Of a stretch of DNA of 64,000 nt, positions 1 through 64,000 are shown piece after piece. Source of the stretch: Mytilus trossulus (lineage: Eukaryota); contig NC_086382.1 of NCBI RefSeq assembly GCF_036588685.1, positions 38,564,001-38,628,000 of the forward strand, in the 5' to 3' direction. The notes beneath the pieces were generated by a model. It searched no databases, was not told the DNA's origin, and worked only from the letters and a program-made list of their open reading frames with translations. The translations under genes were made by a program, and so were the position numbers. How positions within the stretch are numbered: position 1 is the first letter of the stretch; every line of letters starts with the position of its first letter.

Positions 1-121
1 TTTGGATCCACAATCGACTTATGAAAGAGTATACCGAATTGCTAAAACACTTTCTAAGGTATACATTTATATTTGATATAAAGATCTATCACGAAAACTT
101 TGAAAAATTGAAATTCCCTAC

Positions 122-230
122 CTGACTTTCCGACACCTTGTATTCCAAGAATGAGAATATTAACATCCTTATGACTGTGTTTTTGAATTTTTTCCTCAGT
201 TGCAGGTTTTGGATCTTTATGAAACGGCAT
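122..230 (-). CDS. First coding exon of a Ras-superfamily small GTPase (RERG/RASL11/RASL12-like), copy A
   Basis: ATG at 230; encodes MPFHKDPKPATEEKIQKHSHKDVNILILGIQGVGKS (hydrophobic beta1 plus GxxxxGKS P-loop). Phase-1 donor TCAG|GTAGGG at 121, an intron position seen in RERG/RASL/RIT-type genes. Remaining exons presumably lie left of the window. Confidence 0.8.
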
Positions 231-290
231 ATCACAATTTGTTTTTGAATTATTCCTATGCGTTATCAATATAACACAATAAGTATTCGT

Positions 291-336
291 AACTGAATTA
301 CAAGAAATTATAGACAAGTAAATTACATTGCGTCAT
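291..336 (-). promoter_or_regulatory. Putative proximal promoter of GTPase exon copy A (TGACGCAA CRE/CEBP-like site and TCAGTT Inr-like motif)
   Basis: ttgcgtca at 328-335 is perfectly kept in all three copies (12819-12826, 31192-31199) although flanks diverge. A minus-strand CAGT lies 60-70 nt upstream of each ATG; it could instead be a splice acceptor. Confidence 0.4.
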
Positions 337-1177
337 CTCATGTATCGAACTCTGCTAAATTGCTGGAATAAATGACTAGCTGTTGTTTAATCAATTTGGT
401 GGCTGTACAAACAGAACGGTTGATGTATCTTATTATAACAGTAACAATATTATATTAGTAGATCGCAAAGGCTGTATGTTATGCACATGTGAACATTACA
501 CAGACGCATTACATATATACTAAACGTTTTCCTCAACCTCAAGATCTTAAGATCTCTAATTAGACAACTGTTTTCTTGAGGATAGAAAGGTATGATAGGT
601 TTATATATATGATCTTCTCTTGTTAATTATTGTGAAACTGATACCTTTCAATCATTCCCATTACGAAAAAATATCTATGTATAAATAAACAAAATATTTA
701 CTAAAGTGTTTCTTCCCTCACATATTTCTTATTAATTAATTCATACAATTATTAATGAAATGTAATAATATTCCGTTTGAAATTTATTCCAACTAATTGC
801 TACTACGGTAGAAGCAAAGAGTTACTTCGTGTGTTAGAGTAGTTTTGGATCAATTATACAACTATAAAGTATATGAAGTTTCTTAACATCAATAACTTTT
901 TCACATGCGTAATTCTAACTGCTTCTTCTAACCAATTGCGCTACTTAAACAGAAACGCTCTGTTGGCATTTTCCATTGAAGCTTCTAATAAAGATAACAG
1001 CATATGATAGATCAATTAAAAAGGTTATAAAATAAAATATCACAAGAACAACGAACATAAATGTACTGATAGATAAGACATAAATTAAACTCTGCATGAA
1101 CCTTAGTTTTCTCTCGTCTTATACCTATTATAAGTTGTTTACTCCTTTTTGCGAATGTTTTAATACGAAATCACTTG

Positions 1178-1378
1178 ATCTACTTACCCTTCCGGAGCAC
1201 CTGAGATCACCCCTAGTTTTTGGTGGGGTTCGTGTTGTTTATTCTTTAGTTTTCTATGTTGTGTCATGTGTACTTTTGTTTTTCTGTTTGTCTTTTTCAT
1301 TTTTAGTCATGGCGTTGTCAGTTTGTTTTAGATTTATGAGTTTGACTGTCCCTTTGGAATCTTTCGTCCCTCTTTTTT
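1178..1378 (+). mobile_element. 3' tail fragment of a Penelope-like element (family C)
   Basis: cttacccttccggagcacctgagatcacc...ctttcgtccctcttt. The same tail follows an RT C-terminal FYGRHHELV peptide at 42480. It is absent from the paralogous site near 13645. Confidence 0.65.
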
Positions 1379-2183
1379 TAAACGATCACAACTTCCTGCG
1401 GTTTCGTTGTCGCGTTACTCATATTCATACAAAACAATATATACTTATTGAATCTAATTTTATAAATCTTAAACGATAAAACATACTGTTAGCTCTTCAA
1501 CCATGTCGGTTCTTTTACATCCTTTGGATTTTGAAATTCAGCTTGGAGCATGTCGGATGATAGTAAATGGTAGATCTTGGAAAACACTCCGGATGCATAA
1601 CATTTATACACTATTTTCAATTTGTTAAGTACATGCATTACAATTTTTTCTTATTCTTTGTACCTATAAAATACTTTCATCTATCTTTCATCTATTTTCT
1701 CAATTTGTGCAAACTATATTTGTATAGTTTTTGTATTGTCTTATGTGGTTGAGATACACATGTGGGTACAACAATTAAAAGATACAAAAACTAATTTAAA
1801 AGACAATAAACAAGTTTTGAACATACGTATTTAAAGAATTACAGTAACAGAACAGAAAAGTCAACTTTAATAGCACAAAGTTGTTACCGTTTATCCTTAA
1901 CAATGGAATAAAAATTGGGATTTTCGTCCATAATGTATTAGAATTTTTAATGATTGCAATAGGGGGATTTCCATTATCAATGGTTATCTTGACATGAATA
2001 TCTATAATGTGGTCAATTTTATAAATTTCCTGTTTACAAAACTTTGAATTTTTCGAAAAACTAAGGATTTTCTTATCCCAGGCATAGATAACCTTAGCCG
2101 TATTTGGCACAACTTTTTGGAATTTTGGATCCTCAATGCTCTTCAACTTTGTACTTGTTTGGTTTTATAAATAGTTTGATTTG

Positions 2184-2228
2184 AGCGTCACTGATGAGTC
2201 TTGTGTAGACGAAACGCGCGTCTGGCGT
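2184..2228 (+). ncRNA. Type I hammerhead ribozyme (minimal helix III, palindromic GCGC loop)
   Basis: cgtca-CTGATGA-gtct tgtgt agac-GAAAC gcgc GTC-tggcg: helix I cgtca/tggcg, helix II gtct/agac; predicted cleavage after C2222. Confidence 0.9.
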
Positions 2229-2537
2229 ACTAAATTATATTCCTCGTACCTTTGAAAACTATTAACAACACTGGGTCGATGCCACTGCTGGTGGACGTTT
2301 CGCTCCGAGGGTATCACCAGCCAAGTAGTCAACACTTCGGTGTTGACATGAATATCAATAATGTGGTCAATTTTATAAATTTCCTGTTTACAAAACTTTG
2401 AATTTTTCGAAAAACTAAGGATTTTCTTATCCCAGGCATAGATTACCTTAGCCGTATTTGGCACAACTTTTTGGAATTTTGGATCCTCAATGCTCTTCAA
2501 CTTTGTACTTGTTTGGTTTTATAAATATTTTGATTTG

Positions 2538-2582
2538 AGCGTCACTGATGAGTCTTGTGTAGACGAAACGCCCGTCTGGCGT
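2538..2582 (+). ncRNA. Type I hammerhead ribozyme (loop III GCCC variant)
   Basis: Same core; loop III reads gccc instead of gcgc; predicted cleavage after C2576. Confidence 0.8.
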
Positions 2583-2891
2583 ACTAAATTATATTCCTCG
2601 TACCTTTGAAAACTATTAACAACACTGGGTCGATGCCACTGCTGGTGGACGTTTCGCTCCGAGGGTATCACCAGCCAAGTAGTCAACACTTCGGTGTTGA
2701 CATGAATATCAATAATGTGGTCAATTTTATAAATTTCCTGTTTACAAAACTTTGAATTTTTCGAAAAACTAAGGATTTTCTTATCCCAGGCATAGATTAC
2801 CTTAGCCGTATTTGGCACAACTTTTTGGAATTTTGTATCTTCAATGCTCTTCAACTTTGTACTTGTTTGGTTTTATAAATATTTTGATTTG

Positions 2892-2936
2892 AGCGTCACT
2901 GATGAGTCTTGTGTAGACGAAACGCGCGTCTGGCGT
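2892..2936 (+). ncRNA. Type I hammerhead ribozyme
   Basis: Intact core; predicted cleavage after C2930. Confidence 0.9.
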
Positions 2937-3246
2937 ACTAAATTATATTCCTCGTACCTTTGATAACTATTAACACCACTGGGTCGATGCCACTGCTGGT
3001 GGACGTTTCGTCCCCGAGGGTATCACCAGCCCAGTAGTCAACACTTCGGTGTTGACATGAATATCAATAATGTGGTCAATTTTATAAATTTCCTGTTTAC
3101 AAAACTTTGAATTTTTCGAAAAACTAAGGATTTTCTTATCCCAGGCATTAATTACCTTAGCCGTATTTGGCACAACTTTTTGGAATTTTGGATCCTCAAT
3201 GCTCTTCAACTTTGTACTTGTTTGGTTTTATAAATATTTTGATTTG

Positions 3247-3291
3247 AGCGTCACTGATGAGTCTTGTGTAGACGAAACGCGCGTCTGGCGT
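3247..3291 (+). ncRNA. Type I hammerhead ribozyme
   Basis: Intact core; predicted cleavage after C3285. Confidence 0.9.
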
Positions 3292-3609
3292 ACTAAATTA
3301 TATTCCTCGTACCTTTGATAACTATTATCTTTCGTTGAAAGGAAATAAGCCACAAAAAATATCAAACATTTTTTTTCCTTTGTCAAAAGTATATGTAAGG
3401 ATTGGAATTTTCAACAATGCATACAAATCATTTAATATACAATTTATATATGTATTGAAAAACAGCGATATCAATACACTCGAATTAATCATAATTACAA
3501 TGGATTGATTTAAACACCCGAAAACAGTGTTTGATTTTTTTTTCACTTCAAAGGCACTTGTTTAGATATAGCTTTTATATGCACAAATCGTTGATATACA
3601 ATGTATGTT

Positions 3610-4025
3610 AATTTGTGTTACTATGTCTTTTGATCGAGTTAAGACATTCAAATTGATATTTTTTAGTGTGTCTTTCTATGTTTGATGTTACACTATTGTT
3701 ATAGATAAGGGTGAAGATAAGGTACCATATGAACGTTTTAACCCGCTTCAATTGTTGTACCTGTCCTAAGTCAGGATTTTTATGTTTCATAGTTGTCGTT
3801 TTTTATGTGGTTCATGAGGGTTTCTCGTTTCTTATAAAGATTTGACTGTTGATTTTCTCCTTTGAATGGTTTTACACTAGAATGTTTTTAGCTTGATGGC
3901 ATGCTGTTCAGCTTGAGCCGAGTCTCCATTTTGAAGACCGTTCCATGATCTATAAAGATTTACTTTATAAATGGTGACATGCGTGGAGAGTTGTTTTATT
4001 GGAACTCATACCACATCTTCCTATT
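3610..4025 (+). mobile_element. Degenerate PLE-type 3' tail
   Basis: Contains cctgtcctaagtcagga (3760-3776) and ends in ctcataccacatcttcct, like the tail downstream of the PLE RT near 54540. Confidence 0.5.
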
Positions 4026-4219
4026 TCATATATAATGAAGGATTGGTAAAGAAATTAGTATATTTGAATTTCATAACTAATTTATGTTTTCAATATTTCT
4101 CTCGCTAAAACTTAAATATACATGTCAATATGCGTTTTACTCTTCGACTTGACTATTTATTTGACTATATATTATTCTTTGCAACAGGTTAGTTTTATGT
4201 ATTAATTTATGTTACAATA

Positions 4220-4700
4220 TTTCGGCAAATTGAAACACACGTTCTTGATAATAAAAGGTATGAATGGCAGGTGAAGGGCTTATCAATGTACGATCAGTTT
4301 GCTTGCTAGACAAAAAGAATGGCTGGTTAATCTAATTATAGCAGCAACAGTATTATATAAGATAAAAGAAGTAAACAAAGGTTTAAGGTTGTATATAATT
4401 GAGGTAATTACGTAACAAAACACGTATTACTTGTTTAATCAATCGTTTTTTAAATATCAGTCGAATAAAATAAATGATACGCTTTATTCTATATTTTTAC
4501 CTGTTGAATATTGTAACACAAAGCGGAATATCGTTCAATTAAATTAATTCTCACATCATCAGAGAAAAAAATTGTATATCCATTTAGTTGAGTAATAATA
4601 GCAATGTACAACAGTGCATAAGTAATTATATAATGTTTTCAGATTCAATTATTCGAAATTATTGCATATGCATTTCAGTTGACTCACTCAACTGTTTGCA
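4220..4700. promoter_or_regulatory. Conserved distal non-coding block present in five duplication units (putative enhancer/promoter)
   Basis: Core taagataaaagaagtaaac (GATA and Fox-like sites), ttacgt(c/a)a CRE/bZIP site and a TATATAA-like motif; copies near 14210, 22350, 32292 and 41219. Confidence 0.4.
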
Positions 4701-4708
4701 AAATACTT

Positions 4709-4852
4709 TAGGGGCCAGCTGAAGGACGCCTCCGGGTGCGGGAATTTCTCGCTACATTGAAGATCTGTTGGTGACCTTCTGCTGTTGTTTTTTTTAGTTG
4801 GTCGGGTTGTTGTCTCTTTGACACATTCCCCATTTCCATTCTCAATTGTATT
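4709..4852 (+). mobile_element. Interspersed repeat family A (probable PLE-type 3' end)
   Basis: ggggccagctgaaggacgcctccgggtgcgg...cccatttccattctcaatt; reverse-strand copies at 6255, 9195, 12237, 42869, 56666 and 59603, all sharing the same end. Confidence 0.7.
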
Positions 4853-5846
4853 AATTGCTGAAGTAGAATTACTATAATTTATTTATACGTATAAGTATAA
4901 TATGACATAGCAACCTGCTATACGGCACATACGAAAAAAACATTAAAAGAACATAAGATCACCTCCAGTATAAAACCTTAGTTTTAAATGCCCCTTTGCC
5001 ATCGTTCAAAGCTTTCTTACTAACTGGAAAATGAAAAAAAAAATGAAATTGAATTAATCAATTAACAATTTTTTCATATACAAATTCAGAGAATAATGAA
5101 CAAGATCTTTCAATACGGTACATGGATTTTCTTCTTTTCATTGATTTGAATTCATTGGTAAACAGCTATCGCCCTTAATATTATCTTCACAATCACAGAA
5201 CGTTTTATGAGACTACAATGAAACATAGTAATACGATTATTAGAAGTTTAAGAATAAGAAAGATAAGAACTAAAACAAATTAATCGTTTATTACATTAAT
5301 CATAGATGATGAACACTGTGTCAGTGCGCTAACACACACGGAAATATCTCGGCTATAACAACTGAGGTAATGAAGATGACCTTAACAAAAATATTTTGTT
5401 CGGCGGTCACGACACTGCGGACAATGCCCTCGATTACAAAGATGCATCAGCAGTAAAATTCACTCATGATTGACAAAAATAGCATATACAATCTGCTTTT
5501 ATTGATTGATTGTTAACCACTAATTGTTGCAGGGGAATTTGCTTGTTGTTGAAGACCGTTTGTTTACCCTTACATGTCTTTTACTTATATATAGTTTCAA
5601 TGTGTCTTAATAAATTTGACGTATTATTCACGTCCATCTACTTTGACCCTACATTCGTTAAGACTATTATGCTATCATAGTCGAATTTAATTCTGAAATA
5701 GAATCAATAATCCATGACGCAGTCGCTAATAGAGTTGTATATATATACTATTATAAGTACGTCTGAGCAAATGACAACTCTACAACAGATTTATCCGTCG
5801 GATCACCAACAGTGACGTTGATACACGGCTGTGTACATAAGATATA

Positions 5847-7023
5847 TGTCGTGTACAAGTTGTGATTTTGTACCTCGTACATGTTATAACCTGTACAAAA
5901 TATTGTTTAAAAATGGTTTCAACTTGAACAAAATAAAAAAAAAGGAATATGTTTCTATTATCGCAATAGACTTTATAAGCCTCATTAATATTTTCATAAT
6001 TTTTTTATTATTCCTTCATGTTTGTGTGTTTTGTCCTTTTTTGATACATTTAATGTCCAGGGGTCGGTATTTCGAAGCATTTCTTAGACCTGTCATACGA
6101 TATTTTTTATGATCCTCTTATGACTATCTATAGACATATCTTTATTTGATGAATTATAGTTGTGAGTGTCCACTTTGAAGGCAATAGTAAAATACTTTTA
6201 TTCTAGTTGACACTAAAAGGCATAACAGGATGGCAAGGATAGATGTGTCTACAAATAAAATTGGGAATGGAAATGGGGTATGTGTCTACAAGACAACAAC
6301 CCGCCCATGGAGCAGACACCATCCAAAGGCCACAATACATGCTTTCAAAGTAGATGATATATATTTAAAACATCAAAATGAAATTCACCTTGTGCAATGA
6401 TCTTATAGTTTGTAAAAAAAAAAAATTGAGTTATAAATTTACATAAGTCATGCTGAAGGCTAAAAATGTTGAAGAGTAGTCCCAAAGATATTGATAATGA
6501 AGCGTGGTAATGGAAACTATTTCAGCTCTCTCTTGCTTTTACAGAGTAAGCATATAAGACATTGTTTTAGTCTTTGCGTGCTATAAAACGAGAGGGAGGA
6601 GTTTGACTCAAAATTATTAGGCATTGTTCTTAAATTTTTTGGAAAAATTTAGTTACTTCTATCTTATGTAATTGTCATTGAGGAAATGCAAGCTTGTAGT
6701 AAATAGTGTCACACTTATTTAAGCCATGATGGACTGCATAAAACATACAATTACACGAACACACATTTTGCCAACAAAGTCAAGAAACATATTTCTTAAG
6801 CTTTGTGATCACTGTCCTCTACAGAAAAAAAACACGGTCTGGCCTATTTATTGTTGTTCTTTATGCATTGGTGAATTTAAATGTATATTTTATTTCAGTA
6901 AGATTTATCTTAAATTTTATAAGTTAAAATCATTTTAGAGCAATACTTTGTACAGGTTATAACATGTATAAGGTACTTTTCTACATGTGATAAACTGTAC
7001 AAAATCGCAACTTGTACACGACA
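5847..7023 (+). mobile_element. Ginger-like non-autonomous DNA transposon with a relic HHCC integrase zinc-binding domain
   Basis: Long TIRs TGTCGTGTACAAGTTG.GATTTTGTAC with TGT...ACA termini and tata/cata flanks. Internal frameshifted CHTYLSHDGLHKTY...FLKLCDHC at ~6707-6817. Confidence 0.55.
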
Positions 7024-7032
7024 CATATACAA

Positions 7033-7198
7033 CTAGTCTAAACATTCACCCAACAATGTTAAATTTGTAAATTTGCTTTCGCAAATTTTGTGTTCTTCCC
7101 TCGCCGGGATTCGAACCCATGCTACTGAGATATCGTGACACCAAATCGCCTGCACTGTAGACGTCCCGGTTGGTCGTCTGGTTTAGCGGGACGGCTAA
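7033..7198 (-). mobile_element. tRNA-derived SINE
   Basis: B-box GGTTCGAATCC on the minus strand (~7108-7118) followed by a non-tRNA tail; no full cloverleaf. Confidence 0.65.
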
Positions 7199-7266
7199 TT
7201 CAGGTAGAAATAAGGTTTTGTTTTGACATGATGTAGTTATCAAAAGTACCAGGATTATAATTTTAT

Positions 7267-7311
7267 ACACCAGACGCGCGTTTCGTCTACATAAGACTCA
7301 TCAGTGACGCT
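7267..7311 (-). ncRNA. Type I hammerhead ribozyme
   Basis: Minus strand: agcgtca CTGATGA gtct tatgt agac GAAAC gcgc GTC tggtgt. Confidence 0.85.
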
Positions 7312-7620
7312 CAGAACAAAATAGTTAAAAAGCCAAATAAATACAAAGTTGAAGATCATTGAGGACCCAAAATTCCTAAAAATTGTGCCAAATACGGCTA
7401 AGGTAATCTACTCCTGGGGTAAGAAATTCCTTAGTATTTCGAAAAATTCAAAGTTTTGTAAACAGAAAATTTAAAAAATGACCATATAATTGATATTCAT
7501 GTCAACACCGAAGTGCTGACTACTGGGCTGGTGATACCCTCGGGGACGAAACGACCACCAGCAGTGGCATCGACCCAGTGGTGTTAATAGTTATCAAAAG
7601 TACCAGGATTATAATTTTAT

Positions 7621-7665
7621 ACGCCAGACGCGCGTTTCGTCAACATAAGACTCATCAGTGACGCT
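7621..7665 (-). ncRNA. Type I hammerhead ribozyme
   Basis: Minus strand: agcgtca CTGATGA gtc ttatgtt gac GAAAC gcgc GTC tggcgt. Confidence 0.82.
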
Positions 7666-9194
7666 CAGATCAAAATAGTTATAAAGCCAAATAAATACAA
7701 AGTTGAAGAGCATTGAGGACCCAAAATTCCAAAAAAAGTTGTGCCAAATACGGCTAAGGTAATCTACTCCTGGGGTAAGAAATTCCTTAGTATTTCGAAA
7801 AAAAACACCGAAGTGCTGACTACTGTGCTGGTGATATCCGTTATTTGAACTCAAAACATGCACGTTGGAGGAGCAAGGGGCTCGGGAAATACCCCCTTCA
7901 ATCCACCATTTCTACATTTGAATATGCGCTTATATGCAATTAAAATTACTTAGTCCTTTTTTTAAAATCAGGTAGAAATGAGGTTTTGTTTTTACATGAT
8001 GTGACGCACGTTATTTGAACTCAAAACATGCACGTGAGAGGAGCAAGGGTTCGGAAATTATTCCCTTCAATTCAGCCTTTTCTTCATATGAAAATGCCTG
8101 TACCATGTCAGGAATATGACAGTTGTTTTCCATTCGTTTGATGTGTCTTCTCATTTTATTTTGCCATGTGATTAAGAACTTTCCGATTGAATTTTCCTCG
8201 GAGTTCATTATTTTTTCGATTTTACTTTTCACTGCAAGGGATTATTCGTGGATGAGAAGAAGAATGCATGAAACCCATTAAACGACACATGAACATTTAT
8301 TCACGGTGGTCATGTAACAGCTAAGACTATTTTTCGACAGGAGGAAGAAAATGGACTGAAATATTATGTCATTATGTTAAAGAAAACTGAGAATATTTTA
8401 AAGTAACGATATTTTCGTAATATCAATTATCGTCAGTTTATTTGTAAAATTATTGTTCTAAAAGGCCTGTTTTTATAAATGGAAAAACAGATGTGCTTAT
8501 AACAATATTTAGAAAAAGCAGAATTAATATCCGGGAAGATGTTCGGATGAAGAAAACAGAAACAGTTAACTTGATGTCGTGAGTGTATAATAACCTGAAA
8601 AAAATTGTTATCGTAATATTTTTATGGTTTTGGGTCAGGGATGTTACAAATATCCTAATTAACTTACACATTTACTAAAAAAATTAGAAAAGAGAAGTAA
8701 AGGTTTGTATGTTTTGCAATATCTGGGATTTCAGTAATCAAGTTTCCTGTTTTGTTGTAAAAGCTGAATTTAAGTAGCTACACTATATATATATGTAAAA
8801 CCCCGACAGCGATCGTGTTGTTTTTTGAAGAAACTGGCGTTTAAAAGAATACTCATATGCTTTCACCGGTAAACTGTTCAACAGAGAGTTCGGAAATGTA
8901 ATAGTGTAAAAGCTTTATTTAGTTAGAAAGTTAGACAAAATAGAACAGAGCTAAATCAATCCTAGGCTATTTGTCTTAATCTAAATTGTTTGTTTCGCTT
9001 TTAGATTGGTAGCTACAATTTCTTCGTGGACTACAACACTACATGTAACCGTTTTCGATATACAGACTTTTACTGAATCAGTATTTTCAAGTCCAAAAAA
9101 ATGATGGATTTTTCTCGTTACTTCTCTAGCAATTCCGCTCTTAAATTTACATTCCGTATAGCAGAGTGGAAAATACAATATGTTATCATAAATA

Positions 9195-9650
9195 TAAAAT
9201 TGAGAATGGAAATAGGGAATGTGTCAAGGAGACAACAACCCGACCATAAAACAGACAACAGCAGAAGGTCGTCAGCAGGTCTTTAATGCAGCGAGAATTC
9301 CCGCACCCAGAGGCGTCCTTCAGCTGGCCCATAAACAAATATACTAGTTCAGTGATAATGAACGCCATCAATATTAACGCCAAAATATACAATCTTTAAT
9401 GACCTGACAACAGTATCGTGACTATATCCCTTCTTAATAAGTCTATTTAAAGGTTTTGTTAGCTTTTGAGGTGAATATTAACTTTTTTTGTGCTTTATAA
9501 GGAATATTTCCATAAAACAATGAATGTGAATAACCTGAAAGTATAAGAAGTCTGCATGTTGATCTATAATTAAGAATAATGTCCTTATACCGATGATAAA
9601 ATTACAAAATGTTTTGACTAGTTTGTGATATCGAAAACCTAGATGGCTAT
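9195..9650 (-). mobile_element. Family A repeat (internally deleted long form)
   Basis: Matches 56666-57455 with an internal deletion near 9368. Confidence 0.65.
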
Positions 9651-11195
9651 AAACGAAGACCGCGAGTAGATGGTTCGTTTTTTAAAATTTTTGGACAATA
9701 AGTTTTAGTTTATAAACAAATATTAAAAAAATCCTTTATTAGTTTCAAAATGTATATGTCGAGACATTTTGAAGTTAGTGCTGTTCCTTAAACAAAGACA
9801 GAAGAAAAAAGAACGCAAACCCTCGTACACTAACACCAAAAGAACTTATAACAGCAACACATATTCTTTAACTGTGGAACATATGTCTACCATTTATACA
9901 CATACGCAAGAAAAAAGGACTGACTCATGTATGTTTTAAAACTTAACTGTTCGTTTGAAAAAAAAAGTGTCAGCATATTTTTTTAAACCAGATATAGGTT
10001 ACTTTGTCTATTAATTGCTTTGTTCCGTTAGTACATCTTGTTTAAGCAATACGATTGCAAGTTATGAAGATGGACAATTTTAGTTTTGAATGAGAGTTGA
10101 CATAGTGTTTGTCTAATAGCTGTGCTAAAAGTACCCACAGAAATGTTTTCTTAACAACAGCATATATCGTTTATGATGTACACTTTCTTCTTATCTTGAG
10201 ATCATGGATCTTCCTTAAATTAGAAGCAAATTAATTCTTAAATTCTATAATTTAATGTATGCTGAAGATTCGTTACGTAACATTGTCTGTGTATTAGTCA
10301 AATTAGTTTTAGGTGCCGCAGCTGTTCTTTGTAAAAAAAATAAAAGTAGGATAAACAAAGGTATACAGAAAAGCTTTTGATCAAACACTTTTCTATATGA
10401 TTTTGCTAATAATTTTCACATTTATTAGATAATGATATGATTTTATGTAAATTTGGGGTAAAAAAAACAGTAATAATGTTATTCATGTGACGTTGATAAG
10501 CAAGTTCAATAAATAAATACCTTAAAGACCTTGATTAATACATATTACGACTGTGCTACACCATTAAACTTACACTTTTTGCCATGTTAATATTTCTGCT
10601 AAATGCATAAGTGTATGAAAGAAGCCAACAAAATAAACATTTCTATTAACCATAATTAAAAGCTTTTCATTATAGAATGCATGTGAATTAGTTATCAAGG
10701 AAGTCACTCGGTCACAATTATTGTCTTGTCAGATGTTTAGGTAGAACAGAGTATTTAAAGGTAAAAGTGATAAACGTGTTTCCACAATATATATGCAAAT
10801 ATAATGTACAAAACGTTTTAGCTTGAAAAACAAACCCAACCCCAGTGTATAAAAGAATTTATTTTCGCATTTTTAGTAGTGAAAATATGAAAATGAACGC
10901 GTTATCGATTACTTTGTAAAATCCAAGTCACGTTAGCTGTCTGGTAGATAAAAGAAGCATTTGTTTATATTTCATCTATATTTATGCAACATGCTTCTTG
11001 ATTATTATCCTTTTTATATATAATTTACCCATGTAGTAAGAAATTATTTTATGTACAATTATTTATTTATCTGTCTTTCCTTACAACTACCGTTGCAGCA
11101 TATATGTATACATTGATCGTTTTTAAATCAGTTTATCTTCAAATGCGGTTGAACGGCAAAACCTGCTTCTCAACAACCAGTCTGAACCAGGTTAA

Positions 11196-11935
11196 AGGGC
11201 ATATGATACAGATACAGGGGAGGTAATGACGTTGTTATCGTAAATTGTTATTTTCGAGACGTCAAACAGTGACTTATCGGGAAAGAAATGCAGTCTTCGA
11301 CTGATTTTATCATTCAAACTGATCTAACTTGTAAACGAGTTCATAGACCCCCCCTTTTTTTTTTTAAATGATATGTGGTTTGATTACGTATGGAGATTAT
11401 GTGTACCAATTTTCATGAAAAATTCAATAGTGTAAATTTTGTAAATTGGATAAATATTCAGCAAAATAGACGTTTTTTTTTCTTCATTCATGAACATTGG
11501 CTATAGCTGATGTGAGAAATGGTTTAAATTAAATCAAACTTTTAACAATTTAACATTTTTTTAATACATGTAATGGCAACATGGCTCACAAATTAACTGG
11601 GTTACATAATTTCATGAAGGCTGTCAAAATTTTTGCAAATAAAAAAGCAGGTGTATTTAAATCAAAACAAGCATGTGCACCTAAAAATGATTCATATTTT
11701 GCATGCATCTGGTTATTGGTTAAGATTACGTTTTGTGATCGTATTTATGGAGTGCAGCATAGTCCAATGATCGATACGAAAACCAAAAAGAAACAAGATA
11801 ATCATTTAACTAAATTTAGCATCTTGTTTTTATATTTTTTCTTGTACAATTTTTTTTTTATGAAATAAATACAAGTAATGGATAACTTAAATGCTATATA
11901 GTATCGCATGCCAACTCATCTCCCCTGCTGTATCT
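11196..11935. mobile_element. TTAA-flanked non-autonomous DNA transposon (Kolobok-like)
   Basis: TTAA at 11192-11195 and 11936-11939; imperfect TIRs AG...gatacag...caggggag / ctcccctg.ctgtatCT. Confidence 0.55.
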
Positions 11936-12236
11936 TTAAAAGGGAAGTTTATTTTTTGTATGTGTAAAATATAGAAGGATTTTCAAGAACCTAAGACTTA
12001 CTAAACTGGGCTTTTAATTTGTTAAAAATAGGAGACATATTATATATATTCAAGCCACAATTGGGTTGTTTTTGCTCTTGATGCCCATAATTTGGTAGTT
12101 TTCCTGCTCGACTAGTAGCACCTGTCAAACTATTGTATGTATTGGTATTGACGAAGATATATTCTCAAAAGAAATATTAATTTAAGTTCTACGTAATTGA
12201 CTATCGGGAGAAATACAAAGTTTCTGAAAATAAGCA

Positions 12237-12410
12237 TAAAATTGAGAAAGGAAATGGGAAATGTGTCAAAGCGACAACAACCCGACCATAGAGCAGACAA
12301 CATCCGAAGGCCGCCAATGGGTCGTCAATGCAGCAAGAAATTCCCGCACTCGGCGGCGTCCTTCAGCTAGCCCCAAAACAAATATATTTACAAGTTCAGT
12401 GATAATGAAC
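12237..12410 (-). mobile_element. Family A repeat
   Basis: ataaaattgagaaaggaaatggg...agttcagtgataatgaac. Confidence 0.65.
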
Positions 12411-12602
12411 TTAGTAGAATTGATTGTCTCTAGAAAGAGTTAAAATCCAGATTGATGCATATGTCAAGAGTGTCAGTGTTAGGGTCCAAAATCGACTTAT
12501 TAAGGAGAACACCGAATTGATAAATACACTTTTCCAAAACGATCTTACGCATACATTTATATATGAGATTTAATAAAAGTTTGAATAAATGAAATTTCCT
12601 AC

Positions 12603-12717
12603 CTGACTTTCCGACACCTTGTATTCCAAGAATAAGAATATTAACATCCTTATGACTGTGCTTTTGAATTTTTTCCTCAGTTGCAGGTTTTGGATCTTTG
12701 TGAAACGGCAAAGGCAT
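12603..12717 (-). CDS. First coding exon of Ras-superfamily small GTPase, copy B
   Basis: MPLPFHKDPKPATEEKIQKHSHKDVNILILGIQGVGKS; donor TCAG|GTAGGA. Versus copy A: three synonymous changes and an in-frame 6-nt duplication. Confidence 0.75.
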
Positions 12718-15700
12718 ATCAGAAAATATTTAAAAAAAAATATTCCTTTGGTTTATGACTATAAACACAATAGGTATTCGTAACTGTACTACCACAAATT
12801 AAAAACAGACACATTACATTGCGTCATGTCTTGAATCGAGTTCTGCTAGTTTACTGGAATAAATGATAAGCTTTATCAGGCTGAATCAATTTGGTGGCTG
12901 TACAAATAGAACGGCCAATGTATCTTATTATAATAGTACAATAACAATATTATATAAGAAGATCTCAAAGGCTCAATGTTATGCACATGCTTACAGATTA
13001 CACAGACACATTACTTATATACTAAACGTTTTACTGAACCGCAACATCTCTAATTAGACAACGGTTTTTTTAAGGAAGGAAAGATATGACTGTTTTATAT
13101 ATATATACATCATCTCCTCTTGTTAATTATTATGATACTGATAACTTTCAAGCATGACCATAGAAAAACAAATATTCACTAAATTATTTCCTCCTTCATT
13201 TCTGTCTAATTGTATTCAATATTCAATAAAAGAATTAATGAAATGTAATTTGAAAATATGTTCAATCTTATTACAACTACGATTGAATCAAACAATTGCT
13301 TCGCGTTTATGAGTAGTTTGGGGTCAATTGTACAACCATAAAGTATATGAAGTTTCTTTACATCAATAACTTTTTCGAATGCGTAATTTAAACTGCTTCT
13401 TCTAACAAATTGCGCTACTTAAACATAGAAACGCTCTGTGGGAATATTCCATTGATGCATCCTTTAAAGATTAAAGCATATGATAGATCAATTAAAAAGT
13501 ATATAATATTAAATATCAAAAAGAACAACGTACATAAATGTACTGATAGATAAGAAATATATTAAACTCTGCATGAACCTTAGTTTTCTCTCGTCTTTAT
13601 ACTTATTATAAGTTGTTTACTCTTTTTTGCAAAATTCATATACGAAAACCGTTGAAATAATCACGACTTCCTATTGTATCTTAGGTACGGTATTAATATT
13701 CACACAAAACAACATGTATAGTATCACATTTTATAGATTTTCATCGAGGCAACCTTAAGTTATTCAACTTTGTTCTAAAGATCCTTGGGTTTTAAAAAAT
13801 TGACTTTAAGCTCTCCCGATGAAGGTTCATTATAGATTCTGAAAAGCGCACATGACTCATAATATTTACAAAGTTTTATGATTTTGTTTTCTTAAGAAGT
13901 GCAAGCTATGATTTGAGTGCTGTATTATGATGTTTGATCTAGTGGTACAATTTGTCAATTATAAGATACAAAAACTAATTTAATGAACAGTATACGAACT
14001 TCGTGCACACATAATATTAGATATATGTTTATACTAATATACGTTTTATACTTCAGCTGTGCCATTAATTGTGATGTAACTATTGCCACTGATCAGTATT
14101 ATGTATGCAGTATTATTCTCATCATGGCATCTACTAAACAAAGATTCCCATTATTCCTGATGGGTTCATGATAATACCTCAAATACATAATGAATTTAGT
14201 GTATTCAAATGCGGCAAATTGAATCAAAACACTTGTTAATAAAATTAATGAATGGCTGGTGATTAGCTTAGTCTCGAACGATCAATTTGATTGCTATACA
14301 AGTAGGAGGACTGGTGTATCTTATTATCATTTACATCATTATATAAAATAAAAGAAGTAAACCAAGGTTAAATGTTGTATATAATTCACGCAGTTAAGTC
14401 ACAAAAACGTATTTCTTGTACTATACAAATTTGTTTCATGGCAGAATTACTATTATTTCAAATCGAATTATCGTTTTCTTACGCAGTAAAAGAAATAATG
14501 CGCTTTATGTTATTTTTTCCCCTGTAAAATATTGTAACACAAAACGGATTATCGTTTGATCAACTCTATTCTCACATCATCAGAGCATAACATGTATATA
14601 CATTAATTTGAGTAATCATGGTATACCACAATAATAAGTATATGATTTTTCAAGATTTAATATTTTGTCATTATTGCATCTATAATTTTGTTTACCACAG
14701 AAAAAATACCTTCATATCTGTAAGTTGAAATAAACATTGAAAAAACGTAGAAGATAAGTGGTATAAATGAACAAAATTATCATATCCTCATTTACATCCT
14801 ATAATCCTACATTCGAAGTAATTATCATACTCAAGTGATACTTGTACAATTAAACACCCTGTAGTCATTTATTGGCATATGACGCCCCTCACATTAATTA
14901 AACATGTAAAAAATCACTTACAGCAATCCCTTAGGATTCATTTATATATTTAGAAGAATATGATTATGATCATTATATTAACAGAATACATCAACATTTT
15001 AATACTTCACGCGGTAACCAGGTACGAATGACAAATTTTCTAAAGAATGTCTATGCAGCGATTGGCAAAACCACGAAAATGCAAGTTTTGAAATTCATTA
15101 GCACGAACATTAATACATCCGTGGTAGCTAAACATATCGAAGGTCAACTTTACTTGAGAGAGTCGAAACCTTAGTTTCTTCATCATTTCAAAATGTATAA
15201 ACGGACAACAAGTTTTTAAAAGTCCTGACTCTACTTGTCTGAAAACACCATCGGATACTGATTGTCTACTAGGTGAGGACTAATACAGTATAAAGTCGTT
15301 TCAAAAGTAGTTTTTGAAATTTAAAACTTGCAAGTTCTTCAGAAATATTATTGCAAAGAACACAAAAGTGCAATTATATAGGTTTGTATTTTCGTTAATG
15401 CATGTTCTTACTTATGAGAAGGAACATCGGAATTTAATTTCGTTTAACACGTATCAACATCCACTATTATAAAAGTCTTTTGTAAATCTGTTTTAAATAA
15501 ACGATGATTAAAAAATCTACACAATTCAATTAGGATAATCACATACTACATATGTATATTTTCTACTACATTTGTTTTTCTATTGAATGGTTCTTCTATC
15601 TAAACTGTAAATTTATACAAAAATAATACTTGAAAGAAAACGTAAGCTTGTTTGAAGTTGTTTATTTTCTTGGCTAATGTATCTTTTGTCATCAACTTTT

Positions 15701-16356
15701 TTTCTTACTCTTTGATTGTTTCTATGTACAAGTAAGGTTAATGAAAAAGGAAAGCCGAAATGATACAAAATTTTGCCACTGATTAAGTTGATGAAATTAA
15801 AAAAATAATATCAGCGATAAGTTAGAACCAGATTCAACTGTGATTAATTATATAAGGATTAAATTCTAAAATTAGTATTTATATTGTATTTATATATATT
15901 AAGTTATCAGAAGGTAGCGAGATAAATGGTTTAAATTACATTGAGCATGTAAACAGTTTAACAATGATTTCAGTGAGGTAATGGTTATATGCTCATAAAT
16001 TAGTTTGGTTAAATAATTTTTTGAATGCTGTCAAATTTTATGCAAAGAAACATCCATGTTTTAAAAAATCAGGTTTATTCAATGATAACAATTTCATTCG
16101 AAACTTGCATGTGTATCTGGAAATGAATCATATTTTGCACGAATCTTGTTATGGATTAAGAATATTTTTTTGATTGTATGTATGGTGTTCATCATCGGCT
16201 AATGATCTATTCAAAACCAAAATGAACAAAATAACGATTTTACTAAATTGATCATCTTCGTTTTGTTTTTATTAAAATGAACAAAGTAATAGATGACTTA
16301 GATGCTGTACAGTATCACATACAATGTCATCTCCTCTGGTGTCAGACTTTTCTTAA

Positions 16357-16470
16357 TGGATTTCTTTTCAAAAGGCAAATGGATTTCTTTTCAAAAGGAA
16401 AATGAATTTCTTTTCAAAAGGAAAATGGATTTCTTTTCAAAAGGAAAATGGATTTCTTCAAAATGAAAAT
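16357..16470. repeat. 22-bp minisatellite (~5 copies)
   Basis: aatggatttcttttcaaaagga repeated; the paralogous site near 24414 has a single copy. Confidence 0.85.
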
Positions 16471-16941
16471 GTCGATAATGTGGAAACATAATCCAGGAAT
16501 TTTTAGTTGCAAAAAATAGTCTATATTCGAGTCACTATATTGTTTTTTTGCTCTTAATGCCAGTTATTTGGTGGCATTTCTGCTCGAATACCAACCGCGG
16601 AAGGGTTGTAAAACCAGTCAAAGTCGTTTAAAACTTCAATTTTTCGTGCTTGACTAGTATTACTAGTAAAAAAATGTGTTATGCTTTCAGTATTGACGTA
16701 CCAAACCGAATCATGTACTTAATAGTTATAGCATGTAGAATTCTCAAAATAATTTGAAAGCATTACACTTATTAGATACTGTATACGACAACCATAGACA
16801 CAGTATTCTAGTTTGAACAGGCATAGGTATGGATGTATTGGGTTATTATTTTGTTAAGATTTCATGTTCTAGTCATATTGTTTGTTATATTGTTTGTTAT
16901 TGATGTTAGACACGTTAAAGTGTTTTTCATCATAATTGCAG

Positions 16942-18310
16942 ATTTGTCTATAGAAAAACTGCGAGAGTTAGAGCACGATTTAAGGGCATCAGAAAGCGCA
17001 GTTTTTGATTGGAAATGCCACATAGTGAGATTGATCGGCCAAGATTCTTGCAGAAAAGAGAAATTTTTAAACCTTAAGAATGGTGAAGTTATGGTTGTTA
17101 TGGACTCGGCAATACAATCCCCCCCTTTATTGTTCAGACAAAAAAACAAAGCGATTGGTTTAGACAGAAGGGGCTGAATTCGCATGTAACTGTTTATGTT
17201 TTTAAAGATTATGAAAACCAGCCTAGGTTAAGATTTTGTGTGACATATATATATTTCCATTTTTATCATATTGAGTATCTTCACAGAAATTTAAAATAGC
17301 TATTCAGTTTAAAAAAACCGATGTTACATTATTTTTTTAAAACTGAAAATCAGATTATAATGTAACCAGCTTAGTATGTGTCTATTTCTTTGTGTTTACT
17401 TCATAAACAAAGGCCATTATTACTCTCAACTTCATCTCTTTTTGTTTTTTCTTCTTCAGTCAGTACATTCTATGTTAATGTTGGAATATTCTTTTTTAAA
17501 TCTAGTTGTATATATAAAATCAAATATTCATAAAATGATTTTTTCTTAATTTATTAACCACTTACACATACAAGTAGAAAACGTTGCTTCTTTCAGATGA
17601 TTCTTTGCATCTTTCATGTGGATTATACAATATGATTATTTGTGACCAGGATGTTTCAGGCAAAACTAACATGAGAAAAATAAAAGACAGAAAACAAGAT
17701 CTGACAACAAATAATAATAGAAAAGACTAACAGGAGACTCAGAAAGTAAAATGCATTCTCTAAAAATCAAGTCTTTTATATCTCCTCATGTTCCCCAAAC
17801 ACTCTGCAACGTGTAAAGCCCTGTCGATTTTGATCTTGACCTTATCATCAATGCACGAGCTCAGAAATGAATTATGAAACTATTAAAGAGGAAAACCTTG
17901 CTTTGAATAACTAAGGTACTGTTCCGAAGTATGATCCGTTGGACCTCCCTAGGGGAGATCGACAAACACGAGAACCAAAAAAGCACATTTAAATCGTTAC
18001 TGTTTTATAAATATTTAATCAAAAGTTTAATTCAAAATATTAAATCATGTTTCTTTGATATCAGCATCGTTCATATAATGTATGATCATGTTATAGATGG
18101 TGTTGAATAGGATTGGCGCAGAATAGCATGTATGCTGTAACATGTACTATTAGTTTTGAAAAAACAACAATCTACTGTGACAACAGCAGTTTGGGAAAGT
18201 GACAATGCAGGGTGTTATCACTGCTGTAATTTATGGCATGCTGTTCCAGCAATATCAGAACAAACAGGTATGTTTATTATACTTAGGTAGTGTACAAGTC
18301 ACTTACACAC
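16942..18310 (+). pseudogene. Degenerate intron-containing DDE transposase, Sola-type (probably Sola3)
   Basis: Exon 16942-17226 encodes WKCHIVR..QD...VVMDSAI..P..FR/KQSDWFRQKGLNSHVTV (frameshifted). Exon ~18065-18267 encodes HVIDGVE*DW...SDNAGCYH. AG/GT boundaries present; stops and frameshifts. Superfamily assigned from motif recall. Confidence 0.6.
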
Positions 18311-19599
18311 TGAGTATCTATCAGTGTGACTGTCTGTCAATTTACTTTGATAGCCAAGCTCCGACTAAGCAGATTGATGGATATTGATGAATTTTGCACT
18401 GATGTAATACACAACATAAGGATTATGACAGAAGATATAGTATGCAGATAAGATATAAACCATAAAATATTAGAACATGAAAAAGCGCAACTCCTCTCTA
18501 GAAGGATTTCTATGATAACTTACTCAAAGCAAGTATCTTATACATTATATTCCTAAAACGAATTTCAAGGAAAATTTACTCAAAACAACGTGCATAAATA
18601 AATATCACCTTGTTCGATAAGGTACAAGTTTTTTTTTTAAAAGACTTTGACCATGGAATCAAATATTCATGAATATAAACAGGGCATATATGAAAATACA
18701 AAAAAAAAATTACAGACCACAAAGTCTAACCTTTCAAAAAAAAAAATTACCTTGAAAATAACACAATAATACGGTAATTATAGATGAAGTCGAATCAAGT
18801 ATATTAAAAAAAACTAATGATTTTCTTACCCCAGGAGTAGATTACCTTAGACGTATTTTTGGGATTTTCGGGTCCTCAAAGTTCAAGTTTTATTGTTGAT
18901 ATCTTGTTATCAGATAATTTGCAATTTGAAGTTTGAAATTTTTTTTGATAACAGTCAATTACGTAGGTCTTTCTGTTTTTTGTTTTGCGATAAGAGTTTC
19001 ACTTAAGTCATTTGCAATTGAAGTCAAAATAATAGAATGATGTAAAATTTCATCAATATTATATAATTCTATATTTAATAGTTTAAGTTAAATTTTAAGT
19101 CGAATTGAATGAACATTCGTAAAAAAGAGTTAACGTCTTTAGTATGGCAGTACGCATATGAACACTGATTTATTTAAAACTGTATCACATTTAATTATAA
19201 GCACAATGACATTTGCAAAAGTTAAAATATTTGGCTTTAATGAGTCGATTTTTTCTTTTTATATACGGCAATCACTGCATTACATAAATTCAGTTTGTTG
19301 TTTTATACTGGGTGCTACATGTAGTCTGTATCTCTTTATTTTTCAATTCAAATGCTTACATTACACAGACGTATTTCTTTTACTTAAAACGTTTAGCCGA
19401 AAATCAAGATGTCTAATTAGACAACTGTTTTCTGGAGGAAGGAAAGATATTATCGTAACACTGATGTATTAATGAATTATATATCCTATATTCTTGTTAA
19501 TAATTGTGATACTGATAACATTCATATAGCGAGTTATTATAACTCCTATACAAAACTAATATTTCTATATATAAATAAACTAAATATTCACTCCACTAA

Positions 19600-19760
19600 T
19601 ATAAATAAAGGCAACAGTAGTATACCGCTGTTCAAAACTCATAAATCCATGGACAAAAAAGAAAAATCGGGGTAACAAACCAAAACCGAGGGAAACGCAT
19701 TAAATATAAGAGGAGAACAACGACACAACACAGAAACGGACCAAGCATCAGACGAAACAA
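19600..19760 (-). mobile_element. Family E PLE-type 3' end
   Basis: aataaaggcaacagtagtataccgctgttc...; reverse complement of the ends at ~22130 and ~52095. Confidence 0.55.
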
Positions 19761-20347
19761 TAATATAAGTGTTTCTTCCTTCCACTCTCTCAAAATTATA
19801 TTTATTTGTTATCAAGAGAATGAGATTAAAATCGATTATATTCAGTTTGAAATGTTCAAATTAATAACAACTACGATTGTAACAAACATTTTGTTCTCGT
19901 ATACGAGTAATTTGAGGATAAATTGTACAACCATTAAGTATTAAGAGGTTCTTTACATCCATAATTTTCAAACAAAAATCCAAACTGCTTCCGCTAACCA
20001 AGTGCTATTAAAACATAGAAACGCTCTGTGGGAATTTCCTATTGACGCGTCATATAAAAATTGAGGCAGAGTTAAGCTCAATTAAAAAATATGCAGAAGT
20101 AAAATATAACAAGAACAACGTATATGAATTTACTGATAAACAATTAATGTAGTAAACTCTCCATGAACCTTAGTTACCTGTTTTTATACTTATTAAATGT
20201 TGTTGACTACTTTTCAAAATGTTTATACAAACTGTTGAAATAATCACTACTTCCTGTTGTATCTAATGTGCGTTAATAATTTTCATATAAAACAACATGT
20301 ATAGTATCGAATTTTAAAGTTTATATTCACCGAGGAAATAGACTTAA

Positions 20348-20914
20348 GGGGGCTCGCGGGTCAAAATCATTTTTTTAAATTTAATATAGGATTTCTCTAT
20401 ATTTTTCTATAATTGAACTTTATTTTATACTTACTAGAAAAATAAAATAAAAAAATGGGGTCATCGTTCATTCACGCTCACAATCTGCCCTCGACAGAAG
20501 CATACATTTTTGTTAATGTCCTTTTTTTCTGTTGAATTAATAGGAGAAATAGCGGTAATCTCGAAATAAAAAAAGAACTAAATTACAGAAATCACTTAAA
20601 TTTTACAATTATTTAGTTTTATATGTACAGCATTTTCGAAAACAGCAATAAAAAATAAAGGTCACCGACGAGTTAAAAAAGAAATTTCAAATTTTATACA
20701 AAACAAATGGCATTTTTGCACCAAAGGGGATAATTTGGAGCTTTTTCAATGATATATACATTTTAAAAATCACCTGCGGCCAACACGGATTGGTTTTGTG
20801 GAATGATTTTTGTACCATATGATAAAGTCACAACTACTTAAGGTAATGAATAAAATTTGTATTGAAAAATTAATGTTTATTTTTTTTCTTAAAATCTTAT
20901 ACCCGCGAGTCACC
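20348..20914. mobile_element. TTAA-specific MITE (Kolobok-like)
   Basis: TIRs GGGGGCTCGCGGGT / ACCCGCGAGTCACC; TTAA duplicated at 20344-47 and 20915-18; single TTAA at the paralogous empty site 13755-58. Confidence 0.8.
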
Positions 20915-21099
20915 TTAAGATATTCTTCTGTGTCTGTTTATATACATACATCATTGGCTATTAAAAGTTAACTTTGCGCCCTGCCGAGGACAGTTCATTG
21001 TAGATTCTGAAAAACGCTCCTAATTAGTAGTTTGTGGACAAAACGCGTGTCTGGCGTAAATATAAAATTTTAATCCTGGTATCTTTGATGAATTTATCT

Positions 21100-22133
21100 T
21101 AGTCAATCCTTATTCCATCTTATTCATTCAAATGTGACGTCACTTTTCATTTTTTGATGATCTGTTTTACAGATTTAAATGTGACGTCATTTTTTTTTTT
21201 ATCATTTTTTACAATTTCAAATATAACGTCACTTGGCGGTGAGGTTTTGTCTATTTGTTGTACATTTTGGCGAGTTAATAAGTATTTCGGTTGGTCCTTG
21301 TAATTAGTTAATACTTCAGTTTTATCATATATCTTTTGTATAGTCATTTTATAAAATTTACTGTTTGCAAAAGTATAAATCATTCTAAATAAAAGGGATG
21401 TTCTGGTACCTAACAGGAAACCCTGGCCGTACTTGGCACAACGTTTTTAAACGTTTAGTCCTCGATGCTGTTCAACTCTGTACTTGTTTCGGCTTTCAAA
21501 TTTGTGTATCTGGGTGTCACTTGTAAGTCTTGTGTGGACAAAATGCAGTTGTGGCGTATTGTAATTTTAACGTGTTTCCTTTTGTTAGCTATTATTCATG
21601 TGTTTCTTTGTCAATTGTTTTGTCCTATTTATTTATATTGTAGTCATGTAATGTTGTGTTGTCATTTCAATGTTATATTTCACATGGCCATAAAAGAGGG
21701 AGCTTTGCCATGCCACAAAACCAGGTTCAACCCACCATTTGTTCCTTTAAAAATGTCCTGTACCAAGTCAGGAATATGGCCATTGTTATATTATAGCTCG
21801 TTTCTGTGTGTGTTACATTTTAACGTTGTGTTTCCGTTGTGTCGTTTGTGTTCTCTTATTTTTTTTTAGAGTGAATTCATATTACTATAAGACGTGCCAC
21901 GGTACTTATCTATCCCAGTTTCATGTATTTGGTTTTGATTTTATATTCTCATATGATTTTGTCTAATGCTTAGTCCGTTTCTGTGTGTGTTACATTTTAA
22001 TGTTTTGTCGTTGTTTTCCTCTTGTATTTAATGAGTGTCCCTCAGTTTTAGTGTGTTACCCCGATTTTGTTTTTTGTCCATGGATTTATGAGTTTTGAAT
22101 ACTTACTAGCGATATACTACTGTTACCTTTATT
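21100..22133 (+). mobile_element. PLE-associated element: degenerate retrozyme-like/hammerhead module followed by a family E tail
   Basis: 21340-21560 resembles the 354-nt unit with a decayed HHR (gtcacttgtaagtcttgtgtggacaaaatgc). The tail carries cctgtaccaagtcagga (21757) and a duplicated segment. Confidence 0.55.
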
Positions 22134-25126
22134 AATGATACATAATATTTACAAAGTTTTGATATTTTCATTTTATTGAGATGTGCAGAATAATTTGCGT
22201 ATTAAATTGTGATTTTTAATATTTTGTCTTACAGAAGTGTTGATTCGATTGCCACTGATCCCTAGACGGCATCTACTAAACAAATATTTTTTTAATTTTT
22301 TGTCTAATGTGTACATGCGAATACAGAACTAATTTATGATATATTATTTCTGCAAATTAAAACAAAAACACTTGTTAATCAAATCTATGAATGGTAGGTG
22401 ATTAGCTTAATCGTGAACGATCAATTTGATTGCTATACAAAAAGGAGGACTGGTGTATCTAATTATATCAGCAACAGCATTATATAAGATAAAAGAAGTA
22501 AACAAAGGTTAAATGATGTATAAAATTCACGCAATTACGTCACAAAAACGTATTACTTGTACTATAAACGTTTGTTACATGTCAGATTTACTTAAATTTC
22601 AAACAAACGAGCGTTTTCTTACGCAGTAAAACTGATAACACGCTTTATGTTATTTTTCTACCTGTTAAATATTGTAATACAAAACGGATTTTTAAAATTT
22701 TTTTTATTCTCACATCATCACATGTTTTATCCATTTACTTTTGTAATAATGACAATGAATAACAAAAAGTAATTATACAATGTTTGAAGATTCAATTATT
22801 TGAAATTATTGCATCTGTATTTCAGTGGGATCACAATTGTTGGAAAACATACTTAACAGCTGTAAGTATAATAAAGAAAAAATGTAAGTATGATTAAGAA
22901 ACAATTAAGTGTAATAAATAAAAAAGTAATTAGAATTAAAAAAAGGTAAGCAGAATTAAAAAAAAGTAAGTAGAATTAAAAAAAAGTCATAAATAAATAG
23001 GAGATTAGTGATGCACAACAAAAGAGGGGATATTGTCATATTCTCAATACACTCCTCTCCTTCAATGCTTCATTCAATGTAATTATAAATCGAGTAATGC
23101 TTGTACAGTTAAACAACCTGTAGTCACCTTTTGGCAAATGACGCCACTCACATTGATAAAACATGTGAAAAATCACTTACAGCCATCACTTATAATTCAT
23201 TTATATGTATCAGTAGAATATGATTATGATCAGCATAATTATGAAAGGAAAACGTCAACATCTAAGTATTTCATGCGGTAACCAGGTACGTAACTTTCAG
23301 TCTTTCTTTTACAACCAGACTAATCCAGTCGTAATATTTCGATTCGTCATCGAACGCTACATTAAAGTAATGATGACATTGAATGTTCAGGGGCACAGAA
23401 TCAATCCATTTATCCCTATGCCGAACATTTATTCACAGTTATTTCAAATATACACAAAAAGTTGAAAAAATCATTTAATACAGACTTCAAATTTTTTGTT
23501 ACAATTTTCCATTATAATTATATAGATTTGCATTTTACTAAAAAGATATTCTATCTTACTTGAAAGAACGTCGGAACTTAATGTCGCTTAATACGTATCA
23601 ACATCCACTATGATTAGGAAAGTATTTTTCAAACGTGTTTTAAAAAAGCATTAAAAAAAGCTACACAATTTAATTAGGATAATCACATGCTAAATATGTA
23701 TATATTACTGCAACATTTGTTCTTTCTATAGAATGGTTTTTCTACATAAAATGTAAATACAAAAAAATATTATTCGAAAGAAAATGTCAGCTTCTTCGAA
23801 TATGTTTCTTTTTTTGCCGAAATGAAACGAAATTCTGACACTGATCGTTCAGTTTATGAATTAAAAAAACAATTATGCAACCATGTCAAACCAGGTTTTA
23901 CTGGGATCAATTCTGTAAGGGTTGAACACTTAGATTAGTATATATATTGCATTTATATATAAAACGTTATCCGGAGGTGGCGAGAGAAATGGTTTCAATT
24001 ACTTTAAAAATGTAAACAGTTTAGCAATTATTTCAATGACGTAATAGTAAAGTGCTCATAAATTAGTTTGGTTAGATAATTTTATGAAGGCTGTCAAATT
24101 GTATTCAAATAAATATCCATGTATAAAAAATCAGGTGTATTCAATGATATGGAAATAATTGAAAAATTGCATTTGCATCTGGAAATGAATCATATTTTGC
24201 ACGAATCTGGTTATGGATTAAGATTTGATTTTGATTGTATGTATGGTGTTCATCATAGACCAATGATCTATTTAAAACCAAAACTAACAAAATAACGATT
24301 TTACTAAATTGATCATCTTGTTTTAATTGATAAAAATAAAACAAGTAATAGTTGACTTAGATGCTATACAGTATCGCATACAATGTCATCTCCTCTGGTG
24401 TCAAATTTTTCTGAATGAATTTTCTTTAAGAAAGGGAAGTCTATGTCTTTAATGTAGAATGTGCAAGGACAAAAGACTTCCTAATCTGGCTTTTTCAGTT
24501 GCAAGAAATATGCTATATTCACTATATTGTTTTATTTTGCTCCTAATACCGGTCATTTTGCGGAATTCCTGCTTGCTAAGTACTAGTAGGCAAAAATGTC
24601 TTATGCTTTCACTATTGACGAACAGAAATATTCCCGAAACATCAATAAGAATTCTAAAAAAAAACTTTTAAGCATGAAACGTGTTTAGTTTTCTATTGGG
24701 CAACCTTAGACGAAGTATTCGAGTTTGAACAAGCATAGGCATGCGTGTAGTGGATGATAATTCCTCATTTTTTTTGTCATATTGGTTGTTTGCTGTATCA
24801 TTATTTTTTTTAGATGTTTGTTGATCTTCCGTTCTTCATTTTTGCAAAAAAAGTTTATTACCTGTTTTAAGCTAAAACAAGGCTGACAATCTTCAACTCA
24901 TGGTATACCTTTATTTTTATGATAAACTAAACAGCATACTGCATAGGTGTTTTCATTATGATATTTAGATTAAATGGATTGGTCTTCATTACAAAAATAT
25001 CAATTTTAAAGTATATCAAAAAGTGTATTTATTTTTGTTGTTGTGATAAAACTCATAAACGACACCAGGTTTATAATTATACGACATACGCGTGTTTCTT
25101 TGAGTTCAGACTGATCAGTGGTGATC

Positions 25127-28100
25127 CCATTGAAACGTTTATTGATTTGGAAACTTACAACAGTGCACAACTCGAAAAAGTGTATTTAAATTGAAGTTTG
25201 CTATAAATGATTGCCTCTGTATCTGTATTTGTTTACTTCAAACTAGTCTTTATGTCAACACATGTACAATGCACTAAAAAGTACTTAACAGGTAGGTACT
25301 TCATTTTAGTTCATATTTTATTGTTGATATACTTTTATTAGATAAATCTAATTTAAACTTTGCATCCCTTTTTATAACAGTTAATTACGTATGTCTTTCT
25401 GCAGTCTGTTTTGTGATAAGAGTTTATATTAAATCATTTGTAATTGAATTCGAAACACTGGTGTGATGTAAAAATTTTATTACGATTACATAATTCTATA
25501 TTTAATAGTTACAGTTTAATATTTTGGAAAACATGGATTGTACGTCTGTAGAAATGGTTTACGTCTGTAGTATGGCAAATACTGTTTCATATAGGAACAC
25601 TTCGTGTATTCATACCAAAAACTATGTCACTTTGAATGATTAGCACAATTGCCTTTGCACAAGTTTAAACTATTTGGCTGTAATAAGTCTGATTTTAACA
25701 TATTATGAGTTTAATGTGCTATTTCACTTATCATTAATAATTGTCAGTGGTTGTCGTGTCTGATTTTTTTTAATTGTTATTACATATTATTAAATGATAT
25801 GAGCAAATAAGCCCTAATACGGATAAATCAGCATGTGCAATACTAAAAATGTTCCACTGTCGATATAAATCAAGATTTAATATTGCTCTTCGAACAGGGC
25901 CAATACGGAAAAAAACAGGGCCAATACAGAAAAAAGCGGAAAAAAGACGTATTAGCCCTAGGGCTAATACAGGACGTTCACTTCCGGTATTCAATTTTCT
26001 TACGCAATTACTTAACTTTGGAAGTATCGTTATGCATGAAAACATTTGTATAATATTTTTTTAAATTTAAGTCATAAAATAAACAGGTTAAATGATGTGC
26101 AATGTTTTGTAACGGCTTGAAGTTTTGAAACGGAAAAAAACAGGGCCAATACAGAAAAAAGCGGGAAAATAGCTGTATTGGCCCATGGGCTAATACGGGA
26201 CGTTCACTTCCGGTTTTTAATTCTCTTATAATCATTTAATAAAAGTGTTATGAACTGGCTGTTTCTGTATTGGCACTGGTATAGATGCCATTGAAACGTT
26301 TATTGATTTGGAAACTTACAACAGTGCACAACTCGAAAAAGTGTATTTAAATTGAAGTTTGCTATAAATGATTGCCTCTGCCTCTGTATCTGTATTTGTT
26401 TACTTCAAACTAGTCTTTATGTCAACACATGTACAATGCACTAAAAAGTACTTAACAGGTAGGTACTTCATTTTAGTTCATATTTTATTGTTGATATACT
26501 TTTATTAGATAAATCTAATTTAAACTTTGCATCCCTTTTTATAACAGTTAATTACGTATGTCTTTCTGCAGTCTGTTTTGTGATAAGAGTTTATATTAAA
26601 TCATTTGTAATTGAATTCGAAACACTGGTGTGATGTAAAAATTTTATTACGATTACATAATTCTATATTTAATAGTTACAGTTTAATATTTTGGAAAACA
26701 TGGATTGTACGTCTGTAGAAATGGTTTACGTCTGTAGTATGGCAAATACTGTTTCATATAGGAACACTTCGTGTATTCATACCAAAAACTATGTCACTTT
26801 GAATGATTAGCACAATTGCCTTTGCACAAGTTTAAACTATTTGGCTGTAATAAGTCTGATTTTAACATATTATGAGTTTAATGTGCTATTTCACTTATCA
26901 TTAATAATTGTCAGTGGTTGTCGTGTCTGATTTTTTTTAATTGTTATTACATATTATTAAATGATATGAGCAAATAAGCCCTAATACGGATAAATCAGCA
27001 TGTGCAATACTAAAAATGTTCCACTGTCGATATAAATCAAGATTTAATATTGCTCTTCGAACAGGGCCAATACGGAAAAAAACAGGGCCAATACAGAAAA
27101 AAGCGGAAAAAAGACGTATTAGCCCTAGGGCTAATACAGGACGTTCACTTCCGGTATTCAATTTTCTTACGCAATTACTTAACTTTGGAAGTATCGTTAT
27201 GCATGAAAACATTTGTATAATATTTTTTTAAATTTAAGTCATAAAATAAACAGGTTAAATGATGTGCAATGTTTTGTAACGGCTTGAAGTTTTGAAACGG
27301 AAAAAAACAGGGCCAATACAGAAAAAAGCGGGAAAATAGCTGTATTGGCCCATGGGCTAATACGGGACGTTCACTTCCGGTTTTTAATTCTCTTATAATC
27401 ATTTAATAAAAGTGTTATGAACTGGCTGTTTCTGTATTGGCACTGGTATAGATGCCATTGAAACGTTTATTGATTTGGAAACTTACAACAGTGCACAACT
27501 CGAAAAAGTGTATTTAAATTGAAGTTTGCTATAAATGATTGCCTCTGCCTCTGTATCTGTATTTGTTTACTTCAAACTAGTCTTTATGTCAACACATGTA
27601 CAATGCACTAAAAAGTACTTAACAGGTAGGTACTTCATTTTAGTTCATATTTTATTGTTGATATACTTTTATTAGATAAATCTAATTTAAACTTTGCATC
27701 CCTTTTTATAACAGTTAATTACGTATGTCTTTCTGCAGTCTGTTTTGTGATAAGAGTTTATATTAAATCATTTGTAATTGAATTCGAAACACTGGTGTGA
27801 TGTAAAAATTTTATTACGATTACATAATTCTATATTTAATAGTTACAGTTTAATATTTTGGAAAACATGGATTGTACGTCTGTAGAAATGGTTTACGTCT
27901 GTAGTATGGCAAATACTGTTTCATATAGGAACACTTCGTGTATTCATACCAAAAACTATGTCACTTTGAATGATTAGCACAATTGCCTTTGCACAAGTTT
28001 AAACTATTTGGCTGTAATAAGTCTGATTTTAACATATTATGAGTTTAATGTGCTATTTCACTTATCATTAATAATTGTCAGTGGTTGTCGTGTCTGATTT

Positions 28101-28620
28101 TTTTTAATTGTTATTACATATTATTAAATGATATGAGCAAATAAGCCCTAATACGGATAAATCAGCATGTGCAATACTAAAAATGTTCCACTGTCGATAT
28201 AAATCAAGATTTAATATTGCTCTTCGAACAGGGCCAATACGGAAAAAAACAGGGCCAATACAGAAAAAAGCGGAAAAAAGACGTATTAGCCCTAGGGCTA
28301 ATACAGGACGTTCACTTCCGGTATTCAATTTTCTTACGCAATTACTTAACTTTGGAAGTATCGTTATGCATGAAAACATTTGTATAATATTTTTTTAAAT
28401 TTAAGTCATAAAATAAACAGGTTAAATGATGTGCAATGTTTTGTAACGGCTTGAAGTTTTGAAACGGAAAAAAACAGGGCCAATACAGAAAAAAGCGGGA
28501 AAATAGCTGTATTGGCCCATGGGCTAATACGGGACGTTCACTTCCGGTTTTTAATTCTCTTATAATCATTTAATAAAAGTGTTATGAACTGGCTGTTTCT
28601 GTATTGGCACTGGTATAGAT
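25127..28620. repeat. Near-identical tandem triplication (units 1161/1167/1166 bp)
   Basis: Units start with ccattgaaacg at 25127, 26288 and 27455; identical ORF translations recur every 1167 bp. Confidence 0.95.
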
Positions 28621-28740
28621 TCTCGGTCAGCTGTATTGGCCCTCGACCCTACGGGTCTCGAGGCCAATACAGCAAACCTTGAATCTATACCAGTGCCAAT
28701 ACAGAAACAGCCAGTTAATAACACTATAATACAATTAAAA
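28102..28740. mobile_element. Palindrome-rich non-autonomous element ending in a ~145-nt hairpin
   Basis: Hairpin 28580-28725 (gtgttat.aactggctgtttctgtattggcactggtatagattc ... gaatctataccagtgccaatacagaaacagccagtt.ataacac); internal palindromes tattagccctagggctaata; short imperfect terminal IR ttttaattgt/acaattaaaa. Truncated copies start at ~25768 and ~26935. Confidence 0.55.
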
Positions 28741-28819
28741 CAGCCTTTATACTACCAAAACGGAATGTGTCATACTGGTGACGTCGTCCTGGTCATATAA
28801 ATCACGTTATCTATATTGC

Positions 28820-29212
28820 TTTTAGGCCCGTTCCAATATTTCCAATACGGACTGGCAATGAATCCTGAATTACATGTTAACATATATTGTGCATGTAATT
28901 CAAGAATCATTGCCAGTTCGTATTGAAAATATTGGCCCTTTATTTACTTCATTGCCAGTCCGTATTGGAAATATCGCCTTATATTCACATTTTATGTATG
29001 TAATACAGCTTTCAGAACAAGTCTGTTTTAAAAAAGTTGGATCATTTAATAAAAATGTTATGACCTGGTGTTTCTGTATAGGCACTGGTATAGATTCTCG
29101 GTCAGCTGTATTGGTCATTGACTCTCCGGTTATCAAGGTCAATGCAGCAAACCTTGAATATATTCCAGTGCCAATACAGAAACAGCCAGTTAATAACACT
29201 ATATTATTATTC
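28820..29212. mobile_element. Second, older member of the palindromic element family
   Basis: Diverged copy of the same terminal hairpin at ~29055-29200. Confidence 0.55.
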
Positions 29213-30967
29213 TGAATTAGTATTCTCATTTTTATTGATTTATATACTGTTATTTGAGCCTTATTAACGATACGAAATGTGCTTTGTTCTTTGTAAAACG
29301 CCTTGCGAAGACTGGTACATCAACATCGTTGTCCGTTTGTCTTTCCTTTGATATGAGTATTTTGTACCTATGCGCCAACCAGAAAATAAAACATTGTTTG
29401 TACCTCCAAAAAAGTTATGCAACATTTTTCCCGTTATATGTTTTTTGACCCATTATACCATGATATTGATTTGAATGGAGTATGTAATGTTGAGGAAGAA
29501 AACATACGATATTTGAATATATCTGATAAGGTTTGATTTTTCTTAGTTCTCATTGATTGAAAAGATCACTTGTTTTCAAATCTCCATTAGATTTTTTTCA
29601 CTATTTTACATTTTGACGTTACCTTTTTAGAATGATATCGACTCCCTGTTAATAAAGACAGTAACATCGATTTAATTCCATTTTCAAACATAGTTACCTC
29701 ATGTCGATGTCATTTCAAACTGTCACTTTTAACATATGTAACATATACGTTACATACTTTCTAGTAGACCTTTTCAACAACTCTCGATACCGACTATTGA
29801 CACCTACAGTTTACAGGAGAAATGGAGGGGTCGTATTAAAAATTTAAATCATTCATGTATAACATGCATGTAACATAAAAAAGTACTATATTATCGATTA
29901 AAACGATTTTTATTAAGGACAAAAAGGTATATTTTGCTCATAGCATTTGTGTGTTTTCTGTGTTGTCTCCTTTCTTTCATTCATTACTTATATTTATAAG
30001 TTAAAAAAAAGTATAAAGCATCCCACTTTAAAAAAAGACAAACTTTATTTACATTCGGAGTATTGCATTTTCGGTAATATGATTATTAATATCAATCGTT
30101 GTGCGATTTTTTTTTATGGACGACTGCTTTCCATGCCAACAGTCTTAAACTCGTTTGGAATGTTGTTTTATGACTTTACATTTTAGCATCCCCATAGTAA
30201 CAATATTACAAATAGCTGTGGCGGATCCATGATTTGTCATTCAGTGTGTGTTTGGGAGGGGGGACTGACTGCCTAAGAGGGGCATAGTCCAGTCATGCTT
30301 CGGTCATATCCTATATAGTCAATCAAAATTTTCATACCAATGGCCATTTTAGAAAAAATGGTGGGTTGAAGCTGTATTTGTGGCATGCCAAACCTCCCGC
30401 TTTTATGACAATGTTAAAATAACATTAAAATGACAACATTACATGACAGGACTAAAATACAAATAAATGGGAGAACATTTAGGACAGAGAAACACACGAA
30501 TAATAGCTAACAAAAGATAACAGGTTTAAAATCTAATAGGTCTGACGTGTGTTACGTCCACAGTCTTGACAAGAGAAATCAATTAAAAAAAAAGCTTTGG
30601 GGAGACGCATTCCAACGAGTTATAACATATTCTGAAAGAGATATAGAACATCCTGCTTTACTAGCAGCACGATTTATCTCATTATGGTCAAGTTTCAATT
30701 TGGTTCAATATAATGCATATGTTGAATTCAGAATCCTTCCATACTTCCATCAATTTTGCATTATTAAAATATAAGGTTTGATTGTATTGTTATAGGAGTT
30801 ACCTAAATTGCCGATGTCTTTTTCGATTTGTTTCGATCTAATATCGACATATTTAAAATGAAAGATAATTGTATAATGAACGCGTCATCCCAAAACAATG
30901 TTAACCATTGATTTGTATTAGGGCAAAGATCAATCATCAAATAGTTTAAACAGTTGGAATTTCTTAC

Positions 30968-31076
30968 CTGACTTTCCGACACCTTGGATTCCAAGAATGA
31001 GAATATTAAAATCCTTATGACTGTGTTTTTGAATTTTTTCCTCAGTTGCTGGTTTTGGATCTTTATGGAACGGCAT
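30968..31076 (-). CDS. First coding exon of Ras-superfamily small GTPase, copy C
   Basis: MPFHKDPKPATEEKIQKHSHKDFNILILGIQGVGKS; donor TCAG|GTAAGA. Versus copy A: three synonymous changes and one V>F. Missed by the ORF track. Confidence 0.78.
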
Positions 31077-33479
31077 TTCGGAACTTATTAATTAAACTTT
31101 TCCTTTGATTTGTACATACAAACACAATAATATAAGTTTACAGCACTGAACCACCAAAATTAAAAAAAGCAACCTGAATGTAAAGATAACGTTGCGTCAT
31201 GAATTGAGTTATGGGAACTTGTTTGACTAGAAAATTAGCTTTATCTTGTTCACTCAATTTACTTGCTGTAGAAACAGAACGATGGATGTGTCTTATTATA
31301 ACAGTTACAATATTATATGATGTTAGAAGAATGCAAAGGCTAAATAATGTATGTTATGCACATGCTTAGATTACACATTACGTATAAGATATACTTTTGG
31401 CGTTTAGCTAAACGTAAAGATGTCTAATTAGACAACTGTTTTATTGAGGACGGAAATATAAAATGTTTGTAATTGATGATGTGTTTATATGTAATTTCTT
31501 CTTGTTGATTATTGTGATAATGATAACATTTATATTACGAATTGCTATTAGTCTTTTACAAAACTAATATATCGATATAGAAACAAATACATTATTCACG
31601 AAAGTGTGTCTTCCCTCAATCCTGTCTAATTGTATTCCATTATTATCAATAAAAGTATAAATGCAATCTTATTATATTCCGTTTGGTCTTTGTTCGAACT
31701 AATTACAACAACGTTTGAAGCAAACAGTTTCACCACCTTTAGAAGTACTAATTGGGTCAAGTGCACAACCCTAAAGTACTTGAATTTTCTTTATATTATT
31801 CTCTTTTTCAAATACGTTATACTTCACTTAACCAAGTGCTACTTAAGCAGAGAAAGACTATGTGAGCATTTCACACATTTAACCTTCCTTACAGATGATA
31901 GATCTATAATAATAAAAAAATAATATGTAAGTCGAAAATCACAAAAAATAATAAACATAAAAATATAAGAAATAAATTAAGTAAATTGCATGAACCTTAA
32001 GGCTCTGTAGTTTTAAACTTATTGGAAAATGTTTACTACATTTTGCAAAATGTTTATACAAAAAAACCCGTTGAAATAATTCCTGTTTTTTCTTTGTTGC
32101 GTTAATTTTTTTTTAACAGAACAATATGATTGTATAGCATCCTATTGAATAAATTCAAAATAAAGAAATTTACTTTGCTCTTTAAATGTATCTTGGATTT
32201 ACAAATATTCTTTTTGAGCTTACCCAATTAAGGTGCATTGTAGATCAGGAAAAGCGGTAAAGGTGTTTTTTCATCACCCTAACTATATTATTTCGGCAAA
32301 TTAAAACATAAAACACTTGTTAACCATATTCATGAATGGCAGGTGATTAGCTTAATCGTGAACGATCAATTTTATTGCTATACATAAAGGAGGACTGGTG
32401 TATCTATTTATATGAGCAACAGCATTATATAAGATAAAAGAAGTAAACACAGGTTAAATGATGTATATAATTCACGCAATTACGTCACAAAAACATATTA
32501 CTTGTTCTATAAACGTTTGTTACATGTCAAAATTACTATAATTTCAAATCAAATGATCGTTTTCTTACGCAATAAAAGTAATCACACGCTTGATGTTATT
32601 GTTCCACCTGTTGAATATTGTAAAAAAAGCACTGATCACGTTGATTAGGTCTATTCTCACATCATCAGAGAAAATCATATGTATACATTTGTTTGAGTAA
32701 TCATGGTAATGAATACAACAATAGTAAGTTTATAATGTTTGAAGATTTAATAATTTGAAAGTATGGAATCTATTATTATTGTGTGGGATAACCAATGTTT
32801 TAAAAAAAATCCCACTTCATATCTTTAAGTAGAATTAAACATAGACTAAGCGTATAGTAGATAAGTAGTACAAATTTACAAGATAATCATATTCTTATTT
32901 ACTTTTTGCCTATAATGCTTCATTCGAAGTTATAATCATAATCAAGTGATACTTGTACAGTTAACACTCTGTAGTCACCTATTGGCAAATAATGACACTC
33001 ATATTGATAAAACATGTGGAAAATTACTTGTTACTTGCACATGTGACTGTCGGTTCGCCAGTCATTCTTTTAGAACCCGACTAATCCAGTTTGTATATTT
33101 CAAAAGACTATCGATCGCTTAACCTTAACTCTTTTTAATAAACAGTTGTTAACAATATTTGTAAATAAACGTATAAAAAAATAGAAAAACTGTTTAAAGA
33201 TGACTTTCTCGGTAATGAATATCCAAAAAGTTGTTATTAAATGTTTAGTATTTGTTTTTATTGTACATTTTTGCGAAGAGCTTCTATGTACATTTTACTC
33301 GATGCATTTGTATATAAATTTTGTGCATTTTCTGTTTGTTAATATACACACCTCTTTATTTATTTTAGAAAGTCTTTAAGATTTTCAGTTACCGGTTTTC
33401 CGTTATGAGCAGAATGCAAAATTAATAATGAAAACTGAGGAGCGGTGAATAGAGTAATCATAACACACAAGGAAGCTAT

Positions 33480-33705
33480 AAAACAAAGAGTTCCAAGTGG
33501 TGAAGTTGAAATCACACCTTTGCCAATTTTACAAACGCTACAACGAATTGACTGTTATTGAAAATCTGTTTTTCGGTTGATAGCGGATGTGTTCATAAAG
33601 TCGTTATTTCAATCCAGTTCACTTTTCATTAATTTGACCTACCGAACAATCCTTACCGAGTTTGAACTAATATCAGCAACATGACGGGTGCAACATGTGG
33701 ATCTG
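33480..33705 (+). mobile_element. Degenerate PLE RT C-terminus plus tail
   Basis: EFQVVKLKSHLCQFYKRYNEL-like peptide followed by tgacctaccgaac...catgacgggtgcaacatgtgg (family C tail). Confidence 0.5.
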
Positions 33706-34109
33706 ATAATTTAAAACAGAAGATGTGGTATGATTTCAAATGAGACAACTCTACACAAAAAAAACAAATGCGAAGAAATTAATAACTATAGGTCACCGTA
33801 TGGACTCCAACAACGACCAAAGCTCATTCCGCATAGTCAGCTATTAAAGGCCACGCAATGAAAAATGTAAAACAATTCAAACGAGAAAATTAACGGCTTA
33901 ATTTATGTACATAAATTGAATGAAAAAAAAATCTGTAACACAACTACAAACGGACGTGGACGGGCACTTGTATATTAAAACAACAAAAAGACACTAAATA
34001 CTGATCTGAGAGTACTAGCAGTTATTGACAGCTAGTTCAAAGCCACTAAAATAAAAAGTAAAAATCAGAAGTTCACTTGCATTATCTATTTGACGTCATA
34101 AACATGTAA

Positions 34110-34710
34110 AAAAGTAAAGTCATTAAAATACTGATCTCCGAGGAAATTCCATAATGAAATAGCAATATCAAAAGCTCAAACACATTAAACGACTGGATAA
34201 CGGCTATCATATTCCTAACTTGGTACAGGCATTTTCTTATGTAAAACATGGTGGGTTGAACCTAGTTTTATAGCCAGCCAAATATCTCACTTGTATGAAA
34301 GTCGCATCAAGTTCCATTATATTGACAACGATGCGGGAACAAAACAAACAGACATTATAGGTAAAAATGTCAAATATACAGTAATCAACATTGTTTTGTG
34401 ATTTTAATCAATAAAAAAATGACGAACATGTAACAAAGAAGCACAAAATGGCATCAATTTGCCATAGTACAACAACAAAATGACGGAATGTATCAGAACA
34501 GAGCAACGTCGTATATGTAACGAAGAAACATAAAAAGACACATAGACAAAGCACAAAGCAAAACAATTAAAAAAGCAACAGAAAAGTTTTACAATAGCAC
34601 AATAACTGGTTGGTACCAACAGATCAACGACACATGCATATGAGAATATCACAAACAAACATGACAGGATGTACAGGTATAAAATATACGTTTCTGACAT
34701 AACACAGATA
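34110..34710 (-). mobile_element. Family D interspersed repeat (PLE-type tail)
   Basis: aaaagtaaa...aaatactga.ctccgaggaaa...cctaacttggtacagg; copies at 8080-8230, 36020-36160, 44330-44590, 46850-47115, 50370-50640 and 58930-59165. Confidence 0.6.
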
Positions 34711-34921
34711 AATCAAGTAAAATCATATACATTTGATGAAGAGATTTACTAAATATGATTTCAAATACAAATTTACACCGTAGCTAAATGCATTTTGTAG
34801 AATACGTGTCTTTTTGGTTAAAACTCTTGCCTATTACTAAATATAAATTAAGAGATCTCAAAAAAAGCTATGCTGGCAGCTTATCTTTTAAGCATCCATG
34901 AACAATTGATTAGTTGGTAGC

Positions 34922-35080
34922 TAGCCATCAAAGGTACCAGGACTATAATTTAGTACGCCAGACGCGCGTTTCGTCTACATAAGACTCATCAGTGACGCTT
35001 ATATCAAAATATTTATAAAGCCAAACAAGTACAAAATTGAAGAGCATGGAAGATTCAAAATTCCAAAACGTTGTGCCAAA
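34922..35080 (-). mobile_element. 5'-truncated retrozyme fragment
   Basis: Matches the 354-nt unit and ends at the same 3' position as the other arrays. Confidence 0.8.
34955..34999 (-). ncRNA. Type I hammerhead ribozyme (solo)
   Basis: Minus strand: agcgtca CTGATGA gtct tatgt agac GAAAC gcgc GTC tggcgt. Confidence 0.85.
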
Positions 35081-38074
35081 TGAATAAGAATATATCAAGT
35101 CAACATCAAAACGACCAGCAGAGAGCTATGGTTTTCGAAAGATTTGAAGGTACTTTCAGAAATTTACATAACGACGTATATATGATGCGTGTCCCGGTTG
35201 TCGCTGATGTTCTGTGAAGAAATATCTGTTTCCAAAAATAGAACTTGTTTTAACTTAAATTGTGTGTTGACGTTGTTTTAATGCACCAAAAGTTTACAAA
35301 AAAAAGAGGATCTGGTATGATTGTCAATGAAACAAATCTCCACAAAAATAACACAGAAATGAACAATTATAGGTCACCGTACTCCATTCAACAATGATCA
35401 AAGCCCATACCGCATAGTAGGTATAAAAGGCCCCGAAATGACAATGTAATACAATTCAAACGAGAAAAAAACGGCCTAATTGGTTTTATTATATATTTAT
35501 TGTACAAATAAAGGCAGCTGTAAACCGAAGTTGGAAAGAGAAAAAAAAATCCGGGTTATAAACTAAAATCGATCAAAACTATAAGAGGAAAAAAAACGAA
35601 AGAAAAAAAAACCCCAAGGAACACTGACATGTTACAAAAACAAAAGCAATGTTGGATGTAAGATGTGTTATGATTAATAACTAAGTCTAAGATGCACGAT
35701 TGGATGTACAAGTACTCGGCCACGTTCATACATTAGATTGTTGGTTTTCCTGTTTGAATGGCTTTACACTAGTAATTTTAATAGTTTGTTGTTCTATGCG
35801 AGTCAAGGGTCCTTGCTGAAGGCCGTACCTTGACCTATAATGGTTCAATGTTATAAATTGTTACTTGGATGGAAAGTGGTCTCATTGGCACTCATTCCTC
35901 ATCTTCCTACATCTATTGATATATGTAAACATGTATATCTATATGTAGAGATGATATATAATGCTATTTAAAGTTACTAGCACTTGATTTTATTTAACGA
36001 TCTTATTTTTTTTTGGATATAAAAAGTAAAAACACAAAAATACTAAACTCCGAGGAAAATTCAAAATCAAAATTCCAAACACATCAAACGAATGGATAAC
36101 AACTGTCATATTCCTGACTTAGTACAGGCATTTTCTAATGTAGAAAATGGTGGATTGAATGGTGGAAAAAAGAAGATGTGTGAGACAACTTTCCGCAAGA
36201 GACATTATTTAATTTGTTCGTTACTTCTTTATTTTATTTCATAGTTTACTTTGTTAATTAGGGGGAAAAGATAACAACAAGAAGGTAAAGATACTAGACT
36301 CGTTATTTTTCCCCCTGGTTTTCGTAACGATCATTGGTTTGTGATGCGCAACATACATACAATCATAAAAAATAATATCTTCAATAACTAGATTCGTGCA
36401 AAATTTGATTAATTTCCAGACGCATATGCAAGGTTTGAAATAAATCGTTATCATTGAATACACCTGCTTTTTTATACACATATGTTTATTTGGCTACAAT
36501 TGGACAGCCTTCATAAATTTTTTCAACCAAACTAATTTATGAGCATGTTACCATCACGTCACTTAAATAATTGTTAAACTGTTTACATGTTTAATGTTAT
36601 TGAAGCCTTTTCTCTGGCTAATTAAATACATATTAATTTAAGATTGCAATCCTTTTTTCGTATCATTTCGACATTCTTTCTTTTTTAACCTCATACTGTA
36701 CACAGAAAACAATGCATGTACAAACAAGTCTTATTTTATGAGAAAAATAGTTTATGACAGACGGTTGCTGTGTACATTAGTCAAGAAAAAAACAAATTCA
36801 AACAATTTTACGTTTTCTTTCAAGTATTCTCTCAGTTTTGGTTTGTATCCCGAATTTGTTTCTTTTCTATCGAACAGTGGTTATTACTGTTGCCCATTTT
36901 TATACTTTGAACAAACAGTTACAATAGGAGAACCATTTTATTTTAAAAAAAAATATAGCAGTAGCATTTACATGAGTAGCATGTACAAATTCTATTTAAA
37001 TTTTGTATCTTTTCACTTTAAAGAATGGTTGATTCAAAAGGGATTTGAAAAAAGATTTTCCTAATTGTGGATCTTCATACACGCTAAACAAAATTAAACT
37101 CAAACGTTTTAAAATAGATAACATATACACTAAGGGGAAATATCTATATAAATGCAATCTCTTTTTTTATCCTTTGCGATAATATATCCGCAGAATTTGT
37201 AAATTGTCAAAAACTAATTTTGAAACGACTATATATACTGTACAAGCCATTTGCTAGTCGAATATCAGTCCCCAAAAGTATCGTAAGCCTAGCAGTATTG
37301 ACATGATTAATAACAAAATTTGTAAAATTGTTATTTGTTAAGACATTTACATTGATAAAGAAGCTAAGGCTTTGACTATCTCAGACAAAGTTGACCTTTT
37401 CTCGATTAGCTATATAAGTTTGTATCGTCCTTTAAGAGCATACTACTCTTCGTCATTTCAGTTTTTTATACATCTTTAGCTTACAAATTCGGCGATGTGA
37501 CATTCGATCATTATACATATTCATGCTCCTAAATATTGACTAGTTTGTAGAATGCTCAGTATTATCAAGTAGTAAATTGGATTTACATAACTAAATTGCT
37601 TTTGTAATGTCAATAGAACTGTTATGTAAATCGAGTGGTCTGGACTTAGTGTAATGCTATTAGAATATGTTTGTGTAATAGCCATAATTAAAGAATGAAT
37701 GTCTACAAGTTTTACATTTTCATATCAGGGCCTTTTATAATAAAAAATGCGGTATGAGCTTTGCGAATTGTTGAAGGCCGTACGGTTCTAAAGTTATTAA
37801 TATCTGTGTCGCGGTACTTATCTATCCCAAATTCAGGTATTTGGTTTTGATGTTATATTTGTTATTCTCATAGGATTTTGTCTAATGCGTAGTTCGCTTC
37901 TGTGTGTGTTACATTTTAATGTTGTGCCGTTGTTCTCCTCTAATATTTAATTCGTTTCCCTCAACTTTAGTCTGTTACCCCGATTTTTCCCCCATGGATT
38001 TATGAGTTTATAAATAAAATAACAATTTTTTGAAAACATCAAAGTTTGTATGTAAATTTGTTATGATAAATATA

Positions 38075-38505
38075 AAAAAGAAGATGTGTATGATTGCCAA
38101 TGAGACAACTATCCACACAAATCACTATGACACAAACATTAACAGCTATAGGTAACCGTACGGCCTTCAACAATGGGCAAAGCCCATACCGCATAGTCAG
38201 CTATAAAAAGCCCCGATAAGAAAATGTAAAACAATTCAAACGAGAAAACTAACGGCCTTATTTATGTAAAAAAAATAACGAAAAACAAATATGTAACACT
38301 TAAACAAACGACAACCACTGAATTACAGGCTCCTGACTTGGGACAGGCACATACATAAATAATGTGGCGGGGTTAAACATGTTAGCGAGATCCCAACCCT
38401 TCCCCTAACCTGGGACAGTGGTATAACAGTACAACATAAGAACAAACTATACAGATCAGTTGAAAAAGCTTAACACATCAGATAGACAAAAAATAAAAGT
38501 GGAAA
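38075..38505 (-). mobile_element. Family B = 3' tail of the PLE at 52558-54555
   Basis: Near reverse complement of 54150-54555; older copies at 33716-34050, 35305-35480 and 56170-56345. Confidence 0.75.
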
Positions 38506-38563
38506 CTTATTAACGATACCTGGCTTATAATTTGATATGCAAGATTTGCGCGCTTCAACTATA

Positions 38564-39650
38564 CACATGAAAAAAAGTATTGCAACACCTTGATTTTTTA
38601 AAACTTAAAAAATCAGCTTCTTATTTTAAATGGAATATGATAAAATATTTGTAAAATGATATTTAAACATTGCCATTCAAACGTACAAATTTACTGTACT
38701 TTTACTGTAGTCAGACATTTCAAAATTAATCTTAAGATGATTGTTTACATCATAGTTGCTCGTTATACGCCAAAGAATAAGAACTTTGTGCGCAGCCTTT
38801 ATTCAAACGGATAACCGCCTCTTAATGTCTTCTGATTCCTGCCATAAATCGACTAATTTGTTGCTAAGGTAGCAGCAACCATTTCTGATGAAGGGCATTT
38901 TTAATTTCATGACGTGTTTAAACTGGTGTGTCCTTTCGCACACTTTACGCCCAACAGTGTCCCATATATGCTCTATATGGTTCAAATCCGGGATTCGATC
39001 GGGCCAAGGAAGATAAACAGAATTCCATTGGAACAATGGATCTTCTTCCAAGATAATAAATTCTCACTTTGGCGAGCTCTGCACTACATTGGATACGGAC
39101 AACTGTGTGTCTGTTCGTAGGCAAAGGTCCCCGAAATGGTCTTATCGAACGATAACCAGTAGCTCCTGTATGGCTTCCACTCTCTTTTTAGGATTGTATT
39201 GTATGCAATGGGTTTCCTTCTGACCATGCTTCATTATGCTTGTTTTCCCCTAGCAGATGGTGTAGGGGTCTTCTTGATCTCGAAAGGTCTTTAACATCGT
39301 TGATTGACTGATGTATATTCTCAAAACGACTTATAGTGGAATGGTGATGACCAACAATACGTGCGATTGTCACAGCGACATACCTGCTTTTCTGATGTTG
39401 ATAATATGCCATCTTGCTGCAGTTTAGAATTGTGGAGAACCCATTTCAAGGTGTCAATCACATAACTTTATCTACTTGGTTATTTAAAGTGTTGAAAACA
39501 ATGAGGATAAAAACGTCTGTTTTGCTGTTTACGGGTACAGTAGCTGCATGTGCAGATAATAACTTATCGAGTCGTTGATATGTATTGCTTAAACTCAGGT
39601 GATAAATAATGTTTGATTAGTTCTATTTTAACAAATTATATCACAAAAAA
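38564..39650 (-). mobile_element. Degenerate Tc1/mariner transposon
   Basis: PWPDRIPDLNHIEHIWD (WPxxSPDLNPIEHxW motif); N-terminal HTH IARIVGHHHSTISR...RSRRP; TA-CACATGAAAAAAAGTATTGCAACAC terminus; internal deletion and frameshifts. Confidence 0.85.
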
Positions 39651-40378
39651 TAAAGAGTGTGTCTTTGATTTTAATTTCAAACTCATCGGTGGCGCTCGAA
39701 TCAAAACAAAAACTAACAGACGCATAACCCGGAAAAAAAGGATTGTCCACAGTGTCAAATGTTATTGGGTCGACTCTTTTGACGTGTTTGTTTACCCTCA
39801 GCTGGTTTTTTGTCAACAAAATGCACTGAATAAGTATTTTGCATGTTGGTATTCTGTTTAAGTTTAAATTTTATTGTTGATATACCGCTATCAGATAAAT
39901 TGTAAATTGAAGTTTGAATCTTATTAGATAACAGTCAATTACGTAGGTATTTCTGTTTTCTGTTTTTTGATAAGAGTGTGTTATAAATTATTAGTAATTG
40001 AATTCAAAACATTAATATGATGTAAACTTTTATCCATATTATATAATTCTATATTTAGTAGTTTAAGTTAAATTCTCTGTAGAATTGATAGACTTAACGG
40101 CTTTAGTATGACAAACCAAGTTTCGCATAGCAGTGCTGTTTTTATCTGAAACGGTACCACTTTTAACTATAAGTACCATTAGCTATGCAAAAGCTTAAAT
40201 ATTTGTTTGTAATTAGTCGATTTTTACATCTTGTTTTAACGGTGTGCTTTTACGTAGGAATCTGTAATAAAGAGGAAGGTTAAGCGTTCACACATATATT
40301 TTGATTTTTGCTACATCCTTAGTGTGAACGTCAGGCGTATGTAGACTACTATGGAATAATTGATTTTCGTGAGTACCA

Positions 40379-40959
40379 AGGAGAAGGTTCAGTAAGACCA
40401 CTGTTTGGTCCCAAAATACAGCAGTTTTACAAAATTGTGAAAATGTAATCTTTTAGCTAATTATGGGAAACAAGAATGGCTCTGCTACACAAATATGGGA
40501 TTTTTTTTTTACAATATAATGTACATATATCGGGTACTAACATCATTAAGTCATGCTAAATTACTGAAATCTTCACATTTTTAGCATTTTAGTAATATTT
40601 TAGACGGTTTTCGGCTTGAATGAAAGTAGCTGCATTCATGTTCATTCATAATATTAAAATGTAAGTTGTATTTGATGATAATACATAACATATATAAAGG
40701 TTGAGGATGAACACAGATACGGCCACATTAATTTTTGACAAAAAACATCGGAAAAGGGACTATTTTTTTGCATATCTGATAGATTTTTCATATTTTAGCT
40801 TGAATCTGAGCGTTATTAATGACTTTATCAGTTAAAATCTTTCACATAAACTAATTGAATCAATTGAAATAAACACTTAAAAGTGTCCAAAATATTGATT
40901 AGATGGTTAGATGAACCTGAAATTTGAGGCCAAAATCGACCCTTACCGGACCTACTCCT
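40379..40959. mobile_element. MITE with ~37-bp imperfect TIRs
   Basis: AGGAGAAGGTTCAGTAAGACC...TTTGGTCCCAAA versus the reverse complement of tttgaggccaaaatcgacccttaccggacctactcct. Confidence 0.7.
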
Positions 40960-42479
40960 AAAACTAAGAAACATGATTTTAGCTATTTAAATGTATCTTG
41001 GCTTTAAAAATATTCTTTTTAAACATTTACAATGAAGATGCATTGGAGACCAAGAAAAGCGCTAATTGTCATTAACTTTGCTATTAATTTTGTATTCGAA
41101 CTATGTTGATTCCATTACCAATGCTTAGTATCATATAGACTAAGCGTTGCATCTCCTTAACAATTTTCTGATGTCTAAAGTGTACATACAAATACATAAT
41201 GAACTGATTTTACATAATTTCGGCAAATTGAAACAAAAAACACTTGTAAATTAACGTATTGAATGGCAGGTGATTAGCGTAACCGTGAACGATCAATTTG
41301 ATTGCTATACAAATAGGCAGACTAATCTAATTATATCTGCAACAGCATTATATAAGATAAAAGAAGTAAACACAGGTTAAATTTTGTATATAATTCACGC
41401 AATTACGTCACAAAAACGTATCATTTGTACTATAAACGTTTTTTACTTGTCAGAATTACTATGTTTTTAGTTCAAATGATCTTTTTCTTATGCAATAAAA
41501 GAAATAATACATTTTATGTTTTTTTCCACCTGTTAAATATTGTAACACGAAACGGATTATCGTTTGATGATTTCATTATTCTCACATCATCAGAGAAAAA
41601 CATGTTTACATTAACTTTGGTAATCATGGTAATGAATACTTATATCACAATACTAAGTATATAATGTTTGAAGATTTACTAAATTGACACTGTTGCATAT
41701 AGTATTATTGTGTGTGATCACAAATGTTTTCAAAGAAAAAAACAACCTTCATAAAGTGAAAGTAAACATAGAAAAAAGCGTATAGTAGAGGAGTGGTACA
41801 AATGATAACGATACATATTTTTATCATATTCTTAATTTGTTGTTTTCGTATAATGCAACAATCATAGTAACTATTATTCTCAAGTGAAACTTGTACCGTC
41901 AAACCCCCTGTAGTCACCTTTTGGCAATTGATGCAACTCATATTGATAAAACACGTGAAAAATCACTCACAGCCGTCACTTATTATTTATTTATATGTAT
42001 AAAAAGTAGATTATGATTATGAAAAGCATATAAGAAGAATATGTCAACATATCAGCAATGCATGCGTTAACCATGCAAATACGTGACTGTCAGTTCGTCA
42101 GTCTTTATTTTACAACACAACTGTCCAGTCTATATATTTCGCTATCGATCGTTTAACATAATAAGGACACTGACCAATTAGAAGCGCAAAATAGTTCCAG
42201 CTATCTGTTTACAAAACAGTTATTATATTACCAATGTTTGTAAATATACGTTTACAATAGAAAAAACTGTTTTACTTGGTAAGTAATAAAACAAAAATTG
42301 TTTTTTTTATGTTCGACATTTTTCGATGAATATTTAACTTAGTGCATGTGTATATACATATTGTTCATTTTCTGTTTGTTAATTTATAAACGAATTTATT
42401 TATTATAATTTACGAATTGAAAATGATAAATTAAAGAGGAGGAGTGAATAGAATACTTTTAACACACAAAGAAGTTACG

Positions 42480-42836
42480 CGATTTTTACGGACGCCATCA
42501 CGAGTTGGTTACTTGGTTTGAAATATCCGTTCTACAGATGGTAGCGGACAAATCCCGTCTCGTTTTATTTTCATGAATGTTACCTACCAAAGTATACTTT
42601 TTACCTGGTTTGTAAGAGCAACCCGACGGGTCCCAAAAGATCTGCCTATCCTTCCTGCACACCTGAGTTCAACTCCAGTTTGTGATTGGATTCGTGTTGC
42701 TCGGTTTTCAGCTTTTTACATTGTGTTATGTGTACTATTGTCCGTCTGTTAGTCTTTATATCTTTTAGCCATGTCGTTGTCAGCTTAGTTTAGACTTATA
42801 CGTTTGAATGTGGCATTGACATCTTTCGTCTCTTTT
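42480..42836 (+). mobile_element. PLE RT C-terminus (FYGRHHELV) plus family C tail
   Basis: ttttacggacgccatcacgagttggtt = FYGRHHELV, followed by a tail ending tctttcgtctctttt. Confidence 0.65.
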
Positions 42837-42868
42837 ATATGAATCTGGAAATTGCGAAAACGTTTTCA

Positions 42869-43108
42869 ATAAAATTGAGAATGGAAATGGGGAATGTGTC
42901 AAAGAGACAACAACCCGACCAAATGAAAAAAAACAACAGCAGAAGGTCACCAACAGGTCTTCAATGTAGCGAGAAATTCCCGCACCGGAGGCGCCCTTCA
43001 GCTGGCCCCTAAACAAATATATACTAGTTCAGTGATAATGAACGCCATACTAATTTCCAAATTGTACACAAGAAACTAAAATTAAAATAATACAAGACTA
43101 ACAAAGGC
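42869..43108 (-). mobile_element. Family A repeat
   Basis: High identity to 59603-59865. Confidence 0.75.
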
Positions 43109-43977
43109 AATTTCAAATTAATGTCAATCTTATTGACAAATGAGCCATATTCCATATAGAAAGTTAAGACCAGACAGTTCACTTGTAGTGTCCCTACACT
43201 ATAACGTCTCAAATAAATCGACATTTTTCATATTTGATCTTACACGGACTGCTAAACCAGGTGGAACTACTAGATAATTCTTAACATTCAGTGAGAACTG
43301 CTAGATAGTACTTAACATTCAGTGAGAACTGCTTGATAATACTTTACATTGATTGCAAACTAAAAAAATATGTAAGTTTTCGTCATATGACACTGCAGAA
43401 TGATAATGGCTGAATGACTTAATGGTTAATAGACTTCACTAATCGGTGTCTATAAAAATGAAAGCAACACGTCATACATTATTTTCGTCTGAAGTGTTTG
43501 TTGTAACATTTACCTTTTCCAGGAACGCTCAAAGTAGAATATTTATAAGCCAATGATGTGTAACTGATTGAATTATACTCTAGGGGAATGATAGTCCATC
43601 GGCTGAGGACTAAAAGTAAAATATCGTTTCTTGTTATTATTTCTTTTATAAGGGATGTTCCGTTTTGAATTTCCTTCAGAGTTTGGTATTTTGGTGATAT
43701 AACTTTTATCTAATAAGTGTTTCACAATTAAAACTAATAGGTTATTCTAAAATATTTCATGGAATAAAAAAGTAAGTGTAATTATATAGATTTATGTTTT
43801 CTTTAATGCATTTTCTATCGATTCTGATAGAAAGTTGGAATAACATGTCGTTTAAAAAGTTACATGCTTAAATATTCTTAAATAGAATGTTCATGCTATA
43901 AGGCGTTTTATATCACTAATAATTAAAAATAAGTACTTCAGTGGTTTGAGATTGTAACACAGTGAGGGCTGCTGTTG

Positions 43978-44325
43978 AGTTGATTGACCGTTATGGAATT
44001 TCAGATATGTTCCTTACTTCGTAACTACAATCCCCTTCCCTTTCATGAATGTGACCTACCGAATTAGACTATTTATCGGAATTTTTTATCACATAAGCAA
44101 CACGACGGGTGCCACTTGTGGATCAGGATCTGCTTACCCTTCCGGAGCACTTGAGATCACCCTAGTTTTTGGTGGGATTCGTGTTGCTTATTCTTTAGTT
44201 TTCTATGTTGTGTCATGTGTACTATTGTTTGTCTGTTTGTCTTTTTAAATTTTTAGCCATGGCCTTGTCAGTTTATTTTCGATTAATGAGTATGACTGTC
44301 CCTCTGGTATCTTTCGTCCCTCTTC
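43978..44325 (+). mobile_element. Family C PLE 3' end
   Basis: gttgattgaccgttatggaat...cttacccttccggagcac...ctttcgtccctctt; reverse copy at 46143-46372. Confidence 0.7.
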
Positions 44326-45439
44326 TATACCCAGAAATTGACTTTTATTTATCATGTGTGTTTTGTTCACGCATCGTTGTAAATATAGCTGAGTTTAATG
44401 TGACTGTCATATAAGTGAGAGGTTTAGCGCTATAAAACCAGGTTTAATCCAGCATTTCTACATTTTAAATGCATGTTACAAATCAGTAATATAACAGTTG
44501 TTTTCCATTTGTTTGATGTGCTTTGTCATTTCATTTTCCCTTAGAATTTCCTCGGAGTTCTGTATATTTGTGATTTTACTTTTTTTTTTAAAGAATAGTC
44601 ACATGCTTTATGCTACTGATACTCTTTCGAATGGTTCTTATATATAACCTGTAAATCCCTTGCATAAAACATGATAGAAAACGTCAAATTGTTTGAAGTT
44701 TGAAGTTGCTTCATTTCTTGGCAAATGTGCGCAGCAAACATTTGTTATTTGACATCTTTCTTAAAAAGAAACGCAATGTCATTTTGTTTTGTATCCATTT
44801 TTTTCTCACTGTTTTATTTGTTTCTTTTAATTTGTACAGAATGAGATTTATGAAGAAGGTATGGCGAAATGATACAACAAATATTGGAACTGATCGTTGT
44901 GTTTATAAAACAAAATAATCTTCAACATACAAACGGTATTAGTAACCCTTCAAATAATTTGATCACACGTGTTTGAAACAAACATGTACAGATGTTGTGT
45001 ACTTTAATAGATAGACAAAACTTTTACATGACTCGGTGCCTATTTAATTCAGAACTAGTGTTTTAATGTCAGGTTATAGAACCAACATATATCTGTTCCG
45101 AATTTGCATTCTATTTCGAAATTTTAAAGATGCGATAGAATATAAATAAATAAAAAAAACCAAATGTATCAACTGGTTTACAAAATATGACCAACAGCCA
45201 ATTTTCAAGAATATTTTTGCTTGCAAAATTCAAACAAATCTGTAAACTGTCAATTCATAGTTATTTGCCTTGATAGACCCATTTTAAATATGTCTATTCT
45301 TTTCCAAAAAACTTTGTTTTCTAATCATCAATTCAATTTGAAAAACAAAAGAATCTTTTGCTAGGATATTACCGAATAATACATCACTGTGTTCTTTTTT
45401 TGTGACATAGTGTAACACTTATAATAGAAGCAATAAGTC

Positions 45440-45720
45440 ATGTGCTGACATGAATAATCATTGATATGGTTATATTTATAAATTAACTGATTACAAAATT
45501 TAGAAATTTTGAAATAGTAAGGCTTTTTTACATCAGGCATAGTTACATTAGCTGGATTTTGCAAAAAATCTTTAGGAATTTTTGTCATTATGCTCTTCAA
45601 CTTCGTACTTTATTTCGCCTTTTTTTTACCTTTTTGGGTTCGAGCGTCCCTGGTGAGGCTTTTGTAGAAGAAACGCGCGTCTGGCGTATATACAAAATTT
45701 AGTCTAGGATGAGTTTATTC
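45440..45720 (+). mobile_element. Decayed retrozyme unit with a mutated hammerhead
   Basis: gagcgtccCTGGTGAggcttttgtagaaGAAACgcgcGTCtggcgt at ~45642-45687. Confidence 0.7.
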
Positions 45721-48547
45721 ACTATGCGATGTCTGCAATCCATCACCAAAAAATTTAAAAACAGTCTTTCTCCTATTTGAGTTCCAACAATGAAATACAT
45801 GTTTGATGTGCTGATAGGTACATACTCACAAATATATATAGCCATTTACTTTTACACATTGATTAATAACTACAGGTTATGTAAATTAACAAAAAAATAA
45901 AAAAAGTAAAACAAATCAAGGTAAAGGACAGACACCGAGGGAACTGCTGTAACTCTCAAAAGAGTGTGACATGGTGTATTGACAGGATTAGCGTATCTTT
46001 AATGAACGTATCACCCTTCACGCAAATGTTGAATAGAACACAATCAGTGAATTTACTGGTAAACTACGGTTTGAGTCAGTTTCAAGTATGAAAAATAGCT
46101 ACGATTTATTTCATCGATTAAAAGCGTTTCGTTTTGTAAAAGAAGAGAGGGACGAAAGATACTAAAGGGACAGTCAAACTCATAAATCTAAAACAAACTG
46201 ACAACCCCATGGCTAAAAATGAAAAAGACAAACAGAAAAACAATAATACACATGACACAACATAGAAAATAAAGAATAAACAGCACGAACCCCACCAAAA
46301 ACTAGGGGTGATCTCATGTGCTCCGGAAGGGTAAGCAGATCATGCTCAAACATGTGGCACCTGTCGTGTTGATGTAAATTTTGTAAATTTTATAGACTTT
46401 CCCTTTTTTATTTGTTACCGAATTTCGTATTTTTGTTAATATGTAGTTTGCGCTAGGAAGTTGAGACACCGACACGTTGTATCGGTTAATCATATAATGA
46501 TATAACACTATTGTATTGTGTTTATTTATGTCTAATTGAAAATAGAGTCAATGCAGAATAATAAATCTTTAAAAAAGGTTAAAACATTTAGTTTTCAAAC
46601 ATTCAAACACATAAATATGCACGGGACAATCATATCCAATATTTATCACAATTTTTTTTATAACGAATTTCCATGAAAACATATACGTTATATAGCTTAT
46701 ATAAAACAACAAATTTAAAGAATTGCCGCCTTTTCTTGCTTTTCATTTACCTCTTTTATCTTTTTTTGTTTTGAAAAGTACGTGTTTAGAAGTGCGAAGA
46801 TGTCTACAAGCTATACTTGCAATCACCTCTAGGGGTTCGTGTTGGTTTTTTTACCCCTATTTGTGACATTTTGTGCACGTACATTGTCAATATAATGGAA
46901 TTTGCTGCGACTGTTGTACAAGTGAAAGGTTTAGCCCTATAAAACCATGTTCAATCCACCGTTTTCTACATTTGGAAAAACATGTACCAAGTTAAGAATA
47001 TGACAGTTGTTGTCCATTTCTTTGATGTGTTTTATCATTTGATTTTGTTATTTGATAAGCAACTTTCCGTTTTGAATTTTCCTCGGTATTCAGTATTTTT
47101 GTGATTTAATTTTTTTCATCGGAATATACTAAACTTCTGTTTAATCCAAATACATGTAATCGTCCATTTTCCATGCGTGCTCTTCTTTCATAGTTTATGA
47201 CCAAATACGACCCGTTCTTTTTTCCTTACACGATAAGTTCGATTAAAATCCGATAGTGGGCACGTTTTGGTACGTCTTTTGAAGTTGCGTTTTATTTTTT
47301 AACTAATCTTTATCGGTTCGGTGCTTCCCTTAAATAAATTTAGTTATATTACCGCGTCCTTTAGCTACGTATTTGATGTACTCGTTTATCTTAGTTGCTA
47401 GAGAGGTAAACTTACGTTATACCTCATGTTATGTTACTATTGCATTTGTTGTCTTCATACTATGTTTCTCATATGAGAATCATTAATACTAAGTGTATAT
47501 ACATGAAAGCTAACGTAAGGTTTTTTGATGTTGTATATGTTATTAGCGAATGTACGCAGCAAACTTGTGTCATAAAATATTTTTTGTGCAGTGCCAAGGA
47601 ATATCTATTTTTTCTTACTCTTTGAAATATCGTTTAATGGGTATAGTACGATGCTAATAAACAAAGAATGGCAAAATGATACATTTGATCGTCATGTTAA
47701 TAAATCCAAAAACAAATCTCCATAAAAACGGTATAAGTATAACATCAAATTATTTGACCTCACGTGTTTGAAGCACACATACATGTATATTTCATGAAAT
47801 AGAAAAAAAAACCACAAACCATTAACACGACTCATACAAAATGTGGTGCCCATGTTGATTTAAAACATGTCCGTTGAATGTTTTCAAGATCAGGTTAAGG
47901 TAAATATATTATATCTTAGATACTTTACCCTGTTTGCAAACAATGTCGCCATTTTAAGATGAAACAGAAAGAAGAAAAAAATACGAATGTATCAAATTGT
48001 TTTAAACAAAATATGACATAACATTAATTTTGAAATGAAATGTGTAAAACAAAACAAAAAAAAAAACAAAAAAACTGTGACATCTTCAATTAATGATATT
48101 TCTTGACTTTGATATAACTATTCTGTTTTTGTTTCATTCCGTTCGAAAACAAAATTCAATTTGATTTTTGAAAGCATTCTAATTTGAATAAATAGAACGT
48201 TTGCACTGATAGTTCATACTCATTCATCAATCTCATTTGTTTTTGACATAGGTTAACACTTACTTACTGGTTAAAGAAGCAATTAGTCACTATGTGATGT
48301 CTGCAATCCATGCATTCTTTACCTAGGAATTCATAAACAATATGTTTCTTATTTGAGTTCTTGCAATTAATAACACCTATGATGTTCTAATTGGTACTTA
48401 ACACTCAAGGATCGCCAATTAGTGTAACTCATTAATTACATACAGGTGACATTCATTTGTTTAAGATAAATTAATGCGACAGTTTTTTTTTCAGATGTTT
48501 TTATCTTATAAATCAATGTTACGAGCAGAAAATGTTGATATCTCATA

Positions 48548-48868
48548 AACTCTCATATGAGCGTGACAAAGTTCAATTCACCTGAACTCCCATATGAGCG
48601 TGACCAGGTCCACTTCACATGAATTCTGATATGAGTGTGACCGGTTACTTATCATATGAACTCTCGTATGAGCGTGACCAGGTTTTCTTCACTTGAACTC
48701 TCAAATGAGCGTGACCGGTTACTTATCATATGAACTCTCATATGTGCGTGACAAGGTACATATCACATGAACTCTCATATGAACGTGACCGGGTTCACAT
48801 CACATAAACTCTCAAATGAGCGTGACCAGTTACATATCACATGAGCTCTCATATGAACGTGATCGGGT
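48548..48868. repeat. ~38-39-bp minisatellite (~8 copies)
   Basis: aactctcatatgagcgtgaccaggt.cat.tcacatg repeated. Confidence 0.9.
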
Positions 48869-51800
48869 GAAGCAGCTTTTCCGTATTTTATTCGGAAAAA
48901 AATTACCAAACTCCAATCTGCATATAATTTCAATCAAACCAATTCATAAGTCGAAAACAAACTGACAGTGCCATGACAAAAACAAGTACAAACAAAAATA
49001 TCATGGGAAAATTAAAGGCTTAGCAATAAGAACTTTATAAAAAAAACCTGGTCGATCTCATGTGCTTTTGAAGAATAATCAGTTCATGCTCCAAAAGTTG
49101 CATTCGTCGCGGTGTTTATGTATGCACAACTGCGTTGGAAAGTGTATTTTTGCAGGCCTTTTTCTAGGAAAATTAGGATGGAATTTTGGTTCTAACAATT
49201 GTCATCTGTAAAACCGAATTTCCATATCGGTCAACTAAATAAAACAAATTTAAACGGATTAAAGGTACAGACGACAGTTAAATTGATGTACGTAACGGCA
49301 ATTGTTTTAATAAATTGGCCACTCATATAAGAATATATACCTTATTTGGGGATAGATCTCTTCCTTAAGCTTTTTGTTTTCACTTTCTATTGGTTCGATA
49401 TTTCTACTGGTATACTGCTTTTCCCGGGTGTTCCATCATTTAGGTAATGCGTGCATAGGTTTTGAAATGATTTTTATGTTCATAACAATACTTTCTTATA
49501 TGTTCTTTTAAACAAATGAGCATTAACATTCTTGTTTAACATAGTCAAAGATACAAAAACAGCTCCCGAAAAAAAATCCCCAAAAACCCCACCAAACAAC
49601 AAACCAAAAGACAAAAAAGGAATAAAAAAGGAGATAGCAATCTTATACGAACACCCAACGTTGCTTATTCCAATAAAATGACTGATGAAATTTATTTTCT
49701 CTCTAACAGTTAATTTATGAACCAAGCTGATTTGTTATCTTCTTTGAAAACCGTTTGATTTTTTTCTTCGTAATTCAAAAGGTGAACACGCTGAATGTAC
49801 TTTTTAATCTAATGATTCCAGTTAAAATGCTTCATAAATGTGTAATAACTAAGTAAGAAGGTTATCGTAGTTCATCTTAATTCATTAAGAATCGAATTAT
49901 AGTAATCTAATTGCGTAATGGCTTCGATTAAAGTAGTATCTACAGCTGATAATATATGTTCCCACGTGACATAAAATGCATCATGGATATACATAAAGAT
50001 TTAACTAAAATCTATCTTTGGGTTTTCAAGGCTGCAATTTGTTTATATAATTATCTGCATGGACTGCATTAGTACAGCGATTTCACATAATAACATGCTT
50101 ACTTTCGGTGCGGTAGGTCGTAAGGTCAATCACTCATGAGGTAAAAACAACGACTTAACTGTGCATGCAATGTAATTTATTAAGATATCAAAATGTATGA
50201 ATGATTGTCCATATGCATCAGATGTAACTTAATATCAAATATGACTGATGGTTGACCTTGATGCAGGAATATTAGTACACTGCAAATAAGTTAACATTTC
50301 AGGCTCTTTAATTAATTATACTTGGAGGCTATTTATACATGATTGAGACCAGATTGATATTGTTTGTGAAAAAAAATCACAAAAATACTGAACTCCGAGG
50401 AAATTCAAATCGGAAAGTCCGTAATCAAATGGGAAAATCAAAAACTCAAACCTATCAAACGAAAGAATAACAACTGTCATATTCCTGACTTGGAACAGTC
50501 AATTCTAATGCAGAAAATGAAAGATTTAACCTGGTTGTATAGTGCTAAACCTCTCACTTGTACGACAATTGCATCAAATTCCTGTATATTGAAAACCATG
50601 CGTGAAAAAAACAAACAGAAACAATAGGTTAAAATGTCACAAACGCATTGAAAATCTGTGTTAATAAACTGTTCGATATAAAAACTAATTGCCTACAAAT
50701 ACGAAAATGTTCTTTCGATGAAATAGTCAAATATTTAGCCACATGATACAATAGTTAGGTCTCGCATTGATATAATGTTTATTTCAAAAACTTGTGATTA
50801 GTCCTATATGGGTGAAAAACAAAACTTATAAAGTATAACCCTTAAGTTATAATACTCAACCAAATGCGAAAGAAAATTGTTCATCTGCCTTTAAATTATA
50901 CTAAAGTAAATTTATATGTTTTGGTAAAAGATGTGGAATTTGTCCACGTTGAACTCTAAAATTCAAGAATTTGTTAAAAATTCGTTAATAATGCAAACGT
51001 TGAAAATTGTGATACAACATGCAATTTAAACTTTAATTAATTTCTAAACTTTATAACAAAAATATAAGTTGATTTTACCAGTTTAGCTACAATTACGTAA
51101 AAATGTATCAGTTAGGAATACGCAGCTGTTGATTTACATAAAGGTGAATATGTAAACATGTAAACTTACAGCTGAATACCGAACGTCTATATTATTCAAA
51201 TATTGTGTATGAAGTCATGCACTTTCTCCGTGTTTTCTTTTTGTACTAGATTTGAGACGATAACATCTGATTTGATTAGAAAAATGAATAAATATTTTAT
51301 CTTTTCTTCTATTTTAAAAAGAGCAATTAGTTTTGATAAAACAGGAACAGCATCATTGTTAGAAAATTTCAAGATGAAGTATCACTTCTAGGAGATGTTT
51401 TGTAGTTAGGGCTTTGAAATGACATTTTTATTGCTTGTATTTTTTTTATCAAATTAATTTTCTCGTCACTGATTCTGCGTGGCAGTATACATTGCTGTAC
51501 TATCTTTTTTTTCTGGTTTTAATTCCAAAATCTGTAATTGTTTGCTGATGAAGGAAAGCTCTTCTATTAAATTTTGTTTGTTATCGAATCTTGTCTCCCA
51601 AAGAAGTAAAAACGGGAAAATAACAATTGCTAGTTATAAGCTTCATATTTATCTGACGATATCGTGATACGGGTATTAAGTCGAATCTTAACATGTAATT
51701 ATGATTTGTTTACAAATCGGTATTTGTTAAAACGAATTAAACAATGTCGAAATGTTCAGGAATTAAATCTATTCTGTATTGTAGTCTCATCATGTAAAGT

Positions 51801-52557
51801 TTTCATGGTAATGTTATATCTAACATTGCCATAAAAGCGGGAGGTTTTACATACCACAAAACCATGTTCAACCCACCATTTTTTTCATTAAAATGTCCTG
51901 TACCAAGTCAGGAAAATGGCCATTGTTATATTATAGTTCGTTTCTTTGTGTGATACATTTTAATGTTGTTTTTCTGTTGTGTCGTAGTTCTCCTCTTATT
52001 TCTGATGTGTTCCCCTAAGTTAGATTGTAACCCGGATTTTTTTCTCTCAATCGATTGATGAATTTCGAACAGCGGTATACTACATGTACTGCTTCCTTAA
52101 TTTAATTTAATCTATATTTGGGTAAGTTGATGCAAGCTTACGATCTGTAATGCGTCTTACAGGCTATGAAAGTGTTGCATACCTTGTATAGGTTCATGAT
52201 TTTATATTTGAGTACATTTATTTGATTTAATTTATAATAATTACAAAAATAGATTTCAGTTTTTGTTATTGGTGTACATTTTGTATTAAAGGCATTGATG
52301 TATGAATATAATTTAATAACTTTGAAACATTTTAAAATTATTACATTCCAATGCAAAGAACCGTTCATTATTTTTAAATATTATTCAGTTTCATATTTAT
52401 AATTACGACACCGACATACAAGGATTTCTCTCAAGATTTTGTGGGTAGTGAGACACTGTCATGAACTAGTTATGGTCAGTGTATGCCTCAGAAAGAACAG
52501 ACATATAATATGAGGAAAACCATTTATGTGACCACATCGTGTGTAATAGACAGATGT

Positions 52558-54555
52558 ATTTACGTACGTTTCGGCAACAAAGTTTATCGACAGGTTGTAG
52601 GTTTCCCCAGGGGCACTAATTGTGCCCTTTTATAGCAGACTTGTTTTTGTACTGTTACGAATCATATGTTTTGACTAAACTCAGTAAAGACCCGTCGAAA
52701 TTGCATTTAATTGACAAATTCAAAAACACTTACCGTTATCTTGATGATATTTTTTCGTCAAATAATCAAGAATCTTCTCAATATACTGCTGAAATTTACC
52801 CCAAGGAACTTACTTTAAATAAATCAAATTTATTCGGTAATAACAGTCCTTTTCTGGATTTAGATATTTCGGTTTTAAACGGGAAACTACACACTAAAAT
52901 TTACGACAAAAGGGACGATTTTTCTTTGCCTATTGTCAATTTTTCATTTTTAGATGGTGCTGTTTCTTTGGCACCATCTTACGGTGTTTATATTTGACAA
53001 CGTGTTCGCTATGCGCGTGTCTGTTGTGACGTTTTTGATTTTAACGAACGCAACCTATGTATCACTGGTAAATTATTAAACCAGGGATATCGTTACCATA
53101 AATTACTAAAAATCTTTTCTAAATTTTTCCATAGATATAAAGATTGGGTTTTGAAGTTTGGTTGTACCTGTAGAAAACTTATTTCAAACGGGATAGCACA
53201 TCCTCATTTTTACGGAAATGTTGTTAACCGTGCCCAGAAATTTAGAAATGATCCATGTAAACCTAGCTGTCACTCCTTTGAATAAACTTATTCTAAAAGG
53301 TTACCTATTCAACACTGTAATAAGACCATTGAATATTGTTTTTATTGGTATACATATTGATTTTGTTATCGGTATATTAAAAGCTAACTAAATATTACTA
53401 GTATTTTATATATATGTTGTGTACAAGATGTAAGTTTGTACAAATTATAATTTGTACAGGGATTTTGTACAAGTTATAAGTTTTTTGACACCTACCTTCT
53501 TGCAATAGGTGATACAGGTTTATCTAATAAAATGTATCAGTAGAATGTTTTAAACTAAAAAAAAATATACTTCAACCTAACATTTAGTGATATTCTCCTT
53601 GTCTTCAAACTAGAAATGAGGATACCTGACTGGTCTAAATTCTATTTTTTCCCTTAAACCATATGCATATCCATACAAAATCTTTGTGTGGTCTTATAAT
53701 GTTTGTGTATCAATGCTCAGTATTAGACTGTGCCATGAAGTTGTAAAAATATGACAGAAATATGCGAAGCAAAAGAATGTGTGCTTGCATCATCAATTTT
53801 TGTTCAGCAGGTGACAAAACACTGATTACTTGTACAAAATATCTGTACAAATTATAATTTGAACAACATTACAACTTGTACACAACATATATAAAATACA
53901 TATTCATGGATCTACAATCTGTCGATACCTGTAACTTGGCATTGCACAAGGTCATGTTTTCTCTGGCTGTTTATGACGTATTCACACTAAATCCATTGGA
54001 TGTTGGATGTGTACGGATTGATTGTTTAGTCTTAGATGCATGATTTTTTATTAGTTGTTAGTGGCTTTGAACTAGCTGTGAGATAACTGCAAGTACTCTC
54101 AGATCTGTTCATTGTGTCTTTTTGTGTCGGGATGTATAAGTAATCCGCCACGTCCACTTTATTTTTTGTCCATCTGATGAGTAAAGCCTTTTTCAACTGA
54201 TTTTTATAGTTCGTTCTTATGTTGTACTGTAATACCACTGTCCCAGGTTAGGGGGAGGGTTGGGAGCCCGCTAACATGTTTAACCCCGCCACATCATTTA
54301 TGTATGTGCCTGTCCCAAGTCAGGAGCCTGTAATTCAGTGGTTGTCGTTTGTTTATGTGTTACATATTTGTTTTTTGTTCATCTTTTTACATAAATAAGG
54401 CCGTTAGTTTTTTCTCGTTTGAATTGTTTTTCTTCTTATCGGGGCCTTTTATAGCTGACTATGCGGTACGGTGACCTATAGTTGTTAATATTTGTATCAT
54501 TTTGGTCTTATGTGGATAGTTATCTTATTGGCAATCATACCACATCTTCTTTTTA
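52558..54555 (+). mobile_element. 5'-truncated, decayed Penelope-like retroelement (RT core and thumb, no C-terminal GIY-YIG; Naiad-like) with 3' tail
   Basis: IYVRFGNKVYRQVVGFPRGTNCA/FIADLFLYCYE...YRYLDD...IYPKEL...FLDL...IYDKRDDF..PIVNF...SYGVYI*QRVRYARVC...LLNQGYRYHKL. The ORF ends near 53390 and the tail ends ggcaatcataccacatcttc. Confidence 0.85.
53415..53887. mobile_element. Ginger-like MITE nested in the PLE
   Basis: ~65-bp TIRs TGTTGTGTACAAG.../...CTTGTACACAACA; TATA TSD; termini related to 5847-7023. Confidence 0.75.
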
Positions 54556-54579
54556 ATGTAGTCATACATCTCTCATGGA

Positions 54580-54880
54580 TACGTATAAACTGTTAAATAA
54601 ATTGTGTCCACGTCATCATTTCTCTCATGCAAATTATCTGCCATCTTGTTGCATGTGGCAGTTGCGGATTACTTATAACATTATGGCAAACCCATAACTG
54701 TTCACGCTTGGTTAATCAAAGTGTTGAAAACAATGTGAAAAAACATGTTTGTTTTAATTGTTTACCTGTACGGTAGCTGCACGTGCAGATTAGAACTTAT
54801 TAAGTCGACATTTATTGATTAAACTCAGGTATATAAATAATATAACTAGTCGTTTTTTAATATATCATATCACAAAACAA
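54580..54880 (-). mobile_element. 5' fragment of the same Tc1 family
   Basis: Similar to 39400-39650 (aaagtgttgaaaacaatg...tagctgca.gtgcagat...taaactcaggt). Confidence 0.6.
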
Positions 54881-55859
54881 TTAACTAGAGTTTTTTTGTT
54901 TAAAATTTGCATTTAAATTTGCTGTTGCAATACTTTTTTTTCTATTTGTATACTTATGTTTGCCTGTTGTTTTGTTATGTTGTTTGTTCCCTCATTTCTG
55001 CTAGGAAAGATAATGCTAATTGATATGACATTAAAATAAATGATCGGTCTAAGCAACGGACAAATACCTAAAGTATCGGACAAAAAGAAAATTGTTAAAA
55101 TCATTTGACAGAGAGCACAAACGTTATATTACCTAAATATATATCACGCTAGTTAAAAAGTATGTGTACGTGTTTACAGGAGTTAATGAAGAAATAGCTC
55201 ATTGCTAAAAGACTTTAAATTTATCGCAAATTTTTATAACATCCCACTTGCAGTAAAAAGCTATCAAATCTTTAACTAATAACATTAACGTCCTTTACAT
55301 ATACACTGCACTAGTAATGCTCTGCTTCGAATTCTGCACCTAAAGTCCTTGCATTCTGACAAGTCTTTCTTCGTATGCATGTCAATTTAGTGATAACTAA
55401 TTTTGTTTATGTTCTTTAAATGAAACAGTTACTGTGGATTTTAAATATACAACGTGAATTAAAAAGCTGCAGTACAGTATTTCAAGGGCCATAGAGATAA
55501 TGGTAGCCTCTTGAGATAATTTTAACCACGTTCCAATTTGATCCAGAACCTATAGCTTCGTATACATTTGTCTACAGTACTCTTATTAATTTGCAGCAAT
55601 ACATGCCAATACACTTGATGACCGTCTACTTGTTTCTCCATATCTATGAACTTTTAGCCACTAGAAAATTTTGGCTTTTAGAAATAGAATGAATAGAATA
55701 ATAGTTCGATATGATTTCGAAGACTTGGATATCTGTTGTTCTAACAAAATTCAAGTCATTAATGAATTAGTTAAACTTGTTTGCTTTGACTAGAATAAAA
55801 ATTTCATACAAAATTTGTCTTTTCCTAAAAAAAAAAGTGACATAAATATATAAAGGAAA

Positions 55860-55937
55860 ACCATTATAAGTTAATTTTATTATAAATTTGAACTGTATTA
55901 TATTAAATCGTAATGCGTATCCGTCCATGTCTGTAAT
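55860..55937 (-). other. Putative non-coding terminal (3' UTR) exon of the LDLa gene
   Basis: Strong acceptor tttttatttttattttgtag| at 55938; AATAAA ~55 nt downstream; matching candidate donor ATG|GTATGT at 57742. Confidence 0.4.
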
Positions 55938-56665
55938 CTACAAAATAAAAATAAAAAATATATAATTATGAAAAGTTTATTTGTTCATAATATTTAATTT
56001 TTTTCTATTAAACTTTAGGGTCAAAACAATATCCATGTCTTCCTTAGATAAAAAAAAAATTATGACAATCTTTATTTCTTATTTTGGTTATCAAGAATAA
56101 TAAAGATTTTCTAATTAATAGTTAATTCGTCAATGCAGTATGCTAATATAAGCTTTCATTCAATATATTTAAGATGATGTGGTATGAGTGCCTATGAGAC
56201 AACTCTCCATTCACAATTTCTCAACGTAAACCATTATATATCAAAGTACGGTCTTCATCACGGAGCATTAGCTCACTGAACAGGAAAAGCTATAAAGGGC
56301 CTTCAAAAATTACTAGTGTCAAACCATTCAAACGGGAAAACTAGCAGTCGTCTCATCTACATATTTTTATTTGAAAAACAAGAAACGGGAAAAATTTCTT
56401 TTAATATTTAGAAAAAGTGGACTTTTTGGGATTAAATAAAATCATGTCATTTAACTAGTTTTGTCGTTTGGTTACCGTCGTCTTAAGTTTACCCAACAGT
56501 TTTTGTACAAATTGTATTCATATTTTATAATTTATCATCTGTACTTCTCATGACATATTTGTTGAAGTTTAAAAGCACCTATGTAGTCAATACTTTAACT
56601 CATAAATGCATTATTACATGTAATAAACAAAGATTTCCTCGCTATAATGATGTGATTGCAAATGA

Positions 56666-57455
56666 TAAAATTGAGAACGAAAATGGGGGAATGTGTCAAA
56701 GAGACAACAACCCAATCATAGCAAAAACAACAGCAGAAGGTCACCAACAGGTCTTTAATGTAACGAGAAATTCCCGCACCCGGAGGTGTCCTTCAGTTGG
56801 CCTCTAAACAAATATATACTAGTTCAGTGATAATGAACGCCATACTAATTTCCAAATTGTACACAAGAAACTAAAATTAAAATAAGACAAGACTAACAAA
56901 GGCCAGAGGCTCCTGACTTGGGACAGGCGCAAAAATGCGGCGGGGTTTAACTTTTTTATTATATCTCAACCCTCCCCGTATACCTCTTGCCAATGTAGAA
57001 AAGTAAACGCATAACAATACGCACATTTAAAATACAATTCAAGAGAAGTCCGAGTCTGATGTCAGAAGATGTAACCAAGGAAAATAAACAAAATGACAAT
57101 TATACATAAATAACAACAGACTACTAGCAGTTAACTGACATGCCAGCTCACAACTTCAATTGAACTGATTGAAAGATTATGATGTCGTCATATGAATATC
57201 AGGCACACTCCTTCCCGTTAGGGGTTTAGTATCATACCATCATGACATATATGAGAAGAACATAAACCGTGTCATGCCAACAACTGGTTTTTGAATAAAT
57301 GTGTTTAGTTCCGATGCAAAGACCCTATAAGTGAATCAATATTAACGGCAAAATATGCAATCTTTAATGACCTGACAACAGTATCGTAACTATATCCCTT
57401 CTTAATAAGTCTATTCAAAGGTTTTGTTAGTTTCTGCGGTGAATACTGACATTTT
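56666..57455 (-). mobile_element. Family A repeat, long form
   Basis: Contains tcctgacttgggacagg (56911), shared with the PLE tail. Confidence 0.7.
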
Positions 57456-57766
57456 CTACAAACTATCTACCAGAGACCAAATAATGTAGATGTTATAGTT
57501 TACTGTTCGCTAGACTGGTACACGGCCGTTATTGACAATCTTCTATATTTCAATGGCATACTGAACTATAATGGTGGGAACTAACATATCAACATCCAGT
57601 CTATTTATGTTGATCAAATATTCAACTATTCAATTCAACTTGTATTAATAAGTACATCTTGAAACAAATGCACTTAATTTATCTAGTAATGAAAACAATC
57701 TGTGACATCTGTTGTGCAGTTACTTTATTTTGTTTGACATACCATGTTCCCTGTAGTGGGCTTCCC

Positions 57767-57900
57767 TTAGCGACAAAACTGGTCAGCCTCGTCAGATCCA
57801 TCAATGCAATCATCTACTCCATTACAGTACATATTACTTCTAGGGTAAATACAGTGTAAACCACTTGGACATTTGATAAACGGCTGTTCACATTGGTAGT
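57767..57900 (-). CDS. LDLa-repeat protein, last coding exon
   Basis: YQCEQPFIKCPSGLHCIYPRSNMYCNGVDDCIDGSDEADQFCR*; acceptor tctttttaag at 57901; phase 1. Confidence 0.85.
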
Positions 57901-58197
57901 CTTAAAAAGAAAAGTAAAAAAGATTTCAAACATATGGCGTAACTTCTTTTATATAAAAACGTATGATCATTCAGTGAAAATCATTAAAGAAGGTTGTACC
58001 TATTTAGTATACTCACAACAAATAGCCACCCAGAGTGCAAGGGAAATGACGTTTCATTTTTACTTAACGTTACCGTTATATACAAACCGAATAGATTGTC
58101 ATGAATATCCGTGCGACTTTAAATGTAAAAACTTAAATATTGTTAAAGGTTTTCAGCACTATTTAATCAGACTTGAGGAATGTTGAAAAAAACTTAC

Positions 58198-58326
58198 ATG
58201 TACAAAAGTCTTTTGATTCATCACTCCCATTGGAACAATCTTGTTTACCATCGCATAGCGTGTGTTGCTGATAAATACACTGGCCTCCGCTGGGACATTT
58301 GTTATAGAGATGTGGACACTGATAAT
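58198..58326 (-). CDS. LDLa-repeat protein exon
   Basis: DYQCPHLYNKCPSGGQCIYQQHTLCDGKQDCSNGSDESKDFCT; AG/GTAAG boundaries; 129 nt; phase 1-1. Confidence 0.9.
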
Positions 58327-59366
58327 CTAGAAACATATATGTTAAATAAAACCAACAAGCACGAAAAGGTATTTGCATTTTTTGTGTATTTGGTATCAAT
58401 AAATAAATATATTTATAAACTTGCATGAACAAATGTATGTTTGGTACGCACTTTTGTTTTGGTTGGTGTTACATGTAAGATTTTCACGCGTTATAAAGGA
58501 ATAAAGCCACTTATTCATTGACCCTTGCTTTTAAAGTCATAAGGATTATTACTTATCCTGACTTGTGCTGAAGAATTCGTTGCAGTTTTAAGCACACTGG
58601 TTCCTGGAAGTTCTATAAAACACAAAGAGGTACTTTCGATCTGATCAACAGGACAATTATGCCCTCCAATTACAAATTAAAAAAAAAGTCATTTATGAAA
58701 CGTCTAACAATGATTCAACCTTGATCCAACAGCTTTCGACTTATACCTAAATCATCCAAATGTTGAACTTATTGACAAAGTTAATTTACAGTTTAGCGTA
58801 GAAACAATTTTGTTTAGCATATATACTGTTCTTTTTGACTGGACTCGAATTAGTGGTTCTCTACCTAAAGGGACTTTAAATAATCAATTCAGTTTGAGAA
58901 ACGCATATTATGCTCAAACAGATCAATTTCAAGGTATATCATATAATGGAAATTGATGCGACTGTCACATATGAGAGAGGTTCAGCTAGCTTAAAGGCCA
59001 GTTTTTAGCAACTATTTTCTATATATGAAAAGGTCTCTAATAAATTATGAATATGATAGTTGTTATTTGTTCGTTTGTTGTGTAGGAGCCTTTGATATTG
59101 CTATTTGATTAGGGACTTTCCTTTCTGAATTTTTCTCGTAGTTCAGTATTTTTATGATTTTACTATTAGTTGTATCTCATCATGCTATGCGAATTGTATC
59201 TTCAACAAATGTTCACCCTATGAATTATTTAAGCATCCCACTTATAGAAGTCTGTGCTATTAAAGAGCTACGAAGGGAGTTGAGCGCAACCCTTGGCAAG
59301 CGAAGAGAAAATTTACGAAAAATTTTACCATGTGACCTGCACCATACATATTTATACATATAATAC

Positions 59367-59492
59367 CTTTACATGCTCCATTAAAACCGTCTGTACCATC
59401 ATTGCATTTTGCATCACCCTTACAAAGGGACTCAAGTTTAATACATTGAAGCCCGTCGTCACATTTCACCAAACCACGAAAGCATCGATACC
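59367..59492 (-). CDS. LDLa-repeat protein exon (degenerate acidic motif)
   Basis: GYRCFRGLVKCDDGLQCIKLESLCKGDAKCNDGTDGFNGACK; 126 nt; phase 1-1. Confidence 0.85.
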
Positions 59493-59602
59493 CTAAATTA
59501 TAAAAAAAACATTTTCTTATATCAAACTGAGTGAAATTGATGGGTTTTTTCCCCAGATTATTGTATAAGTTTACTATGATTTGTATTTCTGAAATGTTTA
59601 TT

Positions 59603-59657
59603 ATAAAATTGAGAATGGAAATGGGGAATGTGTCAAAGAGACAACAACCCGACCAAA

Positions 59658-59690
<33 letters not shown>

Positions 59691-59968
59691 ACAACAGCAG
59701 AAGGTCACCAACAGGTCTTCAATGTAGCGAGAAATTCCCGCACCCGGAGACGTCCTTCAGCTGGCCCCTTAACAAATATATACTAGTTCAGTGATAATGA
59801 ACGCCATACTAATTTCCAAATTGTACACAAGAAACTAAAATTTTAAATAATACAAGACTAACAAAGGCCAGAGGCTCCTGACTTGGGACAGGCGCAAAAA
59901 TGCGGCGGGGTTAAACATGTTTGTGAGATCTCAACCCTCCCCCTATACCTCTAACCAGTGTAGAAAAG
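59603..59968 (-). mobile_element. Family A repeat (intronic, with an expanded poly-A tract)
   Basis: High identity to 42869 and 56666. Confidence 0.75.
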
Positions 59969-61329
59969 TAAGTGTATTATGTATTTCACAAATTATAAAA
60001 TGAATTAAAAAGCGTTTCATATGAAATGGATGGTTATACTTCCTCCTAGTGCATCAAAGTTCTTCGCGATTAATTCTTCAATTAATTTGACTGTTTGCTG
60101 TGGTTGTTTTTTTTACAGAAAATACGTTTTCCGTGTCAATTCAATATAGGTACTAGAGCATGATTAATCATAACAAATTGTTAAAATTACCCCAGAGCAT
60201 AACGTGATTCTTAAATATAAACACTCTTGAAATAGTGTTTCACTCCTTTTTGTGAGTGCTGCTGTTTATTGTGATACATTTTTAGAAAAGTGTTGGTTTT
60301 GGTATGTCATGTTTTTCTAACAGCCTGTTGTTTTTTCCCCCACCGACTTATGAACTTGGATTGTTTCGAATTCGCTTCGTGAATTCAGCAAACATTATGT
60401 TCCTTTGAATTCAACTTAACAAAAGTAGTATGTCGAACGCAAATTATTTTCTTTTATTCAAATATAATGGTATTCGAGTATATTATTATCACCATAAAGT
60501 TAACAACATTGTTTAATATATATTTCCCGTCTTTCGTGCCACACAATAGTTCGAAAAGCAATAACTTAAAATAACTTAGAGTTGTCACAAAAAGAAGAAA
60601 ATAGCACATTATCAAGAAAACTTTATAAATTGTATAAAACCAATTTTCGGTATTTTTCAAGTACACATCCAATTGCAAATAAAATGCAATATGTTTTTTT
60701 ATGATAATAAACTTTTGAAAAAGGGTTTAAAATTATACCTAGGTCCATTTATTTTAACAGCAATTTCCGGTGGTACATTGTATAGATAGACGGATTGACA
60801 GACGGGCGGAAGTCTGTTAAGCTCTCTCCATACATACATAAACAATAATTCAAGTAACAAACCGATTCCCGACCGTGCAAGGGCTGTATAAAAACTTCCA
60901 TTTGTTGCAAACCGATTCTTTAAAGAGTTCATGGCCTTGCTTGCTTTAACAATAATACTGCTTTTGCCATCTTGATATTTGTGAACTGTGTTATACATTG
61001 TTGTTTGCATGTGCTGCTTTTACTCTCGTGTAAAACAAATTACGAAAAAATCCAAGTGCGTTGTAAGGGTTCGCTTCTTCAGCTATACATGCCTCATCAG
61101 TTCACTCTACAAATCCAGCTTCAGTCAAAATGTCCAGATAGAAACTGGAATTTATTTTATTAGCCTTTTTATTAATGCATATCTTTTAACCGTCTTAGAA
61201 TGATTGTATACATGCACCTATTTATTATTGTAATATTCTATTATCATTTATGTAATTTTATACTAACACCAGCAACCATGCATCTGAGACCAGTCAGTTT
61301 TTTTACTCCGCGTGCATATAATTTTGTAC

Positions 61330-61455
61330 CTGAACACATATCCGTGATTTCATCAGACCCATCTCGACAGTTGACTGTACCGTCACATATTTGTTTCTCA
61401 GGAATACATTGCAACCCATCGTCACATCTAGTATAGCCCCAACTACACGTATGAC
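61330..61455 (-). CDS. LDLa-repeat protein exon
   Basis: GHTCSWGYTRCDDGLQCIPEKQICDGTVNCRDGSDEITDMCS; 126 nt; phase 1-1; missed by the ORF track. Confidence 0.9.
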
Positions 61456-61891
61456 CTTTTAAAATATGAAATTAAGTAATATTATCACACTATATCTAAA
61501 ATACATTTCACAGAATGTTGAATTATGAATGAATTAGTGTTTTGAAACTTTCTGCCATACATTTGGTATGTTATAAGTGATGAAATGGTTTGATAAATCT
61601 ATAATCACGCTTTTACGTGGACACTTAAAAGTTTATTAAGTCTTCTATTTTAGTAAGTCAATTATGCATGCAGACGTTGAAATATGTTCATTTGAAATAG
61701 ACGAAAGATATATTATTTTACTAATAAATGTTTAACCATATTTGTTAACCAAAAAACTTGTTTTTTCACCGTTCCATACACGGAAATTATATACTGTATG
61801 ACATATTTTGTAACATGCAGTTACTTTTTTCATAATGTTGTGAGTTTTGTCCTTTTGCAGATTTATGTGGTTTTCTAAATAAATTAGTTAC

Positions 61892-62017
61892 CTCTGCAAA
61901 AGTCTTTGAATTCATCTGATGAATCAAGGCAAGAAGACTTGCCGTCACATAGTTCCTCTTCATGGATACATTTATTGCCGTCCAAGCATTTAACTTCATA
62001 TTCAGGGCATTTAAATC
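61892..62017 (-). CDS. LDLa-repeat protein exon
   Basis: FKCPEYEVKCLDGNKCIHEEELCDGKSSCLDSSDEFKDFCR; 126 nt; phase 1-1. Confidence 0.9.
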
Positions 62018-62940
62018 CTAAGTTGTCAATGTAACAAAATGTAAATATTGCAGGCATTAACAACCGAAACAAAAGACACACAAAACGATAAAATAATCAG
62101 GAGGCTAAGAAAACAGAGAAAAGATAATAAAAAAAGTCTAGCAAAAGTATACAAATCACTAGACAGACTGACATGTATAGATTAGAATAGAAACCCATGA
62201 AAACAAGAGCTGTTATCGGGTATAATTCGCATGCAGATCATGTATACGAAATGTTCAATTCGCGTTCTTCTTCAAATATAATAATAAACACAAAACATTT
62301 ATTTGCAAGAAAATAAGTTTTTTATTTAGTTTTTTTCGTTAGAAAGCAAATTTCATTTAATAAATATTTTTGGCGTTAATCACAAATATTTATTTATGCT
62401 TCAGGTAAAATAAATGCCTAAAATTTCTAATTTGCGTTAAATATCGGTTTCGAAAATAGAAAACAAATTTCTGATTTTTATTTTCAAAGAATCATGAGAA
62501 TTAAACGCATTTTAAAAAGGAATTGATTATATTAAGACTGGACCAAGTCACTCACATTCCTTTGGACTTTTATTTGTTTTTGAGTAAATTGGTCGAGTTT
62601 ATACGCCAATTAATTCCTTTAAAAAGTCGTTTTATCCTATCAGAATTTCAAATAACAGCTCTTTTCAGGAGTTTGCAGTATTCATTTTGTAAGATTTCAA
62701 ATTGATAAATCAAAAGCAGTGTGTTTTTTAATTCTCAAAAATTAAACATCAAGTCATAGTTATACATGTACGTTTATTAACTTGAATCGACAAACGAAAC
62801 ATAATAGACTGTCTTGATTATGAGTGAAGCATTAACTTCTGCATGTTCTGTTAGCGAAAACCTTTGTATTTTACGACAGTCAACAACTATGACATAAGCA
62901 GACAAAATAAGGTTGATGACCCCTGATGAAGGGATCATGT

Positions 62941-63560
62941 AACAATCCGTATGGCTAAACAAGAGTTTGAAAATAAATGATAAAACTGTCTTTTACCAGA
63001 GGTTGGTTGAGTCAGGAGTTTTCTTTGTAGGTGATTTACTTGATGAAAACATAATTTATTTACTTTATAAGAATTCTGCGAAAAATATAATCTTTATATC
63101 TTGGAAAACCATTTTTTGCTTCATATGATACCAAAAAACTGGAAAGATCTAATTACTACTTAAATTTGGATTTTATATATAGTTTACCTTTTAGATGCAC
63201 TAAAAACAACAAACTTACTATGTTCCAGTTTAAGATTTTACATAGAACTCTCGCTACAAATGCATTATTGCAGAAATATAGATTAAAAGAAACTAACTAA
63301 CTTAACTTAATTTGCAGCACTTTTTCAACTTGAAAATAATTTAACTTTTATACTGAATGCGGAAAATATTGTTCTTGGGTCAAAGTCTTGGGATGTTTCC
63401 CTAAACGTATTGATTATTCTGGTTAAATATTACATTTGTACATGTCGCTTTAATACCTCATTACCAACTCTTACAGGTGTCATAGCTATGATTAAAAATT
63501 TCTACCGAATAGAAAAAATATCTATCTCCTTTTACAGATCCCCTAAATCAAGAGAGAAAT
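62941..63560 (+). mobile_element. Decayed L1/Tx1-type LINE ORF2 3' fragment
   Basis: SVWLNKSLKINDKTVFY...GVFFVGDLLDEN; RCTKNNKLTMFQFKILHRTLATN (zf-RVT region); LNVLIILVKYYICTCR...IEK. Confidence 0.75.
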
Positions 63561-63973
63561 TTGATAGTAAAACTTAGTTCACATGTGAGGGGAGATCTTT
63601 CTATTTTGTACTTACTTATAAGGCTTTATAATAATTCATGTATAATCAATAATATGTTGATGCACATCACAACTGGACAGTGATTTGTGTGGATCGTAAA
63701 AGTACTATTATAATATATGTTTATTGATATTGTTATATATATATTGATATACTTGTTTTTGTTTGATTGTATTTGAATTATCCCCCCTTGCCTTAGGTTG
63801 ACATTTATTATGTGATTCTGTCCAACATGTCATGTCTGTCCCTTATTGCTCTTTAGTGGCCTCTCCTGGTACATCTCATGTTCAACATCATTTTATAGGC
63901 AGTGAAATTTGTGACAAGAGGAAAAGGCTGATGCCAATCTTAACCTTATTAGCATATTCAGATATGATATTAC

Positions 63974-64000
63974 CTTTACAAGCCTTTGGTATACTGTTAT
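63974..64000 (-). CDS. Probable 3' end of a further upstream exon of the LDLa gene (cut by the window edge)
   Basis: ..NSIPKACK G|GTAATA; phase-1 donor resembling GACK G|GTATTA of exon 59367-59492. Confidence 0.45.

Follow-up and report, generated by a model that had tools for sequence, protein, structure and literature searches.

Tandem first exons ahead of one gene body are known from several systems. In PEP1 of Arabis alpina (PMC3527215), exon 1 together with parts of the promoter and of intron 1 is partially tandem-duplicated, both copies are spliced to one exon 2 and give a near-identical protein, and one accession is without one of the copies; for these two copies, in one plant species, start sites were mapped and expression was different. 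In UGT1, GCNT2, UGT2A and the clustered protocadherins, homologous first exons stand in tandem, share a frame and are spliced to constant exons; such vertebrate clusters show birth-and-death of variable exons, with little conversion in UGT1 (PMC1885805). In chelicerate sDscam genes, 5' cassettes that carry promoters are arrayed in tandem before a constant region and have expanded lineage by lineage; each cassette comprises two or four exons and encodes diverse Ig domains, and one gene has at least 40 of them (PMC4835542).

Here we describe a comparable layout, tandem homologous first exons with one set of constant exons, in a Ras-like small GTPase gene of Mytilus trossulus; the window is the whole stretch of 64,000 nucleotides that was analyzed. 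A sequence-only reading had likened the locus to protocadherins and UGT1, which fits the layout; Arabis PEP1 is closer, since its copies too encode the same protein. As far as these sources describe them, PEP1 and Mytilus share the partial duplication of exon 1, upstream DNA and intron 1 before one exon 2, but Mytilus has four intact and two exonless units with 14-30% flank divergence, in several records, and is known from sequence, contigs and gene models instead of mapped starts and expression. Little conversion, a common frame and constant exons are shared with UGT1, whereas the large variable exon of the vertebrate clusters is a diversified domain (PMC1885805) and the 36-38 codons of Mytilus are nearly unchanged. 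Both sDscam and Mytilus have invertebrate tandem 5' cassettes, those of Mytilus being single-exon and bringing no real protein diversity. In the narrow sense of a diversity-generating cluster (UGT1, protocadherin, sDscam), the variable exons here do not encode diversified domains, pN being 0-0.018. Such a design is not new (Arabis PEP1, UGT1, protocadherins, sDscam); what makes this case interesting is that the design likely recurs at one orthologous gene. A search of the open-access literature found no description of this locus or gene structure.

The reading we favor, and consider probable, is that four first exons serve one gene body, copy B being spliced to it and the others likely so, each likely with its own promoter, giving nearly the same protein under separately evolving controls. 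Three of these exons lie in the window on the minus strand: copy A (122-230, 109 nt), whose peptide begins protein entry P0020; copy B (12603-12717, 115 nt), whose peptide starts MPLPF and begins three other Mytilus entries, P0017, P0021 and P0023; and copy C (30968-31076, 109 nt), which carries V23F and whose peptide begins P0026. The sequence-only reading had placed all three correctly; each begins with an ATG, keeps its frame open and carries the P-loop GIQGVGKS and a GT donor (at 121, 12602 and 30967). The total in that reading was too low, as a fourth intact copy, Z (109 nt, minus strand, same peptide as A), is found 5.4 kb left of the window at G000:C10 38558479-38558587. The four copies are homologous and in tandem, 109-115 nt long, with a common frame and all of phase 1 with GT; C is the most diverged and the farthest, 41.8 kb from exon 2. 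The start of the intron after copy A occupies 1-121 (minus strand), and the gene extends beyond the left edge of the window, on G000:C10, where a single common body had been predicted and where, on the same strand, exons 2-4 are found once: exon 2 (38553111-38553167, 57 nt) with the common acceptor, exon 3 (38547571-38547644, 74 nt) and the coding part of exon 4 (38546192-38546632, 146 codons and the stop).

Translation of exons 2-4 gives the 190-residue body of P0020 with compatible exon phases, while exon 1 contributes 36-38 codons (leader, first strand and P-loop) to a predicted protein of 226-228 residues. The shared body belongs to a RERG-like Ras-like small GTPase of Mytilus: the Pfam Ras domain is matched (E 1e-30), RERG is the top solved-structure match (2atv, E 5.5e-30) with Rit1 and RASL12 next, and the orthologues are named RERG-like or RASL11-like in databases; within the RERG/RASL11/RASL12 group RERG is the best match, a placement by best-hit ranking only. 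G1 (GxxxxGKS), G4 (NKxD) and the Ras domain are all present. The canonical G3 DxxG is absent, the motif being DTAW instead of DTAG in 13 of 13 Mytilus rows of the alignment and in the oyster and pearl-oyster rows; the clam rows have DTxG. By its predicted sequence, the GTPase is an atypical Ras family member at the G3 motif.

Exons 2, 3 and 4 are single-copy, with one real match each in 134 kb, and both blastn and tblastn with the real exons placed the sole exon 2-4 set left of the window; this agrees with the earlier failure to see a Ras exon 2 or G3/G4 motifs between the copies, and the full Ras exons after B and C that were to speak against a shared body are absent from the 134 kb. No second gene body was found nearby or elsewhere, by the 134-kb search and by a whole-genome search with P0020, which returned 35 matches: one covering the body at 99%, one corresponding to exon 3, four to the exon-1 copies, and 29 only 25-44% identical. 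It is hardly credible that each copy belongs to an ordinary paralogue in tandem with a body to itself, or that the array is an assembly artefact: only bodies missing from the assembly would escape these searches, the 134 kb contain no N letters, the units differ by 14-30% where alleles are expected to diverge far less, the isoform pattern is the same in other records (see below), and nothing was found in support of such a reading. A DTAG-like match at 11934 and conserved blocks at 11514-11931, 15921-16342, 23984-24401 and 36266-36614 were rejected as hidden exons; read in three frames on the gene strand, they gave stops and no more Ras motifs, and they are copies of intron 1.

Six tandem units form the array, each comprising much of intron 1 and DNA from upstream of the exon; four have exon 1 and two lack it. 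No unit contains exon 2, and the units would have formed by repeated partial tandem duplication. The upstream region of A (231-1175), a putative promoter region, is homologous in all four intact units. Unit B includes an intron-1 part (4918-12602), whose homology to the true intron 1 ends 158 bp before exon 2, and an upstream region at 12718-15026, also with a putative promoter role; in unit C the intron-1 part (23516-30967) holds an internal 1167-bp triple repeat (25123-28620) and is followed past the exon by the 5' UTR and upstream region (31077-33367), all these features being on the minus strand. The units without exon 1 consist of intron-1 and distal upstream blocks. In D (15250-23341, minus strand) intron homology stops near 19253 and upstream homology starts again at 19334; in E (36209-42407, with no single strand) the blocks at 36209-37400 are inverted, intron homology reaches 40232 and upstream homology is seen again from 40979. 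When D and E were searched for a decayed exon 1, 31 of 32 local alignments scored within the range of shuffled sequence; the remaining one exceeded the best of 30 shuffles by 1 point. Under the four-exon reading, units would come and go in the course of evolution, and D and E would be losses.

Compared with A, copy B has three synonymous differences and six extra bases, and copy C three synonymous differences and V>F; these differences had been listed correctly beforehand, as had the greater divergence of the flanks (5-44% in flanking bins against 1.8-6.4% in the exons). The upstream regions of the copies differ by 14-30% with many indels. In all six pairs, synonymous sites (pS 0.09-0.28) have diverged to an extent that agrees with the flanks (0.13-0.32; P 0.06-0.50), and the low pN given above is found among all four copies (P 1e-5 to 5e-13). 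As synonymous sites diverge like the flanks and replacements are nearly absent, the data argue for purifying selection, in line with the sequence-only reading, and contradict the recent gene conversion that it had named as an opposing case. The first-exon peptides have not diversified, being 78-100% identical in Mytilus and 69-87% among isoforms X1-X4 of Mya. It is very improbable that the nearest copy alone works and the rest are relics made alike by conversion or recent duplication; one exon site places A with C, contrary to the flank order, and run X1 contains an unspliced C contig, but the synonymous sites are as diverged as the flanks, a B-type contig spliced to exon 2 contradicts this reading for B, and the B-type peptide is annotated in the three other Mytilus entries.

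Transcripts were examined as contigs of runs X1, X2, X3 and X11, whose RNA type, like that of all 21 runs listed, is guessed and not on record; such contigs are unable to map start sites, show absence or measure level. Contig 6 of run X1 (probable RNA) joins copy B to exon 2: five of its letters differ from C, one of them being the change at 31026 that only B has, and the loose end at the donor is identical to the start of exon 2 in 30 of 30 bases. In this guessed-RNA run the constant exon is thus joined to a variable exon that does not lie next to it. Contig 30 of run X3 shows no differences from C over 82 nt, its genome fit ends at the donor (30968), and it carries 300 more letters beyond. 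None of the contigs was attributed to A or Z. The claim that all copies splice to the common body holds for B, seen in a contig, and nearly for C, which departs from the genome at its donor, and for A and Z (two of the four copies) it relies on database gene models; a lack of transcripts from B and C, which was to refute it, is countered by the spliced contig for B and, for C, by the contig that leaves the genome at the donor. Low cover in 24 of 30 bins and the unspliced C contig indicate that X1 includes DNA or pre-mRNA too. Run X11 has no cover on exon C and is uninformative on expression.

The C-type contigs of X2 and X3 match the genome throughout and end at 31154 and 31146, around TCAGTG at 31149, which is a weak hint of a start site. 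They also bear on an improbable alternative in which a non-coding first exon would lie farther upstream and the copies would be internal exons used one at a time, in a mutually exclusive way: a (T/A)CAGT motif with an AG is located 66-73 nt before each ATG, and the 5' contig of B in X1 extends at least 255 letters further (30 of them shown), so B may have an upstream exon; however, both C-type contigs follow the genome from end to end and have no loose end, the first crosses that AG, and the duplicated units keep at least 1.1 kb of upstream DNA. In the four-exon reading each exon 1 would instead be a genuine first exon that uses its donor but no acceptor; a transcript from a far copy would skip the nearer copies as intron, and promoter choice would set the isoform.

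In the favored reading, a separate promoter would likely drive each copy. It counts against this that the four copies are only about half identical over the 950 bp upstream, with divergence about as in the intron blocks. Two short motifs are common to all four intact units at similar distances: TCAGTT at 296 and TGACGCAA at 335 upstream of A, ACAGTT at 12787 and TGACGCAA at 12826 upstream of B, and the TCAGTG mentioned above with TGACGCAA at 31199 upstream of C (positions of the 5' base). The four occurrences of the ATGACGCAA motif in 134 kb fall one in each intact unit; they were not taken as proof because, with about half of the upstream columns conserved, an alignment should by rough estimate contain about one run of nine, and the shared TGACGCAA could have been kept by chance. 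Upstream of each of the four exons, the nearest 946-2438 bp are free of dispersed repeats (37 blocks in 54.8 kb), which is suggestive only.

The same architecture might also be retained for dosage, the promoters firing together and adding up in the same pattern, an unlikely reading that nonetheless keeps a real chance. The near-identical peptides, the two shared motifs at similar distances and the whole-gene paralogues of the orthologue in Dreissena, which suggest a pull towards more copies, are consistent with it; against it stand the 14-30% difference and many indels of the upstream regions, and the listed spliced contig being B-type in X1 and C-type in X3, a hint only, as contigs are blind to absence and level. 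In the reading we favor, the copies would be retained because their promoters differ in place or time of firing, an almost identical protein likely being made from several separate start regions. At this locus nature has cleanly duplicated regulatory DNA but not the protein, with several likely promoters ahead of one body. The question of dosage versus divided expression, normally confounded by protein divergence between paralogues, is here testable directly from existing RNA-seq, as synonymous marks distinguish the transcripts.

Isoforms with differing first-exon peptides on one identical body are seen in four of four listed in M. edulis RefSeq, in 5/5 on a 91.4-Mb Mytilus record and in 2/2 on a 78.5-Mb record that is not independent of G000:C10, as well as in all four isoforms (X1-X4) of Mya arenaria; database isoforms are gene models, and the comparisons with Mya and other Mytilus are drawn from protein entries. 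In a tree that took in named molluscs and two close relatives, the first-exon copies of Mytilus and Mya cluster by lineage, and the multiple-first-exon design likely arose separately at the same gene in this distant clam, as far as the sequences tell. Copy sets differ among Mytilus records, the isoforms of one record running to X6, and together with the likely separate origin in Mya this adds a comparative test. The isoforms are already present in automatic annotation.

The copies A (122-230), B (12603-12717) and C (30968-31076) of the first exon of a RERG-like small GTPase gene were confirmed on the minus strand, each carrying an ATG, an open reading frame, the P-loop and a GT donor, and the differences counted in the sequence-only reading were recovered: relative to A, B has 6 additional bases besides 3 synonymous changes, and C has 3 synonymous changes and V23F. 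All three copies are real; their number had been set too low, as a fourth intact copy, Z, lies left of the window (-5521..-5413; negative coordinates run leftward from the window, and adding 38564000 to a coordinate gives the position on the contig, C10, of which the window is 38564001-38628000). The region searched comprised the window with 50 kb to its left and 20 kb to its right (134 kb), and the single shared body that had been postulated on the left was located there, beyond Z: exon 2 (-10889..-10833, 57 nt), exon 3 (-16429..-16356, 74 nt) and exon 4 (-17808..-17368, 146 codons), each with one real match and no second one within the 134 kb. The exon phases are compatible, and exons 2-4 translate to the 190-residue body of the database protein P0020. 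When the genome was searched with P0020, 6 of at least 35 matches were this locus (body, exon 3 and the four exon-1 copies), the remaining matches (at least 29) being family members at 25-44% identity. The exon 4 protein shares 98% identity with a Mytilus edulis entry; RERG was the top solved-structure match of the protein, with Rit1 and RASL12 next.

Purifying selection on these exons, as claimed earlier, was borne out in all 6 copy pairs, synonymous divergence (0.09-0.28) being compatible with that of the flanks (0.13-0.32; P 0.06-0.50) while replacement divergence was 0-0.018 (P 1e-5 to 5e-13 if the flank rate applied). Wholesale recent conversion is disfavoured because synonymous differences survive that it would have wiped out, the ~21 synonymous sites per pair giving little power against short conversion tracts. 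The phenylalanine at residue 23 of copy C is likely tolerated, since Rit1 has a tyrosine opposite V23 in the alignment.

Once dispersed repeats were masked, six tandem units (Z, A, B, D, C and E) were resolved across -10.7 kb to +42.4 kb, each with intron-1 blocks followed by upstream blocks. Because the longest intron copy ends 158 bp before exon 2, this exon is in none of the six units. Units D and E have neither exon 1 nor the upstream DNA closest to it, and no exon-1 remnant clearly above shuffle level was found in either. Informative sites in the upstream DNA group Z with A (23 sites, vs 10 and 8 for the alternatives), C being the most distant. Dispersed repeats occur at the Z/A (L001:5752-6074) and A/B (window 4684-4858) junctions. 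The intron of unit C contains a very recent 1167-bp triple tandem repeat (25123-28620; copies 99.4-99.7% identical); a 354-bp tandem repeat family is found at 1989-3327 and 7234-7802, with dispersed copies elsewhere in the region, and a tandem repeat of short period (~37 bp) at 48534-48868.

Of 21 runs listed, all guessed to be RNA and kept as contigs, 4 were examined over 29900-32300 and gave the transcript evidence. A 654-nt contig of run X1 aligns to 30968-31064 with 5 other letters, including a B-only change at 31026; where it departs from the genome at the donor, its letters match the opening 30 bases of exon 2 (30/30). B is therefore spliced to exon 2 over 23 kb, skipping A and Z, and the proposed non-adjacent splicing to a shared exon 2 is established for B by this contig of guessed RNA. 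The 5' sequence of B is also present in another X1 loose end. Run X3 has a 382-nt contig with 0 differences from C over 82 nt, whose fit ends at the donor with 300 further letters following. C-type contigs end at 31154 (X2) and 31146 (X3), around TCAGTG at 31149, which we take to resemble an initiator. None of the contigs listed for these 4 runs over 29900-32300 was assigned to A or Z. X1 also includes DNA or pre-mRNA, as shown by a C contig left unspliced and by low cover in 24 of 30 bins. The 5' UTR of C holds a nine-codon upstream reading frame (31088-31117, minus strand; start 41 nt before the main ATG), missing from A and B.

Four selected exon-1 copies, one body and the joining of B to exon 2 are demonstrated. 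In the mechanism that we propose, each exon-1 copy would have its own promoter, with transcription starting separately at each, and the cap-proximal donor would join exon 2, nearer copies being spliced out as intron. Choice of the cap-proximal donor is how loci of the protocadherin type generally behave; cassettes farther downstream are usable too in sDscam (PMC4835542). The copies would be retained because their promoters differ, the main rival being that retention is explained by dosage. In 4/4 intact units ATGACGCAA is found ~105-123 nt before the ATG, with no other occurrence in the 134 kb; it resembles a bZIP site, but may have been kept in the four units by chance.

Other Mytilus records and other molluscs were compared through protein entries, all of them gene models, and in such protein lists identical exon copies would stay hidden. 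The Mytilus entries came from a protein cluster of 26 members, 15 of them listed. Mytilus edulis RefSeq has 4 isoforms with 4 different first-exon peptides on one body, a 91.4-Mb Mytilus record has 5 isoforms with 5 different first-exon peptides, a 78.5-Mb record has the Z/A and C peptides (not independent of C10, the present contig) and a 42.6-Mb record has one sequence under two accessions. Among the listed members, the B-type start was found in three entries outside the present genome (G000).

In Mya arenaria, the isoforms named X1-X4 (P0092, P0093, P0094 and P0096) join four different first-exon peptides, 69-87% identical, to one identical 192-residue body; X4 resembles a mosaic of X2 and X1, and there is a separate paralogue besides. 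In Dreissena polymorpha (P0062, P0097-P0101), one record carries several paralogues, whole or partial, whose locus numbers are nearly consecutive. The oyster proteins listed (15 of 45) carry no isoform labels and show 5 N-termini over 12 different bodies with differences of a few residues, as species or alleles would, and Haliotis isoforms start alike and differ internally. A tree of 34 proteins unites the 13 Mytilus rows in one clade (97/95), places this clade with rows from oysters, pearl oysters and scallops (90/87) and groups the Mya rows with other clams (100/99); first-exon peptides are 31-53% identical between Mytilus and Mya. The simplest reading of these comparisons is that the two arrays had separate origins, although an old array that turned over constantly and was lost elsewhere may instead explain them. 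At G3 (exon 3, L002:3571-3644; P0020), every Mytilus, oyster and pearl-oyster orthologue examined has DTAW in place of DTAG, a change that may affect switch II or the way GTP is handled; clams have DTxG. Most molluscan orthologues keep the C-terminus WRSRTST(M/L/V/F), with no CAAX box (end of exon 4, L002:2192-2220), which we take to resemble a PDZ-binding end and a basophilic kinase site.

The array is real, under selection and at least partly expressed, and its architecture is not new, having a close published precedent and being already present in automatic annotation. Arabis PEP1 is built in the same way, its two copies giving an identical protein (PMC3527215); UGT1, GCNT2 and the protocadherins have the layout in common, but their variable exons diversify the protein (PMC1885805), as does chelicerate sDscam, which also shares the layout (PMC4835542). 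No account of this locus was found in the open-access papers searched by listing. The locus makes a good test case, given its four to six cassettes, their turnover among mussels and the probable parallel array in Mya.

Broken reading frames are present at 52620-53282 (plus strand) and 38806-39445 (minus strand), which by eye we take to be retroelement and Tc1-type transposase remnants; 0 of 4 such pieces tested gave a Pfam match. Upstream of the array, at 58166-62096 on the minus strand, the exons of a neighbouring gene encode LDL-receptor class A repeats; of 4 tested, 3 matched PF00057.
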